This document shows, piece by piece, positions 1-64,000 of a DNA stretch of 64,000 nucleotides (positions within the stretch are counted from its first letter, which is position 1; every line of letters starts with the position of its first letter). Where the stretch lies: positions 20,612-84,611 of the forward strand of contig JAWLDG010000013.1 of the NCBI GenBank assembly GCA_041686775.1, read 5' to 3'. The stretch comes from Luteolibacter sp. GTDB taxonomy: Bacteria; Verrucomicrobiota; Verrucomicrobiia; Verrucomicrobiales; Akkermansiaceae. A model generated the notes under the pieces. That model did not search any database. It saw only the letters and a list, made by a program, of their open reading frames with translations, and was not told the DNA's origin. The position numbers and the translations under genes were made by a program.

Positions 1-324
1 GACCTTGCCGTCCTGATAGACCGTGCGGAAATCGATGGTTTGTCCCTCGAAGTGCCTCAGCAACAGCCCGCGGCTCACCGGGTCGTTGCGATAGGATTGT
101 TCGAGGATGGAAAACGCCGCCTTGCCCGCGGGGTCGCGCAGCACCACCGAGTCCGGCTGGACCTGGGCGGTGGCGCGATCGAAGGACACGGTGTTTTCGC
201 CGGCCTTGAGGTCGAGCTTCAGCGATTCGCGGACCACCGCGAGGTTGCGGTTGTAGATAGTCAGCGCGGTTTCGGCGCTCACGGCGGTGGTCAGCGCGGC
301 GGTCAGGAGCAGGGTGGTTTTCAT
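1..324 (-). CDS. N-terminal part of a secreted hypothetical protein; the gene continues beyond the window start. Looks DUF4140/DUF4139-like by eye.
   Basis: Not in the ORF track because the window edge cuts it. Manual reverse translation from the ATG (complement of 322-324) gives MKTTLLLTAALTTAVSAETALTIYNRNLAVVRESLKLDLKAGENTVSFDRATAQVQPDSVVLRD... It has a signal-peptide-like N-terminus and GC-rich third codon positions, and it is divergent from ccoG. Confidence 0.5.
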   Translation of the reverse strand, partial: MKTTLLLTAALTTAVSAETALTIYNRNLAVVRESLKLDLKAGENTVSFDRATAQVQPDSVVLRDPAGKAAFSILEQSYRNDPVSRGLLLRHFEGQTIDFRTVYQDGKV

Positions 325-502
325 GGTTTGGTTCGGTGGGTTCAGGATCAACCAAGGAAGCGGAAGCCTCACGATTTGGCTTTCTTCTGCCTGCATGACA
401 CGCCAAGCGTGCAATTCTTGGAAGAAATTTTTGAATTCCGAAACTTTCAAGTCAGCCACTCCGCATATCCCGCCACAACGCCTGCGCGGTTTTGCGCAGG
501 CG

Positions 503-1957
503 ATGCGGAGTCCGGTCATGGACACGCATGCGATCTTTTTCAAGCCGATGGCTGCGCCCAAGCAACCGAACCTCGTATCCGTCACGACCATCAATCCGGA
601 TGGCTCGCGGTATTTCCTGCATCCGTCGGATGTGCGCGGGCGCTGGAACGTGGCACGGCGGTTGGTGGGGGTGTTGCTCATCGCGATTTACGTGCTGCTG
701 CCGTGGATTCCGATCAATGGCGCGCCGGCCGTGTTTCTGGATGTGGAAAACCGGATGTTCCACCTCTTCGGGCTGACGCTGGTGCCGCAGGACCTGTGGG
801 TGATGTTTTTCGCGGTCAGCGGGCTGGGCTTCGGGTTGTTTTTCGTCACTTCGCTGCTCGGCCGGATCTGGTGTGGCTGGGCCTGTCCCTACACGGTGTT
901 TCTCGATCATGTGTATCGCCGCATCGAGCGCTGGATCGAGGGCGACGCGCCGGCGCGCCGGGCATTGGCGGACGCGCCGTGGACCGTCGGCAAGACTTTC
1001 AAGCGGGTGGTGAAACATCTCGCATACGTACTGGTCGCGGCGGCCATCGCGCATGTGTTTCTTTCCTACTTCGTCTCGCTGCGGCGGCTTTACGGCTTCA
1101 TGCAGGAAGGTCCGATGCAGCACCTCACCGCCTTCGGCATCGTCACCTTCCTGACGCTCGTGCTGTGGTTCTGCTTCGGCTATTTCCGCGAGCAGTTCTG
1201 CATCATCATGTGCCCGTACGGCCGCCTGCAGAGCGCGCTCACCGACGACGATACCATCAATGTCGGCTACGACGTGAAACGCGGCGAGCCCCGCGGCCCG
1301 AAGGGCAGGGTGGAGGGTGACTGCATCGATTGCCACCGCTGCGTCAATGTCTGCCCGACCGGCATCGACATCCGCAACGGCCTGCAGCTCGAATGCATCG
1401 GCTGCACCGCCTGCATCGACGCCTGCGACGACGTGATGGTGAAGGTCGGGCGGCCGAAGGGACTGATCCGCTACGATTCGTTCAACGGCTTCGCCGGAAA
1501 AACTCGCCGCTTCCTGCGCCCGCGGATCTATGCCTATTGCGGTTTGGCCGCGATGGGCTTGCTGGCGCTCGCGCTGGTGGCCTCCAAGAAGGCGCGACCC
1601 TACAATGCCACGATCTCGCGCGTCGGCGGCACCGGGTTTTACAGCGATGCCCAGTCCGTGCGGAACATCTACAAGGTGCGTTTCATCAACAAACGCAACC
1701 AGACCGCCACGGTGACCATCCGGCTGGGCGGGGGGACGCCCGCGGGCTACGAACTGAGTGGCGCGGAGCAGACATTCACGGTCAACGCACAGGACGAGAT
1801 GTCGCGCACCTGCGTGGTCATCGCCCCGGCCGCCGCCTATGCGGGGCCCGCCGACATCGTGCTCGACATCCACGCCGAACCCGGCGATGTGACATTGGAA
1901 AAAACCGTTCGATTTCTCGGCCCCAATCCTTCCTCATTGCAAACCGACAACCCATGA
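503..1957 (+). CDS. ccoG: Cytochrome c oxidase accessory protein CcoG/FixG (polyferredoxin membrane protein)
   Basis: ORF 287..1957. Two 4Fe-4S motifs (CIDCHRCVNVCP and CIGCTACIDAC), several TM helices, and a C-terminal Ig-like FixG_C-type region. I prefer the ATG at 503 (MRSPVMDTH...) or 518, because the upstream residues look non-coding. Confidence 0.85.
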   Translation: MRSPVMDTHAIFFKPMAAPKQPNLVSVTTINPDGSRYFLHPSDVRGRWNVARRLVGVLLIAIYVLLPWIPINGAPAVFLDVENRMFHLFGLTLVPQDLWVMFFAVSGLGFGLFFVTSLLGRIWCGWACPYTVFLDHVYRRIERWIEGDAPARRALADAPWTVGKTFKRVVKHLAYVLVAAAIAHVFLSYFVSLRRLYGFMQEGPMQHLTAFGIVTFLTLVLWFCFGYFREQFCIIMCPYGRLQSALTDDDTINVGYDVKRGEPRGPKGRVEGDCIDCHRCVNVCPTGIDIRNGLQLECIGCTACIDACDDVMVKVGRPKGLIRYDSFNGFAGKTRRFLRPRIYAYCGLAAMGLLALALVASKKARPYNATISRVGGTGFYSDAQSVRNIYKVRFINKRNQTATVTIRLGGGTPAGYELSGAEQTFTVNAQDEMSRTCVVIAPAAAYAGPADIVLDIHAEPGDVTLEKTVRFLGPNPSSLQTDNP

Positions 1958-2103
1958 GAGCCATGAAAAAAACCGCCGCCTTCCTCGCCCGCCATCCCTG
2001 GATCTACGTGCTGCTGGCATTCGTGCTGCTCATCACCGCCTGGTCCACGCTCATCACCATCGCCGCCAAGCACTCGCCGCAGGTGATCGAGGTGAAGAGG
2101 TGA
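1954..2103 (+). CDS. Small single-TM membrane protein (49 aa) in the position usually held by FixH/CcoH
   Basis: The ATG at 1954 overlaps the ccoG stop (ATGA at 1954-1957). Product is MRAMKKTAAFLARHPWIYVLLAFVLLITAWSTLITIAAKHSPQVIEVKR, with one hydrophobic helix. Same frame as track ORF 1330..2103. Confidence 0.5.
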   Translation: MRAMKKTAAFLARHPWIYVLLAFVLLITAWSTLITIAAKHSPQVIEVKR

Positions 2104-2127
2104 TGGTCATCAGTTATCAGTTATCGA

Positions 2128-2826
2128 ATGACCACATTCGCCGCATTGGTTGTCGGGTTGGCCACGAGCCTGCATTGCGCGGGCATGTGCGGGCCGATCG
2201 CGTGCGGTCTTGGCACGCTGGCCAAGTCCGAGAGCGAGCGGCTCACCGCCGCCACGCTTTATCACGGGTCGCGGCTCCTATCCTACGCCCTCATCGGCGC
2301 GGTCTGCGGGGCGATCGGCCGCCAGCCGCTGGGGTGGTTTTTCGATTCGCCCGCGGTGCTGCTGCCGTGGGTGCTGGTGGCGGTGTTGCTGATGATGGCC
2401 TTCGGCTGGGACAAGAAGGTGCCGCGGCCGGCGCTGTTCAACCGCCTCACCGCGCGCGCCCGGCTCAAGGCGGGCGGTTTCTCGGCCTACGGCGGTGCCA
2501 CGGCGATGGGTTTGCTCACTCCGCTGTTGCCGTGCGGACCGCTGTATCTGGTATTTGGCGCGGCCCTGCTGGCGGGCTCGGCGGCGAAGGGCGCGGAGTT
2601 CTTATTGGCCTTCGGGCTTGGCACCGTGCCGCTGTTGTGGCTGGCGCAGCACTCGTTTCACCGCATCCGCGCCAGGCTCACTCCGCGGGCCATGGGGCGC
2701 TTGCGCCGCGGACTGGCCTTTGCCACCGCGCTGATGCTCATGTGGCGGCTCCACGGCACCATCCCGCCACAGTTTTACGGCGGCATGCCGGCGGAAAAGG
2801 ACGATCTGCCCGCCTGCTGCCATTGA
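2128..2826 (+). CDS. DsbD_2 / TauE-SafE-like membrane protein, often found next to ccoG
   Basis: ORF 2128..2826. N-terminal HCAGMCGPIACG motif and a polytopic hydrophobic profile. Same strand as ccoG. Confidence 0.7.
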   Translation: MTTFAALVVGLATSLHCAGMCGPIACGLGTLAKSESERLTAATLYHGSRLLSYALIGAVCGAIGRQPLGWFFDSPAVLLPWVLVAVLLMMAFGWDKKVPRPALFNRLTARARLKAGGFSAYGGATAMGLLTPLLPCGPLYLVFGAALLAGSAAKGAEFLLAFGLGTVPLLWLAQHSFHRIRARLTPRAMGRLRRGLAFATALMLMWRLHGTIPPQFYGGMPAEKDDLPACCH

Positions 2827-2874
2827 TGCCGGTTGGACGGTTGACGGATCGGGTATCGCTGCTTTGGTGACACC

Positions 2875-3651
2875 ATGACCCGATTGCTTTTGCTCGGCTT
2901 GCTGGCCGCCGTTTCCGCCCGCGCGGAACTGGTGGAGAACACCGTGACCTATCAACAGGGTGAAACCACGTTGGAAGGCTTCCATGTGTATGATGACTCG
3001 AAATCCGGGCCACGTCCCGCGGTGCTGGTGGTCCATCAGTGGACCGGGTTGTCCGATTACGAAAAGCGCCGCAGCCGCCAGCTCGCGGAGATGGGATACA
3101 ATGTGTTCGCTGCGGACATTTATGGAAAAGGCGTGCGTCCGCAGCCGCCGGAATCCGGCAAGGAGGCGGGAAAATACAAGAGCGATCGCAAACTGTTCCG
3201 TGCTCGCCTGATGGCGGCGCTGGAGGTGCTCAAGGCCGACAATCGCACCGATCCCGCGCGTGTGGCGGCGATCGGCTACTGCTTCGGCGGCACCGGCGTG
3301 CTGGAAATGGCGCGCGCGGGAGCGGATGTCGCTGGCGTGGTTTCCTTCCACGGCGGCCTTGGCGCGGCCGATGGCATGGCCGCTCCCGAAGGCGGAGTCA
3401 AAGCCAGGGTGCTGGTCCTGCACGGTGCGGTGGACCCATATGTTCCACGCGACGAGGTGGCCGCCTTCGAGGACGAAATGACCGCCGCGGGCACCGACTG
3501 GCAGCTCGTTTCCTACGGCGGCGCGGTGCACAGCTTCACCCACAGGGAAGCGGGCGACGATCCGTCCAAAGGCGCGGCCTACGATGTAAAGGCCGACCGC
3601 CGTTCATGGCAGGCGATGGAAACGTTCTTCGCCGAAATCTTCGCGGAGTGA
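2875..3651 (+). CDS. Dienelactone hydrolase family protein (secreted alpha/beta hydrolase)
   Basis: ORF 2875..3651. Signal peptide MTRLLLLGLLAAVSARA, nucleophile elbow GYCFGG, and overall DLH-like sequence (VLVVHQWTGL..., VLVLHGAVDPYV). Confidence 0.8.
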   Translation: MTRLLLLGLLAAVSARAELVENTVTYQQGETTLEGFHVYDDSKSGPRPAVLVVHQWTGLSDYEKRRSRQLAEMGYNVFAADIYGKGVRPQPPESGKEAGKYKSDRKLFRARLMAALEVLKADNRTDPARVAAIGYCFGGTGVLEMARAGADVAGVVSFHGGLGAADGMAAPEGGVKARVLVLHGAVDPYVPRDEVAAFEDEMTAAGTDWQLVSYGGAVHSFTHREAGDDPSKGAAYDVKADRRSWQAMETFFAEIFAE

Positions 3652-4088
3652 TTCGTCCGCTGAGGTTCACATGTCATGCGACGGGTGGAGCAGAGCGCTG
3701 TCTCAATCAGTTAGGTGTCGCGCGTTCATGTTCGCCCTTGATCGGAATTTTGGCGAATTCCCGGAACCGCCGGCCGGGCAGGAAATGTTCCTTGATCGCA
3801 TAGGCAATCGATTGATTGTCAAAGTAATTGGGATGGTCTGCCGCAAGCGATTTTTGTTGGCTGTCGGTCACCTTGGGTGACAGGTTTCAGGCATGGCCGA
3901 GCGGACCTTTCTCTCTCTTGCCGAGCAGGTGACGGAGGTTCTCAAAGAGGTCATGCTGGGAGTGCCACACCCAGCACGGTGACCAATTCGTTGATCACCG
4001 GAGCCACTGGCGGAACCTTCAAATTCAACGACCTCACGCTCTCCGCCATTTTCCATCTCTGCTTTGCGAGTTGTTCACTCCCTGTTTC

Positions 4089-7015
4089 ATGAAATTCCAT
4101 TACACAAGTCTTTCATTGCTGCTTTTGGCCGGCACGCTCCACGCACAGGAGCAAATCGCCGATGTCCTGAACGATCCCGCACTCAAAATGTCGCGGGCTT
4201 CGGACCGCGCGAAGATAGTGGCGCGGATCGGGGCGATTGAGAACAAACGCCTGGCTGCGGCCCACAGCAAGGCACGCAAAAAGCCGGACGGCACGATTGA
4301 GGAACTGGTCGCTTTCGAGGGGGAAAATCCGCGCTACCTCACCACCATGAATGTGAATGCGGCCATCTCGACCGGGGCGAGCTGCTGCAATCTGCACCTT
4401 ATTCCCTCCATGGCGCGGGCCTGATTGTCGGGGTATGGGATGCGGGAGTTGGCAGCGACACCCATCAGGAATTTCTCCTGCCCGGCGGGGTCTCTCGCTT
4501 GGCCAGGGTCGATTCGACCTACGTCGGCGCCCACGCCAGCCACGTCGCTGGCACGATTGCCGCAGCCGGGGTGAATCCCGCCGCGTGCGGTATGGCAAAT
4601 GCGGTCCGGATCGATGCCTATTCCCGGGCCAATGATCTCAGCGAAATGACAAGTCGTGCCGCGACCGGACCCGATCAGCAGTCTACGCATATCTATCTGT
4701 CGAACCACAGCTATGGATCGATAAGCGGTTGGAGCGGCAACATCTGGTTTGGCGATGGCACGGACGCCAACGCCGCTGAGTATGGGTTCGGCCGCTACGA
4801 GAGCTTCACCCGCAACCTCGATACGCTGGTCAGTCATGCGCCATACTATCTGGTTTTCTGGTCGGCTGGCAACGAGCGCACAGACAATCCGGAACCGGGC
4901 ACTATTGTCCGCCTCTCGCCCGTTGGCGAAGACGGCACGGAGTTGCCCGCCTACGATCCGGCAATACATCCTCCCGGCGATGGCATCTATCGAAACGGCT
5001 ACGAAACCATCTCCGCCGAAGGCATTGCCAAAAAAATCGTCACCGTAGGAGCCATCCAAGATGCGGCTAATGCCGGACTACGTGACACGGCCATGGCCAG
5101 CCTCACCGACTTCAGCTCCACTGGCCCGGCTGATGACGGACGCATCAAACCCGACCAGGTGGCCAATGGCGACAGTGTCTATTCGACCCTGGTAAGCGAT
5201 GCGGAATACGGCGTGATGAGTGGCACCAGCATGTCCTCACCCAACGCCTGCGGTTCGGCGGCCTTGCTGGTGGATCTCTACAGCAGGCTTTTCTCCGGAA
5301 GTGCCATGCGCGCCAGTACACTCAAGGGCTTGCTCATCCACACCGCGGACTATCTGGGCACCCCGGGTCCTGATTACCTCTACGGCTGGGGGCTGATCAA
5401 TGTGCGCAAGGCAGCGGATCACCTGATTTATCACGACAGTTTTCCCACCCGCCAACGTCTGACCGAAGACGAACTCACGGGCATGCTTCCTTTGAAATTC
5501 CACAGCTTCGAATGGGACGGCGTTTCGCCCCTGCGAGCGACCCTCTTCTGGACGGATCCGGCGGGGCTGGCAACCGAGGTGCACGACTCGCGGGTGCCGA
5601 CTCTGGTCAACGACCTCAATCTCAAGCTGATCGCTCCGGACGGCAGCGAATATTTCCCCTACGTCATGCCCTTCGTAGGCACATGGACCACCGAGTCGAT
5701 GGCACTGCCCGCGACCACCGGTGTAAATTACACCGACAATGTCGAGCAAATCCGTCTCAATGGCTCCGCGCAAGCCGGCACCTGGCAGGCTGTGGTGTCC
5801 TACGTCGGTCCCCCTGATCAACGAGGCCCAGGTTTACAGCCTGTTGATTTCGGAAGAGGGCGATTCCCTGAACATCGACACTGCCCCGCCAAGCCCCGAT
5901 CCTCTCGGTTGGGCGCGGTCCCCCGAAGCCGGTGCCGGACCTATCCTCAAGTCCATAGCCGGGACCTACTTTGCCGGCCGCACCGTCACCGGAGCCACGG
6001 CCAGCAACATCCCGTGGACGCTCAACGGCGTGAGCAGCCCCGGCAACCTCAAGACGACAGGGAACTTCAACCTCTTCAATACCGACAATGCACAGGACCA
6101 TTTCGCGCCGAATCGAAATTTGATCAACAATGGCCCCTGGACCCTCCAAGTCCCGCTTAACCTGAGCGATGCCTCATTCATGCTCACCGATGTCGCGCTG
6201 GACTACCAGCACTTCAACAACCTCGGCAATGATCAAAGCGCCGAGCGGACGGCGGACTGGACGGTTACCTTGACCGGTTCAAGTTCGGGCCTGCTTCGCA
6301 GCGTGGAGGTCGATGGCGTTCCTAGTTTATCCGGCATCGCCACCGCCGTCTTCGGTCCGCCACTGATGCTCAGCGATACCGAAACCTATGTCCTCTCCAT
6401 CACTGCGACCGGTGGTGATTATGCCACTCACACCGGTCTCGACGCGCTTTCCATTAACGGCCAATTCGGCATTTCCGGTGACCCCGAAACCGAAATCACC
6501 ATGACTGCGGCCACTGCCTTCGATCTCGCGGGCGTGGAGTATTACTTCACCGAAACCTCCGGCAACGTGGGTGGTGACGACAGCGGCTGGCAGGACAGCC
6601 CAGCCTACCTTGACTCCGGTCTGATCCCCGGCAACACCTACACCTACACCGTGACGACCCGGGACAAGAGCCCGATTCAAAACACCAGTTCCCCTTCCGC
6701 CCCGGCATCGCCTGGTTCCTCGGCGCGGCCAACCCGGCAGCCAATGCCACCACGCTCCTGCCAACCGCGGACCACACATCCGATCCGGACTATTTCATCT
6801 TCACCTACCGTAGCAATGAGGAGGCCGTGGCGGCTGGCGCGCAGGCATCGGTGCATTATGGCGGCAACCCAACGAACTGGCTGCCGGCGGTGCATGATGG
6901 AGTCAATGTGATCATCGATGACAGCGACGACACCGTGGAAGTGTGGATTCGACGCGCCCTGGCCCAGGACGGCAGGCTTTTCACCCGCCTCAAGGTGGTG
7001 ATGCCGCCGCCGTGA
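4089..7015 (+). pseudogene. Subtilisin/kexin-like S8 serine peptidase with a P-domain and C-terminal extension, interrupted by three frameshifts
   Basis: Four track ORFs (4071..4424, 4499..6160, 5739..6911, 6827..7015) join into one sensible protein. It has a signal peptide MKFHYTSLSLLLLAGTLHAQ, catalytic Asp (GLIVGVWDAG), His (HASHVAGT) and Ser (SGTSMSSP), and a P-domain end GTWQAVVSYVG/PLINEAQVYSLLISEEG. The frame changes sit at G4 4374-4377, C5 5810-5814 and C4 6700-6703. Confidence 0.8.
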
Positions 7016-7059
7016 GACGGCATCTCTGCACGGAATGATCGTTCATTGTCAGGATTCGC

Positions 7060-10000
7060 CTATTGGCCGAGCAACCGGTTTCCGAACAGCAGGAACACGG
7101 CGAGCAGCAGGAAGAGCACGGCGAGGGCGATCTTGACGGTGAAGGTGTGCTTTCGCTGGAAGGAAATGAGCGATTCGGAGCGCAGGCCGCCGTAGGCGAG
7201 GAGGAAGATGACGATGAGCGGGAGGATGAAGGCGAGGTTGTAGATGGCGAGCCAGAGCACGGCGTCGAGGCGGCCCTGGTGGATCTGATAGACGATGGGC
7301 GCGTAAACCTGGCCGGTGCAGGCGAGTTCGAGGAACGAAATGACGATGCCGGAGAGGAAGGCGGCGATGACGAAGCGGCGGGCGCGCGCGCCGCTGCGGA
7401 TCACGCCGCGGATGCGGTCCTTGAGCATGGCGGGGAGTTGGAGGGTCATCTCGTCCATGCGGCCGGCGCGGGCGCTCAGGGCGTCGCGGAACGAAAGCGC
7501 GGCGGCGACCAGTGCGAGCGCGGCGAAAACGAGATTGAGCCACTTTTGCAGTCCGCCGATGCGGGCGTGGAGCACGTCGAGAAACTGATGGAAGATGAAT
7601 CCCGCCGAGAAGTAGGCGAGGAACACGGCGGAAATGAAGGCAAAGCCTGTTAGAAGCATTTCGCGCGGCGTGCGGCGCGCGATCTGGAGGTAGGACAGGA
7701 AGAAGATGATGGTGGCGAAAGCGCAGGGGTTGATGCCGTCGAGCAGGCCGGCAATGAGCACCACCGGCAGGGTGAGCGCCTGATAGCGACGGTCCACCTC
7801 GCGCTCCGCCTCAACCGCCTCGGCGGTTTCGATTTCGCGCCACGAATCGTCCTGATCGATGGCCATGGTGTCGGCCAGCAACTTGGTCACGGCGGCGGGG
7901 GTGATTTCCGGGCCGATGACGAATCCCGCCTGGGTGAAAATCGCCGGCGCGACCGTCTGGCGGGTGGATGGGACATCGAGACGGTTGCAGAGCGCCTGGT
8001 TGAGCACGGTGCCATCGGGCGAGAGGATGTTGTGCTCGATCACGCGCAGCAGCGGGAAGTCGCCGCGCAGGCTGTCGAGCATCTGGCGGGCCTTGGCGCA
8101 GTCGGCGCAGCCGGGTTTGAGGAAATAGACGACATCGAGCGATTCGCGTACGATTTCCCGGTCGTCGTTTTTCTCCGGTGCCAGCAGCGGTCCATCGGTT
8201 GTTTCGGAGTCCGGCACGGCGGCCTTGGCGAGATCGGCGAAGGTGAAGAGGCCGTTCGCGAGTCCCGGATTGACGCGTGCGTTGAGGAGCTTGAGCTTGT
8301 CCGAATCGATCGTGGAGGTGTCGATCACGGTGAGCAGGGGACGCAGCGCGGGGGTGGCGCGTTCGGCGTTTTCCTCGAGCCAATCGGCGATGCGCCGGGC
8401 GGAGTTGTTGTCCTTCGGTTGTTGCGGCAGGAGTTTGGCGAAGGCGTCGAAGTCGATGGACGAACCGCGGGTGAGCAGGGCGAACGAGGACTCGAAGCGG
8501 ACCAGCGGCGAGGGGTCGGTGGCGGCGAGTTTGCCCAAGAGGGCGGTGGTTTCCTCATTGATCCGCGGCGGGGTGGCATTGCGGCCATAGACGTAGTGGT
8601 TGTCGCGCGTCGAGAGGGCATCGGTGAAGTAGTGTTGCCACGAATAGTTCTGGCGGATGACGCGGTCCGGCAGGACGGCGCGGACCAGCGCCTCGGGGTC
8701 TTCGGCGATGGCGGCGGCGGCTTTGTTGAGGTCGGCCGTGCGCAGGCTGAGCAGCGCGTGCCACGCGGCGCGGCGGACGAGAGGTTCGGCGCTCTTGGTG
8801 TTTTGATCTAACAATCTCCGTACGGATGTATCCGCGCAGTGGCGGGCGGCGACGCAGGCGAGCACCTTGAGCGGCACCTCCGCCTGCGTGTCGCCGAGCA
8901 CTTCGACGCACCACGGGCGCATCATCGACGACATCGAGCGGGCGATGGATTCGAAGCGGTAATCGTAAGCCTCGTTCGGTTGCAGCGGCGCGGCGGGATC
9001 GCTGAGGTCCTCGAAGACCAGCGAGATGAGCGCCTTGGCCTGCTCGTTGGAAAGCGCGCAGCGGATCGCGGCCGAGCGGACTTCCGCCACCGGATCGCGA
9101 AGCAGCGCGGTGAGCAGCGGCAACGCGCCGGCGGACGAGGGTTCATACAACTGATAGCAGATGGTCGTTTTGCGGGAGGTGTCGTAATCCGGCAGTTCTT
9201 CGAGGAGTTTGGCATATCCCTCGTCGTGGCCTGCGCGGGCGAGTTGCAGCGCAGCGTGGAATCGCTGGCCGGGCGAGCTTTCGGGCGTGAGCCGGGCTTT
9301 GAGCGCGACGAGAAGTTCGCCCATGTCGGATTGCGGCAGGGATGGAAGCAGCGCGGAGTTCTCCGATGCCTCGCCGAAGGGGACGAGGAAGGCGTCGTAG
9401 AGCGGATCGAGCGCGGTGGGTTCGCGCGATCCTTGGATAAGTTCGGCGACCGTGAGCAGGCGGCGATCGACCGCGCCACCTTTCGACGGCGGCAGTCGAA
9501 GGTTTTCCAAAATGACATCGGCCTTGGCGGGTGCCGCGTCGTCCTTCAGCGCGGCGACCAGCAGGCCGAGCGTGGCGGGGAGTTTGACGTGATCGTCGTC
9601 GGCAGCGAGCGCGCGCAGGGCGATGCAGGCGACGTCGGTGTCGGAATCGGCGGCGAAGCGCTGGAGCAGTTCGACCGGCGGCGAGCTTTCCGAAATGGCG
9701 CGGACGGTCGCCATGCGGACTTCGGCGGGTGAGGCATCGAGCGCGGCGAGCATTTCGGCATCCGGCTTGCGTTTCATGGCACCGTAGGCCGCGAACACCA
9801 TCGGGATCATCGCGGGGTCGTCCGCCATCTTGCGTTTCAACTGCGGCAGGGCGTCGGTGGCCGCGAGTGCGACGCAGGCCTTGATGGCGGCGGAGCGGAC
9901 GAACTCGTCGGGATCGTCGAGCAAGGCGACGGCCCTCCCGCGTGCCGCGCGGGTCTTGCGTTTCTCGATGTATTCGAGCGCGGCGGCGCGGACCCGCCAG

Positions 10001-11109
10001 CGTTCGTCGTCGAGTAGGGCGATGACCGGCGCGTCGCTCCCGGTGGTTTTCGCTCCGCTGCCGGAAGAGAAGGGTTCGCCGCTGCCGGAAACGAAGATCG
10101 ATGCCTGGATGGCGGTGATGAGCAGGTCCTCGTCCAGGTGGTCGAGGAACCGGGCGATGAGCGAGGCGCTTGCATGGGTGCGGATGTCCTTGAGCCGGCG
10201 CAGCGCGCCGTGGATCACGTTGACGTCCGGCTCCTTGGTTAGAAGAGGCGCGAGCAGATCCACCGCAGGCTCGCCGCCGGCGACGAGCATGGCATCGATG
10301 GCGGTTTCGCGGACCAGCGGGTCGTTGTGAGTGATGAAATCACGCAGGATCGGCACGGCGGACGGACCGCTTGAGCGAATGGTTCCGAGCGCGGCGAGCA
10401 ATTGGTCGCGGTTTCCGAACGCGAGGTGGCGGGCGAGCGTGGACGCCTGGTCGCCGAAATGGCGGGCGAGCGTGATCTGATACTGCGCCTCGCGGATGCG
10501 CGCGCGCGATCCGGCGGGCAGGGTGGGGGTTTCCTGGAGGAAGGTCTCGAGATAACCGACGGCGGGCAGCCCCTCGGTTTGCCACATGCGGCGGGCACGG
10601 GCGGCCATGTCGTTGTCGCCGACGAGCAGGTCGCGCAGCCAGGCGCGGCGCTGGTCGTCGCTGAAAAGGCCGTCGCGGTCGGTGGTTTTCTTGCCTGTCC
10701 ACGCGCGCCAACGCGCGAGCGCGGCGGTGTTTTCGGGCGACTCGGCGGGCGTCCATGGATTGTAGCCGAGATCGCCGCCGGCCATTTCCTCCAACAGCTC
10801 CAGGGAAGCGAGGCGCACGGCGAGCAGCGGGTGGTCGAGCAGGGCGACGAGCGCCTGGACGGGCGGTTCTTCGGCTTCGAGGATGGCCTCGCGGATCAAC
10901 GGCCGGTCCTCGGACGAGGCGAGGCGCGGCAACACCTCGGCGAGCGTGCGGACATCGAGCGTGCCGGCGCGGAAACGGGTGAACGCCTCGTCGGATGGGT
11001 TTGGGGTTTCGGCAGCCGGTGGGGCGGGCTGAAGCCCGCGCTCCATTTCCTCATCCTGGGCGTGGCAGAAGCAAGTGGCGGCGAGCGCGGCTAACAGGAT
11101 GCGAGGCAT
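7060..11109 (-). CDS. Large fusion protein: signal peptide, HEAT/ARM-like repeats, thioredoxin-fold CxxC domain, and a C-terminal DsbD_2-type membrane domain
   Basis: ORF 7060..11178. I prefer the ATG at 11109 (MPRILLAALAATCFCHAQ is a signal peptide). There are many HEAT-like units (DPLVRETAIDAM, RWRVRAAALEYI, DEFVRSAAIKA, DPVAEVRSAAIRCA). The thioredoxin-like segment is VVYFLKPGCADCAKARQMLDSL. The C-terminal TM region carries GLLDGINPCAF and FLELACTGQVY motifs. Confidence 0.75.
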   Translation of the reverse strand: MPRILLAALAATCFCHAQDEEMERGLQPAPPAAETPNPSDEAFTRFRAGTLDVRTLAEVLPRLASSEDRPLIREAILEAEEPPVQALVALLDHPLLAVRLASLELLEEMAGGDLGYNPWTPAESPENTAALARWRAWTGKKTTDRDGLFSDDQRRAWLRDLLVGDNDMAARARRMWQTEGLPAVGYLETFLQETPTLPAGSRARIREAQYQITLARHFGDQASTLARHLAFGNRDQLLAALGTIRSSGPSAVPILRDFITHNDPLVRETAIDAMLVAGGEPAVDLLAPLLTKEPDVNVIHGALRRLKDIRTHASASLIARFLDHLDEDLLITAIQASIFVSGSGEPFSSGSGAKTTGSDAPVIALLDDERWRVRAAALEYIEKRKTRAARGRAVALLDDPDEFVRSAAIKACVALAATDALPQLKRKMADDPAMIPMVFAAYGAMKRKPDAEMLAALDASPAEVRMATVRAISESSPPVELLQRFAADSDTDVACIALRALAADDDHVKLPATLGLLVAALKDDAAPAKADVILENLRLPPSKGGAVDRRLLTVAELIQGSREPTALDPLYDAFLVPFGEASENSALLPSLPQSDMGELLVALKARLTPESSPGQRFHAALQLARAGHDEGYAKLLEELPDYDTSRKTTICYQLYEPSSAGALPLLTALLRDPVAEVRSAAIRCALSNEQAKALISLVFEDLSDPAAPLQPNEAYDYRFESIARSMSSMMRPWCVEVLGDTQAEVPLKVLACVAARHCADTSVRRLLDQNTKSAEPLVRRAAWHALLSLRTADLNKAAAAIAEDPEALVRAVLPDRVIRQNYSWQHYFTDALSTRDNHYVYGRNATPPRINEETTALLGKLAATDPSPLVRFESSFALLTRGSSIDFDAFAKLLPQQPKDNNSARRIADWLEENAERATPALRPLLTVIDTSTIDSDKLKLLNARVNPGLANGLFTFADLAKAAVPDSETTDGPLLAPEKNDDREIVRESLDVVYFLKPGCADCAKARQMLDSLRGDFPLLRVIEHNILSPDGTVLNQALCNRLDVPSTRQTVAPAIFTQAGFVIGPEITPAAVTKLLADTMAIDQDDSWREIETAEAVEAEREVDRRYQALTLPVVLIAGLLDGINPCAFATIIFFLSYLQIARRTPREMLLTGFAFISAVFLAYFSAGFIFHQFLDVLHARIGGLQKWLNLVFAALALVAAALSFRDALSARAGRMDEMTLQLPAMLKDRIRGVIRSGARARRFVIAAFLSGIVISFLELACTGQVYAPIVYQIHQGRLDAVLWLAIYNLAFILPLIVIFLLAYGGLRSESLISFQRKHTFTVKIALAVLFLLLAVFLLFGNRLLGQ

Positions 11110-11380
11110 GGCATGCGACGCTGCATTATTAAAACGCGCCGAAGAAACCGCTGAATCACTGGGAACCGCTGAATTCACTGGATCGGTTTATGTGATGACG
11201 TCGGCATTTCCGGCACGCCTTTCAGGGTGCACATCAAAGGGAATCGCAAACCCGGGGTGGTCGTCGCTATCGCACCTCGACCCCGGGCTGTCTTCTGTAA
11301 TCCTTTCAGGATAATGATAATTGGCTTTTTCATTTTCCAATCCATGCAGACATTAGGCTGAATGGCTGTATTCCATTATA

Positions 11381-12028
11381 TCAATGCAGCAGCGCATAGG
11401 CTAGGATGTTGGCGTTGATTTCCATGGCATTGCGGATCTCATTGCCGCCGCAGCAGCAGCAGCCTTCGGCGTTCGAACTGTCGTTGAGTCCTTCCTTGGT
11501 ATAAACCACGACGATCTTGCCGTTGTGGGTGAGACCTTTCAGCGAGACATCCGGGCCGGCGTGGCTGAGCTTGAGTTCCTTGATGCTGAAAATCGTGCGG
11601 AAGATCTCATGGCTGAGCGGGATGTCCTTGAGGCAGTCGTTGCCGAAGATCGCCTTGATCTCGCGCTCGAAGGAACGCGCCCAGGCCTCGTTCGAGCAGG
11701 ATGCGGAGGCGAGCAGGAAGCCGCCGTTTTCGAGATAGCGTTTGAGGTTTTCCCGCTCCTTGGCGGTGAGCAGGAAATCGCTCTCGCCGGTCATGATGAC
11801 GAAGGGGATGCGGAACAGTTCGTCGTCGGCGAGCTTCACCGCCTTGAACCGGCGCTGGGTGGCGATCGAGGTTTTCTGTTGGACGGTGGTCAGGAACTCG
11901 TCGGAGAAACACTTCGAGGTGCGGGTGCCGGCGTAGATGAGATTGCCGCATTCGACGGCACCCTCCTTGGCAAGGGTAAATGCTGAAATGCTTAAAAGCT
12001 GAAATGCTGAAATGAGGAGGAGTTTCAT
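11381..12028 (-). CDS. DUF4159 domain protein (secreted)
   Basis: ORF 11381..12028. Characteristic C-terminal EGCCCCGGNEI motif and a signal peptide. It sits downstream of the MoxR/DUF58/BatA genes, as this family typically does. Confidence 0.8.
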   Translation of the reverse strand: MKLLLISAFQLLSISAFTLAKEGAVECGNLIYAGTRTSKCFSDEFLTTVQQKTSIATQRRFKAVKLADDELFRIPFVIMTGESDFLLTAKERENLKRYLENGGFLLASASCSNEAWARSFEREIKAIFGNDCLKDIPLSHEIFRTIFSIKELKLSHAGPDVSLKGLTHNGKIVVVYTKEGLNDSSNAEGCCCCGGNEIRNAMEINANILAYALLH

Positions 12029-12041
12029 GGTTTTCTTGATA

Positions 12042-14771
12042 TCACGGGGTCAGGAATTTGCGAACGGCGTCGCGGTAGGGTTCGGGGATCAATTCGGGGT
12101 CGGGTGCGGATGAGGAGGTCTGGCGGGTGTCGGTGGGCGGCAGGGTGCCGGACTCGGCGGTGTCCGGCAGCGGTGCCGCGCCGGCGGCCGGGCCATCGCC
12201 GCCATCGCCGCCGGAACCGGGTGCCTGACCGAACTGCATGCGGTTGGGGCCGAGCATCGGCATGTGCATCGGGAAGCCGCCGCCGGGCATGCCCTGGCCG
12301 CCGAGAGCATCGCCCTGGCCGGGTGCGCCGTCGCCGCCGGGGTTTTGTTGGAGCAGGCCTTCGAGGAGTTGTTGGAGGGCTTGATCGAAATCGGGAATGT
12401 TGAACTCGGGTGCATCGCCGCGGGCGGCATTGCAGAACGGGTTGTCCTGCTTGAGCAGGCGTTCGAGCGCGGCACGGGCGAGTTCCGCGTTGTGGAAGGT
12501 TTCGGCGGTGCGGCCGTCGTCGGCATTGCGGGTGGCGGCGTCCATGTGGGTTTCCGGCTCGGCGATATCGAGTTCCAGCAGGAACTGCGAGGCGGATTCG
12601 GCGAGCGGCGCGAGTTGCGGCATGTCCTGCGGCACTGCCTCGATGCGGCGTTTGAGTTCGGCCTTGAAGGAATCGAGCGCTTCGCGGTTCTTGCGCTGCG
12701 TTTCGCCTAACAGAGGGAGCTGGCGGCGGTTGGCATCCATGCCGAGGCGCAGTTCCTCGACGAGCCGGCCGAGACGTTTCACCAAGCTTTCCTGGTTCTC
12801 GTAAATGCGGCGGAATTTTGCCGCCATTTCCAACAGGCGCGCGGCCTCGGCGGCGAGGTCGGCTTGTTGCATCAGTTGCTGTCCCTGTTGCTCGCGCTGG
12901 CCGAGGCGTTCCAACAAGGGTTCGAGCGCGCGGCGGAGCTTTTCGTCATCCATTCCGGGATCGAGGCCGCGCAGGGCGTCGAGGTTTTCGCGCAGAGCCT
13001 CGGCGTTTTTCTCCGCGAGTTCGGCGAGTTGTTTCTCCAACTCGAAGGCGGGGAAATCGTCGGTGAGTTTGTTCATCAACTCGGCCGCTTGTTGGTGGGC
13101 CTCGCGCGCCGCTTCGAGTGCGGCTTCGCGTTGTTCTTCGTTCTCCGCCTCCCGGAGTTGTTCGAGCGTCTTGCGTGCCCGCTCGATGGCATCGCGCGCG
13201 GCATCGAAGCGGGCGCGGAATTGATCGATGGTCGTGCGGGCGCGGATGTAGGCGGCGTATTCGTCCTCGGATATGATGCGGACCCGCGAGATCTCCGACG
13301 CGCCCTGGCCCAGCAGCGAGGGGTTGTGGTCGGAGGCGTCGAGCATCAACTCGATCGTCTGGCCGGGTTCGAGACCGAGTTCGGCGAGGTCGAGATTTTC
13401 GCGGAAATCATAACTGCGTTCTGTTAGAGAGGGAGCGACGAGTCGCGAGCGGTCGCGGAAACCGGCGAGCGTGCGCACGAAATGGATGCGTTGCAGCGCG
13501 AAGTCGTCGCTGGCGCGGCCGGCCACCGGGATCTTCGATTGCGGGGTGGCGAGCATCATCGACGGCGGGCTGTCGAGCACCACGTCCGGCGCCTGGTCGG
13601 GCATGCAGCGGAACGCGAGGTCGAGCGGGCGCGGCGAAGGCGTGCCCCGCAGATCGCGGATGGTCGCGCTGAGACGTCCGGAGCGGGTGGCGGTCCAGGT
13701 GAAAGTGACGCCGTGCGATGATGTGACATCGCCGTCAATGGTGACAGCCTGCGGAGTTTCGCCGGGTGCGGCGGCCGGGGTGAACACACATATGCCGCCG
13801 GACAGCGGGCGGTTGCTGGTGAGTTCCAGCGCGATTTCCGATCCCTCGACTGCGGCGATCTCATTGGTGTCGAGCGCGAACGACGATGGCGGCAGGTTGG
13901 TGTAAACCGGCGGGGTGATGCGCACCTGGCCACCGAGGATGTTGGGTTCCAGCAGGATTTCCACCGGCGTCCATGCCGAGCGCGCGCGACCGCTGGCGAA
14001 GGCGACCTCCACCGGCTCCGTTAGATTTTCCAGGGTGCGCGAGTAGCGCTGCGGGCTTTCGCGGAACGCGTCGCGGCGGAGGATTTCGCCGGTGCGGCTG
14101 CGGCGTACGAGGCACTCGACGGTTTCCTCCGGAGTGCCGCCGGTGATTTCCGTGGCGATGAGGATTTCACCGCCATAGACGACGGCGGGCTTGGCGGGCT
14201 CTATCGCGAAACGCAGCGGACTGTATGGCGGGATGTCGCCGGACGGGTGGAGCAGACGCTGCACGATCACCGCAAACGGCGCGGGCGCGGCGATGCGCAG
14301 GATGCCGGTTGCAATTACCGGCACGAAGATTACGAGCGCAGCGATCTTCAACACGCGTGCATCGATGATGCATCGCGCGGGCAGGGCTGCGAGCGCTTCG
14401 GCGGCTTGGGCGAGACTGCGTTCTGTGAGGAAGCGCGACATCGGTGTGTCGGCGGAATTTCCGTCCAGCGACAACGCGGCGGATGCGGGCGCGCGCTGCG
14501 AGGAAAGCGCATGGTCGGCCCGGCGCGCGGCTTCGCTGGCGGAAACGCGCAGTGCGCGGAACATCATCACCAGTCCGCCAAGGATGGCGATGGCGGCGAG
14601 GACGACGGTGATCCTCGTGCGCGCCGTGGCTTCGAAGGCCAGCGCCGCGTCCACCAGCCCGAACACCAGCCACAACAAACCCGCGACGCCGAACGCCGCG
14701 ATGGCGGCCGCAAGCAACCGCGACGCGCGCAGCAGCGTGCGGACCCGGCGGAGTTGTTGGCGGTAGGTCAT
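12042..14771 (-). CDS. DUF4175-like membrane protein with a long coiled-coil and a Gly/Pro-rich low-complexity tail
   Basis: ORF 12042..14819. I prefer the ATG at 14771 (MTYRQQLRRVRTLL...). It has N-terminal TM helices, an E/R/A/L-rich coiled-coil region, and a C-terminal G/P-rich tail. The position between a BatA/VWA gene and DUF4159 matches the usual arrangement. Confidence 0.6.
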   Translation of the reverse strand: MTYRQQLRRVRTLLRASRLLAAAIAAFGVAGLLWLVFGLVDAALAFEATARTRITVVLAAIAILGGLVMMFRALRVSASEAARRADHALSSQRAPASAALSLDGNSADTPMSRFLTERSLAQAAEALAALPARCIIDARVLKIAALVIFVPVIATGILRIAAPAPFAVIVQRLLHPSGDIPPYSPLRFAIEPAKPAVVYGGEILIATEITGGTPEETVECLVRRSRTGEILRRDAFRESPQRYSRTLENLTEPVEVAFASGRARSAWTPVEILLEPNILGGQVRITPPVYTNLPPSSFALDTNEIAAVEGSEIALELTSNRPLSGGICVFTPAAAPGETPQAVTIDGDVTSSHGVTFTWTATRSGRLSATIRDLRGTPSPRPLDLAFRCMPDQAPDVVLDSPPSMMLATPQSKIPVAGRASDDFALQRIHFVRTLAGFRDRSRLVAPSLTERSYDFRENLDLAELGLEPGQTIELMLDASDHNPSLLGQGASEISRVRIISEDEYAAYIRARTTIDQFRARFDAARDAIERARKTLEQLREAENEEQREAALEAAREAHQQAAELMNKLTDDFPAFELEKQLAELAEKNAEALRENLDALRGLDPGMDDEKLRRALEPLLERLGQREQQGQQLMQQADLAAEAARLLEMAAKFRRIYENQESLVKRLGRLVEELRLGMDANRRQLPLLGETQRKNREALDSFKAELKRRIEAVPQDMPQLAPLAESASQFLLELDIAEPETHMDAATRNADDGRTAETFHNAELARAALERLLKQDNPFCNAARGDAPEFNIPDFDQALQQLLEGLLQQNPGGDGAPGQGDALGGQGMPGGGFPMHMPMLGPNRMQFGQAPGSGGDGGDGPAAGAAPLPDTAESGTLPPTDTRQTSSSAPDPELIPEPYRDAVRKFLTP

Positions 14772-14811
14772 GGGATGATTTGAGATATGCAATTTGAAAT
14801 TTGAAATTGGA
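14772..14811 (-). repeat. 40-nt AT-rich tandem-word intercistronic spacer
   Basis: Coding strand: TGA-TCCAATTTCAAATTTCAAATTGCATATCTCAAATCATCCC-ATG. Tandem ATTTCAA words, about 30 percent GC. No Shine-Dalgarno-like purine tract. Confidence 0.8.
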
Positions 14812-17055
14812 TCAAGCAAGCCCGGAGCGGCGGCGGATGAACCACTCGGCGGCGAGCAACAGGGCTAGCAGGAGGGCGGTGGGTGCGTTGGTCCACGAAG
14901 CCTGCCACACGGCACCGGCGTCGCGCGCGGTTGGCGGCGTGGGTTTGACATGTTCGGCGAGAAACGCGTCGAACGCATCCACGGTGATGGATTTTCCGCC
15001 GGTGGCCTCGGCGAGGTTTTTCAAGAATGCGGGGTCGGGCGTGAGATCGTCGTTTTCGCTCGGCGCTGCGGGCACGGTGATGAGTGTCTCGGGCGCGGGC
15101 GGCGCTTCGTCTCGCGGATCGATTAGGCGGATACGCCAATCGCCGGGTGTCTCCGGCGTGAGGGTGGCGCGCCACAGCGGGCGCTCTGACGGGCTGGAGA
15201 TGGCGGCCGGGCCGATGCGTGTGGGTTCGCCGTCCGGGCCGGTGATTTCCAGCAGCGGCTGCGGCGCGGGATCGGCCCCGCGATAGGACATGGTGAGCGC
15301 CACCGTGCTGCCCGCCTCGGCACGGCCGGACGGTGCGCGCAGCGAGAAATCATGGCCCGGCAGGAATTCCGAATACGCCGCCATCCACTGGATGAGCTGG
15401 GTCCAGAAATCCTCGTAGCAGTTTCCCAACTCGCGCGCGTCCGGGAAAAAATCCCATTTCCACAAACCATCGCCATTGATCATCGCCACCACGCCCTGGC
15501 CGTAGCGGCGGACCAGTAGCGCGGGGAATTTTCCGGATGAGGAAAACTCCGAACTGGCCGGGAGGTCCGGCAGGCCATCGGCCAGCACGCGCGTGAATGG
15601 CTTCACCATCGAAACCTGCCGCGCGTCCTGCAAGGGTGGCAGCGAGGTCCACAACGAGGCGTCCGGCGCGGCCAGCGCCTGGCCGAAGAGCCCGGCGCTT
15701 TCGCCATCGCGGTTCGGCGCGAAGCGGAACGAGCCGATCGTCGCCGGTCCCCACACCACCGGTTCGAGCGGCTCGATGGCCGCGCTCGCCGCGGTGGTGG
15801 CTCGTCCGCGCGAGAACAACAGCGCGCCGCCGTGGTCGCGGACGTATGCACGCAGCAATGCGGCGCGTTCGTCTGTTAGAAACGAGTCCACGTTTTTCCC
15901 GAACACCACCAGATCGTAACGCGAGAGTTCCTCGAGCGAGTCGGGGAAGACCGGGTGCTCGGTCTCGGCGTTTTCGCGCTCGCCGGAATCGATGCGGAAA
16001 TAGCGCTTTTCCGACAAGCGGTGGATCGAGCGCAGTTCCATGTGCGTCTGCTGGCGGAGCAGTTGCGCGAGGAACTTGCTGTCCCAATACGGCGCGCCCT
16101 CGGCGAGGAACACGCGGGTGCGGGCGTCGAGCACGCGGACGTGGAACTGCGAGCGGTTGTTGGCCGGACGCAGTTCGCCATCGGCCGCCGGCACATCGAT
16201 CGACCACCCGCTGGACGCGGCCGGGGCGGGCACTTCGAAGGTGCCGGTGACGCTTGCGCCGGGTGCCACGTCGAGCGCGATTTCATCGAGCGCACCGCCA
16301 TCGGCGTCGCGCAAGGTGGCGGTGGCGCGCAGCGCGGGCAGGCCGGTCGATTCCAGCGCGAAGGGAACGCGCAGCGATTGACCGGCGAAGGTGGTGAACG
16401 CTGCGCGCGGTTGACGCAGGGCGAGATCGGCCGGCTCTCCCGTGGCACCGATGGTCACACTGTGCACCGGTGTTTCGCCGCTGCGGGCGCGGAGGGCGAG
16501 TGCTTCAAGCGCCGCGGCATTGGGGGCGGTCGTCTCGCGGCCGTCGCCGGCCACCAGCACGCCGGCGAGCGAGCGGCCGCTGGCGCTGTTTTCCTCCAGT
16601 GCGCGGCTCACTGCGGCGACGATGCGCGTGGATTCGCCATCGGATGAGGGAAGGTCTTCATCGCCCTCGGCGAGTGCCGGCAGCAGGTCGCCTGCGTAGG
16701 GATGGATGCGCACGGGGATGTCGTGACGTTCCGCGCGCGCGGTAAATGATTTGGTCAAACGTGCGGCGACCGCGGCCCTGGTTTCACCCGCGTTGTCGGC
16801 CGGTTGATTCATTGATTCCGAGGAATCAACCAGTATCAACCATGGCTTCGCCTCCTGCTCGGTCGGGTTCACCCAGGATCCCGGATTCAACAACAAGCCG
16901 AACACCGCCGCCACCGCGCAGGTCCGCAACGCCAGCAGCGCCACGCGCCGGCCGGTTGTCAGATCGAGCGAGCCACGCCACGCGCCCGCCAACACCACCG
17001 CCAGCACCACGATGGCGAGCGGAATGAGGATGGAGAGCGGCAGGGCGGGGGACAT
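14812..17055 (-). CDS. Membrane protein with a VWA-like and a GATase1-like (DUF1355-type) region, Bat-operon type
   Basis: ORF 14812..17055. N-terminal TM helices, a MIDAS-like WLILVDSSESM segment, and a C-terminal TM anchor (ALLLALLLAAEWFIRRR). Confidence 0.6.
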   Translation of the reverse strand: MSPALPLSILIPLAIVVLAVVLAGAWRGSLDLTTGRRVALLALRTCAVAAVFGLLLNPGSWVNPTEQEAKPWLILVDSSESMNQPADNAGETRAAVAARLTKSFTARAERHDIPVRIHPYAGDLLPALAEGDEDLPSSDGESTRIVAAVSRALEENSASGRSLAGVLVAGDGRETTAPNAAALEALALRARSGETPVHSVTIGATGEPADLALRQPRAAFTTFAGQSLRVPFALESTGLPALRATATLRDADGGALDEIALDVAPGASVTGTFEVPAPAASSGWSIDVPAADGELRPANNRSQFHVRVLDARTRVFLAEGAPYWDSKFLAQLLRQQTHMELRSIHRLSEKRYFRIDSGERENAETEHPVFPDSLEELSRYDLVVFGKNVDSFLTDERAALLRAYVRDHGGALLFSRGRATTAASAAIEPLEPVVWGPATIGSFRFAPNRDGESAGLFGQALAAPDASLWTSLPPLQDARQVSMVKPFTRVLADGLPDLPASSEFSSSGKFPALLVRRYGQGVVAMINGDGLWKWDFFPDARELGNCYEDFWTQLIQWMAAYSEFLPGHDFSLRAPSGRAEAGSTVALTMSYRGADPAPQPLLEITGPDGEPTRIGPAAISSPSERPLWRATLTPETPGDWRIRLIDPRDEAPPAPETLITVPAAPSENDDLTPDPAFLKNLAEATGGKSITVDAFDAFLAEHVKPTPPTARDAGAVWQASWTNAPTALLLALLLAAEWFIRRRSGLA

Positions 17056-17095
17056 GGAATTGATTATTGGAAATTGAATATTGGATATTGTTGGA
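17056..17095 (-). repeat. 40-nt AT-rich tandem-word intercistronic spacer
   Basis: Coding strand: TGA-TCCAACAATATCCAATATTCAATTTCCAATAATCAATTCC-ATG. It has the same length as the 14772-14811 spacer, the same TCCAA start and a similar AATCA..TCC end. Confidence 0.8.
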
Positions 17096-19087
17096 TCAGC
17101 GGGCCGAGCGGAGGTGGATGATGGATTCTGTTAGGAGGAAGGCGAGGGCGAGGAGGGCGAGCCATGGCCAGAGCGGGATGCCGTTGGCGAGCGCGGCCTT
17201 GCGGACGAGCGTGTCCGCGCCGGAATCGATGCGGCCGATGGCCGGGACTTCGGCGACCGTGCGGAGATCGGATTCGATTTCCGGGAAATTGACCGGGCTG
17301 GCGGCGAGTGTCTGGCCGGAGGAAATCCAGCGGTGGATTCCAGGCCGGGCCGGTCCGGGCCACGACCAGGTGGTTCCTCCGGCATCGTGCGATTCGGTTA
17401 GATCGAGCGGTTTTCCATCTGGATCGTCGAGACGGATGGTGGCAGCGAGGTCGGGGTTGGCGGACGACCATGACAGGGCGCTTCCGGATGGAACTTCCAT
17501 CGCATCATTGCCTGCGCGCGGTCTGAGGTGCAGCAGGATTTCCGCGATGGCGGGCAGGAAATTCCCCTGCATCGGCCAATCGGTCTGCGCCGGATTGAGC
17601 GGCAGGTTCCACAGCACGACCGGCGCGCCGTCGGTGAGGAATTCGAGAATCGCCGGGACGCGGTCGGCATACCAGGCAATGGCGCGTCCCGCGGTTGCGG
17701 CGGGCATGGCGATGCGCTCGCGGAAGGTTCCCGCGAAGGGATTGCCGAAATCCCCGCCGCGGAACAACGCAATGGACGGGTGGTTTTCCTCGGGGAGCAC
17801 GTTCCAGCCGTCGGCGCGGGTTTCGCGGGCGAAGGATGCGGGCAACTGGTTTTCCGGACTTCCCGTCAACTCCGCCAGCGCGGCCGGCGGACATCCGGGC
17901 GTGGGACAAACGATGACCGTGGCCCCGGCGGCGCTGAGCGAGCGGAGTTCTCCGGCGTTCTTCCCGTCCCATGCGGCGATGAACCGGTAGTCCGGTGCGC
18001 GTCCTCCGCTCTCCGCGGAGGTGCTTTCGAGCCATGGCAAGGCGGCGGCCAGTTTGCCTAACAACTCCGCCGCGGGCTCCGCGCCGCCGGTATCGATCGC
18101 CAGTCGCAGCGACTCGCGCACCGACACCACCGTGTGACGCGCGTCGTCGTCCGGAAAGGCGTCTGCCTCGGTGGCAATGGTGACCGGCAGCGGCCCCGCG
18201 CCGGCGGCGCGCAGCGGGAATGCGATTTCCGTTTCTCCCCAGGCGGGGATTTCGGCGGCCTGCGTCTGGCGCGCGCCATCGGCATCCATGGTGAGATTCG
18301 CGCGCACGGCTTCCGGCGAGAAATTCCGGACGCGGGCGAGCAGGGTGATTTCCTGACCCACCACCGGAGCGGACGGCTGGGCGAGCAGGCCGGTGACCGC
18401 CACGTTGGCCGGCGCGGAGGAGGCGACCTGTTGGGCGTGCACATTGACATCGGGCGGCATCTGGATTTCCAGATCGCGCCAGGCGGATTGCTGGAAATCG
18501 GATAGAATCACCAGCTCGCGGCGACCGCGCGCGGCGGCGAGTTGGCGCAGTGCCGCATCGATCGCCGGGCTGGCCGGGCCGGGCTCGGGCACCGGCCGAG
18601 CTTCGTCGAGTTTTTCCAACAGGAAGGAAATGTTAGGGCTCGGCTCGGGAAACACGGCGTCAGGGGAGGCATCGATCCAGATCAGGTTGGCGGTCGTCGG
18701 ATTGAGCGATTCGAGGTATTCCGCGGCACGGGCCTGTGCCACATCGAAGCGGCTGCCCGCCCCCTCGCGCGCGGCCATCGAGGCCGAGCGGTCGATCAAC
18801 ACCACCACCGCCACGTCCTCGCCGGGCAGCGCCGCCGATTTGGAAATGACCACCGGCGCGATGAATGCCCCGGCAAGCGCGAGCAACGCCAGGGTGCGCA
18901 GGATCAACAACCAGCGGTCCCGCGGCCGCCGCACCCGCGCCGACGAACGCATGACTCTCCGCAGGAACTCGATGTTGGAAAACCGATAGACCGGTGGTCG
19001 CGCCCGCGAGATCAAATGCACCAGCAAAGGCACACCGGCCAATCCGAGCAGGCCGATCAATGCGGGGTGTTGGAGGAGGAAGGTCAT
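17096..19087 (-). CDS. BatA-domain (N-terminal double-TM) / VWA protein
   Basis: ORF 17096..19108. I prefer the ATG at 19087 (MTFLLQHPALIGLLGLAGVPLLVHLI is a typical BatA N-terminus). The first 7 codons of the longer ORF lie inside an intergenic tandem repeat. VWA MIDAS segment VVVLIDRSASM. Confidence 0.8.
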   Translation of the reverse strand: MTFLLQHPALIGLLGLAGVPLLVHLISRARPPVYRFSNIEFLRRVMRSSARVRRPRDRWLLILRTLALLALAGAFIAPVVISKSAALPGEDVAVVVLIDRSASMAAREGAGSRFDVAQARAAEYLESLNPTTANLIWIDASPDAVFPEPSPNISFLLEKLDEARPVPEPGPASPAIDAALRQLAAARGRRELVILSDFQQSAWRDLEIQMPPDVNVHAQQVASSAPANVAVTGLLAQPSAPVVGQEITLLARVRNFSPEAVRANLTMDADGARQTQAAEIPAWGETEIAFPLRAAGAGPLPVTIATEADAFPDDDARHTVVSVRESLRLAIDTGGAEPAAELLGKLAAALPWLESTSAESGGRAPDYRFIAAWDGKNAGELRSLSAAGATVIVCPTPGCPPAALAELTGSPENQLPASFARETRADGWNVLPEENHPSIALFRGGDFGNPFAGTFRERIAMPAATAGRAIAWYADRVPAILEFLTDGAPVVLWNLPLNPAQTDWPMQGNFLPAIAEILLHLRPRAGNDAMEVPSGSALSWSSANPDLAATIRLDDPDGKPLDLTESHDAGGTTWSWPGPARPGIHRWISSGQTLAASPVNFPEIESDLRTVAEVPAIGRIDSGADTLVRKAALANGIPLWPWLALLALAFLLTESIIHLRSAR

Positions 19088-19104
19088 GGTGGATTGAACA
19101 TCGA

Positions 19105-19128
19105 ACATCGAACGTCCAACATCGAACG
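19105..19128 (-). repeat. 24-nt element GTTCGATGTTGGACGTTCGATGTT (copy 1), part of a longer TTCGATGTT tandem tract at 19096-19132
   Basis: The reverse complement of 19105-19128 matches 62237-62260 at 23 of 24 positions. It lies 18-41 nt upstream of the BatA-like start (19087) in sense orientation. Confidence 0.8.
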
Positions 19129-19174
19129 TCGAAGTGGAAGAAGTGCGTCAGTGAAGGAAGTGCATGGTAACGAA

Positions 19175-19195
19175 TGTAGCGGCGGTCTATGACCG
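19175..19195 (+). repeat. 21-nt exact repeat TGTAGCGGCGGTCTATGACCG (copy 1), small palindromic REP-like unit
   Basis: Identical to 63707-63727. It contains the imperfect hairpin CGGCGGTC-TAT-GACCGTCG. Confidence 0.8.
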
Positions 19196-19358
19196 TCGGG
19201 TCGGTGGTCAGCGGTCAGCGGTCATATCGTATATTTGAAATATGCGATATGTTCATGGTTCGATGATATGGATTGGCGTGTAGTGAATGCGACTGGTTCT
19301 GTTGGGAAATCATGGTGCATGTTTGGCAACTAATGACAGATGACCGTTGACTGCTGAC

Positions 19359-20231
19359 TCATTCCCTAAGCCTGTCAAAGAGCGAGAAATACGATTCACC
19401 GGTGGAGGCGAGGGCGTAGTCGGCGTTGCGGGAGGTGGCGAGGGAGCGGAGGGCGCGGGAGTGGGTGAGGAGTTCGCGGTTCCAGGCGTCGCGGATGGTT
19501 TGCGGGTGGGCGGTCAGTTGGTGGCCGGTTTCCATGTCGGTGAAGCGCGAGAGGCCGCGGTCTTCGAGTTGGATTTCGGCGGGGTCGAGGATGTGGAAGA
19601 GGTGGATGCGGAAGCCGCGGTGCAGATAGGGGTTGAGCGAGCGGAAGAGGGCGGCGGGGTCGTCGAAGAAATCGGACAGGATGACGAGCGTGCCCTTGCG
19701 GCGCAGCAGCGGCTGGGCGCGGGCGAGGGTATCGACGATCGATGTGCCGGAGCCGGGCTGGTTGTTCTCGAGCGTGTTGAGCAGGTCGTTGAGGTGCTGG
19801 CGGGTCGAGGCGGGCGGCACGAAACGGCGGATGCCCTGGTCGAAGAGCGTGAGCGAAACGCGGTCGTTGCGCGAGACGACCCACCAGGCGAGCGCGGCGG
19901 AGAAGAACGAGGCGTATTCGAGCTTGTTGAGCCTGCTGTCATTTCCGCAGAAACCCATCGACGCCGAGCAATCGAGGAAGATATGGCATTCCAGGTTGGT
20001 TTCCTGCTCGAAGGTGCGGAGGAACAACTTGTCGTTGCGCGCGAACACCCGCCAATCGACGCGCGCGGGGTCGTCACCGGGGACGTATTGGCGGAACTCG
20101 TGGAACTCGATCGACGACCCGCGTTGGTGCGAGCGGTGGCGGCCGGCCAGATAGCCCTCGACCATCGCCTTGGCTCCGAACTCATAGTTCTTGAGCCGGC
20201 GGATATCGGCGGGATCGAGGAAGCGGGGCAT
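19359..20231 (-). CDS. DUF58 domain protein (MoxR partner)
   Basis: ORF 19359..20231. Canonical DUF58 motifs: GRHRSHQRGSSIEFHEFRQYVPGDDPARVDWRVFAR and FLDCSASM. Confidence 0.9.
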   Translation of the reverse strand: MPRFLDPADIRRLKNYEFGAKAMVEGYLAGRHRSHQRGSSIEFHEFRQYVPGDDPARVDWRVFARNDKLFLRTFEQETNLECHIFLDCSASMGFCGNDSRLNKLEYASFFSAALAWWVVSRNDRVSLTLFDQGIRRFVPPASTRQHLNDLLNTLENNQPGSGTSIVDTLARAQPLLRRKGTLVILSDFFDDPAALFRSLNPYLHRGFRIHLFHILDPAEIQLEDRGLSRFTDMETGHQLTAHPQTIRDAWNRELLTHSRALRSLATSRNADYALASTGESYFSLFDRLRE

Positions 20232-20342
20232 GGGAAGAAGTGAAAAGTGATCTGTGATCGGTGATCAGTTTGCGGTAGGGCCTCGCCGCGCCGACTTGTC
20301 GCCAACGGCGTGAGGTGTGAATGAGGAGTTCGTCAGTGATGG

Positions 20343-21329
20343 TTAGTTAATGGAATCGACGAGTTTGGCGATGATCTGGTCGGTGGTGATGCCTTCGCCG
20401 GTGGCGTTGTAGTTGCCGATGATGCGGTGGCGGAGCACGGGCAGGGCGACGTCGCGGACTTCCTCGACGGAGGCGTTCGGGTTGCCGCGCAGCAGGGCGA
20501 GCGCGCGGGCGGCGCGGGCGAGGCATTGCGACGCGCGCGGTCCCGCGCCGTAGGCGATGTATTGTTTCACCTCCTCGGTCGCGTGCGGCGAGTCGGGGCG
20601 GGTGGAGTGGACGAGTTTGAGGATCGACTGGATCACGGAGTCGGGCAGGGGGACGTCGATGGCGGCTTCCTGCAAGGCGATGACACGCCGGGCGTCTAAC
20701 AGAGTCTCAGCCTGTGGCGCGGTGTGACCGGTGGTGCGCTTGATGATCTCGGCCTCCTCGTCCATGCCGGGATAGCCGATGTTGAGTTGGAAGAAGAAGC
20801 GGTCGAGCTGCGCCTCAGGCAGCGGATAGGTGCCTTCGTGCTCGATCGGGTTCTGGGTGGCGAAAACGATGAACGGTTCTTCCAATCGCCGTGTCTGGCC
20901 GTTCACGGTGACTTGTTTTTCCTGCATCGCCTCCAGCAGCGCGGCCTGGGTTTTCGGCGGCGTGCGGTTGATTTCATCGGCGAGGATCAGATTGGCGAAA
21001 ACCGGTCCCGGCACGAACTGGAAGTTGCGTTCGCCGGAACCGCCGGTCTGTAAAATTTCCGAGCCGACGATGTCGGTGGGCATCAGGTCCGGAGTGAACT
21101 GGATGCGCTGGAATTTCAGGCCGAGGATGCGGCCGAGCGTGGCGACGAGCAGTGTTTTGGCGAGCCCCGGCACGCCGACGATGAGGCAGTGGCCGCGGCA
21201 GACGAGCGAGGTGAGGAGCTGCTCGACGATTTCCTCCTGGCCGACGATCACGCGCGCGGTCTCGCGGCGGATGTTGGTGACGGTTTGCTGGATTTCCTCC
21301 CACTGCTGGGCGGCGTTGGTATCGGACAT
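20343..21329 (-). CDS. MoxR-family AAA+ ATPase
   Basis: ORF 20343..21590. The true start is the ATG at 21329 (MSDTNAAQQWEEIQ...). Walker A GVPGLAKT, MoxR-typical IQFTPDLMPTDIVG, and Walker B ILADEINR. Confidence 0.92.
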   Translation of the reverse strand: MSDTNAAQQWEEIQQTVTNIRRETARVIVGQEEIVEQLLTSLVCRGHCLIVGVPGLAKTLLVATLGRILGLKFQRIQFTPDLMPTDIVGSEILQTGGSGERNFQFVPGPVFANLILADEINRTPPKTQAALLEAMQEKQVTVNGQTRRLEEPFIVFATQNPIEHEGTYPLPEAQLDRFFFQLNIGYPGMDEEAEIIKRTTGHTAPQAETLLDARRVIALQEAAIDVPLPDSVIQSILKLVHSTRPDSPHATEEVKQYIAYGAGPRASQCLARAARALALLRGNPNASVEEVRDVALPVLRHRIIGNYNATGEGITTDQIIAKLVDSIN

Positions 21330-21330
21330 G

Positions 21331-24243
21331 TTATTCGTGGTTGGGATTGAAAATGGCGGCGTGCTCGCGGGCGAGGCACTCGATTCGGAGATAGAAGGTT
21401 TTGGATTCGGCGGAGGGAAGGAAATCATCCAGCAGGGCTTTGAATTCGTCCGGATTTTCCTCGATGCCCCACATGGAGATTTCCACATCTTCGGCAGGAG
21501 CCACCAATTTGCCATCGCGCAGCCACAAGGTGGAGGATTTGCCGCCTTGGCCGTCGGTGGCGATGAGCGCGATGACGCCTTGGATGTCACTGTGCTCGGT
21601 CATCGTCTGGGCGTGGCGTTGGAAGACGGAATCCATGATTCGGCGCCGCGGGTCCATGTCGCTCCCGTGCTTTTCGCCATCGGCGTCTTCCGTATTTTCC
21701 GCGGTGGGCGGTTCCATCCGATGGGCGAGGATTTCCATACCCGGGCCGAGCGCGGATTTCTGGATCGCGACCAGGACCGGGGAATGGGTGGCGATGTCGC
21801 CGGCGAGCGACTGCAAATGGGTTTTGAGGTTCTCGGAATCGATGGTGAATCCGGTGTCGATTCCGAACACGCCGGGTTGATCCGTGATGCCATAAAACGA
21901 TTGGGCGGAGCGGTTGAGGATACGGTTTTTGAGCCGGAGGAATTCCGTCGGCAGCGGCGGATCGACCGGCTCCTTGAGCCATGCCATCCACTTCACACGT
22001 TCGTCTGGACTGAGTTTTCCGATGTGTGCCTGGATCTCCGAAGTGGGAAGTCGGGAGGTTTCGGCGACGATTTCCTTGAGGCGTTCGTCCGTGACACGCG
22101 AGGCGTCGGGGACGGGTGGCACTGTGGAACCGGAGATGCGTGCGGTGGCGCGGTCGTAGAGGTAATCGGCCAGCGGTTTGCCAAGGGCGGGAGCCGCTTC
22201 CTGCAGCGAAAAGGCTTCGGAACGCGAGACACTGGTTTCAAAGGCACTGGCGGCCAACTTGCCAATGGTGGGCGAGTCGCCGAGATCGAAGCGTCCGCGC
22301 AGCTTTTCGGGCACCTCGCGGTCGTCCGCCAACAGCTTGCGCCAGATGATGGCTTCGGTGCCGGAAATCGCGCGCGGCGGGGAAGGGGCGGTTTCCTCAT
22401 CCTCGCCCGATTCCGTTGTGTCCGCTTCCTCATCCTGCGGCCATTCGATGTTATATGTGGCGGCGATGAACAGGCAGCGCACGGCGGGATCGACGGTGGT
22501 GTTGGCTCCTTCCAGATAAATTTCGAGTTGTTTGGGTGCTTCCTGTGTTTCGATCAATGCGGCAAGTCCCTGGATGCCGGCTTCGGCTTCATCCGGTTCG
22601 CCGCGGGCGATGTTGCGGGCGATCGAGCGCGGCGACTCGGGGCTGGCGAGCGATTGCAGCGACTTGAGCATCTTGTCGATGCCGCCGGCCTGGCGGATTT
22701 CCCATGAGCGCTCGATGTCGTCGCCGGCCAGTTCGGCGTATTCGCGGACGCGTTTGGCATAGGAATCGTAGAACGCCTTTCCCTCGGCGCGGCGCTGGCG
22801 CAGGTAGATGGTGACTGGCTGGATGAAATTGAGCGGGTTCTCCGCCGCCAGCACGTGTTTCTCGAACATCGCGCGGGCCTCGGGCGAGGTGGATGACGCG
22901 AGGCGGACGGCGACTTGCGAGGCTTGTTGGGCCGATCCCTGGCTCATGAAAACCAGCAGGAGATCGTCGCGGCTTTTGTCCCTGTTCTGTTTCCAGAAAT
23001 CCATGGCGAGCGAACGCAGGCTGGTGGCATCGGCTTCGTCGAGCTGGTCGTCCGGGTCCGGCAGGGTGGCGGCGAGCAACTGGCAGGCGAGTTCTCCCCG
23101 GGTGGCGGGACGCGGCATCTGATGGTAGGCCCGCAGGATGAGCTCCTCCTCGGATTGGCGCGACGAGTAGTAAACGTGTCCGCCCCTGTTCTGATAGGAA
23201 AGCACCGTCAAAAACGAATCGTCGGCCAAGGCGGCGAGCACGGGCAGGGCATCCATGCCGCATTCAAGCAAAGTGGCGTGGACTCCCTGAAGCGGCTGTT
23301 CCGGATCGCCACCGCCCAACAGCCAGAGGTCGGGAATGTAGGAGCCGGAACTCATATGATAATGCCGCATGTCCGGACGGCCCCGGCGGGGCTGGTTATC
23401 CTGCGGTTTCTGCCAGGTTGTGACGGCGGCGAGCGCGTCCGGGTCGAGCGTCACACCCTCGATCTCCGGCTCCGGCAGTGGCTCGCCTGCGGCCTGTTTG
23501 GCGAGTTGCGGCATCAACATGGCAAGCGCCTGGCCCTCGCGCCAGCCGCGCGGGAAGCGCTGGTTCAGCTCGCCGATCGCCTCGTGCAGTGCGGCGAAGT
23601 CGGGCTTTTCGAAAAAGTCAGCGATCGCTTTGCGATAGGCCGACGAGGCGATCGTGCCGACGGCGGAATCCACCACGCCCTCCGCGTCTGGTGCCAGGGC
23701 GAACACGGTGGTGGCCAGGCGATTGGCGAGGTCGGTTTTTCCGGCCTGATGAATCTGCGCCGCGAAGACCAGCAGGTTGCCGCTGTTCGGATTCTGGAAA
23801 CCGGACGACATCTCATTGCGGAACAGGCTCTCCACCTCGTCCGTCTTCTCGCGCAGGGCGGCGATCAGGGCATCGACGTCTTTTTCGAGATCCGCATCGG
23901 TTTTCGGTATTTGAGAGGCGGCGGATTCAACCGGCTCCACCCCGCCCATCGGCAGCACCGATGCCTTGTCGTCTTCTTCGTTCGCCGGGATCGCCCATGC
24001 GCCGCCATCCATGCCTTTGGTCAGCTCGCGCAGATAGTAGTGCCGGTATTGCGAGGAGTTGCCGTGCCTCACCCAGCGGGCGCCTTTTCCCATTTCCGGC
24101 AGACCGAGCTTGATCAGGCGCTCGAAGCCATCGGAGAAGTCCGGAGGTGATTGGTCGGGAGCGCTTTCCGCCGCCCCTTGCGCGACTGCCAGCCACGAAG
24201 CCGCGGATATTGCCAGAAATCGCAAGCCGATCCGACCGTGCAT
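21331..24243 (-). CDS. 970-aa secreted hypothetical protein, first gene of the MoxR cluster
   Basis: ORF 21331..24243. Signal peptide MHGRIGLRFLAISAASWLAVAQGAAE. Its stop TAA (21333-21331) is one nucleotide from the MoxR ATG (21329). I recognise no domain signature. It looks mostly helical and acidic. Confidence 0.7.
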   Translation of the reverse strand: MHGRIGLRFLAISAASWLAVAQGAAESAPDQSPPDFSDGFERLIKLGLPEMGKGARWVRHGNSSQYRHYYLRELTKGMDGGAWAIPANEEDDKASVLPMGGVEPVESAASQIPKTDADLEKDVDALIAALREKTDEVESLFRNEMSSGFQNPNSGNLLVFAAQIHQAGKTDLANRLATTVFALAPDAEGVVDSAVGTIASSAYRKAIADFFEKPDFAALHEAIGELNQRFPRGWREGQALAMLMPQLAKQAAGEPLPEPEIEGVTLDPDALAAVTTWQKPQDNQPRRGRPDMRHYHMSSGSYIPDLWLLGGGDPEQPLQGVHATLLECGMDALPVLAALADDSFLTVLSYQNRGGHVYYSSRQSEEELILRAYHQMPRPATRGELACQLLAATLPDPDDQLDEADATSLRSLAMDFWKQNRDKSRDDLLLVFMSQGSAQQASQVAVRLASSTSPEARAMFEKHVLAAENPLNFIQPVTIYLRQRRAEGKAFYDSYAKRVREYAELAGDDIERSWEIRQAGGIDKMLKSLQSLASPESPRSIARNIARGEPDEAEAGIQGLAALIETQEAPKQLEIYLEGANTTVDPAVRCLFIAATYNIEWPQDEEADTTESGEDEETAPSPPRAISGTEAIIWRKLLADDREVPEKLRGRFDLGDSPTIGKLAASAFETSVSRSEAFSLQEAAPALGKPLADYLYDRATARISGSTVPPVPDASRVTDERLKEIVAETSRLPTSEIQAHIGKLSPDERVKWMAWLKEPVDPPLPTEFLRLKNRILNRSAQSFYGITDQPGVFGIDTGFTIDSENLKTHLQSLAGDIATHSPVLVAIQKSALGPGMEILAHRMEPPTAENTEDADGEKHGSDMDPRRRIMDSVFQRHAQTMTEHSDIQGVIALIATDGQGGKSSTLWLRDGKLVAPAEDVEISMWGIEENPDEFKALLDDFLPSAESKTFYLRIECLAREHAAIFNPNHE

Positions 24244-24280
24244 GGGGTCGATCCCTAGCAGCCGCCATCTATCGGGTGAA

Positions 24281-24305
24281 GCCGCGATTTTTAAAAATTC
24301 GCGGC
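24281..24305. promoter_or_regulatory. Near-perfect palindrome GCCGCGA-TTTTTAAAAAT-TCGCGGC
   Basis: A 7-bp GC arm on each side of an AT core, 38-62 nt upstream of the 970-aa gene start codon on the minus strand. Confidence 0.35.
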
Positions 24306-24490
24306 TCTTATGGCCAAGCTGGAAGCAGATCGCGACTGGTGCCTGTCATCCGGCTCGGGACGCGCATGACTCAGCGTATGGGCCGGGTGGCCGACCGTTT
24401 GTGAATAACTTGGCGAAAACTTCCAAAAGGTCTGTTTTTCAAGTGTTTCGTCGCTGATTTCGAAAATGGATCGAGTCATCAAATCTGAAA

Positions 24491-24508
24491 TTCAATCGGC
24501 CGATTGAA
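24491..24508. promoter_or_regulatory. Perfect 18-bp palindrome TTCAATCGGCCGATTGAA (candidate operator)
   Basis: Read directly from the sequence. It lies in the AT-rich 660-bp divergent region between the MoxR-cluster start (24243, -) and the 24904 (+) gene. Confidence 0.4.
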
Positions 24509-24903
24509 AATAATCAAAATCATGCTCCGATGTGTGTCAGGGAGTGCTGCTTGTCGGTGAAAGCAAATCACAAATTACTGAATAAGTGATATTTGCAGAC
24601 AAATTTACACTTTTTGATGATATTGTGATTTTGATGGCGGGTAGATCGTGCCTGCTATCCTGGTAAGCGGATCGCCCATGCATGAGCGGCTGAATGCGGT
24701 GATTTTGCCACCGGATGTGGGGCAGTCGTACGATTGTGAACAACTTGCGAAAATTGTGCTGAGGCGGGTGTTTTGGCGGGTGTGGCCATTGATTTTCAAC
24801 TGTCAGGCATTTCGGCTTTACGGGACGGGCGCAAGCGGGCAGAGACATGCCGCGTCCCGTGCCGGTCGGCACGGGCGAAACACACATCCCATCACGACCC
24901 ATC

Positions 24904-25335
24904 ATGGACATTCAGATTGCGACACTTTGCGACCACGCGGCCGACTACAATGGCAAGCTGGTCATCACCGGCACCTTCGACACCTTGGCCGCCCGCGCGC
25001 TACCGGTGGTGCATCCGTCCTGCGCGCTGGCGCTGCGGTTTTGCTTCACGCCCGAGGACACCGGCAAACACCAGCTTTCGATCAACATCATCAACGAGGA
25101 CGGCGAGTCGCTGGATCCGAACAACATGCCGATCAAGCCGGACTTCGAGGTGAAACTCCCCGACAACGCGCCGTTCATCACCCGCAACATCATCATGAAC
25201 CTGCAGGGGCTGAAATTCCCGGCACCGGGGATTTACTCGGTGGATATCGGCTGCGACGACGAGATTCTGATCCGCCTGCCGCTGCGCATCGTCAAGGTGA
25301 CGCAGGGACCGGACGGCCAGACGAGGCTCGCCTGA
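24904..25335 (+). CDS. Hypothetical protein (143 aa)
   Basis: ORF 24847..25335. I prefer the ATG at 24904 (MDIQIATLCDHAADYNGKLVITGTFDTL...). GC-rich third codon positions and a plausible globular composition. A strong hairpin follows it. Confidence 0.6.
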   Translation: MDIQIATLCDHAADYNGKLVITGTFDTLAARALPVVHPSCALALRFCFTPEDTGKHQLSINIINEDGESLDPNNMPIKPDFEVKLPDNAPFITRNIIMNLQGLKFPAPGIYSVDIGCDDEILIRLPLRIVKVTQGPDGQTRLA

Positions 25336-25359
25336 GCTTGCGTGTCGATGGCTGTTAAC

Positions 25360-25383
25360 ATCCGGTGGCGCACGCCACCGGAT
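25360..25383. terminator. Strong hairpin between convergent genes (candidate bidirectional terminator)
   Basis: ATCCGGTGG-CGCACG-CCACCGGAT, a 9-10 bp stem, lies between the stop at 25335 (+) and the stop at 25386 (-). Only short T/A tracts flank it. Confidence 0.55.
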
Positions 25384-25385
25384 TA

Positions 25386-25574
25386 TCATGGGGAGTGCGG
25401 GACTTCGGCCCGCATTGGGTCGCCCGGAGTGCGACCCTCCTCAAGGCTCTCGAACTCACCGGCGCAGCAGGAGGCGAGTGCGGTGTAGCAGTCCTCGCAG
25501 ATCGGGCGGTCGTCGAAACGGATGGCCGTCGGTGCGCCGCAGCGCGAGCAGGGGGCGATGTTGTCGGGCGACAT
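25386..25574 (-). CDS. Small Cys-rich zinc-ribbon-like protein (62 aa)
   Basis: ORF 25386..25574. Paired CxxC motifs CSRCG...(13 aa)...CEDC. GC3-rich codons. It starts 21 nt after the stop of the upstream 302-aa gene. Confidence 0.5.
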   Translation of the reverse strand: MSPDNIAPCSRCGAPTAIRFDDRPICEDCYTALASCCAGEFESLEEGRTPGDPMRAEVPHSP

Positions 25575-25595
25575 GGGGAAAAGAACGTATGCGTT

Positions 25596-26504
25596 TCAGC
25601 GCACGGTGATGGCGACGCAGGCCTTGGCCTCGGGATCCTTGGCGGGGTCGGTTTTCCACGTCAGGGTGAAACCCGGCTGCAGCAGGTTGTCGCGGGTGGT
25701 TTCCATGGTGATTGCGGAGCCTTCCTGGGCGGTGATGACCATGCGCCGCGCCTCGTAGATGCCGGATTGCAGTTCCAGCTCGGCGATTCCGGGACCGTTG
25801 ACGGCGGCCAGCCCGCCTTCGACGGGTTCGGCGAGCTGATAGCGGGTTTCCGAGCCGTCGATGCGGCGCACGGTGAGGCGGTCGCTGCGGAATTCGCGGT
25901 GGAAGTCCCGGAGTTCGCGGCGGGCGGCGCGGTCGTCGTCGGGCGCGTCAATCAGTTTGTAGAGGGTTTCGAGATTGCCGCCGGTGAGCTGGGCCGGGAC
26001 TTTGATGGCGATGCCGAAGTGGTGGGGAGTTTTGGTTTCCTCCGGGTTGAGGAAGCGTCCGCCCATCACTAGGGTGCCGCGATTCTGGCGCAGCGTGTAT
26101 TCGAACTTCGCGCCGCCGGTGACTTCGCCGGTAATGGTGGTTTTTTCGAACTCGTCGGTGACTCCGTCCGGTGAGGTGAGCGAATTGTCCGCGATACGCC
26201 TCACGGTGGTTTTGCCATCTTCACCGGTGGCGATGAGTTGCGGGACGATTTCCAGCGTATAGGTGCCGCCGAGAAAAGTGGAGGACAGTCCGGAAGAGAG
26301 AGAGGGCATCAGCCGCACCTTCGACTGCGTGGTGATGCCGAACTCGATGTTCCGGTCCTTGTAGGTGGCGAAGTAGCCGAGCCGGTCGCCCTCGGTGATG
26401 GTGGGGAGTTGCGCGGAAACCGGAACGCTGCCGCTGGCCAGCACAAGGAAGACCGGGAAAATCCTGTGACGGGGGAAATGAAACATGTGCTCAACCAAGC
26501 GCAT
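25596..26504 (-). CDS. Secreted hypothetical protein
   Basis: ORF 25596..26504, with an alternative ATG at 26486. Signal peptide IFPVFLVLASGSVPVSAQ. No domain recognised. Confidence 0.65.
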   Translation of the reverse strand: MRLVEHMFHFPRHRIFPVFLVLASGSVPVSAQLPTITEGDRLGYFATYKDRNIEFGITTQSKVRLMPSLSSGLSSTFLGGTYTLEIVPQLIATGEDGKTTVRRIADNSLTSPDGVTDEFEKTTITGEVTGGAKFEYTLRQNRGTLVMGGRFLNPEETKTPHHFGIAIKVPAQLTGGNLETLYKLIDAPDDDRAARRELRDFHREFRSDRLTVRRIDGSETRYQLAEPVEGGLAAVNGPGIAELELQSGIYEARRMVITAQEGSAITMETTRDNLLQPGFTLTWKTDPAKDPEAKACVAITVR

Positions 26505-26535
26505 CGCATCCGGGCATGCCAGAGGAAAACGCCGG

Positions 26536-27615
26536 TCACAAGTAGCCGTGCAGGCCGTGCACGGTATCGTGGTCGAGTTTCCTCACCAGAGCGTTGACGA
26601 GCGATATCATGGCAAGGTGGTCGTCGAGATCGATGATCGAGTTGTGCGAATGGATGTAGCGGGCGGGCACGCCGAGCACCACGCTGGGTACGCCCTCGTT
26701 GGCGAGATGGAACGATCCTGCATCTGTGCCGCCGCTACGGCGCACGGTGACCTGGTGCGGGATGCCCTCGCTGACCGCGGTATCGATGGCGAGTCGGGCC
26801 AGCCGCGGGTGGGCGATGGCGCTGGGGTCGAACAGGCGGATCTGCACGCCGCCGCCGAGACGGCCCTGACACTCGGCGCGGTTGAATCCCGGAGTGTCGT
26901 CGGCGGGCGGGCCTTCGAGAATGATCGCGACATCCGGACGAGCGGCGACGGCTGCGGTTTTCGCGCCGCGCAGGCCCATTTCCTCCTGCACGGTGCCACA
27001 GACGATGAGGCGGTTCGGCAGCGCGGACTGGCTGAGGATTTGCCCGCATTGGATCACGCCGGCCATGCCCACGCGGTTGTCGAATGCCTTGGCCATGTAG
27101 AGGTTTTCCCGCGCCATCGGAGTGAACGATGAAACGGGCGCGATGGGATCGCCGAGTGCGATGCCGAAGGTTTCGGTGGCCTCGTTGCGGGAAGCAGCAC
27201 CGACGTCGATTAGCATCTTGTCGATGGCCAGCACTTCGCGGCGCTGGTTTTCCGGCAGGAAATGCGGCGGCTGCGAGCACACCACGCCGGGGATCTTGCG
27301 GCCGGTGCGGGTGAGGATCTCGACCCGCTGCGAGAGCAGGCTGTGCCCCCACCAGCCGCCCAGCGGGACGAAGCGCAGGAAACCCTCGGGCGTGATGCCT
27401 TGCACCATGAAACCGACCTCGTCCATGTGCCCGGCCACCAGCACCCGCGGACCTTCGGTGCCGCATTCGCAGAACACCGAGCCGTTGCGGTCGGTGGAGA
27501 GATCGCCGCACTCGGAAAGCTCGTCCACGAAGATCGCGCGGACCTCATCCTCGTGACCGGGAACGGCGTGGGCCTCGGTCAGTTCCTGCAACAGCGAAAG
27601 AGCCTTGTTTTTCAC
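26536..27615 (-). CDS. M42 family metallopeptidase (FrvX/aminopeptidase-like)
   Basis: ORF 26536..27615. Sequences LLQELTEAHAVPGHEDEV, GHMDEVGFMV and AFDNRVGMA are typical of M42. Confidence 0.85.
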   Translation of the reverse strand: MKNKALSLLQELTEAHAVPGHEDEVRAIFVDELSECGDLSTDRNGSVFCECGTEGPRVLVAGHMDEVGFMVQGITPEGFLRFVPLGGWWGHSLLSQRVEILTRTGRKIPGVVCSQPPHFLPENQRREVLAIDKMLIDVGAASRNEATETFGIALGDPIAPVSSFTPMARENLYMAKAFDNRVGMAGVIQCGQILSQSALPNRLIVCGTVQEEMGLRGAKTAAVAARPDVAIILEGPPADDTPGFNRAECQGRLGGGVQIRLFDPSAIAHPRLARLAIDTAVSEGIPHQVTVRRSGGTDAGSFHLANEGVPSVVLGVPARYIHSHNSIIDLDDHLAMISLVNALVRKLDHDTVHGLHGYL

Positions 27616-27670
27616 TGCGCGAAACTGAGTGAGGCCGCGGGCTCTTCCAAGCTCCGAGTTGGGCGGATGA

Positions 27671-29929
27671 TCATTCGTCGGCTGAATGAATCACGACTTC
27701 CTCGTCCTTGTGCAGATCGAGTCGCCAAACGCCTGGTCCCGCGGCTTCAAGTGCGATGGCGCGAGGTCCATCGATGCGCAGGGGGCCGGTCATGTCGTGC
27801 CGGATCGAGCAGGGTTCGCCGGCGAGGCTTTTGATGTGGATCCACCGGGTTTTGCCATTGGCGCGCTTCGCGGAAACGAGAAACGCGCCTTCCGCCCGGA
27901 GGTCGTGGAACTCGACATCCTTCCAGGCGGTGGGCAGCGCGGGGAAAACGCGGATCGGCCCGGGTTCGTCTTTCGCGGGATCACTCCAGCTTTGCAGCAG
28001 CATGTTCTGGATGATGTTGGCGGCGGCGAGAGTGGATTCGATGCACGGACTTTCATACCACAGGCCGTTGGGATGAAGGTCACCTTGCAGCCGCCGAAGG
28101 CTGATGAGCGATTCATCGCCCAGGCCGAGCGCGGCTCCGATCGGACCGGCGTGGGCCTGGACCATCGCCTGGCGCTGGCCGGGACCGGCGGTGGCGAGCG
28201 CCCGGTGGAACGATCGCTTCATGACGTCCATGGTGCCGGGTTGGTCGATGTTCACGAGATGGAGCGGATAGATCATCAGCAGATGGGAAAAATGCTGGTG
28301 GTTTTCCGATGAGGTCTGGTCACTGCCTAGCCGGAAACCATGCTCGTCCGCGGGAAAGTCAGGCAACTTGCGTATCACCTCGCGCCAGCGTGGGATGAGC
28401 GGGTCGTCGATGCCCAGCCGGGCGCTGGATTTCAGCAGCGTATGGCAGCCCCACTTGAGCAGGGCGAGATCGAAGTTGCAGTCGGCGTAGGTTCCCAGTT
28501 CCGGCGAGAATGTCGGCGGCAGCCGCAGCGTGCCGTCCGCTTCCTCGACAATCATGTGGAGATACAAATTGACCGCCCGGCGCAGGAGCGGATGGATCTT
28601 TTCGCGCAGCATCGCGTCGTCCATCGAGTATCGGTATTGCCACCATGCGTTGTGCATCGTCCATGGCAGGTTGCCGACGAGATCTTTATAACGCATGTCG
28701 TCGTCGCGGCTGCCGCGCAGGTCGCCGGCCACCGCGAGCGCGAGGTATGCGCTATCCTTCTGCCACTCGACCGGTCTGACGGCTTCAATGAGGTTTCCGC
28801 GGTGCTGGTGAAGGCGGTTCACGAGTTCCATTCCCTGATCGAGGCGATTGGCGGCATAGACCGGCCAGTGACCGCTTTGGATATTCCAATCCATGGTGAA
28901 ATACGGCCAGGAGAAACCCTGGAACCAAAGTCCGGCGGTGTCCACCATGCCGCGTCCGGTGCGGGAGATGCAGCCGAAACGATACACCGTCCGCCAGTAA
29001 AGCGCTTCCAGATCCCTGTCAGGTATGGAGACATGACTCTGCGGATAATAACCATGCCACCACGCCCGGTGCGATTCGGTCCGGAACTCCGGATCTTTTG
29101 TTAAAAAGTCTTCCACCTCCGCCACCGCCACGCGCGCCGCGTTCTTTTCCGGGAAGCTGTTGGCAATGGAGGCGACAAGGGTGCGTGAGTCGCCATCCGC
29201 GCGTTCGGTCCATGCGGTGGCGTATTGCCCGCCGGCGAGCAGGTCCTGGATCCAGACGGACACCCTGCCGTGTGTTTCAAGCCGTCCTGCGGGATTCGGC
29301 TGCCATGGTGCTTTCAGGGTGTTCCGATAGTGTTCGCCGTATTTTTTCGCGAAAGCGGCCAGTTCGCCATCATTGTCCGGATATCCGGGCCTGGTGGTCC
29401 GTGCCTCCACGGGATGCCACGACCACTGGAATCCCTTCTCGCCCGCGTCGGGCGTGAGTTCGGTGACGATGACCATGTCCTCCGCGTGGGTGTAATGGCG
29501 GATGCGGATTTTCCCCTTGTCGGTGGTGATCGTGCCGGTCAACTCGGCATTCCACAGGTCCTTGCGCCAATCGCATCCCGTCGGCGTTCCCACGGTGTGC
29601 AGCAGGAAATGCCCGATCTGCAGGCGCGGTCGGCTGTAGGCCGTCCAGCTCCATGACTCGGAATCGCGGCGATCGTGCACATCCGCGCGGAAGACCTGGA
29701 GTTTGATCGCATTGCCGTTCCGGTAGAGCATCGAGCCGATCATCGCATTGCCGAAATGCGGCGCTTCGGTCCAGACATGCGGAAGCTTTTCGAAGATCAT
29801 GTCGTGCCGCTTGAGAAACGACGCCCAATCGATCGTCGGCTCGCTTCTGTCGGGCCCGGCGCATAGCATCGATCCAGAGAACAGACCAATGCATGAAAGC
29901 AGCATGCGGCGTATTGATTTCCCAGTCAT
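27671..29929 (-). CDS. Secreted (alpha/alpha)6 glycoside hydrolase, GH95-like
   Basis: ORF 27671..30100. I prefer the ATG at 29929 (MTGKSIRRMLLSCIGLFSGSMLCA is a signal peptide). GH95-like motifs by eye: FTMDWNIQSGHWP, HQHFSHLLMIYPL, and VFPALPTAWKDVEFHDLRAEGAFLVS. Confidence 0.6.
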   Translation of the reverse strand: MTGKSIRRMLLSCIGLFSGSMLCAGPDRSEPTIDWASFLKRHDMIFEKLPHVWTEAPHFGNAMIGSMLYRNGNAIKLQVFRADVHDRRDSESWSWTAYSRPRLQIGHFLLHTVGTPTGCDWRKDLWNAELTGTITTDKGKIRIRHYTHAEDMVIVTELTPDAGEKGFQWSWHPVEARTTRPGYPDNDGELAAFAKKYGEHYRNTLKAPWQPNPAGRLETHGRVSVWIQDLLAGGQYATAWTERADGDSRTLVASIANSFPEKNAARVAVAEVEDFLTKDPEFRTESHRAWWHGYYPQSHVSIPDRDLEALYWRTVYRFGCISRTGRGMVDTAGLWFQGFSWPYFTMDWNIQSGHWPVYAANRLDQGMELVNRLHQHRGNLIEAVRPVEWQKDSAYLALAVAGDLRGSRDDDMRYKDLVGNLPWTMHNAWWQYRYSMDDAMLREKIHPLLRRAVNLYLHMIVEEADGTLRLPPTFSPELGTYADCNFDLALLKWGCHTLLKSSARLGIDDPLIPRWREVIRKLPDFPADEHGFRLGSDQTSSENHQHFSHLLMIYPLHLVNIDQPGTMDVMKRSFHRALATAGPGQRQAMVQAHAGPIGAALGLGDESLISLRRLQGDLHPNGLWYESPCIESTLAAANIIQNMLLQSWSDPAKDEPGPIRVFPALPTAWKDVEFHDLRAEGAFLVSAKRANGKTRWIHIKSLAGEPCSIRHDMTGPLRIDGPRAIALEAAGPGVWRLDLHKDEEVVIHSADE

Positions 29930-30059
29930 GATCACTAGGCGGTTTTCAACCGTGTTCGCGGCTTTGTCCAACGAATCCCCCCGGGCATCGACACGCAAAA
30001 GCCGGGAAAGAGAATATCGTCTCGACGCGTTTCGGGAAAATCCCCATTTCCAAACCCGC

Positions 30060-31640
30060 ATGAAACTACCCGACCGGGACTCCTCATCATTTTTCCGCAT
30101 TGGAACGATTGCCCGTCATTTCATACTCGCCTGTGCGATCGCGCATCACGCGGATGCCGCGGAAAAGCCGAATGTCATCGTGATCATGGCCGACGATCTC
30201 GGCTACGGTGATGTTTCCTGCTACGGCGCCACGGCGCTCAAGACCCCGCACATCGACCAACTCGCCGCGGAAGGCCGGCGCTTCACCAGCGGTTATTGCT
30301 CGGCATCCACCTGCACGCCGACGCGCGTTTCATTTCTCACAGGCACCTATGCCTTCCGCACCAAGGGCACCGGCATCGCACCGCCCAACGGCAAGCTGAC
30401 GATCCCTCCGGACACCATGACCATCGCCGATCTCGCCAAGTCCGCGGGCTACCAAACCGCCGTGATCGGCAAGTGGCACCTCGGACTGGGTGGTCCGTCG
30501 GGCCCGGAATGGAACGGCGAAATCAAACCCGGTCCGCTCGAAATCGGCTTCGACCATGCCTTCCTGCTCCCCACCACCAACGACCGCGTGCCGCAGGTCT
30601 ATCTCGAAAACCACCGGGTAGTCGGGCTCGATCCGGCCGATCCGCTGTGGGTGGGTGACAAAAAACCGTCCCCGGACCATCCCACCGGCATCACTCACCG
30701 TGACACTTTGCGCATGGATTGGTCGCACGGCCACAATGGCACCATTCACAATGGCATCAGCCGCATCGGCTTCTACACCGGCGGGCATGCCGCGCGCTTC
30801 CGCGACGAGGATCTGGCCGACATGTGGATCGGAAAATCCAACGCATGGATCGAGGCGAACCGCGACCAGCCGTTCTTCCTGTTCTTCGCCTCGCACGATC
30901 TCCACGTGCCGCGCATGCCGCACGAGAGGTTCCAGGGCAAAAGCGGGCTCGGCTATCGCGGCGACTCGATCCTGCAACTCGACTGGTGCGTCGGCGAGTT
31001 GATGAAAACGCTCGACCGTCTCGGCCTCGCCGAAAAAACGCTGGTGGTTTTCTGCTCCGACAACGGACCGGTCATGGACGACGGATACAAGGACGAAGCC
31101 TTGGAAAAACTCGGCGACCACCGCGCCGCCGGGCCGTTCCGGGGTGGAAAATACAGCGTCTATGAAGGCGGCACGCGCACTCCCTTCATCACGCGCTGGA
31201 AAGGCCGCGTCGAGCCGGGCGCTTCCGACGAAATCGTCTGCACCATCGATCTCGCCGCCAGTTTCGCCGCGATCACCGGTACGCCGTTGCCGGGCGACTC
31301 GTTTCTCGACAGCTTCGATGTCTCCGGCGTGCTGCTGGGAAGCCCCGGTGCGAAGGGCCGTGAACACCTCATCCAGCAGGACAACGGCGAAAAGGGGAAC
31401 TACGGCTTCCGCGCGGGAAACTGGAAACTCCTGCGCCATGACTCGAAGACCACGCGCAACCGAGAGGTCGAGCGCCAACTCACCAACAACCCCGTGCCGC
31501 GCTTCATGTTGTTCGATCTCGCGAAGGATCCCGGTGAAACGACCAACGTCATCAAGGAACATCCAGAAGTCGCGGAACCCATGAAACAACGACTCGAAGG
31601 ATATGTCGAATCCGGCCGCAGCCGACCCGCTGCGGAATGA
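30060..31640 (+). CDS. Sulfatase (S1 family, Cys-type formylglycine site)
   Basis: ORF 29748..31640. I prefer the ATG at 30060. Sequence PNVIVIMADDLGYGDVSCYG and the sulfatase signature CSASTCTPTRVSFLTG (C-x-P-x-R). Confidence 0.9.
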   Translation: MKLPDRDSSSFFRIGTIARHFILACAIAHHADAAEKPNVIVIMADDLGYGDVSCYGATALKTPHIDQLAAEGRRFTSGYCSASTCTPTRVSFLTGTYAFRTKGTGIAPPNGKLTIPPDTMTIADLAKSAGYQTAVIGKWHLGLGGPSGPEWNGEIKPGPLEIGFDHAFLLPTTNDRVPQVYLENHRVVGLDPADPLWVGDKKPSPDHPTGITHRDTLRMDWSHGHNGTIHNGISRIGFYTGGHAARFRDEDLADMWIGKSNAWIEANRDQPFFLFFASHDLHVPRMPHERFQGKSGLGYRGDSILQLDWCVGELMKTLDRLGLAEKTLVVFCSDNGPVMDDGYKDEALEKLGDHRAAGPFRGGKYSVYEGGTRTPFITRWKGRVEPGASDEIVCTIDLAASFAAITGTPLPGDSFLDSFDVSGVLLGSPGAKGREHLIQQDNGEKGNYGFRAGNWKLLRHDSKTTRNREVERQLTNNPVPRFMLFDLAKDPGETTNVIKEHPEVAEPMKQRLEGYVESGRSRPAAE

Positions 31641-31996
31641 TATCATCTATCATTATTTGTCTTCGGAGGACCGGCCGAGCCACGCGAGGAACTCGCGGTT
31701 GCCGTCGGTGCCGGTGCGGATGATCGTGGTGTCGGTTGATGGGTCGGATGATGCCGATTGCATACACAGACACGTATGCTTCATATGCTGCGGCTCGGCT
31801 AGCGCCCCTCGGTTGAGCGCTTACGACGATTCGAGGCGGAGGGCATTTGCGGCGGGTGGGGTTTGGGAATGCGATCTAACAGATTATGATATTAAAAACC
31901 AAGGTCTGCCCAGAATGGTGCCCAGAATGGCACGGGATTGAGCAGAGTTTCGGCTGCCAATCGGGTGGCTCTACGGGGACTTCCGCCACTTCATGG

Positions 31997-32170
31997 GGGC
32001 AGGTGGTGCGCCGCCATCTCACCGCGGCCGGAGTGCTGGCCAAGGGTGGCCCGCACCTGCTGCGGCATGCCTGCGCCACCCACATGTTGGACCACTGCGC
32101 GGACCTGCGGACCATCCAGACGCTGCTCGGCCATTCGCGGGTGGACACCACCGAAATCAATACCCACGGT
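31997..32170 (+). pseudogene. C-terminal remnant of a tyrosine recombinase/integrase (XerC/D-phage integrase family)
   Basis: Within ORF 31886..32263. [41 protein letters not shown] matches the HxLRH...LLGH...TT.IYTH box, but Asn sits where the catalytic Tyr should be. No N-terminal or core domain lies upstream. Confidence 0.7.
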
Positions 32171-32306
32171 CTCCACCGGGCGGCTCAACCGTGTCCACCA
32201 CCGAACCCACCCAAGGGGGTGACCCGCCGTGGAAATCTGCGAGGCGGAGGAAAAAAGCGCTGAGCAGGGACAGCCGGTGGCGCTCTAACAGGCACTTCGT
32301 TCCCGC

Positions 32307-33530
32307 TCACTTCATCTGCCGGCGCAGTTCGGTAATGCCGTCGCGGATTCCGAAGGCCGTACTGCGGATGTGGGCGAGCGCGGCGCGTTGGTCCGGGTCT
32401 TCCTCGGTATCGATCAACTGCTGGCAGGCGGCCACCGCCTCGTTGAGCCAGTTGAGACAGCGCTTGAGCACGGCGAGCACATAGCCGGTCTCCGGCTCGT
32501 AGCCGCTGTCGCGGTCATTGAGCGCCCCGGCGAGTTTGCCGCTCACCTGCAGCAGGTTGGAAACCAGCTTGTATTCGGCCGTTCCAGGCCCCTTGTCGCC
32601 GGGCACCACGTCCATTGCCAGCAAGGCCAGCTCCTGGGCTTCGGACTGCAGCGGATGGCTGCGGTCGCGACCGAACGGATCGCCTTCGGAATCCTCGTAG
32701 TCGTCCGATTCCTCATCCTCCTCCGAGTCCGTGAAATCCTCGTCGTCCACGCCGAATTCCCCGTCGTCGAACAACTCGTCGTCGCCCGCCTCGTCGCGGT
32801 CCGCCATCGCATCCAGCAGCCCGTCCCAGCCCATCACGAATGCCTCCTTCCGCTCGCTGTCGGGGTCGTCCATGTACTTTTCCAGGACCTCCTGATAGGC
32901 GTCGGTGAGGCGGTCGGACTCCTTGAGGCGTTCCTCCCACTCGAACTCGTTGAGCTCGTCCGGATACTTGTCGTCGGATGGCGAGGGCTCGCGGCGGCGG
33001 ATCACCTGCTCCATGGAATCCCGCATCGCGTTCAGGTTGGCGAGCTTCTGCGCCTCCTCCGCATCCTCGTCCATCCGCCACTCGTGCGGGGAAACCTCCA
33101 GCCGGTAGCCCGCCGACTCGATCAGCACCCGGCCGTCCGCGTCACTGAACCATTCGAGGTAGAGCGTGTTTTTCCACTCGAAGGGAATCGCCTCGCCGTT
33201 CTCGTGGAGTCGGTTGAACTCGTCGTCGCCCACCGCGGCCACTCGGTTCTTGCGCGAGGCCGTGATGTCGCCGACCACGCCCTTCTGCCGCGTGGCCAGG
33301 CCGGAGAGATCGCATTCCAGTTTGGGAGAGGGGTTTTCGAAGCGCAGCCGCGTGCCGGCCAGATCGCGCCAGCAATCGCCATCCAGTTCGAGTTCCAGAG
33401 GCTCGGCGCGGCCCAGTAGCCAGATCCGTCCGGTCGTGTGTCCCTCCACGGTGTTGTCGATCTCACCGTGGGTGACCGCTTCGTCGATGCGCCATGCCAT
33501 GCGCGGGATGTTCCGCAAGCCGGTCGCCAC
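32307..33530 (-). CDS. Hypothetical protein with an extremely acidic central region
   Basis: ORF 32307..33530, with an alternative ATG at 33500 (MAWRIDE...). The central D/E-rich tract is DDELFDDGEFGVDDEDFTDSEEDEESDDYEDSEGD. The N- and C-terminal parts look globular and helical. Confidence 0.6.
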   Translation of the reverse strand: MATGLRNIPRMAWRIDEAVTHGEIDNTVEGHTTGRIWLLGRAEPLELELDGDCWRDLAGTRLRFENPSPKLECDLSGLATRQKGVVGDITASRKNRVAAVGDDEFNRLHENGEAIPFEWKNTLYLEWFSDADGRVLIESAGYRLEVSPHEWRMDEDAEEAQKLANLNAMRDSMEQVIRRREPSPSDDKYPDELNEFEWEERLKESDRLTDAYQEVLEKYMDDPDSERKEAFVMGWDGLLDAMADRDEAGDDELFDDGEFGVDDEDFTDSEEDEESDDYEDSEGDPFGRDRSHPLQSEAQELALLAMDVVPGDKGPGTAEYKLVSNLLQVSGKLAGALNDRDSGYEPETGYVLAVLKRCLNWLNEAVAACQQLIDTEEDPDQRAALAHIRSTAFGIRDGITELRRQMK

Positions 33531-33761
33531 CCGTCAAGCGACCAACCGCCCGGATCTCGCCGAATTTTATGCTTCCGCCAACCAGCACGAAAACCCAGCA
33601 ACCGACGCCGTCCGAAAAAATGTCTCACCTGAGACATTCATTTCGGCAATCCATTCACTACCATTTATTTGCATTTGTTTTTCTAATAATTTCAAAACTT
33701 CTGATTTTGCATACGATCCTCACGAATGGTTGTCTGGATGCAGCCAATTGTGTGTCCGCGC

Positions 33762-34235
33762 TCAATAAATCCGTCGGTCGGGCATGGCCATGTATTCGCG
33801 GAGCAATTCCATGGCCTCGCCGCGGCAGACTTCGGTGGATGGAATCGCGCGCTCGGACGGTGGCAAGGTCATCTGGTGGTGGAACTCGTGGTCATCGAAT
33901 CCCGCCACCGCCGCATCGGCCACTCCGAAGCCATGATGAACCGCCCGGATGCGCGCCCAGTGGATGGCGCCCAGGCACATCGGGCACGGTTCGCCGGTGG
34001 TGAAAATCTCGCATCCTTCCAGCGAAAACGAGCCGATGCGAGCGCAGGCGTCGCGGATCGCGAGAATCTCGCCGTGGGCGGTAGGATCGTGGGTCGCGAG
34101 CACCCGGTTCCAACCCTCACCGATAATCTCGCCATCCCGCACCACCACCGCGCCGAAGGGCCCGCCGTCACCACGGTGCATGCCCTGCCGCGCCAGTTCG
34201 ATGGCGCGCATCATGTGGGATTTCTCGGTATCCAT
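33762..34235 (-). CDS. CMP/dCMP-type zinc deaminase (guanine/nucleoside deaminase-like)
   Basis: ORF 33762..34271. I prefer the ATG at 34235 (MDTEKSHMMRAIELA). Zinc motifs are HGE (PTAHGEILAI) and PCPMC. Confidence 0.85.
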   Translation of the reverse strand: MDTEKSHMMRAIELARQGMHRGDGGPFGAVVVRDGEIIGEGWNRVLATHDPTAHGEILAIRDACARIGSFSLEGCEIFTTGEPCPMCLGAIHWARIRAVHHGFGVADAAVAGFDDHEFHHQMTLPPSERAIPSTEVCRGEAMELLREYMAMPDRRIY

Positions 34236-34306
34236 GCCAACAAGGTTGTCATGTCCCCGGTGCCGGCGCAAGGGCAGGGCGGATCATCACGGGTTGACCC
34301 TCCGGC

Positions 34307-34789
34307 GTGCGGGTGCGAGTTTTGCGAATCATGCCCGAGAGCGCTCGTCATTGCGAAATCCCGCCACCTTTCAGCCGCGGCTGGATCGCGTTTCTCGCGC
34401 ATTTCCTCATCATCCTCGCCGCGTGGACGCTGGTCATCAAATACCTCTTCCCGATCGCCTATGCGGCGGTCAAGGGCCTGCCGCTGACGACTCATGTGTT
34501 CTGGGACCTGTGGCCGGTGTTTCATGTATGGCTGGCATGGTTGCTCCTGTGTTGGAAAAACCACACCCGTCCCGTCGCCATCGGGATGTCCGTCATCGAG
34601 ATCGTCATCATCGTCACACTGTTTTACCGATTCCTGAGCGGCCCCGATCCAGAGTGGACGATCTGGCGGACCAATTGGTTCATCAACAAGGTCTTCGTGC
34701 TTACTTGTTTCATCCTCATCCTCGGCACCTTTGTAATAACTCCGCGCCGTGCCGCGATATCTGACAAACCAACCCCATCCCCATCATGA
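34307..34789 (+). CDS. Hypothetical polytopic membrane protein
   Basis: ORF 34307..34789, with a possible start at 34331. About 4 hydrophobic helices. Its stop overlaps the next ATG (ATGA at 34786-34789). Confidence 0.6.
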   Translation: MRVRVLRIMPESARHCEIPPPFSRGWIAFLAHFLIILAAWTLVIKYLFPIAYAAVKGLPLTTHVFWDLWPVFHVWLAWLLLCWKNHTRPVAIGMSVIEIVIIVTLFYRFLSGPDPEWTIWRTNWFINKVFVLTCFILILGTFVITPRRAAISDKPTPSPS

Positions 34790-35712
34790 ACCTCACCCGC
34801 AGACATTCGCTCAAACTCATCGGCGCGGCCACCGGCTCGCTGGCATTCACACCGCATGCCGTATTCGCCGCGGAAACCAAGGGTGCCATGAAAAAAATCC
34901 CGTCGTCCGGCGAGGAACTTCCGGTGATCGGGATGGGCACCTGGCGGACCTTCAACGTCGGCAGCGACCGCGTGCTGCGTGACGCCCGCACCGAGGTGCT
35001 CAAGGCATTTTTCGAAAACGGCGGCGGCATGGTGGACAACTCGCCGATGTATGGCTCCGCGCGCGAGGTCGTCGGTTATGCGCTCAAAAAAACCGGCATT
35101 CCCGACACCTTGTTCTCCGCCGAGAAAATCTGGACCGAGGACGGTTCGAAAACCCGTGCGCAATTCGCCGAGTCCGCCGGCATGTGGGGCGTGAAAACCT
35201 TCGACCTGATGCAAATCCACAACCTCGTGGCATGGCAGCGCCACCTCGCCACCCTGCGTGAAATGAAACAGGAAGGGAAAATCCGCTACATCGGCATCAC
35301 CACCTCGCACGGTCGGCGGCATGACGACCTGGAGAAAATCATGCGCGACGAGACGCTCGATTTCATCCAACTCACCTACAACATCACCCATCGCGAAGTG
35401 GAACAACGGCTGTTGCCGCTCGCGGAGGAACGCGGCATCGCAGTCATCGCCAACCGGCCCTTCGACGGCGGCGAGCTGATCGGCCGGCTCAAATCGAAAA
35501 AGTCCCCGTTGCCGGAATGGGCGTCTGAAATCGACTGCAAGACCTGGGCGGAATTCCTGCTCAAGTTCATCGTGTCCCATCCCGCCGTCACCTGCGCGAT
35601 CCCGGCCACCAGCAAGGTCGCGCACATGAAGGAAAACATGGCCGCACGCCTCGGCCGGATGCCGGATGCCGAAACCCGCAAGCGCATGATCCAATACGTC
35701 GAAAACCCATGA
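34786..35712 (+). CDS. Aldo/keto reductase with a twin-arginine (Tat) signal
   Basis: ORF 34786..35712. The N-terminus MNLTRRHSLKLIGAATGSLAF is Tat-like. The body is AKR-like (GMGTWRTF, YIGITTSHG). Confidence 0.8.
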   Translation: MNLTRRHSLKLIGAATGSLAFTPHAVFAAETKGAMKKIPSSGEELPVIGMGTWRTFNVGSDRVLRDARTEVLKAFFENGGGMVDNSPMYGSAREVVGYALKKTGIPDTLFSAEKIWTEDGSKTRAQFAESAGMWGVKTFDLMQIHNLVAWQRHLATLREMKQEGKIRYIGITTSHGRRHDDLEKIMRDETLDFIQLTYNITHREVEQRLLPLAEERGIAVIANRPFDGGELIGRLKSKKSPLPEWASEIDCKTWAEFLLKFIVSHPAVTCAIPATSKVAHMKENMAARLGRMPDAETRKRMIQYVENP

Positions 35713-36425
35713 TCGACGACCTCGGCAGCTACTCGGTCCGGAATTTCATCCCGTTTCTCGACGAAGTCTATTTCCGACTCTTCGAGCGCCAATACGAGGA
35801 CTTGTGGCCTCTCCATCTGTTGACACTCGCCGGCGGCGTCGCGGCCATCGTTTTTGCATGGTTCGGAAAAACCCGCGCGACGGCCGTTCTGTTAGGTTTA
35901 GGTCTCGCCGTTTGCGCAATCACCTTCCACTTCCGGCTCTATGCCGAACTCACCCCCGTTGGGAGCGTCTTCGGCTGGGCATTCCTGATCCAAATCCCGC
36001 TGCTTTTGCTATGGGGGTTTATCACCAAACACCGCGAACGTTTCCGTCCCTCCGTTCCCACTATCATCGGTGCCGCCATCGCCGTTTTCGCGCTCGCCAT
36101 CCATCCCTTTCTCGCCATCGCTACCGGCCGCGAACCGGCGGGTGCCGAATGTTTCGGCATGGCACCCGATCCGACCTCTGCTTGCATTCTCGGCATTCTC
36201 CTCATGACCGCCCGGCCGGTGTGGTTTCTCCTGCTCTTTCCCATCCCGCTCCTCTGGTCCGCCACCACAGGCGCGACTCTCGACGCCCTCGATGCCCCGC
36301 TGCCCATAACACTCCCGATCCTCGCCGCCATCGCGCTCGTCGCGGCGGTTTGGAAAGCGGTGACGGGCTTGCAAGCGCATCGGGGAAAAGAAAGTGCCAG
36401 AGTCAAAGCCGACAAAGTTGTCTGA
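35709..36425 (+). CDS. Hypothetical polytopic membrane protein
   Basis: ORF 35709..36425. ATGA overlap with the AKR stop. 6-7 hydrophobic helices. Confidence 0.6.
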   Translation: MIDDLGSYSVRNFIPFLDEVYFRLFERQYEDLWPLHLLTLAGGVAAIVFAWFGKTRATAVLLGLGLAVCAITFHFRLYAELTPVGSVFGWAFLIQIPLLLLWGFITKHRERFRPSVPTIIGAAIAVFALAIHPFLAIATGREPAGAECFGMAPDPTSACILGILLMTARPVWFLLLFPIPLLWSATTGATLDALDAPLPITLPILAAIALVAAVWKAVTGLQAHRGKESARVKADKVV

Positions 36426-36480
36426 AACTTTTCTTTCACCAAGGCGGGCCGTGCCTCAGGCTCTCACTGATCCGCAATTG

Positions 36481-37452
36481 ATGACCATGACGATGAATCC
36501 GCACACGGCGGTCCTTTTCTGGTGCTACAAGGAGCCCGCCCTGTGCCGGGACCGGCTGGAGTGGTTGAGGAGATTCAACCCCCACGCTCCGGTGTTCGTG
36601 CTTTTTGGCGGGGACCCGACCGATGCGGACGCCTTCCGCTCCGCGCTTGCAGGCCTCTATCAGGATTTCTGGGCGCACTCCGGCGAGCCGCCGGAAGCCT
36701 CGCTGCCACAGGCGGTTCATTGCCCGGCCGGGGGCAAGGCATGGAAATGGTATTACGGCGACCTGATGATCCGGGATTGGTTCCGCGACCGTGGCCGGGT
36801 GCTGTCGTGGGACCGCATCTTCATCATGCAATGGGACATGCTGGTGCTGGGGCCGTTGGACCGCGTGCTCGCAGGACTGGGAGCCGATGAGGCATTGTTT
36901 TCCGGTTTGCGGCCAGTGGCGGAGGTCGAGCAAAAATGGACCTGGACCTCACCGCAGAAACCGTCGTACCGCAGCGATTACCTGGCCTTCGTCCGCAGCA
37001 TGGCCACGGATTTCGATTATCACCAGCCGCCTCTCTGCGCCCTTGCGGTGGTGATGGTGCTGCCACGGGCGTTTTTCGAATCATTAGCCACCATGCCACA
37101 ACCTGCACTCGGTTTCATCGAATACAAACTGCCGACTTGCGCCGCCGCCTTCGGCATCCCGCTCAACCGCTCGATCCGGTTCAGGGTCTGGTGGGACGAT
37201 CTCGAACCACCGCGCTGGCACCACAGTCTCCGCGCCGTTGCCATCGATATCCACCCGCTTGTCGTCGCGCTGGGGCGCTTCTTGCCGGGCGGTCCCCGCA
37301 TTTTCCATCCCTACTCGAAGCCTCTTCCAAAGGGTTCCGTCGGATGGTTGCGGCTGTTGGCACGCAGCGCATGCAATGATCTGCGCGCCGTTCTGGGCGG
37401 ATTGTCCGCCCGGCGGATCATGCGCAAGTGTCTCAAGCGGGATCGGGAATGA
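36481..37452 (+). CDS. Hypothetical protein
   Basis: ORF 36394..37452. I prefer the ATG at 36481 (MTMTMNPHTAVLFWCYKEP...). Coding-like composition. No domain recognised. Confidence 0.55.
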   Translation: MTMTMNPHTAVLFWCYKEPALCRDRLEWLRRFNPHAPVFVLFGGDPTDADAFRSALAGLYQDFWAHSGEPPEASLPQAVHCPAGGKAWKWYYGDLMIRDWFRDRGRVLSWDRIFIMQWDMLVLGPLDRVLAGLGADEALFSGLRPVAEVEQKWTWTSPQKPSYRSDYLAFVRSMATDFDYHQPPLCALAVVMVLPRAFFESLATMPQPALGFIEYKLPTCAAAFGIPLNRSIRFRVWWDDLEPPRWHHSLRAVAIDIHPLVVALGRFLPGGPRIFHPYSKPLPKGSVGWLRLLARSACNDLRAVLGGLSARRIMRKCLKRDRE

Positions 37453-37464
37453 TGCCGGTGATAG

Positions 37465-37483
37465 TGTGGCGGTTCTCGCCACA
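37465..37483. terminator. Hairpin between the convergent stops of the 36481..37452 gene and uvrB
   Basis: TGTGGCG-GTTCT-CGCCACA, a 7-bp stem, inside the 32-nt gap between the stops. No clear U-tract. Confidence 0.4.
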
Positions 37484-37484
37484 A

Positions 37485-39653
37485 TCACTTCTTCCCCCGC
37501 TTGCCGCGGGCGGGGTAGGTGACGGGTTTGGTTTGTGGCATGGCGGGCGGGTTTTTGAGGGCGTTGATCTGGTCGCGGAGGTGGGCGGCGCGTTCGAATT
37601 CGAGGCGCGAGGCGGCTTCGCGCATTTCCTCTTCGAGGTCGGCGATGACGCGGAGTTTGTCGTAGGTCGTTTCGTCCTCGGCGACGATGGCGCGGTTGAT
37701 CTGGTCGGCGGCTTCCACGTCCTGCTCGTGGGTGTGGAGACTTTGCTGGAGGGCGCGCTTCACGCCGGCGGGAGTGATGCCGTGCTCCTCGTTCCATGCC
37801 TGCTGGCGGGCGCGCCGTGTGGTGGTGATTTCCACCAGCGCGCGGATCGAGTCGGTCATCACATCGCAGAACAGCACGCACTCACCGGTGATGTGGCGCG
37901 CGGCGCGGCCTGCGGTCTGGATGAGCGAGGTTTCGTTGCGAAGGAAGCCCTCCTTGTCGGCGTCGAGAATGCAGACGAGCGAAACTTCGGGCAGGTCGAG
38001 TCCTTCGCGCAGCAGATTGATGCCGACCAGCACGTCCACGGTGGCGGCGCGGAGTTGGCGCAGGATTTCGACGCGCTCGACGGCGTCGATGTCGGCATGG
38101 ATGTAGCGCACCTTGAGTCCCACGCCCTTGAGGTATTCGCTCAAATCCTCGGCGGTTTTCTTGGTGAGGGTGGTGACAAGCACGCGCTCGTGTCGTTCGA
38201 CGCGCTGGCGGCAGAGTTCGATGGTTTCATCGATCTGCCCCTTGAGCGGACGGAGGGTAATGACAGGATCCAACAGACCGGTCGGGCGGATGATTTGTTC
38301 GACGACCAATGGCGTGCCGCGCTTGGCGGGATCGAAATTTTCCACCGGCTCGTCGTTGCCACTGGCTTTGACGCGGAGTTTGCGCATTTCCGCGAAGCCA
38401 TCCTCGCGGCGCGATTTCATCGGGATGTAAGTTTTGTTTTCGGGCCGCGAGTTGAGTAGTTCGAATGGACCGGGCGTGGCGGAAACATAAACGCGCTGGC
38501 CGGTCATGTGCATGAACTCCTCGAAGCGCAGCGGGCGATTGTCGAGCGCGCTGGGCAGCCGGAAGCCGTGCTCGACCAGCACCGTCTTGCGGCTCTTGTC
38601 GCCCTCGTACATGCCGCCGATCTGCGGGATGGTGGCGTGGCTTTCGTCGATGATGAGCAGGAAATCGCGCGGGAAGAAATCGAGCAGTGTGTGCGGCCGC
38701 GCGCCGGGTTCGCGGCCGGTGAGGTGGCGCGAGTAGTTCTCGATGCCCTGGCAGAATCCCATCTCGGCCATCATTTCGAGGTCGTATTCGGTGCGCATGC
38801 GCAGGCGCTGGGCTTCCAACAACCTGTTGTCCTTTTCCAACTCGGCGATGCGGGCGTCGAGTTCCGCGCGGATGGCGATGGCGGCGCGCTTCATCTTGTC
38901 GCCGGGCGTGACGAACTGCTTGGCGGGGAAAAACGTGTGGTTTTCCAGCCGCTCGATGATCCGCCCGTCGAGCGTGTGAACACTGCTGATGCGCTCGATC
39001 TCGTCGTCGAAGAACTCGATGCGGATGGCGGTCTGTTCGAGGTAAGCGGGATGGACTTCCACCACGTCGCCGCGCACGCGGAACTTGCCGCGGCCGAAGG
39101 CGATGTCGTTGCGCTCGAAGAGCATGCCGACGAGTGAGGAGAGCAACTCCTCGCGCGTGAGCTTCTGGCCCTTCCAGACCGGCAGCATCATGTTTTCGTA
39201 ATCCTCGGGCGAGCCGAGGCCATAGATGCAGGAAACCGAGGCCACGACGATGGTATCCGGCCGGGTGAGCAGCGAACCCATTGTAGCGAGCCGCAAGCGC
39301 TCGATCTCCTCGTTGATCGACGAATCCTTTTCGATATAGGTGTCGCTGCGCGGGATGTAGGCCTCGGGCTGATAGTAATCGAAATAGGAAACGAAATACT
39401 CGACCGCGTTGTGCGGGAAGAAGTTCTTGAACTCCGAGTAAAGCTGCGCGGCGAGCGTCTTGTTGTGGCTCATCACCAATGCCGGCCGGCCGTGATGGGC
39501 GATCAGGTTCGCCATGGTGAAGGTTTTCCCCGAGCCGGTGACGCCGAGCAGCGTCTGGTGGCGGTTGCCGGCGTCGAGCGATCCGGCGAGCTTGGCGATC
39601 GCCTGGCCCTGGTCACCCTGCGGGCGGTAGTCGCTGACGAGTTGGAAATCCAT
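37485..39653 (-). CDS. uvrB: Excinuclease ABC subunit B
   Basis: ORF 37485..39653. Sequences QGDQGQAI, Walker A GVTGSGKT, YFVSYYDYYQPEAY-like YFVSYFDYYQPEAYIP, and C-terminal UVR motif EFERAAHLRDQI. Confidence 0.97.
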   Translation of the reverse strand: MDFQLVSDYRPQGDQGQAIAKLAGSLDAGNRHQTLLGVTGSGKTFTMANLIAHHGRPALVMSHNKTLAAQLYSEFKNFFPHNAVEYFVSYFDYYQPEAYIPRSDTYIEKDSSINEEIERLRLATMGSLLTRPDTIVVASVSCIYGLGSPEDYENMMLPVWKGQKLTREELLSSLVGMLFERNDIAFGRGKFRVRGDVVEVHPAYLEQTAIRIEFFDDEIERISSVHTLDGRIIERLENHTFFPAKQFVTPGDKMKRAAIAIRAELDARIAELEKDNRLLEAQRLRMRTEYDLEMMAEMGFCQGIENYSRHLTGREPGARPHTLLDFFPRDFLLIIDESHATIPQIGGMYEGDKSRKTVLVEHGFRLPSALDNRPLRFEEFMHMTGQRVYVSATPGPFELLNSRPENKTYIPMKSRREDGFAEMRKLRVKASGNDEPVENFDPAKRGTPLVVEQIIRPTGLLDPVITLRPLKGQIDETIELCRQRVERHERVLVTTLTKKTAEDLSEYLKGVGLKVRYIHADIDAVERVEILRQLRAATVDVLVGINLLREGLDLPEVSLVCILDADKEGFLRNETSLIQTAGRAARHITGECVLFCDVMTDSIRALVEITTTRRARQQAWNEEHGITPAGVKRALQQSLHTHEQDVEAADQINRAIVAEDETTYDKLRVIADLEEEMREAASRLEFERAAHLRDQINALKNPPAMPQTKPVTYPARGKRGKK

Positions 39654-39661
39654 CGGACGGT

Positions 39662-40552
39662 CTAACGGATTTCAGCCACGTTGCCGACGCGGGTGAGGAG
39701 CGAGAGCTCCTCCATGTCTTCGGGGCGCAGGAGGATGGTGCCGGCGGGTTTTTCTTCATCCCCGCCATCCGCCCAGGTGCGAATTTGCAGCGGCGGGGCC
39801 TCGATCACGATCGTTTTTTCCGCGGCGCGGTAATCGGCCGATTGCGGAAGCACGCGGCGGCCGGCGAGTTCGGCGGGTTTGGCGGTGATTTTGCCGTGGC
39901 GGGCGTTTTTCGATCCCGCGCCCCAGTGGAGGACCGGGTAATCGCGGATGAAGCGTCCGTCTTGCCAGAGCGAGACGGTGCCGCGGGCCGGCTCGATGAG
40001 CAGGCGGAAATCGAGCGGCATGACGACGAGTTTCTGTCCCGGTTGAAGGCGCGGAAGTTCCAGCATCGAATTGAGATGCATCATGCAATCGATGGTGGTG
40101 CGGTGTTTCGCGGCGATGCCTAACAGCGAATCGCCGGGTTTCACCTCGTGGACCAGCTTGCCGTCCATGTGTTCGGTGGAGAGGACTTCGTCGAGGTTGA
40201 TCTCGCCGATGATGCGGCGGGCGACAGGCGCGGACGATGAGTTCGGGTAGATATTGACGATGGCGGCGAGTTTTTCGCGGGCCTCGTCGAGGCGGCCGAG
40301 CGCGAGCAGTTCGTGCGCTTTCTGGAAGGCCTTCTCGCCGGGGTCGATGTCGGGCATTTCCTCCGATTCGAGCATCTTGACGATTTCCTCGTCGCTCGGT
40401 CCGGTGAGCAAGTCGGCGGGCTTGGGGACGATGCGTTCGAAGACGCCGCCGAGCGGTTCTACGGCCACGTGCCAGGCAAGCATGCCGGTGAATGCCATGA
40501 CGCCCATGACGCAGAGGGCGGCGAGGATCTTGACGAGTGTCCAGAGACTCAT
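39662..40552 (-). CDS. LysM domain membrane-anchored protein
   Basis: ORF 39662..40552. N-terminal TM helix and LysM segment HEVKPGDSLLGIAAKHRTTIDCMMHLNSM. It ends 8 nt upstream of uvrB. Confidence 0.7.
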   Translation of the reverse strand: MSLWTLVKILAALCVMGVMAFTGMLAWHVAVEPLGGVFERIVPKPADLLTGPSDEEIVKMLESEEMPDIDPGEKAFQKAHELLALGRLDEAREKLAAIVNIYPNSSSAPVARRIIGEINLDEVLSTEHMDGKLVHEVKPGDSLLGIAAKHRTTIDCMMHLNSMLELPRLQPGQKLVVMPLDFRLLIEPARGTVSLWQDGRFIRDYPVLHWGAGSKNARHGKITAKPAELAGRRVLPQSADYRAAEKTIVIEAPPLQIRTWADGGDEEKPAGTILLRPEDMEELSLLTRVGNVAEIR

Positions 40553-40567
40553 GGCAAACCCGGATCG

Positions 40568-41104
40568 TCAGATAAGGCCGCGGCGCTTGAAATCGAAGGC
40601 GTTAATCTCGTGCGAGCGCAGGATCATCTCGAAGGAGAACTTCAAAATGCAGATTTCCCACGCGTCGTCCACGCCTTCGATGACGGCCAGCGAGGGATTG
40701 CCGGTGCGTCGGATGTCGTCCATTACGCGCTCGCGAACGCTTTCCATCGGCTCGTTGACGATTTCCTCGTTCACCTCGCCGCGGCGGAAATGGAAGCCGT
40801 ATTGGAGGAATGCGAGGTCTTTGCCCTCGGCACGGAATTTCTCCAGCATGCTCTCGAATTTCGCGTGAGCGGAGGGATTGAAACCATCGAACTGGAAGTC
40901 GCGAAAGGCGTCCGGCTTGAGGATGCGCGGGCGCTGGGCCTCGACCTCGCCGGTGCGGATGCGGACGCGCCCGACCTGATCCATCAGCTCGCTGATGAGT
41001 TGGAACTCGAAGCGGGTCTCGCCGAAAGTCTGAATCCGGTGATCCGGTTCGCGCAGGACCCGGGTGGTCTCCAACGCGTAGTGAATGTTGTCCTGCGAAT
41101 GCAT
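40568..41104 (-). CDS. Conserved-looking hypothetical protein (178 aa)
   Basis: ORF 40568..41104. Coding-like composition, 15 nt from the LysM gene. No domain recognised. Confidence 0.6.
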   Translation of the reverse strand: MHSQDNIHYALETTRVLREPDHRIQTFGETRFEFQLISELMDQVGRVRIRTGEVEAQRPRILKPDAFRDFQFDGFNPSAHAKFESMLEKFRAEGKDLAFLQYGFHFRRGEVNEEIVNEPMESVRERVMDDIRRTGNPSLAVIEGVDDAWEICILKFSFEMILRSHEINAFDFKRRGLI

Positions 41105-41179
41105 CTGTATGCCGTCAGTGTCGCGCGGATCGCGGGCAATGCAATGAAAAGACGGGGCGGGGGAGTGAAGACCGGGATT

Positions 41180-42187
41180 TCAATGGGTTTCGTTTTTCGG
41201 TTGGGACAATCCGAACAGCCACAGCCAGATGAAGGTGAGCAGCACGGCGGCGAGACCGACGTGGAGCACCTGCACCCACGAGTAGATGTGGATTTGGGAC
41301 ATGACAAGGCCGAGCACCATTTGCGCGAGCACAATGGCGAACACGACATTTTCCACTTTTCCGGCTCCGCCCTCGCGGTGGCGGCGGGTCAGCAGCCAGG
41401 CCCAGAGTGTGACGCCGAGCACGACCCAGGAAAAACTGCGGTGAGCGAGGTAGATCCACGATTGTTCCAACTCGGCGATCCAGGTATCGCGCGGGGCGTT
41501 GTCGTGGAACTTGGCGAGTTCGTCGGTCATTTCGCGGACCTGTGCGCCGAGGATGCCGGAGGCAATGCAAGTGACGAGCAGCAGGATGACCGCGATACGG
41601 GTCTGTTTTCGCCATTTTTCCTGCATCGCAACCAGCCATGGTCGGTCGGTGCCTCGCCACGCGCAGTACATCAGGGTGCCGGTGAGCAGCATCGCCAAGG
41701 CGAGGTGGGTTGTTAGAACGCCGGGTTGCAGGCCGCTGTAAACGACCCGCGCCCCCATCCAGGCGTTGATCAGCACGATGGCGAGCGAGCCGAAGGCCAT
41801 CCAGAACACCAGCGGCCGCTTCGGGCGTTGCCAGAACGCGGCGATGAAAGTGGCAAGCGAGAAAAAGCCGACCGGCAGGCTGCACAGGCGGTTGATGAAC
41901 TCGGTCCAGACATGCCGCGGATTGAATTCCGCGCGCAAGGTTTCCTCGGTGATCGTCGCGGGATCGCGACCCATGCGCTCCGCCTTGCTGCGGAAGCGCT
42001 CGATCGGCAGTTTCTCGAAATCGACCTGCTCGACCGAAGTCGGCGGGATCAGGCAGCCCCAGCAGGTCGGCCAGTCCGGGCAGCCCATGCCGGCACCGGT
42101 GACCCGCACGATCGCGCCGACAAACATCAGGAAAAGCACGGAAACCAGCGCGGCGATGGCGAGTTTCTGGAAGCGGGTGAGCGGCAT
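41180..42187 (-). CDS. ctaA: Heme A synthase (COX15/CtaA family)
   Basis: ORF 41180..42187. Sequence VRVTGAGMGCPDWPTCWG, multiple TM helices, and conserved His residues. Confidence 0.85.
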   Translation of the reverse strand: MPLTRFQKLAIAALVSVLFLMFVGAIVRVTGAGMGCPDWPTCWGCLIPPTSVEQVDFEKLPIERFRSKAERMGRDPATITEETLRAEFNPRHVWTEFINRLCSLPVGFFSLATFIAAFWQRPKRPLVFWMAFGSLAIVLINAWMGARVVYSGLQPGVLTTHLALAMLLTGTLMYCAWRGTDRPWLVAMQEKWRKQTRIAVILLLVTCIASGILGAQVREMTDELAKFHDNAPRDTWIAELEQSWIYLAHRSFSWVVLGVTLWAWLLTRRHREGGAGKVENVVFAIVLAQMVLGLVMSQIHIYSWVQVLHVGLAAVLLTFIWLWLFGLSQPKNETH

Positions 42188-42228
42188 GCCGGGACGATGG
42201 CGGGCGCGCGCCGCATTTCCAGTGGAAA

Positions 42229-43410
42229 TCAGTGACTGCCCACGGAGTTGCGCGCGCCTTCCGCAGGTGGCATTTCAGGGCCGGACGGCTGCTTGATTTC
42301 CAGGGGTTTGGTGTCTGTCTTTACATGCGGGTAGTCATTGGAAATGGCCACGCCGATCCAGCGAAAATCCTCGGTGCCGTCGAGTATCACCTTGAGCACC
42401 ATGGTCAGCGGCACCGCCAGCAGCATGCCGAGCGGTCCCCAGACCCAGCCCCAGAACATCACCGAGATCACCACGATCAGCGTCGAGATGCCGAAGCGGC
42501 GGCCGACCAGGATCGGCTCGACGAAGTTGCCGAGGAAATTGTTGATCAAGAGATATCCGCCGGCGACCAGCAACGCGTTCGGCCATCCGGCGACGAGCAA
42601 AGCGAGAATGGTGGGCGGCACGCCGGCGACAAGCGAACCGATCACCGGGATGAAATTCAATGCGAAGGCGACGATGCCCCAAAGGATGTAAAAATCGAGA
42701 CCCGCCGCCCAGCACAGCAAACCGGCGAGGAAGCCGGTGACCAAGCTCACCACGGTCTTGATGGCGAGGTAGCGCTGGATGTCGCGGGTGGCGTGGATCA
42801 TGCCCGCGATGTTGGGCCCGTGCGCACGCGCGATCGCCTTCATCCGGTTGCCGAAGTTCTGTGCCTCGGAGAGCATGAAGACCATCAGGATCAGGAAAAT
42901 GACGCCGGCCGCGATGAAGCCGAGAAGCTGGCCGAGCACGCCGGTGCCGAAGTCCCAGATGCGCTCGAAGCGGATTTCCTGCAAGGCAGTCATGTTGTTT
43001 TCCACGACCACCTGGATCTTTTCGGTGGCATCCTGCACGCCGAGCTGATCAAGCTTTTCCGCAAGCGACTGCGAACCGTCGCGCACCCGCTGATAGAGCT
43101 GGGTGGCGTATTTCGAATTCCACTTCGCCTGCAAGTCCTGCACCAGCACCACGCCGAGCAAGGCCACGCCGGCGATGAACGCGAAGTCCACCAACACGGT
43201 GAGCAGCACCGCGATCGAGCGCGGCACCCTGCGTTTCACCAGCGCGTGGGTGATGGGGAAACTGACTGTGGCCACGAAAAACGCCAGCAGCACCGGAAGG
43301 AAGAAATTCTGCGCCGCCTTGAGCCCGGCGACGACAATGACCAGCGAGGCGATCAGCAGGAGCACCCTGCCGGCCGACGGAGCGCGAGTCCTGTCACCAT
43401 CACCAGTCAC
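42229..43410 (-). CDS. AI-2E family transporter (PerM/UPF0118)
   Basis: ORF 42229..43410. Polytopic, with a typical C-terminal core (NFIPVIGSLVAGVPP, PILVGRRFGISTLIVVISVMFWGWVWGPLGMLLAVPLT). Confidence 0.85.
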   Translation of the reverse strand: MTGDGDRTRAPSAGRVLLLIASLVIVVAGLKAAQNFFLPVLLAFFVATVSFPITHALVKRRVPRSIAVLLTVLVDFAFIAGVALLGVVLVQDLQAKWNSKYATQLYQRVRDGSQSLAEKLDQLGVQDATEKIQVVVENNMTALQEIRFERIWDFGTGVLGQLLGFIAAGVIFLILMVFMLSEAQNFGNRMKAIARAHGPNIAGMIHATRDIQRYLAIKTVVSLVTGFLAGLLCWAAGLDFYILWGIVAFALNFIPVIGSLVAGVPPTILALLVAGWPNALLVAGGYLLINNFLGNFVEPILVGRRFGISTLIVVISVMFWGWVWGPLGMLLAVPLTMVLKVILDGTEDFRWIGVAISNDYPHVKTDTKPLEIKQPSGPEMPPAEGARNSVGSH

Positions 43411-43505
43411 ACGCGGATTAAATCCCCGCGCCGCTCCGCCCGCAATGGGAATTTGTCATTTCATTGTTCCAACCGCGGCACGCGTGTCCGCTGACGCGGG
43501 ATATA

Positions 43506-44588
43506 TCAATGAAACATAGCCCGCTGGCGCAGCAGGTGGTCGGTGACGACCAAGGTGGCCATGGCCTCGACGATGGGCACCGCGCGGGGGAGGACGCAGG
43601 CGTCGTGGCGGCCCTTGCCGGCGAGTTCGGTGTTCTCGCCGGCGGAGGTGACGGTTTCCTGCGCGGTCATGATGGTGGCGGTGGGCTTGAAGGCCACGCG
43701 GAAGACGATGTTCTCGCCGTTGGAAATGCCGCCCTGCACGCCGCCGGAACGGTTGCTGCTGGTGCGGACCCTGCCATCGACCATCCGGAACGGGTCGTTG
43801 TGCTCGCGGCCAGTTAGAAGCGTGCCGGAAAAACCGGAACCGATCTCGAAACCCTTGGTCGCGGGAATGGAAAGCATGGCCTTGGCGAGGTCGGCTTCGA
43901 GCTTGTCGAAGATCGGCTCGCCGAGACCCGGCGGGCAATTGCGGATGACACATTCGACAATGCCGCCGACCGAATTGCCGTCGGCGCGGATCGCCTTGAT
44001 GCGCTCGATCATCGTTTCGACCATCGCCGGATCGCCGGTGCGGACGATGTTCGACTCGATGGTTTCCGCGGTGACGGTGGCGGGATCGACGTCCGCCTTG
44101 AGATCCTGGATGGTGGAAACCCATGCCAGCACCTCGATGCCGGGGTGCAGGGTGTCGAGCACCTGGCGGGCGACCGCGGCGGCGGCGACGCGGCCGATGG
44201 TCTCGCGGGCGGAGGCGCGGCCGCCACCGGACGGGGCGCGGATGCCGTATTTCGCGTCGTAGGTATAGTCGGCGTGGCTCGGGCGGTATTTCACCGCCAT
44301 TTCGTCATAGGCTCCGGGACGTTGGTCGGTGTTTCCAACCACAATGGCGATGGGCGTGCCGAGCGTGATGCCGTCGTGCAGGCCGGAGAGGATTTCCGCG
44401 GCGTCCGCCTCCTTGCGCGGGGTGACGATTTCCGATTGCCCGGGGCGGCGGCGGTCGAGTTCGCGCTGGATGATATCGGAGGAGACTGGGACACGCGGCG
44501 GGCAGCCGTCGATGACGACGCCCACGCCGCCGCCGTGCGACTCGCCGAAGGTGTGGATGCGGAATGCCTGGCCGAAGGTGGATGACAT
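43506..44588 (-). CDS. aroC: Chorismate synthase
   Basis: ORF 43506..44588. Sequences [41 protein letters not shown] and GRHDACV. Confidence 0.97.
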
Positions 44589-44598
44589 GCGCCGGAAG

Positions 44599-47500
44599 TT
44601 ATGCCTTGCGGGCGGCTTTCTTGGCAGCCTGTTTGGCGATTTTTTCGACCGGTTCGTCCTCGTCGATGCTGTGGGTGAGGATGAACTGGAGGTCGTCGAG
44701 GCCGAGGTTGGAGGCGAAGCCCTCGTCGCCGAGCACGTTGGTGACGAGCTGGGTCTTCTGATGCTGGAGGATGCGGATCTTCTCCTCGACGGTGTCGCGG
44801 GTGAGCAGGCGGTAGGCGATGACCTTGTTCTTCTGGCCGATGCGGTGGGTGCGGTCGATGGCCTGGTTTTCCACGGCCGGGTTCCACCACGGATCGTAGA
44901 GGATGACGTAGGAGGCGGAGGTCAGGTTGAGACCCGCGCCGCCGGCCTTGAGCGAGAGCATGAAGACGGACGGGTCCTTGGTGGTCTGGAATTTCTCGAT
45001 CTCGCCCTTGCGGTCCTTGGTCTGGCCGGTGAGGTAATTGTAGGGACGACCCTCGAGTTCGAGGCGCGCTTTGATGAGGTCGAGCATCGAGACGAACTGC
45101 GAGAACACGAGCACCTTGTGGCCTTCTTCGTGGAGCTGGTCCAATAGATAGAACAACGACTCCATTTTCGCCGATTCCTCCTTGAGGTATTTCGGATCGA
45201 TCAGACCGGGGTGGCAGCAGATCTGCCGCAGGCGCATGAGGCCCTGGAGGATGGCGAAGGAGTTTTTCTTCACCGCCTCGTCGGAATCGAGTCCGAGCAG
45301 CGCTTTCTGGATGCGTTTCAGTTCGGCCTTGTAGAGATCCATCTGGATGCCCTCCATCTTCGAGTAAACCTCCTCTTCGGTCCGCGGTGGCAGGTCCTGG
45401 GCGACCTGGAGCTTGGTGCGGCGCAGCAGGAAGGGGCGCAGGCGCGAGGCAAGGCGTTGTTGGGAGAGGGGATCCTTGCGTTTGTCGAAGCGCTTCTTGA
45501 AGTAGGCGCGGCTGCCGAGCACGCCGGGCATGGCGAAGGCCATCAGCGACCACATGTCGAGCAGGCGGTTCTCGATCGGCGTGCCGGTCAGGACGAGGCG
45601 GTTCTGCGAGTCGAGTTCACGCGCGCACTTGGCGGCCTTGGAATCCGGATTCTTGATCTGCTGGCCTTCGTCGAGGATGATGGTGAGCCATTTGATGTGG
45701 GACAATTCCTCGCCGCAGACACGGAGCTGGGCGTAGTTGAGGATGAGCATGTCCAGCTTGTTCTGGATTCTGTCCACATCGATGTCGTCGCGGTTCTTCA
45801 GAATGTGCACATTGAGATCGGGTGCGAATTTCTGAGCCTCGCTGGCCCAGACATCGAGCACCGACTTGGGACAGACGACCAAGGCCGGCTTCTTCGGTTG
45901 CTTGGTTTTCCTGTGTTCGTCGAGGAGCCAGAGCAGATAGGTGAGCGACTGGATGGTTTTGCCGAGCCCCATGTCGTCGGCGAGGATGCCGCCGAAATTG
46001 TTGACCGCGAGATAGGCGAGGAATTTGTAGCCCTCCACCTGATACGGGCGCAGGGTGGCGTTGAGCGCCTTGGGGAGGTCGGGGTTGACCTCCAACTTGA
46101 TGTCGCCCGCACGACCCTTGATGCGTTCCCACGCCTTGGGATCGAAGACCTCGGCGGCCTTCGGGTCGGCGAGTTGCAGCGCGTGCATCCGGTGGGTTTC
46201 TCCGGAGAGGTCGAAGGGGTCGAGCCCGAGGCGGGTGACGGCCTCGCGCTGGTCGGCGTCGAGTTTGATTTCTAGCCGCATCCATGAGCCGTCCTCCATC
46301 CGGACGTAGCCGCCGCGCGCGGCGACGAGCTGCCGGATCTGGGCCTTGCTGAGATTGACGCCCTGAACGTCGATGACAATGCGAAGGTCGAACCAGTCGA
46401 TGTCCTGGCCGACGACTTCGAATCGCACGGCGGCGGTGACGGGATCGGCGAGGATGGATTTGAGGCGCAGGTCGATGTCGAGTTCCACATCGGGCGGCAT
46501 CGCTTTAATCCATTCCGCGAATTTTTCCGGGAACTGCTTGGTAATTCGCGACTTGAAGGAAATGAGCTTCTCGTCGTAAGCAAGGCCCATCTCGTCGAGA
46601 ATGGCGGGCACGGGGTAAAGCGCCTCGCGGGCGAAACGCATCAGTTGCTTGCCCTTGACCGGGTGCTGCTCGGCAAGTTCCCAGCCGTCCTTGGTGAGGC
46701 GCTCGGTGCGGCGGCCCTTGGTCTCGACGGCGGTGACGTCCACCACCAGGTGCTCGGTTTCGGCCGCGGTGAGGCCGGCGACGAGTTTGAGTTCGAGCTT
46801 CGGCTTGAGTTCCAGATCGACCACGCGCTTGCGCAGCGATTCGGGCAACGAGGCACCGATTTTGCGCAGGAATTCGACCCCTTCGAGTGAGTCGATCACG
46901 CGCCGCGGGATGAGGTAGCGGGGCATGACCTCGGTTTCCTCGAGCCAGCGCGGCGGGCCGGGGAACACGGTTTCGTCGGACTGATAGAGTTCCTTGCGTC
47001 CGGGCAGCAGGCGCACCGAGTGGGAAACGTTCTCACCGGCGGCAGTGACGAGTTGGAGCGCGAAGCTCTTGTTGTCGTAGGGATCGTCCTCACAGACCCA
47101 GCACAAGGCGTCCTCGACCACCTTGAACTCGCGTTCGTCGAGGTTGACGATATGTCCCTTGAGCGCCGGCTGGCGGAAGACGCGGTTCATGAAACGGCAG
47201 GATTCCTCCTGGTCGAAGTCGAGCGTGGTCTCGCCAAGTTCGCGGTGGAAGGCCAGGAAGTGCTCCCAGAGCGTCTGGCTGGAGGCGTCCATGAGCAGGG
47301 CACCCTCGTGATGAAGCGCGGTATAGTGGGCGATTTCGTTTTTCTCACGCAACTGGATCCAGAAGGTGGACTTCGATTCCTTCACTTCCATCCGCGCCTC
47401 GTTGATCGTGGCCACGAGCCGGAAAGCCACGGTCAGCGGTTCCTCCTGTGGCGGACGCTCGTTGACCTGTTCGATGCGGTCATACCAGGCCGCCACTTCG

Positions 47501-48138
47501 CGTTCCTGCTCCCAATCCGCCATTTTCTTCTGAACGTGGCCTAGATCGGTGATCACGTTCATGAATTCCGGGTAGGGGAGCTTGCGCTTGAAAAACGCGT
47601 AGGCGAGGTAATTCCAGAACTCCATGATGTCGCCAGGCGGCATCGGCCACAGCTCCAGCGGTTCGTAGGTGGTGATTTCCCAACGCGGATTGATCCGGAC
47701 CATGTCGTGGTCGTGGAGTTCACCCTCGATCACGTAGCGGCGGTAGCGTTTCTCGATCTTGGAAACGAAATCCGCCTCCTTGTCGTCCAGTTCGCGGCCG
47801 AGCTTGTCCTCGATGATGTCGAGCACCGGCGTGTCGTCGAACTCGTTGGGCGATTCCGGGAGGTCCTCGCCGCGGTGCATGCGCTCCATCATCGTGGCGT
47901 ATTGGCAGGCACCGGCGACCAGCTCGTCCTCGGCGGTGCAGGAACCGAACCAGCGGTTTCCCTGAAGCCGCAGACTGGTGCGGAACGTCCCGGTCTCGTC
48001 CTCGACCCGGCCCTGGATGAACAGGTGGTTGCCGAATATCTGCGTGACGGCTCCGTCCTTCTGGAGCACTTCGCCGCGCTTGCGGGCTTCTTCGGGGAAA
48101 CTGTTGAGGAAATTGAGTGTGGCGCGATCTGGATTCAT
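44599..48138 (-). CDS. SNF2-family helicase with an N-terminal SWIM-like/SNF2-associated region
   Basis: ORF 44599..48369. The likely start is the ATG at 48138 or 48165. Motifs [20 protein letters not shown] and C-terminal helicase [11 protein letters not shown]. It ends 10 nt upstream of aroC. Confidence 0.9.
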
Positions 48139-48544
48139 CTCGATGGATGGAAATGGGTTCCGCATTACGGCTGCGCTTTTCGGTGGAAAAACGCCAACAG
48201 CCGCGGGCGGCGAGGTTAATCCACGGATTTTGCACGAATCAACCAAAACCTTGTACGAAGACGTGCGGAGGCCGTGCATTCCATCTGCGGTCCAATCGGA
48301 CGCCGAGTCCTCATCATGACGCGACTCCATCCAATGCACGGACCACCGAAGCGGAGTGGATAAATCCAAGCAGGACCGGACACGATCATGCTGCTAGGCG
48401 CATTCAACCTAACGAGCGCACCTGGAAACATGAAACCCGCAACCCAAACAAACAACTTGTGACAATGTATGTAATGCGGAATCAAGAGGCGGAGCTTTGA
48501 ATGGCTTCAAATAAGTGACCCTCGCCCGGACCCGGGTCGTCGTT

Positions 48545-48844
48545 TCAGGCCAGATCGGTCACCAGCACCCTGCTCCACCACTCCTTGTGGGCGTCGATGA
48601 AGGCCTGATGGTCCGGGTGATCCTGATAGGCGTTGTGCTCCTCGACGGAGACGAACTGCATGTCGAGCGCGTAGTCCCAAGACTGGTCGCAGACCGGCCG
48701 CGGCGGCACGGCTGCCGGTTCGGCCCAGCGACCGCCTTGCATCAGCGGGATCGCGCACAGAGCGTCGAGTGCTTTTTCGAATGTCTCCCGGTCGGCCGGG
48801 TTTTGCCTTTCCTCCTTGAGCCAGAAATACACATGGTGGTCCAT
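48545..48844 (-). CDS. Dabb (stress-responsive A/B barrel) family protein
   Basis: ORF 48545..48880. I prefer the ATG at 48844 (MDHHVYFWLKE...). Sequence EEHNAYQDHPDHQAFI is typical of Dabb. Confidence 0.75.
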   Translation of the reverse strand: MDHHVYFWLKEERQNPADRETFEKALDALCAIPLMQGGRWAEPAAVPPRPVCDQSWDYALDMQFVSVEEHNAYQDHPDHQAFIDAHKEWWSRVLVTDLA

Positions 48845-48949
48845 GGCACGGAGGGAACAAACGACACATGCCCGTAGCAAGCGCGGATTTCCCGCTCAAC
48901 ATTTCCGTTGCCGGGCACCGGAGGGGTTCTAGGATTCCAGCACGTTCAC

Positions 48950-50407
48950 ATGAAACTTTCCGCCATCGTCATCCCGCTCATTCTGGCAAGTCTTCCGCTC
49001 CCCGCCCAGGAAACGGTGCCGTCGGAGGTTTATCGCTCGGTGCTCCGGATCGAGGCCGCGACGCAGATACCCGATTACGAAACGCCATGGAACAGCGGCC
49101 GCTTCAGCGGCGGCATCGGCACCGGATTCATCATCGGCGACAACCGCATCCTGACCAACGCCCATGTCGTTTCCAACGCCCGGCGCTTGTTGATCACCGT
49201 CCATGGCAGCCCGGAAAAATACCCGGCCAAGGTGGAATACATCGCGCACGATTGCGACCTGGCGCTGCTTTCCGTCGAGGATTTTTCGGATTTCGAATCC
49301 TTCCCGCGCTTTGAAATCGGTGAAGTGCCGAAGCTCGAATCGCAGGTCCGCGTGATCGGCTATCCAATCGGCGGCGAGCGGCTCTCGGTCACGCGCGGCG
49401 TCGTTTCGCGCATCGATTTCCAACCCTACTCGCACACCCGCGCCGATTCCCATCTGGTGGTGCAGATCGACGCGGCGATCAACCCCGGCAACTCCGGCGG
49501 CCCGGTGCTGCAGGACGACAAGGTGGTCGGCGTCGCCTTCCAGGGACTGCGCCAGGCCGACAACACCGGATACATCATCCCCACTCCCGTGGTGCGGCGT
49601 TTTTTGAAGGACATCGAGGACGGCCGCTACGACCACTACGTGGACCTCGGCATCACCGAATTCGCGCTGCACAACCCCGCGATGCGCCGCGCCCTCGAAC
49701 TGCCCGACGACGGCATGGGCGTGCTCATCACCAACGTGATTCCCACCGGCTCCTGCGACGGCGTGCTCGAACCCGGCGACGTGCTGCTGGCCCTCAACGG
49801 CCATGAGGTGGACAGCGCGGGCATGATCCGCATCGATGGCGAAAAGACCAACCTCAACGAGATCGTCGAGCGCCGTTTCGCCGGCGACAGCATCACCGTC
49901 ACCTTCATCCGCAACGGCGAAAGGCAGCAGGCGGAGATCGTGCTCAAGCCCCTTCCCCCATCGCGAATGTATGCCATCCAGTATGAGAAACAGCCGCGCT
50001 ACGTGGTTTTCGCCGGACTGGTTTTCCAACCGCTCGACACCAACCTGTTCGCCACCGCGAAGTTCGACGACGTCACCGTGCGCCGGCTTTACACCGACTA
50101 CCTGCCGAAGGCGCTGTTCAAGGAGCGGCGCGACATCGTAATACTCACCCGGGTGGAAAACGACCCGGTCAACAGCCGCCTGTCATCGTTCACCGGATAC
50201 GCGGTGGACAAGATCAACGGCGTGGAAATCACAAGTCTCGACCATGCCCATGAGTTGTTATATTCCGAAAATCCTCCGGAATATCATGTCATCGAATTGT
50301 TCGGAGCCAGCCGTCCGCTGGTGATTGCCGCGGCCGAAGTCGAGGCCGCGAACCGCCGGGTGGCCGCGAACTACGGCATCGCCGAACTCGTCAACCTCGA
50401 GGAATGA
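48950..50407 (+). CDS. Secreted trypsin-like serine protease with a PDZ region (S1C/DegP-like)
   Basis: ORF 48908..50407. I prefer the ATG at 48950 (MKLSAIVIPLILASLPLPAQE). Catalytic His (LTNAHVV), Asp (DCDLALL) and Ser (GNSGGPV). Confidence 0.85.
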   Translation: MKLSAIVIPLILASLPLPAQETVPSEVYRSVLRIEAATQIPDYETPWNSGRFSGGIGTGFIIGDNRILTNAHVVSNARRLLITVHGSPEKYPAKVEYIAHDCDLALLSVEDFSDFESFPRFEIGEVPKLESQVRVIGYPIGGERLSVTRGVVSRIDFQPYSHTRADSHLVVQIDAAINPGNSGGPVLQDDKVVGVAFQGLRQADNTGYIIPTPVVRRFLKDIEDGRYDHYVDLGITEFALHNPAMRRALELPDDGMGVLITNVIPTGSCDGVLEPGDVLLALNGHEVDSAGMIRIDGEKTNLNEIVERRFAGDSITVTFIRNGERQQAEIVLKPLPPSRMYAIQYEKQPRYVVFAGLVFQPLDTNLFATAKFDDVTVRRLYTDYLPKALFKERRDIVILTRVENDPVNSRLSSFTGYAVDKINGVEITSLDHAHELLYSENPPEYHVIELFGASRPLVIAAAEVEAANRRVAANYGIAELVNLEE

Positions 50408-50904
50408 TCCGCCGCTGCGGCATCGCGCTGGGATCCAATCTCGGCGACAGTCGGAAAATGCTGCGCGCAGCGATCGCGTCGTTGCGTGAAATCGCGGTTC
50501 CCGGCGAGGCGTTTTTGGAGGCTCCGGTCTATCGCACGCCCCCCCTCGCCTGCCCCGCCGGCTCGCCGGACTTCCTCAATACGGTGGTCGAACTCGCATG
50601 GAACGGCACACCGCATCATCTGTTAGATCAAACCAGCGGCATCGAACAACAGCTTGGCCGGACCCGCGGCGCGGAACGCAACGCCCCGCGCACCATCGAT
50701 CTCGATCTGCTTTACTGTGGCGGGCTGGAACTCGCCGACACCGACCTCACACTCCCCCACCCCCGCATCGCCGAACGGCGCTTCGTGCTGCAGCCGCTGG
50801 CCGACATCCGCCCCGGGCTCGTCCTGCCCGGCATGTCGTTTCCTGTTAGTGTTATGTTAGAAAACCTCGCCGATTCCGGGCCTCCTCCGGTCCCGAAGGA
50901 TTGA
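50404..50904 (+). CDS. folK: 2-amino-4-hydroxy-6-hydroxymethyldihydropteridine diphosphokinase
   Basis: ORF 50404..50904. ATGA overlap with the protease stop. Sequences IALGSNLGD, RTIDLDLL and LPHPRIAERRFVLQPLADI. Confidence 0.9.
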   Translation: MIRRCGIALGSNLGDSRKMLRAAIASLREIAVPGEAFLEAPVYRTPPLACPAGSPDFLNTVVELAWNGTPHHLLDQTSGIEQQLGRTRGAERNAPRTIDLDLLYCGGLELADTDLTLPHPRIAERRFVLQPLADIRPGLVLPGMSFPVSVMLENLADSGPPPVPKD

Positions 50905-50923
50905 GCCAGAGGGTTCGAACGTT

Positions 50924-51196
50924 TCAATCGTGCGCGATTTCGGCGGCCACCCCGTCGTCCGCCGCGATCCGGAATCTCCGGAGCCAGGGCAGCACCAGGA
51001 TCAGCACGCCGTTGCGCGCGCGGGTGGCTTCCATCCCCAGCCGCCGGAAGACGCGCCGCGCGTAGGGGCCCACGCGGATCCATATGCGATAGGACACGCA
51101 CACGCGGATTTCCGCACTGGTCCGCGATACCGTGGTCCGGATGGGATCCACCACCGCCTGTTCCTCGTCGGTATTGAGAAAATCGTGTCGAAGCAA
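50924..51196 (-). CDS. Short TPM-domain-like ORF, possibly truncated
   Basis: ORF 50924..51196 (90 aa). Sequences TSAEIRVCV and LGMEATRARNGVLILV resemble the N-terminal half of TPM/DUF477 proteins. The ORF stops 20 nt from the convergent folK stop, so the usual C-terminal half is absent. Confidence 0.4.
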   Translation of the reverse strand: MLRHDFLNTDEEQAVVDPIRTTVSRTSAEIRVCVSYRIWIRVGPYARRVFRRLGMEATRARNGVLILVLPWLRRFRIAADDGVAAEIAHD

Positions 51197-51216
51197 TTGT
51201 CCCGCGCCACGATGCC

Positions 51217-51251
51217 AAAAACCCCCGCCGCGGGCAGCGGTCGGGGGTTTT
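51217..51251 (-). terminator. Intrinsic terminator after the Gfo/Idh/MocA gene
   Basis: AAAAACCCCCG (51217-51227) pairs with CGGGGGTTTT (51242-51251), giving a 10-bp GC stem. On the minus strand the stem is followed by TTTTT. Confidence 0.75.
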
Positions 51252-51275
51252 GGTAAACGGTGTGCGTGATATCTG

Positions 51276-52466
51276 TCAGACCGCCTTGGGCATCCTGGTC
51301 CAGGCGCCTTTCTTGGCGTTGCTCTTCACGCAGGTCTCGATGAAGGCGATGCCGGTCCAGCCGTCCTCGACACTGGCGTATTGCGAGCCGTCGCTGGCGA
51401 AGGATTTGCCGGCCTTCCACTTGCGGACGTCGCTCTCGAACGCGCGGTGCAGGCGGGCGAAGGCGTCATGGAACGCCTCCGGGTGGCCGGCGGGAATGGT
51501 CGGTTCCGCCATCAGTCCGGCGGGCATTTTCTTCGGCAGGAAACCGTCGCCGGGAGTCACCGCGCCGCGCCAGTAAACGCGGTCCGGCTGGTCAGGCAGA
51601 TGGACGACGAGTTTTTCCGGGTCTTCCTGTTTCCAGACGATGGTGCCCTTGGTGCCGGCGATGACGATGCCGAGGTCGTTCTTGTGGCCGATGCAGATCT
51701 GCGAGGCGCGGACGAGCGCCTTGCCGCCGTTGGAGAGCTTGCAGTAGATGGTGAAGTGGTCGTCCAGCATGCGGCCTTCGACGAAGGTTTCCATGTGGGC
51801 GGAAAGCTCGGTGACGTCGAGGCCGGTGACGTAGCGCAGCTGCATGAGCGCGTGGGTGCCGATGTCGCCGCCACAGCCGGAGCCGCCTGCGCGCTTGGGA
51901 TCGACGCGCCACGAGGCCTGTTGCTGGCCGGTGGCTTCAAGCTTCGAGGCGAGCCAGCCCTGGATGTAATAACTGTCCACCCAGCGGACGTCGCCGATCA
52001 GTCCGCTCTGGACGATGAATCGGCTGAGACGGGTGGTCCAGTGGCCGAGGTAGGTATGAGCCACGGCGAAGGGCACGTTGAGCTTGCGCGAGGTTTTGAC
52101 CAATTCGTTCGCCTCCTTGAGATTGAGGCAAAGCGGTTTCTCGCAGAACACGGCGATGCCGGCCTTCATCGCCTTCATGGCCGGATCGAAGTGTACGAAG
52201 TTCGGCGTGACGATGAGGATGTAGTCGAGTTTCTCATCGGCCGGAGCGGACGCGTTGGCGGCGATCATCTCGTCGTAGGAACCGTAACCCTTGATCGGAT
52301 AGGGCCAGTTTGCGGCTTCTTCGAGCGCCACCTTGGGATCAGGGAACAGCGCGCCGGCCACCACGCGGCGGGTGCCGTCCATGTGAATGGCTTTCTGGTG
52401 GGGCTGCACGATGAAGGCTCCCTTGCCGCCTCCGACGAGACCGATGTTGAGTGGTTTGTTGGACAT
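51276..52466 (-). CDS. Gfo/Idh/MocA family oxidoreductase
   Basis: ORF 51276..52532. I prefer the ATG at 52466 (MSNKPLNIGLVGGGKGAFI is a Rossmann N-terminus). A strong intrinsic terminator follows it. Confidence 0.85.
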   Translation of the reverse strand: MSNKPLNIGLVGGGKGAFIVQPHQKAIHMDGTRRVVAGALFPDPKVALEEAANWPYPIKGYGSYDEMIAANASAPADEKLDYILIVTPNFVHFDPAMKAMKAGIAVFCEKPLCLNLKEANELVKTSRKLNVPFAVAHTYLGHWTTRLSRFIVQSGLIGDVRWVDSYYIQGWLASKLEATGQQQASWRVDPKRAGGSGCGGDIGTHALMQLRYVTGLDVTELSAHMETFVEGRMLDDHFTIYCKLSNGGKALVRASQICIGHKNDLGIVIAGTKGTIVWKQEDPEKLVVHLPDQPDRVYWRGAVTPGDGFLPKKMPAGLMAEPTIPAGHPEAFHDAFARLHRAFESDVRKWKAGKSFASDGSQYASVEDGWTGIAFIETCVKSNAKKGAWTRMPKAV

Positions 52467-52513
52467 GTGCTTGTGGGGTTGTGGGTTGAAACGAGGGATC
52501 GGGTTGGCTACTT

Positions 52514-53491
52514 TCACGCGCCTTCCTGCCATGAGCCGAAGGCGCGGAACTTGTCATAGCGCGCCTGCAGCATGCGCTCGACGCCCATCGCGGAAATTTC
52601 ATCGAGATGGCGTTCGACAATTTCGCGGAATGCGGCGGCGGTGGCCTTGTGATCGTGATGCGCGCCGCCGGGAGGTTCGGGGATGACGTCGTCGATGAGT
52701 TTGAGTTTCCGGAGGTCGGGGGCGACGAGTTTCATCGCTTCGGCGGCTTCGGGCGCATGCTTGCGATGTTTCCAGAGAATCGCGGCGCAACCTTCGGGGC
52801 TGATGACCGAGTAGTAGGCGTTTTCCAACATCAGGACGCGATCGGCCACGCCGATGCCGAGAGCGCCGCCGGAGCCACCCTCGCCGAGCACCACGGCAAT
52901 GACGGGCACCTTTAGCAGCATCATCTCACGGAGGTTGTAGGCGATGGCCTCGGCGATGTTTCGCTCCTCGGCACCGATGCCGGGAAAGGCCCCGGGCGTG
53001 TCGATGAGCGTGATCACGGGCAGGCCGAATTTTTCCGCGAGCTTCATCAGTCGCAGTGCCTTGCGGTATCCTTCCGGGTGGGCGCTGCCGAAGTTGCGCA
53101 TCAGGTTCTCCTTGGTGTCGCGCCCCTTCTGGTGGCCGATCACGACCACCCGCCGGTCGCCGAGGCGGGCGAATCCGCCAGGCATCGAGGCGTCGTCACC
53201 GATGTGGCGGTCGCCGTGCAACTCGCAGAAACCGGTGAAGGCGTGGGAAACGTAATCGAGCATGAACGGGCGGCTGGTGTGGCGTGCGATCTGCACCCGC
53301 TGCCAAGGCGTGAGATTTTCGTAAATCCTGGCCCTGGTTTCGGCGAGTTTGCCCTCCATCATGGAGATCTCACCGGACATGTCGATGTTTTGGGACGCGG
53401 CCTTGGCCCTCAGCTTTTCGAGTTCGCGCTCCAGTTCGGCCGCCGGCTTTTCGAATTCGAGCAACTGCATGGAGTGAGTTTCAGGATTCAA
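52514..53491 (-). CDS. accA: Acetyl-CoA carboxylase carboxyltransferase alpha subunit
   Basis: ORF 52514..53491. Sequences LEFEKPAAELE, TPWQRVQIARHTSRP, and GAFPGIGAEERNIAEAIA (the typical form is GAYPGIGAEERGQ). Confidence 0.95.
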   Translation of the reverse strand: MNPETHSMQLLEFEKPAAELERELEKLRAKAASQNIDMSGEISMMEGKLAETRARIYENLTPWQRVQIARHTSRPFMLDYVSHAFTGFCELHGDRHIGDDASMPGGFARLGDRRVVVIGHQKGRDTKENLMRNFGSAHPEGYRKALRLMKLAEKFGLPVITLIDTPGAFPGIGAEERNIAEAIAYNLREMMLLKVPVIAVVLGEGGSGGALGIGVADRVLMLENAYYSVISPEGCAAILWKHRKHAPEAAEAMKLVAPDLRKLKLIDDVIPEPPGGAHHDHKATAAAFREIVERHLDEISAMGVERMLQARYDKFRAFGSWQEGA

Positions 53492-53554
53492 CCCGTGAAT
53501 GCAAGACGGGAGGCGCGCCGGGTCCGTGGCGCGCGCCCGAGGGAGCCGCGCGGC

Positions 53555-55957
53555 TCAATAGGTGTAGTTGAGATAGAAGTTGAACTGACCGCCCTTGTCC
53601 GCCTCATCGTCCGGCGAGGAGACCGGGATCGCGTAGTCGAGCGCGAGTGGCAGCGGGCTGATCGGGAGCTGGAGGCGCACGCCCACACCCACATCGCTGT
53701 AGATGTCGTCCGGCGCGGGGTCCCAGCTGTCGAGGTTCACGAAACCGGCGTCGTAGAACACGGCGGCACGCACCGTGTCGATGATCGGGACGGTGTATTC
53801 CACGCTCATGTAGCCGAGCGAGTTGCCGCCGTAAACGTCGTCGGTGTAGCCGGTGTCGCGCGGGCCCACATCGCGGAACTCAAAGCCGCGCAAAGTACGG
53901 CCGCCGCCCAGGAACATGCGCTCGAAGACCGGCACCTCGCCGCTCACGGCGTCCACGAAGGCGAGTTCGCCGCTGAGCGAGAGGATCGTGTCCCACTTCA
54001 GGTTCCAGTATTTCTGGCCCTGGGCGGAAATGGTGAAGGTGTCCACGTCGCCGCCGAGGCCCGCGTAAGTGAGCCCGAGGTCCACCTTGTGGCCGGTGCG
54101 CGGCACGATGTTGCTGTCGCGGGTATCGAGCACCCAGTTCACCGCCAGTGCCGCGCGCAGGAAGTCGCCGCCGATTTCTTCCTCGGACAGGAAGGAGTTG
54201 GCGCCGCTGGTCGGGTCGAGCGGATCGTTTCCGGTGCCGCCAGTACCGTTGGCGAAGGTGTCGCCGGCATCCACATCGGAATCGATCTTCACGTTTTCAA
54301 CCCGCAGCTCGCCGCGGATGTAGCTTTTGTCGGTGAGCGGTTTGCGCAGCGAGATGGCGGCACCGGCATTGGTCTGCTCGAAGTAATCGCTGAAATAGGT
54401 GGACTGTTTGTAGAACAACTCGCCGCCGAGCGCGAGCTGGCGGTCGAGGAACCATGGCTCGACGAGCGAGATGCTGGCCTCGGAGCGTTCGTTGCCCAGG
54501 CGCAGATTCATGGCGAAACGCTGGCCGCCACCGGTGAAGTTCCACGGGTTGAAGAGGTCGAAGTTCGACTGCTCGAGGGTGAGGAAACCGACCACGCTGT
54601 CGATCGAACTGAAGCCGATGCCCACGCCCACCGAACCGGTGGCGCGCTCTTCGACGAGCACGTCGAGGTCGCGATAACCGCCGCCGGCGGGCACGCCGGT
54701 GACCTGCACGTCACTGAAGTATTGCAGGTTTTCGAGGCGGGCCTTGGTGGTTTCGAGTTCCACCGAGTTGAACCAATCGCCCGGTTGGAGAGGGACCTCG
54801 CGGCGGATCACCTTGTCCTTGGTCTTGGTGTTGCCGGCGATGTTCACCTTGCCGACGCGGTAGCGCGAGCCTTCGGTGATGCGATAGATGATGGTAACGC
54901 GGTTCGGGCCGGCGTCGCGGATGTCCGGCGAGACGGTGGCGTCGGCGTAACCACGGGATCCATAGTAGCTGCGGATCATGGTGATGTCCGCGCGCATTTT
55001 CTTCGAACTGTAGGGATCGTTGCCGTTGAGGGTGAGCGCCGGATAGAGTTCCTCCGGCTTGAAGACCGTCATCTTGCCGAAACCGACGCCGGCGACGGTG
55101 TATTTGTCGCCCTCCTCGATCGGGATGACGATGTCCACGCGGCCGTCCTTGACCGGCTCGCGGCGGATGCCGGGACAGTTGACGCGGAGGTAGCCGCGAC
55201 TGCGGTAGAAATCGAGCACCGCGTTGAGGTCCTCGTCGAGCTGGTCGGTCTCGATGCGGCCGGACTTGGTGAGCCACGAGAACCAGCCCTTGGGCTTGGT
55301 CTTCATTTCCTTGCGCAGCTCGTTGTCGGTGAAGACCGTGTTGCCCTCGAAACGGATCTTGCGGATCTCGTTCTTGCCGCCTTCCTCGATCACGAAAATG
55401 AGATCCGCCACGCCTTCGTTTTCGGTGGGCTGGATGCGGTGGCTCACGCTCACATCGGGATAGCCGTAGCCACGGTAGTAGTTCTCGATGTTGCGGCGGG
55501 CTTCGAGGATTTCCGCATCGCTCATCACGCCGCGGGGCTTGAGCTTGGTCTCACGCGCCAGTTTCTGGTCGGAGAAAACGGTGTTGCCCATGAAGCCCAC
55601 GCCGCCACGCATCGGACGGGTGGTCACCTCGGCAATGAGGCGGACGCTGTCACCCACCGGCTCGGCGAGAAACCGCACGTCGTCCACCAGGCCGGATTCG
55701 TAGAGGGCTGCGATGTCGCGGTCGAGGTTCTCGGCGCGGTAGGTGCCGCCGGCCTTGGAACTCATCTGGTTGCGTAGCGCGTCCTCGTTCACCGTCTTGG
55801 GACCACGGTAGCGGATGTCCACCGCGGTGATGTTTTTGCCCTCGAAGTCCTGAGCGTGCAGAGTGCCGATCATGGAAGCGAGGGCAACGCAGGCGAGGGT
55901 GGCGGTCCGGGCCAGACGGCCGGTGATGAGGTGGCGGGAAAAAGGAAATCGGCGCAT
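53555..55957 (-). CDS. bamA: Outer membrane protein assembly factor BamA (POTRA repeats plus Omp85 barrel)
   Basis: ORF 53555..56008. I prefer the ATG at 55957 (MRRFPFSRHL... then a signal peptide). POTRA-like repeats (I..V.F.GN..F), a barrel with VRGF-type RTLRGFEF, and a C-terminal aromatic residue (...NYTY). Confidence 0.9.
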   Translation of the reverse strand: MRRFPFSRHLITGRLARTATLACVALASMIGTLHAQDFEGKNITAVDIRYRGPKTVNEDALRNQMSSKAGGTYRAENLDRDIAALYESGLVDDVRFLAEPVGDSVRLIAEVTTRPMRGGVGFMGNTVFSDQKLARETKLKPRGVMSDAEILEARRNIENYYRGYGYPDVSVSHRIQPTENEGVADLIFVIEEGGKNEIRKIRFEGNTVFTDNELRKEMKTKPKGWFSWLTKSGRIETDQLDEDLNAVLDFYRSRGYLRVNCPGIRREPVKDGRVDIVIPIEEGDKYTVAGVGFGKMTVFKPEELYPALTLNGNDPYSSKKMRADITMIRSYYGSRGYADATVSPDIRDAGPNRVTIIYRITEGSRYRVGKVNIAGNTKTKDKVIRREVPLQPGDWFNSVELETTKARLENLQYFSDVQVTGVPAGGGYRDLDVLVEERATGSVGVGIGFSSIDSVVGFLTLEQSNFDLFNPWNFTGGGQRFAMNLRLGNERSEASISLVEPWFLDRQLALGGELFYKQSTYFSDYFEQTNAGAAISLRKPLTDKSYIRGELRVENVKIDSDVDAGDTFANGTGGTGNDPLDPTSGANSFLSEEEIGGDFLRAALAVNWVLDTRDSNIVPRTGHKVDLGLTYAGLGGDVDTFTISAQGQKYWNLKWDTILSLSGELAFVDAVSGEVPVFERMFLGGGRTLRGFEFRDVGPRDTGYTDDVYGGNSLGYMSVEYTVPIIDTVRAAVFYDAGFVNLDSWDPAPDDIYSDVGVGVRLQLPISPLPLALDYAIPVSSPDDEADKGGQFNFYLNYTY

Positions 55958-56304
55958 GGGGTGTGAAGGGATGGCCGTATGTAGCCGGTTCAATCCACCG
56001 TCCGTCAAGGTGAATAGCGGGATTTCCTAAGATTTCTTTACTAATTGGGCAGAATCGTAGACAGGCCGCTGGAGGCCGGACTGTGCGAGTCTGACGTTTC
56101 TTGTCCCCTGGCCCCGTCACGCACAGCACGCTGGAATCACGGCTATTCCGGCCAGCCTCTGCCATGACTTGCCATCGGTGGCCAATCCCACGCTCCCACG
56201 GGAGCAGGATATGCGCCTCGTTTGGTGAATCCCGCGCATCCGGCATGCTCGACACCTCCTGCGGATCGGGGGTTAACTCAACGGGTTTGTTCCGACAGCC
56301 CCCC

Positions 56305-57033
56305 ATGAACCATTACGATTCAGATCGGTTCACGACCACCAACTGGAGCCTCGTGATTGCTGCGATGGAGACGGCTCCCACCCGTGCCACCGACGCGATG
56401 GAGCGGCTGTGCTCCCGCTACTGGTTTCCGGTCTATGCCGCCATCCGCCGTGCCGGAAACGACGCGCATCATGCGGAGGACCTGACCCAGGGATTTTTCG
56501 AGTTCGCCATCGAGAACCGCTTGCTGCAGCGGGCCCGCAAGGACAAGGGGCGCTTCCGCAGTTTCATCCTGACCTCGCTCAACAATTTTCTCCACAATCG
56601 CCATGATCGCGCCACCGCGGTGAAGCGTGGCGGCGGATATCAGATCGTGCCGTTCGACGAGGCGGATGCCGAAAGGATCCTCGCCAGCGAGCCGGCCTCC
56701 AACGGCACATCGCAGGATTCGTTCGACCGGCGCTGGGCTGTGACGCTCATCCGCAGGGTCATGGAGAACCTCCGGAATGAATATGCCAAACGCGGAAGGA
56801 GCGCCACACATGATTCCCTGCTTCCGCATCTGACGAACAATCCTTCGCCGGTTGATTTCCTCAGGCTAGCTGCGGACCTCGATCTGGAAGCCGGCGCGCT
56901 GCGTGTGGCGCTGCACCGCTTCCGCCGTCGTTTCGGCGAACTGCTCCGCAGCGAAGTCGCCCATACCGTGACGACTCCCGATGAAGTGGAGGAGGAAATC
57001 CGCTATCTGCTGTCCATCCTTGCGGACGGATGA
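56305..57033 (+). CDS. ECF-type RNA polymerase sigma factor, kinase-associated (ECF43-like) type
   Basis: ORF 56101..57033. I prefer the ATG at 56305 (MNHYDSDRFTTTNWSLV...). Sigma region 2-like AEDLTQGFFEF and region 4-like LRVALHRFRRRFGELL. No anti-sigma ORF is adjacent, and the next gene is a Ser/Thr kinase. Confidence 0.75.
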   Translation: MNHYDSDRFTTTNWSLVIAAMETAPTRATDAMERLCSRYWFPVYAAIRRAGNDAHHAEDLTQGFFEFAIENRLLQRARKDKGRFRSFILTSLNNFLHNRHDRATAVKRGGGYQIVPFDEADAERILASEPASNGTSQDSFDRRWAVTLIRRVMENLRNEYAKRGRSATHDSLLPHLTNNPSPVDFLRLAADLDLEAGALRVALHRFRRRFGELLRSEVAHTVTTPDEVEEEIRYLLSILADG

Positions 57034-57051
57034 AACATCACAAGATCCCGC

Positions 57052-57078
57052 TGTAACTCCGGGAGCGTTTTTCTTTAG
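57052..57078 (+). promoter_or_regulatory. Bipartite motif TGTAAC-N12-TTTCTTTAG (copy 1), candidate ECF-type promoter
   Basis: TGTAAC at 57052-57057 and TTTCTTTAG at 57070-57078, ending 21 nt before the kinase ATG at 57100. It lies in the 66-nt sigma-kinase spacer. Confidence 0.45.
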
Positions 57079-57099
57079 CAACGACTGCACGGTAACGAA

Positions 57100-60000
57100 A
57101 TGCCCGATCCACCGAAATGCTCCCAGTGCGGCTCGCCACTCGCCCCGGATGTGCCGGGCGGCCTTTGCCTGCGTTGCCTGCTGGGCCTCGGACTGAAGAG
57201 TGACGCAGCGGCGGATGAGGACGATCAACCGGCCGCCGCGGACGACGATGATGACGATTTCCCGGGCTATCGCATTCTCGAAAAAATCGGCGAGGGCGGA
57301 GGTGGCGTCGTCTATCGCGCCGCGCAAAGCGAACCCGTGCGCCGGGAAGTCGCCCTCAAGGTCATCCGCCTTGGCATGGACACGCGCACGGTGATCGCCC
57401 GCTTCGAGGCCGAGCGCCAGGCCCTCGCACTGATGGACCACCCGGGCATCGCCCGCGTCTTCGATGCCGGCGTCACCGGCCGGGGACGTCCGTTTTTCGT
57501 GATGGAACTCGTCGCCGGGGAACCCATCACCGGTTTCTGCGACCGGAAAAACCTCTCCGTCCCCCAACGACTCGAACTTTTCCTGCATGTCTGCGAAGCC
57601 GTCCGCCACGCCCACCTCAAGGGCATCATCCATCGCGACCTCAAGCCGTCCAACATCCTCGTCACCGAAACGGACGAACGGGCGGTCCCCAAGGTGATCG
57701 ACTTCGGAGTCGCCAAGGCGATGGATCACCAGCGCCTCGCCGACCAGACGATTTACACCGCCTTCGACCAGTTTGTGGGCACGCCCGCCTACATGAGTCC
57801 CGAGCAGGCCGGCCTGACGGGGGAGGACATCGACGCGCGCAGCGACATCTATTCGCTCGGCGTCCTGTTATATGAACTGCTAACCGGTCGGCCGCCGTTT
57901 GAACCGGAGCGTTTGCGAAAGGTAGCCATCGATGAAATCTGCCGGATCGTCCGCGAGAAGGATCCGGTACTGCCGTCCATCCGCCTCACCACTCTTGCCG
58001 AGGCGGAGTTGACCGCCACTGCCCGGCGGCGCATGTGCCCGCCCAAACGCCTTGTCAGCGACCTGCGCGGCGACCTCGACGGGATTGTGATGAAGGCGAT
58101 GGAGAAATCGCGCAGACGCCGATACGAGACCGCCGGCGAGCTGGCGGCCGACATTTCCCGCCACCTGAACCACGAACCGGTCACCGCCCGTCCGCCGGGC
58201 TCTCTCTATCGGTTTCTCAAATTCGCACGCCGCAACAAACTCCTGCTCGGAGCCGCGACTATCGTGCTCGCCTCACTCATCGCCGGCATCTTCGTTTCCT
58301 CATGGATGTATCTCAGGGAAAAACAGACCCGCCAGCATCTGGAATACCGCGCCTATCTCACCGACATGAAATCGGCTTGCGGGACGGCACTGCACACCCG
58401 CAGCAGCCTCGCCGGCACCATCAAACTCCTCGAGGCGAACCGCCGTCACGCCCCTGACTTCCGCAACTGGGAATGGTATTTCCTCAACGGTCTCTGTCAT
58501 CGGGAAATCCTCACCATCCACGCCGATCCCGAGGCCGTCTTCTCGGTTTCCTGGAGTTACAATGGCAGGCTGCTCGCCACCGGTGGCTCGGCGGACCCCA
58601 TCGGTCTCTGGGATGTCGATAGCGGCCGGAAAGCGGGAGAACTTCCCGGCCATCCGGGGGGTGTCCGCTGTCTCTCTTGGGAACCCTCCGGCACACGCCT
58701 GGCCTCGGCCGGCAACGACAAGTCGGTCCGAATCCGGGACACCATCACCGGCGAAAGCCGGATTCTGGGCGAGCACGGCAACATCGTTTCCTCCCTGGCC
58801 TGGGCACCGGATGGCGCATGGCTCGCATCCGGATCCCACGATAAAACCGTCACGATCTGGGACACCCGGAAAAATTCAGCCCCCCGCACGCTGACCGCCG
58901 CGCACCCGGTTCGCGCCGTGGGCTGGCATCCGGATGGCAACCGCCTGATTGCCTGCGGCGACAATGGCCTCGCCCATTGCTGGGACGCCGCCAGCGGAAG
59001 CACCCGCTGGCAACACAGCGCCGAAATCGGCGGACACATCCAGGCCGCCGTTTGGTCTCCCGACGGCCGCCAGATCTTCACCGGAGGCACGCAACCATCC
59101 GTGGATTTCCGCAACGCCGATACCGGCCAGACGACGCATTCGCTGTGGGACAACCAGAACACCGTCACCGCCGTGGCCTGGAGCCCCGATGGCCGCTTGC
59201 TCGCTTCCGGAACCCGTTACGACGGCAATATCGCCATCCGCAGTTCCCTCGGCGGCGGCGCACCAATCCGTTCGTTCCGCAGCCATCGCGGCTCCGTCAA
59301 CTCCCTGGCATGGAATCCCGATGGATCCAAGCTCGCTTCAGCCAGTGCGGACGGCACGGCCAGAATTTGGAACCCGACCGACCGGAATCCTACAATCGTC
59401 AACCTGCAAATGCCGTCGGCCCTGATTCTCGCGTGGAGTCCGGACGGCACAAAACTCGCCGCCGGCGGCCGTCGCATGGATTCATGGGTCTATGATTTTA
59501 CCATTCAAGCCCCGGTTGCACTGGACGGCGGCTTCGTCCCATGGACCCGATCCGTCGCATGGAATGCGGATAACACAATGCTCGCGACCGTTGGCGAGCG
59601 TGGTCTGCGGGTATGGGACTTCCCCTCCCGCACCACCGTCTGGCGTGATCCCTCATCCTTCCCGCGGCTCAGCACCGTCGCATGGGACACCCGGCGCGGG
59701 CGCATCATTGCCGGCGGCCTTCATGGCTTTTCCATCTGGGACGCGGCAACAGGCACGATCCTGAAAACCGTGCCTCTCAAGGGCGGTGCCGGCAAGCTGG
59801 CCCTCAGCCCGGACGGACGCCAGCTGGCGGTCACCGGGGAAACCGTCATTTCACTCTTTGATTCGGTGGCACTCACCCGCATCCGGTCCTGGCCCGCTCA
59901 CGCCGAAACCATCTACTCCATCGCATGGCACCCCGCCGGGATTCTGCTCGCCTCGGGCGGTGCCGATACCTCCGCGAAAATCTGGGACACCCGCACCGGC

Positions 60001-60681
60001 GGAATCCTGCATACCTTGAACGGTCATGGCGGTCCGGTCCGCCACGTCGTTTGGAATCCGGACGGCTCCAGATTGTGTACCGGTGGCTCGGACGCCACCG
60101 TCAGACTTTGGGATGCGGACACCGGACTGGAAGTCTGCGTTTTCGACAAACCGGGTTCGATCATCCAAACAATCCAGGGACTCGCCTGGACTCCCGACGG
60201 TCGCCGCATTGCCATCTCGGACGGGGAGGGAAACCTCGTCATCCTGGATGCCACGCCCGGCTGGCAGGTCGAGTCCGGCACTCCCGTGACCAGCTTCCCC
60301 ACCCGCGATGCCGCAGGCCATCAGGAAACCATCCGCTCGCTCCTCATCTACTGCGATACCGTGGAACCCCTATCTAACGACGACTCCGATGCCCTCCGCC
60401 GCCTGGCCTGGATTCGCGCCACCGCTCCCTATCCCGAAGTCCGCGACGGACCCAAAGCTCTGCGTTTCGCCCAAGCCGCCAATCGCGAAGTCGGCGGCCG
60501 GAATGCCGGCATCCTCAGCATCCTCGCCGCCGCCCACGCCGAGTGCGGCGATTTCGAACAGGCCGTCGCCATCCAGAAGCAGGCGATTTCCCTCATCAGC
60601 AGCGACCTTCGCCGCTCCACCTTCGCCTCCCAACTCCGCCTCTACGAATCCCGCCAACCCTTCCGAGATGACTCGTGGTGA
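57100..60681 (+). CDS. Ser/Thr protein kinase with an N-terminal Cys4 motif, one TM helix, about 14 WD40 repeats and a TPR-like C-terminus
   Basis: ORF 57100..60681. N-terminus CSQCG...CLRC. Kinase motifs GEGGGGVVY, HRDLKPSNILV, DFGVAK and GTPAYMSPEQ. TM helix LLLGAATIVLASLIAGIFV. Repeated WD40 units (e.g. SADGTARIWN, GHGGPVRHVVWNPDG, ATVRLWD). Confidence 0.92.
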   Translation: MPDPPKCSQCGSPLAPDVPGGLCLRCLLGLGLKSDAAADEDDQPAAADDDDDDFPGYRILEKIGEGGGGVVYRAAQSEPVRREVALKVIRLGMDTRTVIARFEAERQALALMDHPGIARVFDAGVTGRGRPFFVMELVAGEPITGFCDRKNLSVPQRLELFLHVCEAVRHAHLKGIIHRDLKPSNILVTETDERAVPKVIDFGVAKAMDHQRLADQTIYTAFDQFVGTPAYMSPEQAGLTGEDIDARSDIYSLGVLLYELLTGRPPFEPERLRKVAIDEICRIVREKDPVLPSIRLTTLAEAELTATARRRMCPPKRLVSDLRGDLDGIVMKAMEKSRRRRYETAGELAADISRHLNHEPVTARPPGSLYRFLKFARRNKLLLGAATIVLASLIAGIFVSSWMYLREKQTRQHLEYRAYLTDMKSACGTALHTRSSLAGTIKLLEANRRHAPDFRNWEWYFLNGLCHREILTIHADPEAVFSVSWSYNGRLLATGGSADPIGLWDVDSGRKAGELPGHPGGVRCLSWEPSGTRLASAGNDKSVRIRDTITGESRILGEHGNIVSSLAWAPDGAWLASGSHDKTVTIWDTRKNSAPRTLTAAHPVRAVGWHPDGNRLIACGDNGLAHCWDAASGSTRWQHSAEIGGHIQAAVWSPDGRQIFTGGTQPSVDFRNADTGQTTHSLWDNQNTVTAVAWSPDGRLLASGTRYDGNIAIRSSLGGGAPIRSFRSHRGSVNSLAWNPDGSKLASASADGTARIWNPTDRNPTIVNLQMPSALILAWSPDGTKLAAGGRRMDSWVYDFTIQAPVALDGGFVPWTRSVAWNADNTMLATVGERGLRVWDFPSRTTVWRDPSSFPRLSTVAWDTRRGRIIAGGLHGFSIWDAATGTILKTVPLKGGAGKLALSPDGRQLAVTGETVISLFDSVALTRIRSWPAHAETIYSIAWHPAGILLASGGADTSAKIWDTRTGGILHTLNGHGGPVRHVVWNPDGSRLCTGGSDATVRLWDADTGLEVCVFDKPGSIIQTIQGLAWTPDGRRIAISDGEGNLVILDATPGWQVESGTPVTSFPTRDAAGHQETIRSLLIYCDTVEPLSNDDSDALRRLAWIRATAPYPEVRDGPKALRFAQAANREVGGRNAGILSILAAAHAECGDFEQAVAIQKQAISLISSDLRRSTFASQLRLYESRQPFRDDSW

Positions 60682-60707
60682 CCACCTATCCAAAATCCAA
60701 TATTTTA

Positions 60708-60734
60708 TGTAACAACCGCCCGCCGTTTCTTTAG
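60708..60734 (+). promoter_or_regulatory. Bipartite motif TGTAAC-N12-TTTCTTTAG (copy 2)
   Basis: TGTAAC at 60708-60713 and TTTCTTTAG at 60726-60734, upstream of the HTH gene (ATGs at 60741 and 60831). An AT-rich ATCCAAAAT word tract precedes it. Confidence 0.45.
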
Positions 60735-60830
60735 GAAATCATGACGGTATATGCCGTACCGCCAAGGGCGGGGGAGGATACCCGCCCCCCACTCCGCCCC
60801 CCGCCCTTCAAACCCATCAGAACCGCCACC

Positions 60831-61145
60831 ATGCCCCCCAAGGAACCGTTGGAACCCGGCGCGGATCACGACCTCGCCCACTTCGCCACCCGCCTGAGGC
60901 AATGGCGCGAAGACCAAGGCATGGTCCTCAAGCAGGCCGCAAGCCGCTTCGGTGTCGCTGTGGCCACCTGGAGCCGCTGGGAAAAACAGGAGCGCTTCCC
61001 CTCGCCCGCCAATCTCCGCCTGCTCGCCGAGTTCATCGGCGTCCCCATCTGCTGCTTCTTCTATCCCGCGCCCGGCTCCTGCCCGCACTGCCCGGGAAAC
61101 CGGCAGGACAATCCGCCAGACGGTGCCGACGGCGGAAAACCGTAA
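60831..61145 (+). CDS. XRE-family helix-turn-helix protein with a C-terminal CxxC tail
   Basis: ORF 60741..61145. HTH segment LRQWREDQGMVLKQAASRFGVAVATWSRWEKQERFPSPANLRLLAEFIGV, then tail CCFFYPAPGSCPHCPG. The start is ambiguous (ATG 60741 or 60831). I list 60831 because the first 30 codons are Pro/Arg-rich. Confidence 0.7.
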   Translation: MPPKEPLEPGADHDLAHFATRLRQWREDQGMVLKQAASRFGVAVATWSRWEKQERFPSPANLRLLAEFIGVPICCFFYPAPGSCPHCPGNRQDNPPDGADGGKP

Positions 61146-61439
61146 GACAACGCTCCAGCCTGTCTCGGACGGCAGGCAGCTGTCCGGCCCTCAGCCTCTG
61201 AACTGCACAGCTGGCCGGCCACTGCTCCGAGCCTGCACGGGGTCCGCACGCGTCCCGCATGCCGGTTTACGCATCTTGCGGAAATCCCTCAGTTGCCCGG
61301 GCTGCACCAATGACAAGACCATGGCGCTGGATGCGCCATGAAACACGGGGGACGCGCGCGGATTCCCACTCGGAATCCGCTGCTTGATCACTGCAAAGCC
61401 ATTTCAGCAGGCCTGCATGGTCCTCTGCCGCATTCCTCT

Positions 61440-61979
61440 TCAACCGGGAACGCGGTCCGGGAAATCCGGGCACAGCACGGAGTGTGCGATGGGGCCAGCG
61501 GGCGTGTGGAAGCGCAGCGTGCCCTCGGTTTCGCAGAGCCACACTTCGTCGGCGCCGGCATCGAAATAGAGCGCCATCTTCTCCGCCATCTCGGCGGCAG
61601 TGTTGGAGGGCGAGAGGACTTCAACGCAGATTTCGGGTGCTTGGAGGAACAGCGGGCTGGCTCCGGATTTGCGGAGCCTGCTGCTGGAGGCCCATGTGAT
61701 GTCGGCGGCACGGACTCCATCGGAGGTGGAAACCGGGGATTCGGTCTGGACATGCTCGCCCATCAGCCGGTCGAGCATGCGGGCGATGGCGAACTGGCGG
61801 GAACCGTGTTGGCGGGAGGGAGGAGGACTCATGAGAATGTGGCCGTGGCGGTCGGTCTCAAGGCGGCCTTCGATTTTTGCCAGCGCCGGATCGTCAAGCA
61901 TCCGCTGCCAGACGCGGAGGTTGAACTCCTGCTGGTCCGCGCGCGGAGGAAGTTGGATGGCGAGACTCATTGACGGCAA
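61440..61979 (-). CDS. Uma2 family (DUF820) endonuclease
   Basis: ORF 61440..61979. PD-(D/E)xK-like core ADITWAS...PEICVEVLSPSN...KMALYFDAGADEVWL, typical of Uma2. Confidence 0.8.
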   Translation of the reverse strand: MPSMSLAIQLPPRADQQEFNLRVWQRMLDDPALAKIEGRLETDRHGHILMSPPPSRQHGSRQFAIARMLDRLMGEHVQTESPVSTSDGVRAADITWASSSRLRKSGASPLFLQAPEICVEVLSPSNTAAEMAEKMALYFDAGADEVWLCETEGTLRFHTPAGPIAHSVLCPDFPDRVPG

Positions 61980-62102
61980 AAAGTAGCGGACGAGTCATGC
62001 CCCCGCAAGGAAACAACCCATAAATCAACGTGGGAATCGACCTGCAAAACCACTGAATCGATTCAAAATTAGTTCATTCGCGGGTTCATTTTCCCAAATC
62101 GG

Positions 62103-62186
62103 TTCATTGGCGTGCCGATCTGCCGCTTCTTCTATCCCGCACCCGGCTCCTGCCCGAATTGCCCGGGTCATCCCGCTTCATTTTAG
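62103..62186 (+). pseudogene. Orphan 3' fragment of a paralogue of the HTH gene at 60831..61145
   Basis: My own alignment: 62102-62167 matches 61031-61096 at 59 of 66 nt. The in-frame translation FIGVPICRFFYPAPGSCPNCPGHPASF* mirrors FIGVPICCFFYPAPGSCPHCPG. No HTH-coding part lies upstream. Confidence 0.65.
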
Positions 62187-62236
62187 GGACGAGCGCCGCC
62201 TTGCCAGTCCAATGCGCCATCTCCCTTCACATCGAA

Positions 62237-62260
62237 GTTCGATGTTGGAAGTTCGATGTT
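62237..62260 (+). repeat. 24-nt element GTTCGATGTTGGAAGTTCGATGTT (copy 2)
   Basis: 77-100 nt upstream of the ATG at 62337, in sense orientation. An internal tandem duplication of GTTCGATGTT. Confidence 0.8.
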
Positions 62261-62336
62261 CCTCATCCCGGACTTACCAATCTGTCAAAACGCACGGCTT
62301 GCCGCATCGGTGGAATTCTAACCAAGATTCACCCAA

Positions 62337-63698
62337 ATGAACCCCCTACCCTCCCTCCTCGGGTTGGCCGCGGCCCAGGCACTCGCATTCGGAATCACCC
62401 TTTCAAGCACCCACGCCATCGTCGTCGATGGCCTTCGCGACGCCGCCGGCTACGGCGCCCCGCTCGCCGTGCAAACCACGCCCACCAACTGGGACATCGA
62501 CAATTTCGTCGCCAATTTCCACGCCGTTCGCGGCACCGGCGGCATCAATGTCTTCATGGGCGGGCGGGCCGCCAGCGGCAATGCCATCCTCCTCTTCATC
62601 GATTCCAAGCCGGGCGGCCGAACCTTCATCCCCAACAACCTCATCACCACCGGTGGCGAAGGCGAATATATAAACAACCTGGGATCATCGCCAACCGCCG
62701 GCCTCGCCTTCGAGACCGGTTTCGAGCCCGACTACGCCTTGCGCATCTACGGCATCAATGCCGACGCCCACATCAACCAATACAATTTGCAAACCGGCAA
62801 CCGGATCTACCTCGGCAACGCCGGCACCGACAACAGCAGCGGCGGGATCGTCAGCACCATGCGCGTTTCCTGGGCGAATCTTGCAGGCGAAATGGCGGAC
62901 CATGCCGCCGGAGTCGAGATCGCGCTCAACATGGATGCCATGGGCGTCCCGGCCGGAGACCAAGCGGTCAAGTTCATGGCGGTTCTCGTCACCGGCGACT
63001 CGAACTATGGCTCCAACCAGGTGATCGCCTCGCGCACCTCGACCACCCAGGACATCGGCGACGGCCTGAATGGCACCATCGGCATCAAGAACATCGACTT
63101 CGAAACCGAACCGGGAATCCAAACGCTGGAACTCCTCATCGACGGTGACGACACCGACGGCGACGGCCTGCTCGATTTCGAAGACCCCGATGACGACAAT
63201 GACGGGCTGCTCGACATCGTGGAAACCGACACCGGAATTTATGTGGACGAGAACGACACCGGCACCGATCCCCTGATCGCCGACACCGACCAGGACGGAC
63301 TGCTGGACGGTGACGAAGTTTATTTTTACGGCACCAATCCAACCAAAAGCGACACTGACGGCGACGGCCTCAACGACCGGGTGGAACTCGAAGTGTATTT
63401 CTGCAATCCGCTGCTGAAAGACAGCGACAGCGATGGTTTCGACGACCTTTTCGAGGTGAACACCGGCTTCAATCCGGCATTGAATACCAGCACGCCGGAC
63501 GCCCTGTCATCCATCCGCACCGCCGTCGAGTTCCGCTTCAACGCGGCGACAGACGTGAGCTATCGCATCGAAGTTTCGACCGATCTCAATGAATGGAGCA
63601 CCGTGGAAACCGACATCATCGGCGAAAGCGCGGTGGTCACCCGCTTCTACTCCATCGAGAACCAACCCAAGCGCTACTTCCGCGCCAGACGCAACTGA
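62337..63698 (+). CDS. Secreted protein with thrombospondin type-3-like calcium-binding Asp repeats
   Basis: ORF 62337..63698. Signal peptide, then repeated DxDxDG units (DTDGDGLLD, DDDNDGLLD, DTDQDGLLDGDE, DTDGDGLNDRVE, DSDSDGFDD) and a C-terminal beta-rich domain. Confidence 0.75.
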   Translation: MNPLPSLLGLAAAQALAFGITLSSTHAIVVDGLRDAAGYGAPLAVQTTPTNWDIDNFVANFHAVRGTGGINVFMGGRAASGNAILLFIDSKPGGRTFIPNNLITTGGEGEYINNLGSSPTAGLAFETGFEPDYALRIYGINADAHINQYNLQTGNRIYLGNAGTDNSSGGIVSTMRVSWANLAGEMADHAAGVEIALNMDAMGVPAGDQAVKFMAVLVTGDSNYGSNQVIASRTSTTQDIGDGLNGTIGIKNIDFETEPGIQTLELLIDGDDTDGDGLLDFEDPDDDNDGLLDIVETDTGIYVDENDTGTDPLIADTDQDGLLDGDEVYFYGTNPTKSDTDGDGLNDRVELEVYFCNPLLKDSDSDGFDDLFEVNTGFNPALNTSTPDALSSIRTAVEFRFNAATDVSYRIEVSTDLNEWSTVETDIIGESAVVTRFYSIENQPKRYFRARRN

Positions 63699-63706
63699 TC
63701 CCGCCC

Positions 63707-63727
63707 TGTAGCGGCGGTCTATGACCG
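63707..63727 (+). repeat. 21-nt exact repeat TGTAGCGGCGGTCTATGACCG (copy 2)
   Basis: It starts 9 nt after the stop of the 62337..63698 gene. Imperfect hairpin CGGCGGTC-TAT-GACCGACG. Confidence 0.8.
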
Positions 63728-63814
63728 ACGATGCCCATGAACCCGGCCAATCCACCGCCCCCCCTCTTCCATCCAAAATTCACAATCCACAATCCAAAAT
63801 TCCCTCCCTCTCCC

Positions 63815-63841
63815 TGTAACATCCAAGCTCTGTTTCTTTAG
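63815..63841 (+). promoter_or_regulatory. Bipartite motif TGTAAC-N12-TTTCTTTAG (copy 3)
   Basis: TGTAAC at 63815-63820 and TTTCTTTAG at 63833-63841, ending 43 nt before the ATG at 63885. ATCCAAAAT/CACAATCC word repeats precede it. Confidence 0.45.
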
Positions 63842-63884
63842 CAATCATTGACACACCGGATCACCCGTCTCGCCGCAATTCCGG

Positions 63885-64000
63885 ATGCAACACATCCTCC
63901 ACTCCCCGGCCATTCCACCCCGCCTGTTCGCGGTGCTGCTGCTCGCGTCCATCGCCGCTGCCGCGATCCCCGGCGATCTGGATGCGGATGGCATGGTGAG
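63885..64000 (+). CDS. 5' end of a secreted protein gene; continues beyond the window
   Basis: Manual translation from the ATG at 63885 gives MQHILHSPAIPPRLFAVLLLASIAAAAIPGDLDADGMV... It is signal-peptide-like and is preceded by the TGTAAC-N12-TTTCTTTAG motif. Confidence 0.4.
   Translation, partial: MQHILHSPAIPPRLFAVLLLASIAAAAIPGDLDADGMV

Follow-up and report, generated by a model that had tools for sequence, protein, structure and literature searches.

A conserved eight-gene MoxR/DUF58/VWA/DUF4159 block of Verrucomicrobiales that may encode a periplasmic thiol/selenol redox complex

Introduction

Several systems that pair a MoxR-type ATPase with a VWA protein serve dedicated clients: MxaRSACKL (methanol dehydrogenase), CoxDEF and NorQD are of this kind, and the methanol dehydrogenase client is periplasmic. 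A gene neighbourhood of the composition MoxR-DUF58-TIGR02226/DUF4159-DUF4175 occurs in other phyla, where it is uncharacterised. RavA-ViaA is also a system of a MoxR ATPase and a VWA partner (PMC3893208). The Bat operon, which is known from Bacteroides fragilis and has homologues in spirochaetes, Francisella and Riemerella, has been proposed, so far without proof, to export reducing power to the periplasm, according to the summary in PMC3557215; Leptospira strains with deleted bat genes showed no oxidative-stress phenotype (PMC3557215), which counts against a redox reading. The transport of reducing power across the membrane is the function of the DsbD family, whose members hand electrons from two cysteines in the membrane to a thioredoxin-like domain in the periplasm and are often encoded in clusters with the genes of their substrates (PMC3322552).

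Here, we have analysed a window of 64,000 nucleotides from Luteolibacter sp., in which positions 7060-24243 of the minus strand are occupied by a block of eight co-oriented ORFs, referred to as g1 to g8. In comparison with the Bat operon, the block shares MoxR, DUF58 and a BatA-type VWA protein with another VWA membrane protein after it, all in the same orientation, and its predicted complex also faces the periplasm. The two differ in that BatC (TPR), BatD (oxygen-tolerance domain) and BatE (SH3/TPR) are absent from the eight products in the Pfam and NCBIfam searches; the block has instead a VWA/GATase1-like protein, a DUF4175-like protein, a DUF4159 protein, a 970-aa solenoid protein and a HEAT-thioredoxin-DsbD-like protein. 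With the neighbourhood of other phyla, the block has in common the core families AAA_3, DUF58, BatA N-terminal domain, DUF4159 and, weakly, DUF4175, whereas its modules are distributed over four genes, with g1 and g8 as additions; it is a variant of the known MoxR/VWA neighbourhood, extended by these two genes. Unlike MxaRSACKL, CoxDEF, NorQD and RavA-ViaA, it has no dehydrogenase or reductase gene.

An earlier note on this DNA had described the core of MoxR, DUF58, VWA, DUF4175 and DUF4159 as lacking an established mechanism. The domains of this core are present, with DUF4175 weakly supported, and our full-text literature search has returned no paper that treats DUF4159 or DUF4175 together with MoxR; searches for MoxR with DsbD or CcdA, and for selenoproteins with MoxR, have returned nothing relevant.

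Results

Layout and conservation of the eight-gene block

The coordinates of the block, its neighbours and its main features are listed in Table 1. The set of eight minus-strand genes, their order and their domains had been read from the sequence in the earlier note, and have been borne out by a check of the ORFs and by the Pfam and NCBIfam searches, some of the domains weakly; the start of MoxR has been corrected to position 21329, giving 328 aa. On both sides, the block ends at a strand switch.

Table 1. Features of the block and its borders; positions are counted from the first nucleotide of the window.
Feature	Position	Strand	Description
Convergent gene	ends 6911	+	borders the block beyond the end of g8
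g8, 1349-aa protein	7060..11109	-	signal peptide, about 950 aa of HEAT solenoid, thioredoxin fold, 6-TM DsbD/CcdA-like domain
g8 membrane domain, six helices	7063..7827	-	Cys1129 (NPC, TM1; 7723-7725), Cys1264 (ELACTGQ, TM4; 7318-7320)
g8 thioredoxin-fold domain	7855..8148	-	C1001-A-D-C1004 (8098-8109), invariant
Hairpin in the g7-g8 gap	11236..11288	-	GC-rich, CCCGGGG...CCCCGGG, with T-rich tail; read in the sequence, present in the MFE fold
g7, exported DUF4159 protein, 215 aa	11381..12028	-	DUF4159 (PF13709) 4.1e-29
g7 CCCC motif, codons 190-193	11450..11461	-	fourth codon TGC in the window
g6, 909-aa DUF4175-like membrane protein	12042..14771	-	three TM segments, periplasmic region, coiled coil
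g5, VWA/GATase1-like membrane protein	14812..17055	-	N-terminal TM hairpin, VWA, ThuA/GATase1-like domain, C-terminal TM
g4, BatA-type/VWA protein	17096..19108	-	BatA 1.2e-10, TIGR02226 2e-11, VWA_2 2.3e-7
g3, DUF58 protein, VWA-like domain, cytoplasmic	19359..20231	-	DUF58 1e-43, VWA_2 5.9e-9
g2, MoxR-type AAA+ ATPase, 328 aa, cytoplasmic	20343..21329	-	AAA_3 and AAA_lid_2
g1, 970-aa exported protein	21331..24243	-	signal peptide, mostly alpha-solenoid body, C-terminal alpha/beta domain
Divergent gene	starts near 24904	+	96% identical to a DUF6941 protein in one related locus (L084)

Our comparison of related loci covers the Verrucomicrobiales (Luteolibacter, Haloferula, Rubritalea, Persicirhabdus, Prosthecobacter and many MAGs). 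All eight genes occur in identical order in 47 loci; among the loci with enough sequence, MoxR is immediately preceded by g1 in 55/55, and the DUF4159 gene g7 is immediately followed by g8 in 54/54. This adjacency persists down to amino-acid identities of 26-35% for g8 and about 22% for g1, and the genes beyond the block are never conserved among the compared loci. The estimated median gaps across the loci are short, 24 nt between g1 and g2 and about 6 nt between g7 and g8; in the window, a single nucleotide separates the stop codon of g1 from the ATG of MoxR (TAA c ATG). Judged by gene order, the block is one conserved, eight-gene, operon-like unit of Verrucomicrobiales, and both of its extra genes, g1 and g8, belong to the MoxR unit: their co-occurrence and conserved synteny with MoxR and DUF4159 within the order, next to unconserved flanks, agree with the suggestion of the earlier note that the first and last genes could define a lineage-specific variant.

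The gap between g7 and g8 measures 271 nt in the window (270 in the earlier note), and its hairpin, judged from the sequence, may be a weak terminator or attenuator; with a gap of this length and a terminator-like hairpin, g8 may be partly independent in the window. The fold of the gap as a whole is not exceptional (z = -1.56), and the hairpin was not called by our promoter/terminator consensus scan, in which the sites were no more numerous than in shuffled sequence and none was located in the gaps. An Rfam scan of the region has returned nothing meaningful.

With regard to localisation, which has been assessed by a hydropathy scan and by inspection of the N-termini of g1 and g8 and the C-terminus of g5, only MoxR (g2) and DUF58 (g3) are cytoplasmic by predicted topology; all other products carry a signal peptide or TM helices, as had been noted before. 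This predicted topology fits the MoxR-chaperoned envelope complex that was suggested on the same basis, the complex itself being still a postulate.

The ATPase, the VWA proteins and the DUF4175-like protein

The MoxR protein g2 is assigned by two Pfam matches above the curated cut-offs (AAA_3, 4.5e-62, 208 bits vs a cut-off of 27; AAA_lid_2, 9.4e-18, 64 bits vs a cut-off of 22.7), and its identity across the loci is 60-85%; it also matches the bpMoxR model (1.7e-10), the AAA_3 match being far stronger. Three proteins of the block, i.e. g3, g4 and g5, are MIDAS-bearing VWA proteins. The motif of g3 is DCSAS, at residue 87. In g4, an N-terminal double-TM hairpin, whose two segments are joined by a basic loop, is followed by the VWA domain (MIDAS DRSAS, residue 106) and an extensive periplasmic part, and a further TM segment anchors the C-terminus (TM segments 12-30, 69-87 and 640-658 in the hydropathy scan). 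The window copy of g5 has no significant Pfam match, only weak ones; among its orthologues, ThuA is matched in 17/21 and VWA in 5/21 (best 2.7e-5), together with weak matches to VWA_CoxE. The MIDAS motif of g5, DSSES, is invariant at residues 77-81 (invariant columns D77, S79, S81, D171, G172 and T175), and its C-terminal TM segment ends with an RRR tail.

The assignment of g6 to DUF4175 (PF13779) is drawn from its orthologues, of which 4/29 have a weak Pfam match (best 3.2e-4), and the window copy has none. At the position of its Cys780 (12432-12434), many orthologues have a CxxC motif and four loci have an in-frame TGA; the motif is absent from many other orthologues, and the window copy keeps only one of the cysteines.

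The exported protein g1

The product of g1 has no match to any Pfam or NCBIfam family. Its AF2 model (pLDDT 79) has been compared with the PDB by Foldseek, where no match was found below an E-value of 0.015 and the top matches were importin-like and other generic alpha-solenoids, so no function can be assigned to it. The family comprises 595 representative clusters at E<=1e-3, of about 950-1050 aa, all of them named “hypothetical”; it is uncharacterised and its taxon labels are only from Verrucomicrobiota. We have also considered whether g1 and the HEAT region of g8 are paralogues; the profile-profile comparison gives a probability of 1.8%, i.e. no homology, and the two are not paralogues.

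The DsbD-like protein g8

The N-terminal solenoid of g8 is recognised by Pfam as HEAT_2 (3.3e-28), and more than 260 full-length homologues exist, for which the JGI naming is HEAT/CcdA/glutaredoxin. The thioredoxin-fold domain is supported by a Glutaredoxin match in a separate Pfam scan of the C-terminal part (25.8 bits vs a cut-off of 22.9), and by the comparison of its AF2 model with thioredoxins (Foldseek probability 1.0, TM 0.55-0.65). The six helices of the membrane domain are seen in both the AF2 model and the hydropathy scan; the loop charges fit the positive-inside rule with a periplasmic N-terminus, and this pattern, together with the signal peptide, places the thioredoxin domain in the periplasm. 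Four cysteines of the protein (C1001 and C1004 in the thioredoxin domain, C1129 and C1264 in the membrane domain) are invariant in 54/54 sequences.

The protein g8 resembles DsbD, CcdA and ScsB in that its inverted-repeat membrane domain has cysteines at similar places in TM1 and TM4, its CxxC belongs to a thioredoxin-like domain on the periplasmic side, and candidate substrate genes are found nearby. CcdA also has six helices, but in g8 they are fused to other domains; the thioredoxin fold is C-terminal to the membrane domain in DsbD and ScsB, and N-terminal in g8, where the place of the DsbD alpha domain is taken by the HEAT solenoid. At the level of sequence, the resemblance to DsbD_TM and DsbD_2 is marginal: the window copy of the membrane domain matches no DsbD model, and the matches of the orthologues are sub-threshold (DsbD_2 in 7/28, best 7.4e-6; DsbD_TM in 3/28, 1.2e-5). 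The profile of the membrane domain has no sequence match in the PDB. This architecture, with its invariant cysteines, fits a protein that carries reducing power across the membrane to the periplasm.

Two further observations concern this part of the protein. In the Foldseek search with the C-terminal model, the thioredoxin domain dominates the result. The membrane domain also has a weak match to ArsG, and DsbD_2-type domains are found as well in proteins that are annotated as transporters.

The cysteines of the DUF4159 protein g7 and a candidate selenocysteine

The DUF4159 assignment of g7, whose fold we take to be GATase1-like, is clear (102 bits vs a gathering score of 25.9), and g7 is a homologue of PDB 4i66 (5e-11). 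Residues 190-195 form the motif CCCCGG. The cysteines C27, C40, C111 and C190-192 are conserved in 56-57/57 sequences, while the fourth position of the motif, C193, is Cys in 48/57 and TGA in the remaining nine. Among the exported products, only g7 and g8 have universally conserved cysteines: g1 and g5 have no Cys at >=50% conservation, and those of g4 and g6 are only partly conserved (32-34 of 53-64 sequences). The CCCC motif and the Cys cluster are absent from the two DUF4159 proteins from outside the block that we have examined, i.e. 4i66 and the one stray DUF4159 copy in the PLSDB plasmids, which is located in a Corynebacterium resistance region.

The in-frame TGA at the fourth codon of the motif is found in nine related genomes and nine metagenome contigs (18 sequences), the TGA-bearing relatives being marine; in the contigs, the TGA, the hairpin described below and the gene context are all as in the genome loci. 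In g6, the TGA of L036, L038, L046 and L047 replaces the first Cys of the CxxC. Both TGA codons are aligned with Cys and the downstream reading frame is conserved past them (g7, nine loci and nine contigs; g6, four loci), and across all genes and loci no other in-frame TGA is seen where homology extends. A residue that alternates in this way between Cys and Sec is usually redox-active. The TGA of g7 is followed by a covarying, SECIS-like hairpin with a 6-bp stem and a GUC loop that starts 24 nt after the UGA; this hairpin is not found in Cys-type loci: 5-6 of its 6 pairs form in all TGA loci, vs a mean of 2.8 in the 48 Cys loci (96% of cells paired, compensatory changes at two pairs). In g6, hairpins with a GGUC loop are found 17-18 nt downstream of the TGA in L038 and L046, the case of L036 being less clear.

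According to the published bSECIS consensus, the apical loop is located 16-37 nt after the UGA and has a G in its first positions (PMC13188914); the loop start of the g7 hairpin (24 nt after the UGA, G then U) fits this consensus. Neither PF13709 nor PF13779 is among the more than 110 selenoprotein families that are tabulated in the same 2026 review (PMC13188914). Reassignment of UGA to Trp has been reported in some Verrucomicrobiota (PMC13462651); for the TGA loci we have rejected it, since no such interruption is seen in their other large genes and the TGAs coincide with Cys at two sites only. No tRNA-Sec has been found in the TGA-bearing loci, where only ~22 kb per genome were scanned, a length at which the result is uninformative. 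Apparently, then, the g7 orthologues of some relatives carry a candidate selenocysteine at the fourth position of the CCCC motif; the window copies of g7 and g6 have Cys and not TGA.

The sequence G-C-C-C-U-G-G of these orthologues puts the candidate selenocysteine beside a cysteine near the C-terminus, as in the GCUG tail of mammalian thioredoxin reductase and in the prokaryotic “CU” families; g7 differs from these vicinal Cys-Sec selenoproteins in its fold, and in the window by its use of Cys.

Discussion

Proposed mechanism

The addition of an electron-delivery protein and a Cys-rich partner to a MoxR/VWA cluster suggests a thiol-based redox machine of the envelope. We propose, with a probability of roughly 0.5, that the block encodes a periplasm-facing thiol/selenol redox complex, assembled by MoxR, DUF58 and the VWA proteins and fed by the DsbD-like g8. 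The redox link between g8 and the Cys-rich DUF4159 protein comes from the present analysis and is absent from the earlier note.

In this proposal, g8 would accept electrons from cytoplasmic thioredoxin and relay them through the cysteine pair of its membrane domain to the CxxC on its periplasmic side, the direction of flow being taken from that of the family; the CxxC would then reduce the vicinal Cys/Sec centre of g7 and, where present, the CxxC or UxxC of g6, with the HEAT solenoid as a docking surface. The proteins g4, g5 and g6 would form an inner-membrane scaffold that holds the VWA, GATase1-like and coiled-coil domains toward the periplasm, while the cytoplasmic MoxR and DUF58 would work on the short, basic loops that these three proteins expose to the cytoplasm, in assembly or remodelling, a role that is suggested by the resemblance to other MoxR/VWA pairs acting on dedicated clients. 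The product of g1 would be a lineage-specific periplasmic solenoid subunit that is made together with MoxR. The complex would probably serve to reduce an oxidised substrate in the envelope, which could be a peroxide, a disulfide, a sulfenic acid, or a metal or metalloid that is thiophilic; this is the role of “reducing power in the periplasm” that was once proposed for the Bacteroides Bat operon.

Alternative explanations

The conserved cysteines could also be the ligands of a metal, an explanation that we consider unlikely on balance: MoxR, DUF58 and the VWA proteins would insert a metal or metal-sulfur cofactor into the Cys site of DUF4159, g8 would keep the ligand cysteines reduced until loading, and the output would be catalysis or metal handling by the metallated g7 and not thiol-disulfide turnover. 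The three MIDAS-bearing VWA proteins, the five to seven invariant cysteines of g7, four of them vicinal, and the weak VWA_CoxE matches of the g5 orthologues are in its favour, and so is the maturation of metal sites by the MoxR/VWA systems CoxD/E/F, NorQ/D and MxaRSACKL. Moreover, several prokaryotic selenoproteins with CU or UxxC motifs bind metal (PMC13188914, table). On the other hand, no metal-binding domain or transporter has been recognised in the block, and the g7 motif resembles the vicinal Cys-Sec redox centres as much as it does a metal site. Metal assembly and redox relay are not separated by the present data, and the two can both hold.

The contribution of g8 could, alternatively, be unrelated to that of its neighbours, as a general supplier of periplasmic reductant (for cytochrome c maturation or disulfide isomerisation) that is merely located beside the MoxR cluster, with g1 as an unrelated neighbour kept by inertia. 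CcdA-type proteins normally belong to housekeeping pathways (PMC3322552), and the gap and hairpin ahead of g8 in the window would agree with such independence; but the invariable adjacency of both genes at low identity, amid outside genes that all differ, the median spacing between g7 and g8, the single nucleotide between g1 and the start of MoxR, and the 950-aa HEAT extension, which argues for a dedicated partner, make this account improbable.

We see a smaller chance still for a structural or adhesive envelope complex without redox chemistry, in which the cysteines of g7 would form structural disulfides and g8 would be only a folding isomerase. VWA domains and solenoids are typical modules of protein-protein interaction, and no catalytic domain has been recognised in Pfam or NCBIfam; these points have to be set against the apparent Cys-to-Sec replacement and the SECIS-like hairpins at two sites, such replacement being typical of residues with a catalytic redox role, in contrast to those that form structural disulfides. 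Finally, a conflict or anti-phage system, of the kind of the MoxR-VWA ternary systems (PMC7159879), is very improbable in spite of the bpMoxR match of g2, since AAA_3 scores far better, PADLOC finds no defence-system match apart from similarity of a generic kind to coiled coils and HEAT repeats, the products include neither a beta-propeller nor an effector domain, and the related loci come from many genera across the order.

Implications

Returning to the thiol/selenol redox complex, a broader generalisation can be put forward tentatively, at less than even odds: the whole MoxR-DUF58-VWA-DUF4175-DUF4159 neighbourhood might be a periplasmic thiol/selenol redox machine, in which DUF4159 would be a new family of (seleno)cysteine oxidoreductases with a vicinal CCC[C/U] motif, the DUF4175-like protein would carry a second, C/UxxC centre, and the HEAT-thioredoxin-6TM protein would be a fourth, dedicated architectural class of the DsbD family.

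MoxR/DUF58/VWA (Bat-like) clusters occur in many bacteria, including pathogens, and, as PMC3557215 summarises, their function has stayed unassigned since the first description of Bat. The Verrucomicrobiales version adds a DsbD-type transporter that is fixed beside a DUF4159 protein carrying a motif of four vicinal cysteines, and natural swaps between Cys and candidate Sec at the g7 motif and at the CxxC of the DUF4175-like protein; both features point to specific residues and to a specific chemistry. If the proposal is true, the prokaryotic selenoproteome would gain two families and the DsbD superfamily a new domain architecture, and there would be a concrete molecular route for the old idea that Bat-like systems deliver reducing power to the periplasm.

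Organization of the eight-gene block

The minus strand between positions 7060 and 24243 of the window carries eight open reading frames, numbered here g1 to g8 in their order along that strand. The weaker domain labels that an earlier, sequence-only note had proposed (for g5, g6 and the membrane domain of g8) hold at the level of the families only, the window copies of g5 and g6 being without a significant match: ThuA is matched by 17 of 21 g5 orthologues and VWA by five of 21 (best 2.7e-5), with an invariant MIDAS motif; DUF4175 is matched by four of 29 g6 orthologues (best 3e-4); and the membrane domains of g8 match DsbD_2 in 7/28 and DsbD_TM in 3/28 orthologues. Judged from a hydropathy scan and the N-terminal sequences, all products other than MoxR and DUF58 have a signal peptide or TM helices. 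The MoxR gene is present as described, but its start has been corrected to 21329, one nucleotide past the g1 stop (TAA c ATG); likewise, the gap between g7 and g8, formerly given as 270 nt, measures 271 nt. This gap contains a GC-rich hairpin (11236-11288, minus strand; CCCGGGG...CCCCGGG) with a T-rich tail, which may act as a lineage-specific attenuator or terminator; long g7-g8 gaps also occur in the related loci L005 and L042.

Genes of the block (window coordinates) and in-frame TGA codons (coordinates of the related loci and metagenome contigs, L-numbers)
Feature	Position	Strand	Description
g1	21331-24243	-	970 aa; no Pfam or NCBIfam family
g2	20343-21329	-	MoxR; AAA_3 4.5e-62 and AAA_lid_2
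g3	19359-20231	-	DUF58 1e-43
g4	17096-19108	-	BatA N-terminal double-TM domain 1.2e-10, TIGR02226 2e-11, VWA_2
g5	14812-17055	-	VWA/GATase1-like; window copy without significant match
g6	12042-14771	-	DUF4175-like; window copy without significant match
g7	11381-12028	-	DUF4159 4.1e-29; CCCCGG at residues 190-195
g8	7060-11109	-	HEAT_2 3.3e-28; Glutaredoxin 25.8 bits (cut-off 22.9; scan of the C-terminus alone)
g7 in-frame TGA	L036:8061-8063, L037:14451-14453, L038:15675-15677		fourth Cys of CCCC
g7 in-frame TGA	L040:15443-15445, L042:15124-15126, L044:15859-15861		fourth Cys of CCCC
g7 in-frame TGA	L046:15707-15709, L048:15543-15545, L051:15606-15608; also L085-L093		fourth Cys of CCCC
g6 in-frame TGA	L036:7066-7068, L038:14634-14636, L046:14441-14443, L047:9477-9479		equivalent to window 12432-12434

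The block is bordered on one side by a convergent plus-strand gene that ends at 6911, and on the other side by an intergenic region of about 650 nt and lower G+C upstream of g1 (24244-24903), where the promoter is probably located. The divergent plus-strand gene 24904-25338 (143 aa) shares 96% identity with a DUF6941 protein of the close relative L084, and this neighbour is common to close relatives only. Further out (26536-30100, minus strand; 4499-6160, plus strand), an M42 aminopeptidase, a GH95 glycoside hydrolase and a subtilase are encoded, which are unrelated to the cluster and without synteny in other genomes; the outer neighbours of the block in the window (the M42 peptidase, a 302-aa ORF and a 390-aa ORF) have been found in none of the fetched loci.

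Conservation of the block in Verrucomicrobiales

Conservation has been assessed within Verrucomicrobiales: a one-genome-per-species scan, anchored on the alignment of g5 homologues, has yielded 80 loci with 10-kb flanks, against which all window proteins have been searched. Besides many Verrucomicrobiales MAGs, the loci represent Luteolibacter, Haloferula, Rubritalea, Persicirhabdus and Prosthecobacter; the closest one is that of a Luteolibacter MAG, with 95% amino-acid identity. Wherever the contig is of sufficient length, g1 to g8 are colinear and on a single strand, and the complete set occurs in 47 loci. The first and last genes had been regarded as unusual additions whose link with the core would be refuted by an absence of synteny; g1, however, directly precedes MoxR in 55/55 loci (HMM from g1 orthologues), and g8 directly follows DUF4159 in 54/54. 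Within Verrucomicrobiales, both are fixed parts of an eight-gene unit. Two distant, independently found g1 homologues are likewise located directly upstream of MoxR. The median spacing is estimated at 24 nt between g1 and g2 and at 6 nt between g7 and g8; the 271 nt of the window lie at the upper end of the g7-g8 values.

Interruptions of the block at g5 occur in three loci and could reflect rearrangements or MAG assembly artefacts: g5 stands alone in L020, 8.7 kb of unrelated genes separate g4 from g5 in L023, and g6-g8 are missing after g5 in L069. In L084 (g5 91% identical), g5 and g6 are separated by an inserted sulfatase gene (12281-13726). The sulfatase begins with the same eight residues as g6 (MTYRQQLR), as though the insertion had copied the start of g6. 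Two ENA contigs of 150 and 180 kb (L001, L002) have MoxR in two pieces and g4-g6 fragmented into short called genes, which looks like long-read assembly indel errors rather than true pseudogenes. Five loci (L040, L047, L078, L032, L065) carry a typical Verrucomicrobiales block despite the labels Cryomorphaceae, Vicinamibacteria, Victivallis vadensis or Akkermansia muciniphila (from lake samples), and their contigs are probably mis-binned or mislabelled.

The fastest-evolving member of the block is g1, with 22-38% identity across Verrucomicrobiales. Its family, as retrieved by profile from 1.84 billion representative proteins, comprises 595 clusters with a uniform length of about 950-1050 aa, whose named members are all "hypothetical" and all from Verrucomicrobiota. 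The AF2 model of g1 (pLDDT 79) is for the most part an alpha-solenoid with a C-terminal alpha/beta domain, without a significant PDB match; homology to the HEAT part of g8 has been ruled out by comparison of the two.

Anatomy of g8

Behind its signal peptide, the g8 protein consists of a HEAT-repeat region of about 950 aa, a domain with a thioredoxin-type fold (Foldseek probability 1.0) whose CxxC (C1001, C1004) is invariant, and six C-terminal membrane helices that carry invariant cysteines in TM1 (C1129, NPC) and TM4 (C1264, ELACTGQ); the loop charges are consistent with a periplasmic N-terminus. Proteins of the DsbD/CcdA/ScsB family use two membrane cysteines to relay electrons of cytoplasmic thioredoxin to a thioredoxin-like domain in the periplasm, and are often encoded in clusters with their substrates (PMC3322552). 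The anatomy of g8 fits this defining logic, with six helices as in CcdA, but its domain arrangement differs from all three classes of that study: the thioredoxin fold precedes the membrane domain, and the HEAT solenoid takes the place of the DsbD alpha-domain. It is predicted to work like a DsbD-family transporter; the cysteines and the partner domain of the family are present, and membership by sequence is only marginal.

Conserved cysteines and in-frame TGA codons

Universally conserved cysteines are restricted, among the six exported products, to g8 (four) and g7. Of 57 g7 sequences, 56-57 keep C27, C40, C111 and C190-192, and 48 keep C193; two DUF4159 proteins outside the group (PDB 4i66 and a plasmid copy) have no such cluster. 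The cysteines of g4 and g6 are partly conserved (32-34 of 53-64 sequences), and g1 and g5 have none at 50% conservation or above.

In the nine g7 sequences without C193, including that of the Persicirhabdus sediminis isolate genome, the fourth cysteine codon is an in-frame TGA, downstream of which the frame GG[ND]EI...NANI.AYA.LH is conserved up to the true stop. Across all eight genes and all loci, in-frame TGA codons inside homology occur only here and at one g6 site, where four loci have TGA in place of the first Cys in a CxxC-like motif; this motif is variable, absent in many Luteolibacter and represented in the window by a single Cys780. Genome-wide UGA reassignment has been excluded, because other large genes of the TGA loci are intact.

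Every g7 TGA locus has a 6-bp hairpin, ([GA][AG][UC]UCG) GUC (CGA...), that lies 18 nt downstream of the TGA; five or six of the six pairs form in 9/9 TGA loci, whereas 48 Cys-type loci average 2.8, and 96% of the cells are paired, with compensatory changes at two pairs. The apical loop begins 24 nt after the UGA with G then U, a position and sequence within the bacterial SECIS consensus (PMC13188914). Hairpins also occur 17-18 nt downstream of the g6 TGA in L038 (GAGGGA-GGUC-UCCCUC) and L046 (GGGGGA-GGUC-UCCCCC); a hairpin is present in L047 as well, L036 being ambiguous. A pattern scan of metagenome contigs has added nine CCC-TGA-GG[ND]EI sequences, all with the hairpin and all in the same gene context. 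Cys/Sec pairs usually mark catalytic redox residues. The TGA, the conserved frame and the covarying hairpin argue for DUF4159 as a candidate selenoprotein (CCCU) family, unlisted in a 2026 review whose more than 110 tabulated families include neither PF13709 nor PF13779 (PMC13188914).

In Rubritalea profundi (L055), g7 (14923-15567) has TGC at this position and keeps the SECIS-like hairpin sequence with 5/6 pairs, suggestive of a recent change from Sec to Cys; its g8 (15609-19612) is interrupted by a frameshift, either as a pseudogene or through a sequencing error.

Proposed function of the block

We infer both the direction of the redox reaction and a pairing between g7 and g8: g8 would import reducing equivalents and hand them on, by way of its CxxC, to the vicinal Cys/Sec centre in g7 and, where present, to the C/UxxC of g6. 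The products of g4, g5 and g6 would form the membrane scaffold; each starts with a TM hairpin whose cytoplasmic loop is basic, and their large VWA, GATase1-like and coiled-coil regions are on the periplasmic side. Through the basic loops, cytoplasmic MoxR and DUF58 may assemble or remodel the complex, as other MoxR/VWA pairs do for dedicated clients, and g1 would be a periplasmic subunit specific to the lineage. Most likely, the output is the reduction of an oxidised envelope substrate, a role once proposed for the Bat operon, the MoxR/VWA cluster of Bacteroides aerotolerance (PMC3557215). The core shares the MoxR/DUF58/BatA-VWA theme with that operon, but BatC, BatD and BatE have not been recovered in the block, which is therefore a relative of the Bat operon and not the Bat operon itself.

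The main alternative, compatible with envelope reduction, is metal loading: the Cys cluster of g7 would receive a metal from the MoxR/VWA module, with g8 keeping the ligand cysteines reduced. It is less likely that g8 is a general reductase placed next to the core by chance, or that the complex is purely structural; a defence system is also less likely, PADLOC having returned no match. Our literature search has found no paper that ties MoxR clusters to DsbD-type proteins or selenoproteins; with the residues described here, the old question of what MoxR clusters do becomes one of specific, residue-level experiments.

Follow-up and report, generated by a model that had tools for sequence, protein, structure and literature searches.

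A HEAT-repeat protein with thioredoxin-fold and CcdA-like membrane domains ends a conserved MoxR operon in Luteolibacter sp.

The final gene of a conserved operon of Luteolibacter sp., which comprises MoxR, DUF58, BatA/VWA, GATase1_like, DUF4175-like and DUF4159 genes, encodes a 1349-residue protein with a signal peptide, a HEAT-repeat array, a thioredoxin fold and a membrane domain, in this new domain order. The gene was found in the window, the whole analysed stretch of 64,000 nucleotides. We consider it fairly probable that the protein is in itself a complete transmembrane thiol-disulfide reductase, which conducts reductant in a DsbD-like manner and holds DUF4159 on its HEAT arm. The domain anatomy, the conservation of the cysteines, the remote homology, the reasoning on topology, the synteny and a complex prediction that passed are results obtained here, and we infer electron flow as such, its direction and the role of DUF4159 as client of the HEAT protein.

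Gene and periplasmic domains

The minus strand carries an intact open reading frame at 7060-11109, which translates from the ATG at 11109 into 1349 residues; an in-frame GTG is found upstream, at 11178. On the plus strand, the frame across the same positions is riddled with stops. The first-pass annotation had placed the feature here, and all the strings that it quoted were recovered in the translation, with YFLKPGCADCAKARQML surrounding C1001/C1004, GINPCAF holding C1129 and ELACTGQ holding C1264; it had missed the strand, the operon and the DUF4159 partner. Searches detected 621 homologues of similar length (E <= 0.001) and 3567 cluster representatives of the C-terminal module formed by the thioredoxin and membrane domains, so the frame, judged by homology, is a true gene and a chance frame is excluded. 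The features of the gene are as follows.

7060..11109, minus strand: whole HEAT-thioredoxin-membrane gene, 1349 aa plus stop (open reading frame and translation; collinear homologues of 1300-1590 aa)
11056..11109, minus strand: putative signal peptide, residues 1-18, MPRILLAALAATCFCHAQ (read from sequence)
8260..10992, minus strand: HEAT-repeat solenoid, residues ~40-950 (Pfam HEAT_2 and HEAT; repeat signatures)
9700..10407, minus strand: predicted DUF4159 docking face, HEAT residues ~235-470 (complex-prediction interface residues)
7855..8148, minus strand: thioredoxin-fold domain, residues ~988-1085 (AF2 model, VIA-align, Foldseek)
8098..8109, minus strand: active-site CxxC, C1001-A-D-C1004 (translates to CADC)
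7063..7776, minus strand: six-TM membrane domain, residues ~1112-1349 (hydropathy, AF2 model, hhalign)
7723..7725, minus strand: C1129 in TM1, motif DGxNPCAF, invariant, aligning with the TM1 cysteine of DsbD_TM and DsbD_2
7318..7320, minus strand: C1264 in TM4, motif ELxCTGQxYxP, invariant, aligning with the TM4 cysteine of DsbD_TM and DsbD_2

The proposed signal peptide has a basic n-region, a hydrophobic core and small residues ahead of Q19, and a signal-like N-terminus was present in 145 of 185 long homologues by a crude hydrophobicity test. The HEAT array, first estimated at about 900 residues, was recognised by Pfam HEAT_2 (E 3.3e-28, 98.2 bits, cut-off 27.7, 6 stretches) and Pfam HEAT (E 7.8e-14), with about ten repeat signatures of the LxDPxxxVRxxA type spanning residues 91-880. 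No conserved cysteine pair was found in the array among 38 aligned long forms, in which C495 is the sole fairly conserved HEAT cysteine (82%).

The thioredoxin-like segment reported from the sequence was confirmed as a fold on the AF2 model (pLDDT 94-98), which superimposes on 7q3j_A with a VIA-align Z of 10.2 and an rmsd of 1.9 over 82 residues and matches thioredoxins in Foldseek at prob 1.00. Pfam Glutaredoxin also matched when the C-terminal 389 aa were scanned alone (E 1.4e-5, 25.6 bits, cut-off 22.9). The cis-Pro position, P1055 (APAIF), is invariant among homologues. The CxxC is kept in 27/27 modules, 38/38 long forms and 321/321 homologues, and in 289 of the 321 the second x is acidic (E or D).

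Membrane domain, its relatives and topology

Hydropathy gives six TM segments (residues 1112-1347) and the AF2 model reaches pLDDT 87 and pTM 0.77, in agreement with the polytopic C-terminus with single-cysteine motifs described at first. C1129 and C1264, as well as C1001 and C1004, are invariant in all 27 modules and all 38 long forms, so the conservation of the three motifs held when checked.

The DsbD_2 label of the first-pass annotation stands as remote homology and falls as Pfam membership. Pfam DsbD_2 and DsbD_TM did not match the 1349-residue protein even at E <= 10, and Pfam and NCBIfam left its membrane domain unrecognised, the sole curated-library match being an ArsG permease (E 2.4e-4), weak against a 200-bit cut-off. 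Two of 27 family members matched Pfam DsbD_2 directly (best E 4.9e-5). In hhalign, the alignment of 29 family members matched that of 29 canonical DsbD_TM regions at E 7.1e-5 (Prob 63%, score 38.1) over 203 columns spanning the six helices, with both cysteines in register; the reversed template scored 12.8 and ten column-shuffled templates 11.4-24.0. Comparison with 18 DsbD_2 regions gave E 3.5e-6 (Prob 88%), on a scale where DsbD_TM against DsbD_2 gives E 2.6e-8. The lone DsbD_2 protein of the window was not matched by hhalign. This protein, previously noted near ccoG, was recovered (E 9e-36) in the following context.

287-1957: FixG/CcoG-type protein, beside the DsbD_2 protein
2128-2826, plus strand: DsbD_2 protein

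No CcdA or DsbD chain was found in a PDB sequence search with the module profile. In Foldseek, CcdA (5vkv) had the highest TM-scores listed for the membrane-domain model, 0.38/0.41 (others 0.1-0.2), at an E-value of only 0.87, and fold searches returned no significant CcdA match. It is by profile-profile comparison only that the membrane domain can be assigned to the DsbD/CcdA clan, as a distant member.

The K+R means of 29 sequences are 2.8, 8.7 and 2.3 for loops 1-2, 3-4 and 5-6, and 1.0, 1.0 and 0.1 for loops 2-3, 4-5 and the C-tail, a distribution by which TM1 begins on the outer side. Short forms carry a signal peptide immediately ahead of the thioredoxin domain, and in variants whose last helix is a lone TM segment the tail that follows is basic. 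Together with the signal-like N-termini of long homologues, these observations agree with a periplasmic location of both HEAT array and CxxC domain, as suggested before.

For the invariant cysteines, a thiol-disulfide relay is the best reading, in line with the electron transfer first proposed. The same cysteines might instead handle metal, with the CxxC and the two membrane cysteines binding a thiophilic metal and handing it on, the membrane domain acting as a LysE/DsbD-clan permease and MoxR/VWA loading a CCCC run of DUF4159; we regard this combined alternative as rather unlikely. The weak match to ArsG, an arsenical efflux permease, fits it, as do the transporters that the DsbD clan also contains, the cbb3-oxidase maturation context of the DsbD_2 protein of the window and one of nine short forms that lies beside CutA1, a divalent-ion tolerance protein. 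MoxR/VWA pairs are known for metal-cofactor insertion, and CCCC would be a plausible metal site. However, both membrane cysteines align with redox cysteines of DsbD_TM and DsbD_2, and the soluble domain folds like thioredoxin, its CxxC opening a helix and its cis-Pro position invariant, rather than like the ferredoxin-type domains that bind metal. Of 25 distant relatives, 18 carry a further thioredoxin domain at the N-terminus, 12 of these with CxWC as in a disulfide relay, and three of the nine short forms lie behind a protein of about 1700 aa with several thioredoxin domains; both also argue against metal handling.

The HEAT, thioredoxin and membrane architecture was found in hundreds of species of Verrucomicrobiota, Lentisphaeria and Kiritimatiellia. 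The first-pass annotation had allowed that it might prove common and already characterised; common it is, and no published characterisation was found. Four lineages (G065, G281, G080 and G102) keep the HEAT and thioredoxin domains with a C-terminal anchor only and no CcdA-like domain, so the membrane relay is dispensable in cis. A canonical DsbD_TM protein is encoded elsewhere in the source genome and in 41/41 genomes sampled from the phylum, and could act on the same clients.

Operon and DUF4159

Upstream of the HEAT gene, the following genes were identified.

11381..12028, minus strand: DUF4159 secreted protein, 215 aa (Pfam DUF4159 E 4.1e-29), proposed partner or client
12042..14819, minus strand: 925-aa membrane protein, DUF4175-like (no Pfam match; Atlas feature score 0.97; syntenic)
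14812..17055, minus strand: 747-aa protein of GATase1_like (PF07090) type with two N-terminal TM helices (Atlas 0.98; syntenic)
17096..19108, minus strand: BatA N-terminal double-TM domain and VWA domain (BatA E 1.2e-10, VWA_2 E 2.3e-7, TIGR02226 E 2e-11)
19359..20231, minus strand: DUF58 protein (Pfam DUF58 E 1e-43)
20343..21590, minus strand: MoxR-type AAA+ ATPase (Pfam AAA_3 E 7.7e-62, AAA_lid_2)
21331..24243, minus strand: 970-aa exported protein upstream of MoxR, signal-like N-terminus (no Pfam or NCBIfam match)

The DUF4175 label is a lead only, since it comes from 44% of one Atlas cluster neighbouring the 925-aa protein. PF07090 is carried by 44-76% of the members of Atlas clusters neighbouring the 747-aa protein, which also has a weak ThuA match. 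The real start of MoxR is probably later than the listed one, because homologues align from about residue 85 (tblastn alignments begin at residues 71-92) and the listed frame overlaps the upstream gene. Of the six loci that reach beyond MoxR, four have the 970-aa protein upstream of it.

DUF4159 is directly upstream in 9/9 long-form loci, six of which have the full MoxR-to-DUF4159 series. Eighty further loci comprised 42 HEAT-form and 38 HEAT-less ones. In 36 of the 42 the upstream sequence extends for 3.6 kb or more, and DUF4159 is directly upstream in all of these informative loci (36/36); it is so in none of the HEAT-less loci (0/38). In one genome (G033) the DUF4159-HEAT pair is kept and the remainder of the operon is absent from that place.

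In DUF4159, C40, C111 and C190-C193 (GCCCCGG) are invariant, and seven cysteines (C27, C40, C111, C190-193) are conserved in 9/9 loci; CCCC is present in 18/18 orthologues and in 120/120 among the homologues listed. No conserved cysteine was found in the BatA/VWA, 747-aa, 925-aa and 970-aa operon proteins. No exported product of the operon other than DUF4159 thus has conserved cysteines, which by elimination points to DUF4159 as the client.

Complex prediction of HEAT residues 40-840 with mature DUF4159 gave an ipSAE of 0.66, and 0.00 for the best of three controls. This mark, which expresses model confidence only, was reached by 116/157 solved complexes and 2/215 mismatched pairs, counts that are only rough because self-built alignments were used. 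Runs share at least 82% of contacts, with a partner pLDDT of at least 84. The thioredoxin domain was left out of the prediction, which therefore does not place the CxxC near CCCC. Six of 24 interface residues on the HEAT side (D235, E268, R304, D328, R372, F403) are at least 90% conserved, against a background of 67/801 for residues 40-840; on the DUF4159 side the count is 1/18. DUF4159 with CCCC also occurs in two genomes in which the HEAT gene was undetected (G057, G289) and, in G035, at a contig end with no HEAT gene found elsewhere in the genome, so DUF4159 is not strictly dependent on the HEAT protein.

A general periplasmic reductase that merely lies beside the operon, with a module serving cytochrome c maturation or general repair of oxidised proteins, a HEAT arm binding many clients and neighbours not specifically linked to it, is in our view improbable. 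It would suit the gap of about 270 bases between DUF4159 and the HEAT gene, and the short module forms, which occur in many unrelated contexts and also in Chloroflexota, Thermodesulfobacteriota and other phyla. Nonetheless, the all-or-none linkage to DUF4159 across HEAT-form and HEAT-less loci, the pair kept where the rest of the operon lies elsewhere, the complex prediction with all controls at 0.00 and the canonical DsbD_TM protein available for general duties in all sampled genomes speak against it.

Proposed electron route and known systems

In the preferred reading of a reductase, the signal peptide would direct the two soluble parts, HEAT solenoid and thioredoxin fold, into the periplasm, and the six-helix domain would be retained in the inner membrane. 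If the protein works as CcdA and DsbD do, electrons would pass from cytoplasmic thioredoxin to C1129/C1264, then to the periplasmic C1001/C1004 and finally to the client. Since electron direction is unreadable from sequence, the relay could also run in reverse and oxidise DUF4159, or report the periplasmic redox state to MoxR/VWA, which we hold to be very unlikely. The unusual CxxC dipeptide with its mostly acidic second position is compatible with such a sensor or oxidase, and the authors of a Leptospira Bat study, in the part available to us, left oxidative-stress sensing possible, perhaps through a periplasmic signalling complex (PMC3557215). Nevertheless, Pfam and NCBIfam scans found no quinone-binding or DsbB/VKOR-like features, and four adjacent cysteines would be hard to square with a structural disulfide as product.

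Similar to CcdA (PF02683 DsbD_TM / PF13386 DsbD_2; 5vkv), the membrane domain has six TM helices, one essential-looking cysteine each in TM1 and TM4, an N-terminus outside and an outer-side thioredoxin-fold CxxC partner. It differs in falling under Pfam and NCBIfam thresholds, in its DGxNPCAFAT and ELACTGQVYxP motifs instead of the PCxxP type, in the partner and 900-residue HEAT arm fused in front and in a context other than cytochrome c maturation. DsbD and ScsB, described as alpha-beta-gamma electron hubs in the available part of PMC3322552, likewise join a membrane cysteine pair, a periplasmic thioredoxin-fold CxxC and a client-meeting periplasmic domain in one polypeptide. However, they have eight helices rather than six and a small redox-active alpha domain where a HEAT solenoid lacking conserved redox cysteines faces the client here; DsbD has one periplasmic domain on each side of the membrane domain, whereas both are N-terminal here. 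The extra thioredoxin domain of the 18 distant relatives could act as alpha, and is absent from the 1349-residue protein. Short thioredoxin and CcdA-like proteins (370-600 aa; for example in Ruficoccus amylovorans and Pelolinea submarina) share the module and the four invariant cysteines at 38-45% identity, but have no HEAT arm, lie beside DUF4159 or MoxR genes in 0/9 and 0/38 loci and range well beyond Verrucomicrobiota.

Bacteroides aerotolerance (Bat) operons and related clusters also combine MoxR AAA_3, DUF58 and BatA double-TM and VWA proteins. The Bat operon of B. fragilis contains TPR or SH3-type BatB-E proteins, which were not seen in the operon here; it has GATase1_like, DUF4175-like, CCCC-type DUF4159 and the HEAT-thioredoxin-CcdA-like protein instead. 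According to the available part of PMC3557215, a proposal of 1999 held that Bat proteins reduce periplasmic proteins or export reducing power; as first conceived, such a system would keep the periplasm reduced.

The operon membership of the HEAT gene and its linkage to DUF4159 are newly found here. Lacking conserved redox cysteines, the HEAT arm would be a docking platform whose conserved face (~235-470) binds secreted DUF4159, and the seven conserved cysteines of the latter, CCCC included, would be held reduced in the oxidising periplasm or readied for a metal or cofactor. The proposed electron route and this docking would make the HEAT protein the final subunit, and the one that supplies reductant, in a MoxR-DUF58-BatA/VWA-GATase1_like-DUF4175-like-DUF4159 envelope system.

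The HEAT gene, its repeat array and the thioredoxin-fold domain

The gene under study is encoded on the minus strand, and the features of the window that are referred to by position are the following.

287-1957 (+), FixG/CcoG-type 4Fe-4S protein
2128-2826 (+), DsbD_2 protein (E 9e-36), directly after the FixG/CcoG-type gene
4499-6160 (+), subtilase ORF (Peptidase_S8, E 6.6e-31), converging on the 3' end of the HEAT gene
5739-6911 (+), 390-aa ORF with a weak DUF4082 match, converging on the same end
7060-11109 (-), HEAT gene, product with signal peptide, HEAT array, CxxC thioredoxin fold and six-TM domain
11381-12028 (-), DUF4159 gene, secreted 215-aa CCCC protein
20343-21590 (-), MoxR ORF
21331-24243 (-), 970-aa protein with a signal-like N-terminus and no family match

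The first-pass annotation had placed the HEAT gene at the right coordinates; a plus-strand ORF was rejected, because that frame is full of stops. The ORF runs from the ATG at 11109 to the stop at 7060-7062 and encodes 1349 residues, and all the sequence strings quoted in that annotation were found in its translation. An in-frame GTG at 11178 would lengthen the product by 23 residues. The ATG is favoured as start, since homologues begin with signal-like N-termini. A scan of 6800-11500 detected no promoter-like sites, and terminator-like sites were at background level (5 vs 3.0 expected). The two convergent ORFs on the plus strand, as listed, overlap each other, so that one start or one ORF is probably wrong.

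The HEAT protein harbours tandem repeats above the Pfam thresholds, matching HEAT_2 in six stretches (E 3.3e-28, 98.2 bits, cut-off 27.7) and HEAT (E 7.8e-14, 50.9 bits, cut-off 23.5). About ten repeat signatures of the LxDPxxxVRxxA type were found in the stretch from residue 91 to residue 880. Scanned by themselves, the 389 C-terminal residues narrowly pass the Pfam Glutaredoxin threshold (25.6 bits, cut-off 22.9). Residues 961-1349 were modelled with AlphaFold2 from a 27-sequence alignment (mean pLDDT 83, with 94-98 in the soluble domain). In VIA-align the soluble domain matched 7q3j_A (Z 10.2, rmsd 1.9 over 82 residues) and dozens of thioredoxins and glutaredoxins at Z 8-9, and Foldseek returned thioredoxins at probability 1.00. 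As modelled, the soluble domain is a thioredoxin fold, with the CxxC at the start of helix 1 and a cis-Pro loop.

The module, comprising the thioredoxin domain and the CcdA-like membrane domain, possesses four cysteines, C1001, C1004, C1129 and C1264, which are invariant in 27 of 27 module sequences and in all 38 full-length forms. Their contexts, GCxxC, DGxNPCA and ELxCTGQxYxP, and the cis-Pro position P1055 are likewise invariant in the 27 module sequences. No conserved Cys pair was found in the HEAT array among the 38 full-length forms. The CxxC is present in all 321 homologues with full coverage, 289 of which have an acidic second x, E or D (C-x-[ED]-C). An acidic residue at this place of the active-site dipeptide is unusual among thioredoxin-fold proteins, and the C-x-[ED]-C dipeptide may tune the redox potential.

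The membrane domain and its predicted topology

Hydropathy places six TM segments at residues 1112-1347. The first-pass annotation had labelled this region as DsbD_2, a label which the curated models do not bear out, and of which a distant clan kinship stands by profile-profile comparison. Neither DsbD_TM (PF02683) nor DsbD_2 (PF13386) gave a Pfam match in the HEAT protein even at E <= 10, two of 27 family members matched DsbD_2 (best E 4.9e-5), and a PF02683 search of the own genome did not recover the HEAT gene. NCBIfam detected no DsbD family on the membrane domain, the sole match being a weak one to an ArsG permease. The sequence profile of the module found no CcdA or DsbD chains in the PDB; its hits there were weak ones to thioredoxin and glutaredoxin chains and a spurious one to the CxxC of a cytochrome c555. 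Single-sequence hhalign of the module against the DsbD_2 protein of the window gave nothing (Prob 0.04).

Fold searches with the two-domain model returned lists filled by the thioredoxin domain. The AlphaFold2 model of the membrane domain alone (pLDDT 87, pTM 0.77) had no significant fold match in Foldseek or VIA-align. The highest TM-score in the Foldseek list, by far, was that of the solved CcdA 5vkv (E 0.87, prob 0.51, TM 0.38/0.41), and the wide VIA-align search yielded helical-bundle noise only (top Z 8.0).

Table. Profile-profile comparisons of the membrane domain (hhalign).
Comparison; E; probability; aligned columns
29-sequence family alignment vs 29 canonical DsbD_TM regions from genomes of the same phylum; 7.1e-5; 63%; 203
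29-sequence family alignment vs 18 DsbD_2 regions; 3.5e-6; 88%; 182
Calibration, DsbD_TM vs DsbD_2; 2.6e-8; 95%; 157

The alignment with DsbD_TM covers all six helices, and C1129 (TM1) and C1264 (TM4) align with the family cysteines; both are also in register with the family cysteines of DsbD_2. For DsbD_TM, the real template scored 38.1, the reversed control 12.8 and ten column-shuffled controls 11.4-24.0, and the reversed and shuffled controls gave E 0.012-0.67. Because the profile-profile comparison with its controls was positive, we file the membrane domain, from sequence profiles, as a putative distant member of the DsbD/CcdA clan and not as a member of Pfam DsbD_2. DsbD and ScsB are described in PMC3322552 with an N-terminal alpha domain, an eight-TM beta domain and a C-terminal gamma domain. 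The HEAT protein differs from this order, with HEAT array, thioredoxin fold and six-TM domain in succession and nothing after TM6.

The first-pass annotation had noted a second DsbD_2-type protein beside ccoG, and the protein at 2128-2826 is indeed a genuine one; its pairing with the FixG/CcoG-type protein belongs to cbb3-oxidase maturation and has no relation to the HEAT gene. A canonical DsbD_TM protein is located on another contig of the same genome, in a 719-aa frame (G000:C12:24370-25008).

The HEAT protein begins with a classical signal peptide, as read from its sequence. A signal-like start was found in 145 of 185 long homologues by a crude hydrophobicity test, and most of the others look like mis-called starts. 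Natural short forms, which consist of the module without the HEAT arm, carry a signal peptide immediately before the thioredoxin domain. Averaged over 29 sequences, Lys+Arg counts are 2.8, 8.7 and 2.3 in loops 1-2, 3-4 and 5-6, and 1.0, 1.0 and 0.1 in loops 2-3, 4-5 and the C-tail, so that under the positive-inside rule TM1 would begin outside. Variants with a single TM replacing the six-helix domain have basic C-terminal tails. The signal peptide, the short forms, the loop charges and the basic tails all support the predicted periplasmic location of the HEAT array and the CxxC domain, which the first-pass annotation had proposed. Hydropathy, the AlphaFold2 helices and the positive-inside counts point to a CcdA-type topology, that is, six TM helices with the N-terminus on the outer side.

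Distribution of the family and operon context

The architecture proved to be common, with 621 homologues of similar length found, and 120 of 120 among the matches listed carry precomputed HEAT families. As to whether it is also already characterised, no paper on a HEAT-thioredoxin-CcdA-like architecture was found (subscription journals were outside the scope of the search). PMC9529593 mentions a glutaredoxin from archaea, small, cytosolic and with two HEAT repeats, whose architecture is unrelated to that of the HEAT protein. Among the matches listed, NCBI names homologues from Luteolibacter species and Verrucomicrobiota MAGs 'HEAT repeat domain-containing protein', and JGI uses 'CcdA/HEAT repeat protein/glutaredoxin'. 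An exhaustive HMMER search with the module retrieved 3567 cluster representatives at E <= 0.001, of which 1036 reached E <= 1e-30; lengths of 1300-1590 aa predominated among the best. The module was present in 54 of 301 sampled genomes of the phylum, in 11 of them, own genome included, in a frame of at least 1375 aa, and scanning species genomes for the motif gave at least 597 stretches.

The HEAT form is found in Luteolibacter, Haloferula, Prosthecobacter, Verrucomicrobium, Roseibacillus, Opitutia, Puniceicoccales, Lentisphaeria and Kiritimatiellia, and HEAT-less short forms in Anaerolineae (e.g. Pelolinea submarina), Thermodesulfobacteriota, Poribacteria and others. All 25 distant long forms possess HEAT_2, and 18 of the 25 an extra N-terminal thioredoxin domain, with CxWC in 12, CxW[ST] in two and no motif in four. 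The HEAT protein of the window lacks this extra domain, its residue 33 aligning with residue 157 of the homologue P0277. At four loci (L112, L113, L114 and L199, in genomes G065, G281, G080 and G102) we found HEAT variants with a CxxC thioredoxin domain which end in one or two TM helices, without the six-helix two-Cys domain.

Three of nine short forms follow a protein of about 1700 aa with several thioredoxin domains, and one of nine adjoins CutA1, a context in favour of the relay proposed below; cutA adjoins dsbD in E. coli. The three belong to one lineage (L041, L045 and L046 in G163, G079 and G277), and there the short forms of 516-553 aa come after the multi-Thioredoxin_7/Thioredoxin_2 protein and a DUF1573 protein. 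This arrangement may be a separate periplasmic redox system.

Upstream of the HEAT gene, genes on the same strand encode, far end first, the 970-aa exported protein, a MoxR AAA_3 ATPase, a DUF58 protein, a BatA-N/VWA membrane protein, a 747-aa GATase1_like-type protein, a 925-aa DUF4175-like membrane protein and the 215-aa DUF4159 protein. The HEAT gene is the last of the string, since the downstream genes are on the other strand and convergent. MoxR (AAA_3, E 7.7e-62), DUF58 (E 1e-43) and BatA-N/VWA (BatA E 1.2e-10, plus VWA_2) in one string make this a putative Bat-type MoxR operon. TPR and SH3 proteins of the BatB-E type define the Bacteroides fragilis operon; none of these families was found among the operon products.

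The MoxR ORF overlaps the 970-aa gene by about 260 bases, and its true start is probably well downstream of the first GTG, as homologues align only from residue ~71-92. The 970-aa protein may be an eighth operon member, being upstream of MoxR in four of the six loci with enough sequence to show it.

A general reductase without a specific operon link is one rival to an operon-dedicated role, and the gene neighbourhoods bear on both. DUF4159 is directly upstream of the HEAT gene in 9/9 fetched long-form loci, and the whole series from MoxR to DUF4159 is present with its order kept in 6/9. The remaining three are a locus ending inside BatA, one ending just after DUF4159, and G033, where DUF4159 and the HEAT gene are paired without the other operon genes. 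Around the short forms, no operon genes were found in nine loci within roughly 20 kb (9 kb for L048). An independent set of 80 loci comprised 42 with the HEAT form and 38 without HEAT. DUF4159 is upstream in all 36 HEAT-form loci with at least 3.6 kb of upstream sequence, the other six being too short to tell, and in none of the 38 HEAT-less loci.

One homologue, P0122 (558 aa, 15 member sequences, 3 contigs), joins the N-terminal ~165 residues of DUF4159 to the linker before the thioredoxin-membrane module. It was rejected as a functional fusion because the CCCC end and the whole HEAT array are absent. It looks like a deletion between neighbouring genes and is therefore taken as evidence of adjacency only.

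DUF4159 as candidate partner and the proposed relay

The phylum sample gave 18 DUF4159 orthologues, every one of them small and signal-like at its N-terminus. C40, C111 and GCCCCGG (residues 189-195) are invariant in the 18, C27 is present in 17, and CCCCGG occurs in all of the 120 homologues listed (of 1582). The CCCC run is missing from more distant DUF4159 domains, which are fused to BatA-type proteins. Across nine loci no conserved Cys was found in the other envelope products of the operon (BatA/VWA and the 747-, 925- and 970-aa proteins), which leaves DUF4159 as the only operon-encoded candidate thiol client. On DUF4159 itself, nothing beyond one mention in a Pfam database paper was found in the literature (subscription journals again outside the scope). 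The CCCC run was dropped as a marker of co-occurrence, because it is present in 18/18 orthologues, HEAT gene or not.

Table. HEAT forms in the 18 genomes with DUF4159.
Genomes; finding
11 genomes; full HEAT-thioredoxin-CcdA-like form
G065, G281, G080; HEAT + thioredoxin with a C-terminal anchor only, adjoining DUF4159
G102; anchored HEAT + thioredoxin form, elsewhere in the genome
G057, G289, G035; HEAT gene not found (the G035 contig ends shortly after DUF4159)

A complex was predicted from HEAT residues 40-840 (40-row alignment, without the thioredoxin domain) and mature DUF4159 (18-row alignment). It reached an ipSAE of 0.66, the best of three controls being 0.00. Among solved complexes 116 of 157 attain this ipSAE mark, and among mismatched pairs 2 of 215; both counts are rough here, as own alignments were used. 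At least 82% of contacts agree between runs, and the partner pLDDT is at least 84. The predicted interface comprises HEAT residues 235-470 and DUF4159 residues 24-86 and 188. On the HEAT side six of 24 interface residues (D235, E268, R304, D328, R372 and F403) are at least 90% conserved, vs 67 of 801 in the whole stretch, and on the DUF4159 side one of 18. Binding of DUF4159 to the HEAT arm is thus supported by structure prediction.

The best-supported reading of the HEAT protein is a disulfide relay of the DsbD kind with its domains in a new order. Cytoplasmic thioredoxin would hand electrons to C1129/C1264, and these to C1001/C1004. The last step would be to a client docked on the HEAT arm, for which DUF4159 is the likeliest candidate. 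Two further rivals concern the same invariant cysteines: metal handling instead of a relay, and a redox sensor or oxidase role, in which the pairs would not deliver electrons to a client. For the relay speak the alignment of C1129 and C1264 with the DsbD family cysteines and the thioredoxin fold around the CxxC, and electron flow, its direction and the client are all putative.

Extending the relay to the operon, the HEAT protein might serve a MoxR/VWA 'Bat-like' envelope machine as its dedicated subunit for reductant delivery, a proposal we regard as tentative and, as a whole, less likely than not. The HEAT arm would clamp DUF4159, the relay would keep the invariant CCCC reduced, and the AAA+/VWA parts would then load or remodel DUF4159, e.g. 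with a metal or a thioether-linked cofactor. If this is true, the DsbD superfamily, for which PMC3322552 names DsbD, CcdA and ScsB, would gain a fourth architectural class. A Bat-type operon would also be tied for the first time at the molecular level to the export of reducing power, a link proposed in 1999 and never explained. According to PMC3557215, that proposal was that the Bat operon reduces periplasmic proteins or exports reducing power, and later work in Leptospira found no phenotype.

The HEAT protein family is real, widespread and uncharacterised in the literature found, with a specific, testable candidate partner. The signature GCx[ED]C, DGxNPCAFAT and ELACTGQVYxP could serve to annotate it, in place of the present NCBI name, which refers to the HEAT repeat only. 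The HEAT protein extends the DsbD superfamily by a new domain order, in which the core has six helices and the HEAT client arm is non-redox. Operons of the MoxR-DUF58-VWA ('Bat-like') kind occur widely, and what they do has been asked since 1999. A transmembrane thiol relay, a docking arm and one Cys-rich secreted protein would turn the 'aerotolerance' idea into a concrete question, namely whether DUF4159 is kept reduced by the HEAT protein.

Follow-up and report, generated by a model that had tools for sequence, protein, structure and literature searches.

Genes at the sigma–kinase locus

The window (the whole 64-kb stretch of DNA that was analysed) carries, towards its end and all on the + strand, a divergent ECF-type sigma gene (56305..57033, 242 amino acids), a Ser/Thr kinase gene beginning 66 nt after it (57100..60681, 1193 amino acids), an XRE-family HTH regulator gene (60831..61145) and the start of a secreted-protein gene (63885..64000), which is cut by the window end.

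The sigma gene, whose product is the proposed reader of the motif described below, had originally been called an ECF sigma factor. The protein looks ECF-like but is very divergent, and its matches to sigma-70 region 2 are sub-threshold: Pfam Sigma70_r2 gave E=4e-4 at 20.5 bits, below the cut-off of 24, and TIGR02937 (sigma70-ECF) gave E=5.6e-4 at 19.6 bits, for a cut-off of 42.9. Pfam returned no match to region 4 and none to Sigma70_ECF. The family profile aligns with M. tuberculosis SigE in both sigma2 and sigma4 (E=0.05); the AlphaFold model is all-helical (pLDDT 78.6), and its top Foldseek matches in the PDB are all ECF sigmas, at non-significant E values of 0.28–1.3. Many of the 2698 sigma homologues are labelled ECF sigma by JGI, and for some of them precomputed annotations list matches to PF04542 and PF08281. 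In region 2.2 the sequence is HHAEDLTQ, whose acidic residues are nearly invariant in the family, and sigma4 helix residues V201, R205, R207, F210, G211, L214 and R215 are invariant in the family alignment, a parallel to the invariant GTAAC of the motif.

The kinase (Pkinase E=3e-43, WD40 E=7e-81) is laid out as an N-terminal CxxC-x11-CxxC zinc ribbon, the kinase domain, one membrane helix, WD40 propellers and C-terminal helical repeats. The cysteine pattern, at residues 7–26, is kept in partner kinases across phyla and shows weak similarity to Zn-ribbon families in Pfam; the membrane helix corresponds to a single hydrophobic stretch, LLLGAATIVLASLIAGIFVSSWMY, read from the translation.

The HTH gene (HTH_31, E=1e-10) has a possible alternative start at 60741 and homologues in the five closest loci only. 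Between that ATG and the gene lies a GC-rich stretch (60741..60815, +), ATGACGG...GGGCGGGGG...CCCCCGCCC, that would form the leader of the HTH transcript and possibly a hairpin. It is conserved at the nucleotide level in three homologous loci (L004, L205 and L208), although its reading frame differs between them, and folds at -33.7 kcal/mol (z=-2.3); no Rfam family matched it. The secreted-protein gene begins with a signal peptide and the beginning of a dockerin-type domain. Its N-terminus is identical at 25 of 32 residues to L205:9632-10732, an orthologue that stood in for the gene beyond position 64000 and carries Dockerin_1 (E=3e-8).

Three copies of a bipartite motif

The motif TGTAAC-N12-TTTCTTTAG has exactly three exact matches in the 64 kb, all on the + strand and in the sense orientation, as the original prediction had it both for their positions and for their distances to start codons. 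Site 1 (57052..57078), promoter-like, sits in the 66-nt sigma–kinase spacer and ends 21 nt short of the kinase start codon (57100). Site 2 (60708..60734) is followed after 6 nt by the in-frame ATG at 60741 and after 96 nt by the HTH start (60831). Site 3 (63815..63841) ends 43 nt before the ATG at 63885 and would mark the secreted-protein gene as a third target. Allowing up to 3 mismatches added no copy in the window, where shuffled sequence would give 0.00 at ≤2 mismatches and 0.24 at ≤3, and of the window's four TGTAAC hexamers only one falls outside these sites. A position matrix to which only loci outside the window contributed ranked site 2 first at 42.0 bits, followed by site 1 at 29.8 and site 3 at 27.2; the next-best score in the 64 kb, both strands considered, was 5.2 bits, and the shuffle maximum was 15.6. 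All three sites fall within 7 kb downstream of the window's single sigma-family member.

Each position recurs elsewhere. That of site 1 is kept in L001–L004, in L205–L208 and in roughly half of the 97 family members; orthologues of site 2 precede HTH genes in L004, L205 and L206; and the site 3 orthologue, at 9563 in L205, is likewise 43 nt from its gene. Retention of sites 2 and 3 in orthologous loci of 75–82% identity lends comparative support to the proposed local regulon of the adjacent sigma, in which the kinase, the HTH regulator and the secreted protein would come under its control. Across the sigma family, the kinase appears to be the conserved primary target and is the presumed sigma regulator, and the XRE regulator and the dockerin-type secreted protein may be lineage-specific targets. 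A sigma-70 consensus scan found no housekeeping-type promoter at any of the three sites, and no terminator between the sigma and kinase genes.

A further half-site, TTTCTTTAC, had been noted upstream of the sigma gene. It indeed has no TGTAAC partner, but it lies at 56033-56041 rather than 56042-56050. A 9-mer of this kind with one mismatch is expected 3.2 times by chance, and no family member (0/92) has the motif upstream of its sigma gene; we rejected this unpaired, chance-level match as a regulatory element.

Sites 2 and 3 have further sequence in common, as predicted: ATCCAAAAT-type heptad words upstream and TCAT(T)GAC downstream. HTH regulators often bind near their own promoter, and with an HTH gene directly downstream of site 2, the shared heptads and the downstream ATGAC could be regulator sites, which would make the motif an operator for a DNA-binding protein such as the XRE regulator and not a promoter. 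However, the motif lacks symmetry: its two blocks differ from each other, are set at a constant distance and keep a strict orientation to genes, whereas XRE dimers use dyad sites. HTH homologues are confined to the five closest loci and the motif stands in dozens of loci that have no HTH gene, a distribution on which we rejected the HTH protein as the motif reader. An operator function is very unlikely overall.

Conservation of the motif across the sigma family

For comparison we assembled 1.12 Mb around sigma homologues from Verrucomicrobiota, Kiritimatiellales, Acidobacteriota and Planctomycetota, taking ±8–10 kb around each sigma gene; the analysis as a whole covered these stretches and the 64-kb window. 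In this set the pairing of GTAAC with CTTTAG (≤1 mismatch) peaks at a 15-nt spacing, with 40 cases on the sigma strand as against 5 on the opposite one; any other spacing from 8 to 23 has only 0–4. The resulting consensus is tGTAAC-N12-TTnCTTTAGnAA. Conservation extends to positions outside the selected bases (T-1 in 29/39 sites, T17 in 29, T18 in 36, A27 in 37 and A28 in 26), and the 12-nt spacer is not conserved in the same alignment. The only bases that never vary in 14 orthologous sites from 6 loci are TGTAA, CTTTAG, the T that stands three bases ahead of CTTTAG and the A two bases beyond it. The motif typically ends 2–30 nt before the next start codon. Two features count against the promoter reading: the downstream block has no CGT core, which ECF promoters typically have, and CTTTAG follows after a gap of 15 nt, under the usual 16–17.

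Position and strand are also biased. Of the sites above 20 bits, 31 are in the sigma-to-kinase spacer and 5 on the opposite strand. The others share the strand of the sigma gene: 25 lie farther downstream, mostly right after the kinase gene, and 3 are a long way upstream, where each immediately precedes a zinc-ribbon kinase gene that is itself encoded ahead of sigma. The matrix was derived from the very loci whose site positions were counted, a circularity of which the position and strand bias is independent. Within 400 nt upstream of the sigma gene, none of 92 genes has a match above 10 bits, as against 51 of 92 in equal space downstream. The motif is bipartite, with an AAC-type -35, a fixed spacer, sense orientation and nearby genes, as in ECF-type promoters, and it departs from the autoregulation that is common, though not universal, among them. 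The fixed spacing, the conserved flanks and the position before genes support the earlier suggestion that the copies are ECF-type promoters with a T-rich -10, a reading drawn from sequence comparison.

The high similarity of sites 2 and 3 (77% identity over 30 nt), and the fact that several class-2 sites elsewhere are alike beyond the core, might point instead to remnants of a dispersed repeat, or to an RNA-level 5'-end signal, with no role in transcription initiation. Yet conservation is confined to two short blocks around a freely varying spacer, and the motif occupies the same gene junction across phyla. The copies have no flanking inverted or direct repeats and no secondary structure across the motif, and an Rfam search of 55900-64000 gave nothing relevant. 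With start codons 2–30 nt away, the motif would also stand upstream of, not inside, most predicted transcripts. We find a repeat or RNA signal scarcely credible.

The arrangement of sigma gene, motif and kinase gene co-occurs in Verrucomicrobiota, Kiritimatiellales and Acidobacteriota. About half of the 97 family members have no matrix match; some of these carry a different downstream block, GCGCAGTAC, and the clade that does so keeps it at the same place and spacing beside its own sigma gene. Fixed sigma differences in sigma2 and sigma4 accompany the CTTTAG and GCGCAGTAC variants; they are confounded with phylogeny, and we dropped such co-varying residues as evidence. A pattern-first metagenome scan, run with the exact pattern of the original prediction and not usable as a genome-wide test, recovered a sigma–motif–kinase locus, L133. 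Among the matches listed, this one could be taken as genuine, as perhaps could L164, L121 and L159, but none of the others; the listing was swamped by chance occurrences, mostly in AT-rich contigs of 25–45% G+C.

Two loci, L021 and L011, contain several tandem sigma–kinase pairs with a near-identical core motif before each kinase, so the core motif cannot tell which paralogue reads which site. Because the motif is not paralogue-specific there, and because a sigma gene with no site of its own must depend on something else for its expression, the sites could be genuine alternative-sigma promoters whose reader is a different sigma, either a relative from this family or some other alternative sigma encoded elsewhere in the genome, with adjacency reflecting a cascade or shared ancestry. 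Against this, the motif directly follows the sigma gene in about half of the 97 members and in several phyla, and the window has one family member and three sites, all no more than 7 kb downstream of it. The clade with the variant block also keeps the motif's place and spacing at its own sigma gene, a pattern to be expected of sigmas that each read the adjacent site. We therefore consider a reader elsewhere in the genome unlikely.

A candidate circuit with feedback on the sensor kinase

We think it probable that RNA polymerase uses the three sites as promoters when it carries the adjacent divergent ECF-type sigma (56305-57033), whose binding to the motif we infer from these comparisons. GTAAC, mostly with a preceding T, would serve as the -35 element, and the block TTnCTTTAGnAA, starting 12 nt downstream of it, would hold the -10 bases and probably the start region, so that transcripts would probably have very short or absent leaders. 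The kinase may sense an extracytoplasmic signal through its periplasmic WD40 domain and may activate the sigma. Phosphorylation, the mechanism demonstrated for ECF43 sigmas, is one possible means, and the zinc-ribbon N-terminus of the kinase is another. Active sigma would then raise transcription of the kinase, a feedback on the sensor, and in this lineage also that of the XRE-family regulator and the dockerin-type secreted protein.

To a more general reading we give about an even chance: that tGTAAC-N12-TTnCTTTAGnAA is the first promoter consensus for ECF-like sigmas linked to WD40/zinc-ribbon kinases in the PVC group and Acidobacteriota. On this reading the sigma is never autoregulated through the motif, its universal target is its own sensor kinase, the -10 is atypical in having no CGT, and transcripts are near-leaderless. 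It would also follow, with the same even odds, that the published classification found no conserved promoter for the kinase-linked class because the search was made upstream of the sigma gene.

Kinase-linked ECF sigmas are abundant in Planctomycetes, Verrucomicrobia and Acidobacteria. Experimental study of them is restricted to proteobacterial ECF43, and no target promoter is known for the PVC groups (PMC8999054, PMC13147305, supplement to 10.1101/2019.12.11.873521); a search of the literature on PVC bacteria found no report of the motif. The consensus may thus be the first testable one for a poorly studied class of kinase-controlled sigmas. Being sharp and fixed in position, it would allow regulon prediction in thousands of uncultured genomes as well as reporter fusions and in vitro transcription assays, and would open to testing the control that a WD40 kinase exerts over a sigma with its acidic core-binding motif retained. 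Promoter discovery that assumes autoregulation misses families whose conserved target is the regulator gene and not the sigma gene.

Comparison with known ECF groups

The B. subtilis SigX promoter reads TGTAAC-N17-CGAC. GTAAC is an established ECF -35 type, found also in the promoters of C. crescentus SigF (GTAACC-CGTA) and C. glutamicum SigD (GTAACA/G-GAT) (supplement to 10.1101/2019.12.11.873521). The motif described here has the same -35 core and the same bipartite form with a fixed spacer. It differs in the -10 block, which has neither a CGT nor a GAT core, and in the gap from AAC to CTTTAG, 15 nt here versus 16–18. SigX, SigD and SigF are moreover autoregulated and controlled by anti-sigma factors, whereas the sigma here is neither.

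Among the kinase-linked groups, ECF43 includes EcfP–PknT of Vibrio parahaemolyticus and EcfK–PknS of Xanthomonas citri, in which the kinase activates the sigma by phosphorylating it directly (PMC8999054, PMC13147305), a mechanism that we take as a working model. As here, the ECF sigma adjoins a membrane Hanks-type kinase and there is no anti-sigma factor. ECF43 sigmas, however, are proteobacterial, match Pfam Sigma70_ECF and have a non-acidic region 2.2 (QTTA/STTA) that gains charge by phosphorylation, whereas the sigma here keeps AEDLTQ; their predicted promoter, GTC-Xn-CAG (supplement to 10.1101/2019.12.11.873521), also differs from our motif. We rejected membership in ECF43 on the acidic region 2.2 and the missing Sigma70_ECF match.

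ECF217 (formerly part of ECF59, Planctomycetes, kinase-linked) likewise has a kinase at +1, and its conserved neighbours include dockerin type I and TPR proteins, as the motif-preceded dockerin gene recalls. By its description, however, the group is restricted to Rhodopirellula and Pirellula, with no WD40/zinc-finger kinase described and no promoter predicted.

The sigma–kinase context matches ECF62, compared here by group description rather than by sequence model. Jogler et al. 2012 first set up that group, in Planctomycetes, and Casas-Pastor et al. 2021 described it anew (supplement to 10.1101/2019.12.11.873521). In its description the +1 gene encodes a kinase that has a single membrane helix and bears WD repeats as well as an N-terminal zinc finger, and an anti-sigma factor is absent (supplement to 10.1101/2019.12.11.873521); the gene at 57100-60681 is such a +1 kinase with one membrane helix, and has both the WD repeats and the zinc finger. 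ECF62 is listed as 100% Planctomycetes, whereas the sigma here comes from an Akkermansiaceae-like verrucomicrobium and its family reaches Acidobacteriota. The published classification found no conserved promoter for ECF62 (supplement to 10.1101/2019.12.11.873521), whereas here a conserved motif lies downstream of the sigma gene, before the kinase.

A promoter-like motif in the window

The pattern TGTAAC-N12-TTTCTTTAG, with GTAAC as proposed -35 element and the CTTTAG block as proposed -10 region, has exactly three occurrences in the 64-kb window, all on the + strand as first noted: before the kinase gene (site 1, 57052-57078), before the HTH gene (site 2, 60708-60734) and before the ORF at 63885 (site 3, 63815-63841). 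The distances from motif to start codon given in the first reading were likewise correct. No extra copy was found in the window at ≤3 mismatches, shuffles gave a chance expectation of 0.00 at ≤2 mismatches and 0.24 at ≤3, and all but one of the four TGTAAC hexamers present there fall within these sites. Scored with a matrix built without the window, site 2 reached 42.0 bits, site 1 29.8 and site 3 27.2; the runner-up match in the window reached 5.2 bits and the shuffle maximum was 15.6. A half-site, TTTCTTTAC, does exist upstream of the sigma gene as proposed, at 56033-56041, 9 bases from where it had been placed. It has no -35 partner, and we rejected it as part of the motif because the 9-mer with one mismatch occurs at chance level.

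Upstream of the sigma gene (56305-57033, +) lies a BamA/Omp85 gene on the - strand. A 66-nt spacer separates sigma from a 1193-aa Ser/Thr kinase (+) with a CxxC-x11-CxxC N-terminus, one hydrophobic helix and WD40 propellers. The XRE-family HTH gene (60831-61145, +; in-frame ATG also at 60741) is followed by a Uma2 gene (61440-61979, -), a TSP3-repeat secreted protein (62337-63698) and the ORF starting at 63885, which is incomplete at the window end. The end (3') of the HTH gene is duplicated in a 66-nt direct repeat, 89% identical (61031-61096 and 62102-62167), whose two copies flank the Uma2 gene; in the orthologous locus L205, Uma2 and a PIN/MazE pair are found at this position. The interval between the HTH and dockerin genes thus looks like a hot spot for insertions.

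A probable divergent ECF-type sigma factor

The 242-aa protein matched sigma-70 region 2 and an ECF superfamily model, both below threshold. Many of its 2698 homologues are named ECF sigma by JGI, and PF04542 and PF08281 recognise some of them. A profile built from 27 homologues aligned with both sigma2 and sigma4 of Mycobacterium tuberculosis SigE (E=0.05), with AEDLTQ as region 2.2 in the sigma2 part and an HTH as the sigma4 part. The AlphaFold model is all-helical (pLDDT 78.6), and its best PDB matches, all with non-significant E-values, were the ECF sigmas SigE, AlgU, SigL, sigmaE, SigH and CnrH. We treated the protein as a putative, very divergent ECF-type sigma. The family alignment also contains a nearly invariant N-terminal motif, F-x-T-T-x-W-S-x-V, preceding region 2.1 (sigma residues 9-17, within 56305-56350). 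Because region 2.2 keeps its acidic residues, the conserved Thr and Ser of this motif, with T11, T12 and S15 invariant, are candidate kinase targets.

Conservation of the motif behind sigma genes

We collected 80 loci around sigma homologues from reference genomes, mostly of Verrucomicrobiota with some Kiritimatiellales, Acidobacteriota and Planctomycetota, the closest being an Akkermansiaceae MAG (70% identity), and added metagenome contigs with orthologues 70-89% identical. Across related loci, the GTAAC...CTTTAG core recurs right behind the sigma stop codon, shortly before the kinase gene. The clearest test is that of spacing: over 1.12 Mb, GTAAC followed by CTTTAG (≤1 mismatch) at a spacing of 15 gave 40 hits on the sigma strand against 5 on the opposite one, and all other spacings in the range 8-23 gave 0-4 each. 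The 39 distinct sites yield the consensus tGTAAC-N12-TTnCTTTAGnAA, in which T-1, T17, T18, A27 and A28 are strongly conserved though outside the selection, and the G+C-rich spacer is not conserved. Alignment of 14 orthologous sites left only TGTAA, a T three bases before CTTTAG, CTTTAG itself and an A two bases after it invariant. A dispersed repeat or RNA element does not fit these data, as the spacer varies, no structure or Rfam match was found, and the motif is conserved at one gene junction across phyla.

Sites scoring above 20 bits were located mainly in the sigma-to-kinase spacer (31 sites) or further downstream on the same strand, mostly just behind the kinase gene (25 sites). Three lay far upstream on the same strand, each preceding a gene for a zinc-ribbon kinase that itself lies upstream of sigma, and five were on the opposite strand. 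At >10 bits, the motif was present in none of the 400-nt regions upstream of 92 sigma genes and in an equal space downstream of 51 of them. Most motifs stand 2-30 nt ahead of the next start codon, so that leaders would be very short or absent if transcription begins the usual few bases past the -10 block.

Less probably, a paralogous sigma could read the motif instead of the adjoining one, as tandem sigma-kinase loci bear an almost identical core ahead of each kinase. Against this, a clade typified by Candidatus Udaeobacter varies the -10-like block and keeps the -35 element and spacing, as expected if each sigma reads its adjoining site. In this clade, GTAAC overlaps the sigma stop codon and, at 15-nt spacing, GCGCAGTAC replaces CTTTAGnAA, directly behind the sigma stop in L025, L027, L032, L035, L036, L053, L055, L057, L058, L061, L063, L074 and L076. 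Differences in sigma residues between the CTTTAG and GCGCAGTAC clades are confounded with phylogeny. Tandem arrays with near-identical cores (four pairs in 16.7 kb in L021, four motif sites in L011, and L009/L013) prompt the question how paralogues avoid cross-talk.

Predicted targets and flanking elements

The partner kinase is the predicted conserved target of the motif. This kinase has a zinc-ribbon N-terminus that is conserved across phyla and weakly similar to Pfam zinc ribbons. Every kinase that pairs with a sigma of this family, including those in L004-L080, begins with CxxCG-x9-11-G-x-CxxCL on the cytoplasmic side, ahead of the kinase domain (57118-57180 in the window, kinase residues 7-26); this zinc-ribbon-like motif might dock sigma or work in the manner of an anti-sigma domain. 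Other targets vary by lineage and include dockerin, DUF5122 propeller, RHS, HYR/PMP-repeat, beta-helix, Kelch and Ig-domain proteins, a FeeM-like acyltransferase and a hydrolase.

In L004, L205, L206 and L208, the closest orthologous loci, a second site lies ahead of the XRE HTH gene or of that gene's conserved leader, and a third precedes a dockerin-domain protein at 43 nt, the same distance as in the window; the incomplete ORF at 63885 shares 25 of 32 residues with this protein. That the motif is an operator for the HTH regulator is unlikely, since it is asymmetric and oriented, and HTH homologues occur only in the five closest loci whereas dozens of other loci carry the motif.

Between site 2 and the HTH start, the leader is conserved at the nucleotide level (ATGACGG..CCGCCAAGGGCGGGGG..CCCCCGCCC; window 60741-60815, L004 14499-14580, L205 6868-6950, L208 14832-14900). 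Its reading frame differs between loci, and in L208 no HTH gene follows. It can fold into an 11-bp G+C hairpin (-33.7 kcal/mol, z=-2.3), matches no Rfam family and might serve as an operator or as a structured regulatory RNA. At HTH and dockerin sites, heptad words ATCCA(A/C)(A/G)A stand 2-5 in tandem 10-15 nt 5' of the -35 element (window 60688-60703 and 63771-63800; upstream of L205 6836 and 9563, L206 11232 and L208 14800). Absent from kinase sites and differing in copy number among orthologues, they may act as an upstream promoter element or bind the XRE regulator. Separately, CTTACCAATCTGTCAAAACGC...GCTTGCCG is conserved 5' of the secreted-protein gene behind the HTH region (window 62268-62300, TSP3 protein; L004 14895-14930, dockerin protein). 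Neither gene has a GTAAC/CTTTAG site, and this region may hold the gene's own promoter.

Comparison with known systems

The motif observation is real, and its interpretation as a sigma regulon is supported as far as sequence comparison reaches. In general terms the system would belong to a known kind, the ECF-type sigma regulons, with a promoter consensus that appears unreported for its class: literature searches found no earlier report of the GTAAC...CTTTAG motif. GTAAC is a known ECF -35 core (10.1101/2019.12.11.873521), but the -10 block is unusual among ECF promoters, lacking CGT and following a 15-nt gap. The published classification gives no conserved promoter for ECF62, nor for ECF61 and ECF217 (10.1101/2019.12.11.873521); those predictions searched upstream of sigma genes, assuming autoregulation, whereas the motif here lies downstream. 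The only kinase-linked sigmas tested, ECF43, are activated by phosphorylation of a threonine standing in for the acidic residues of region 2.2 (PMC8999054, PMC13147305). Unlike them, the present sigma retains AEDLTQ, so its control may differ from ECF43 phosphorylation. The predicted wiring also departs from the textbook, with the kinase, not sigma, as conserved target.
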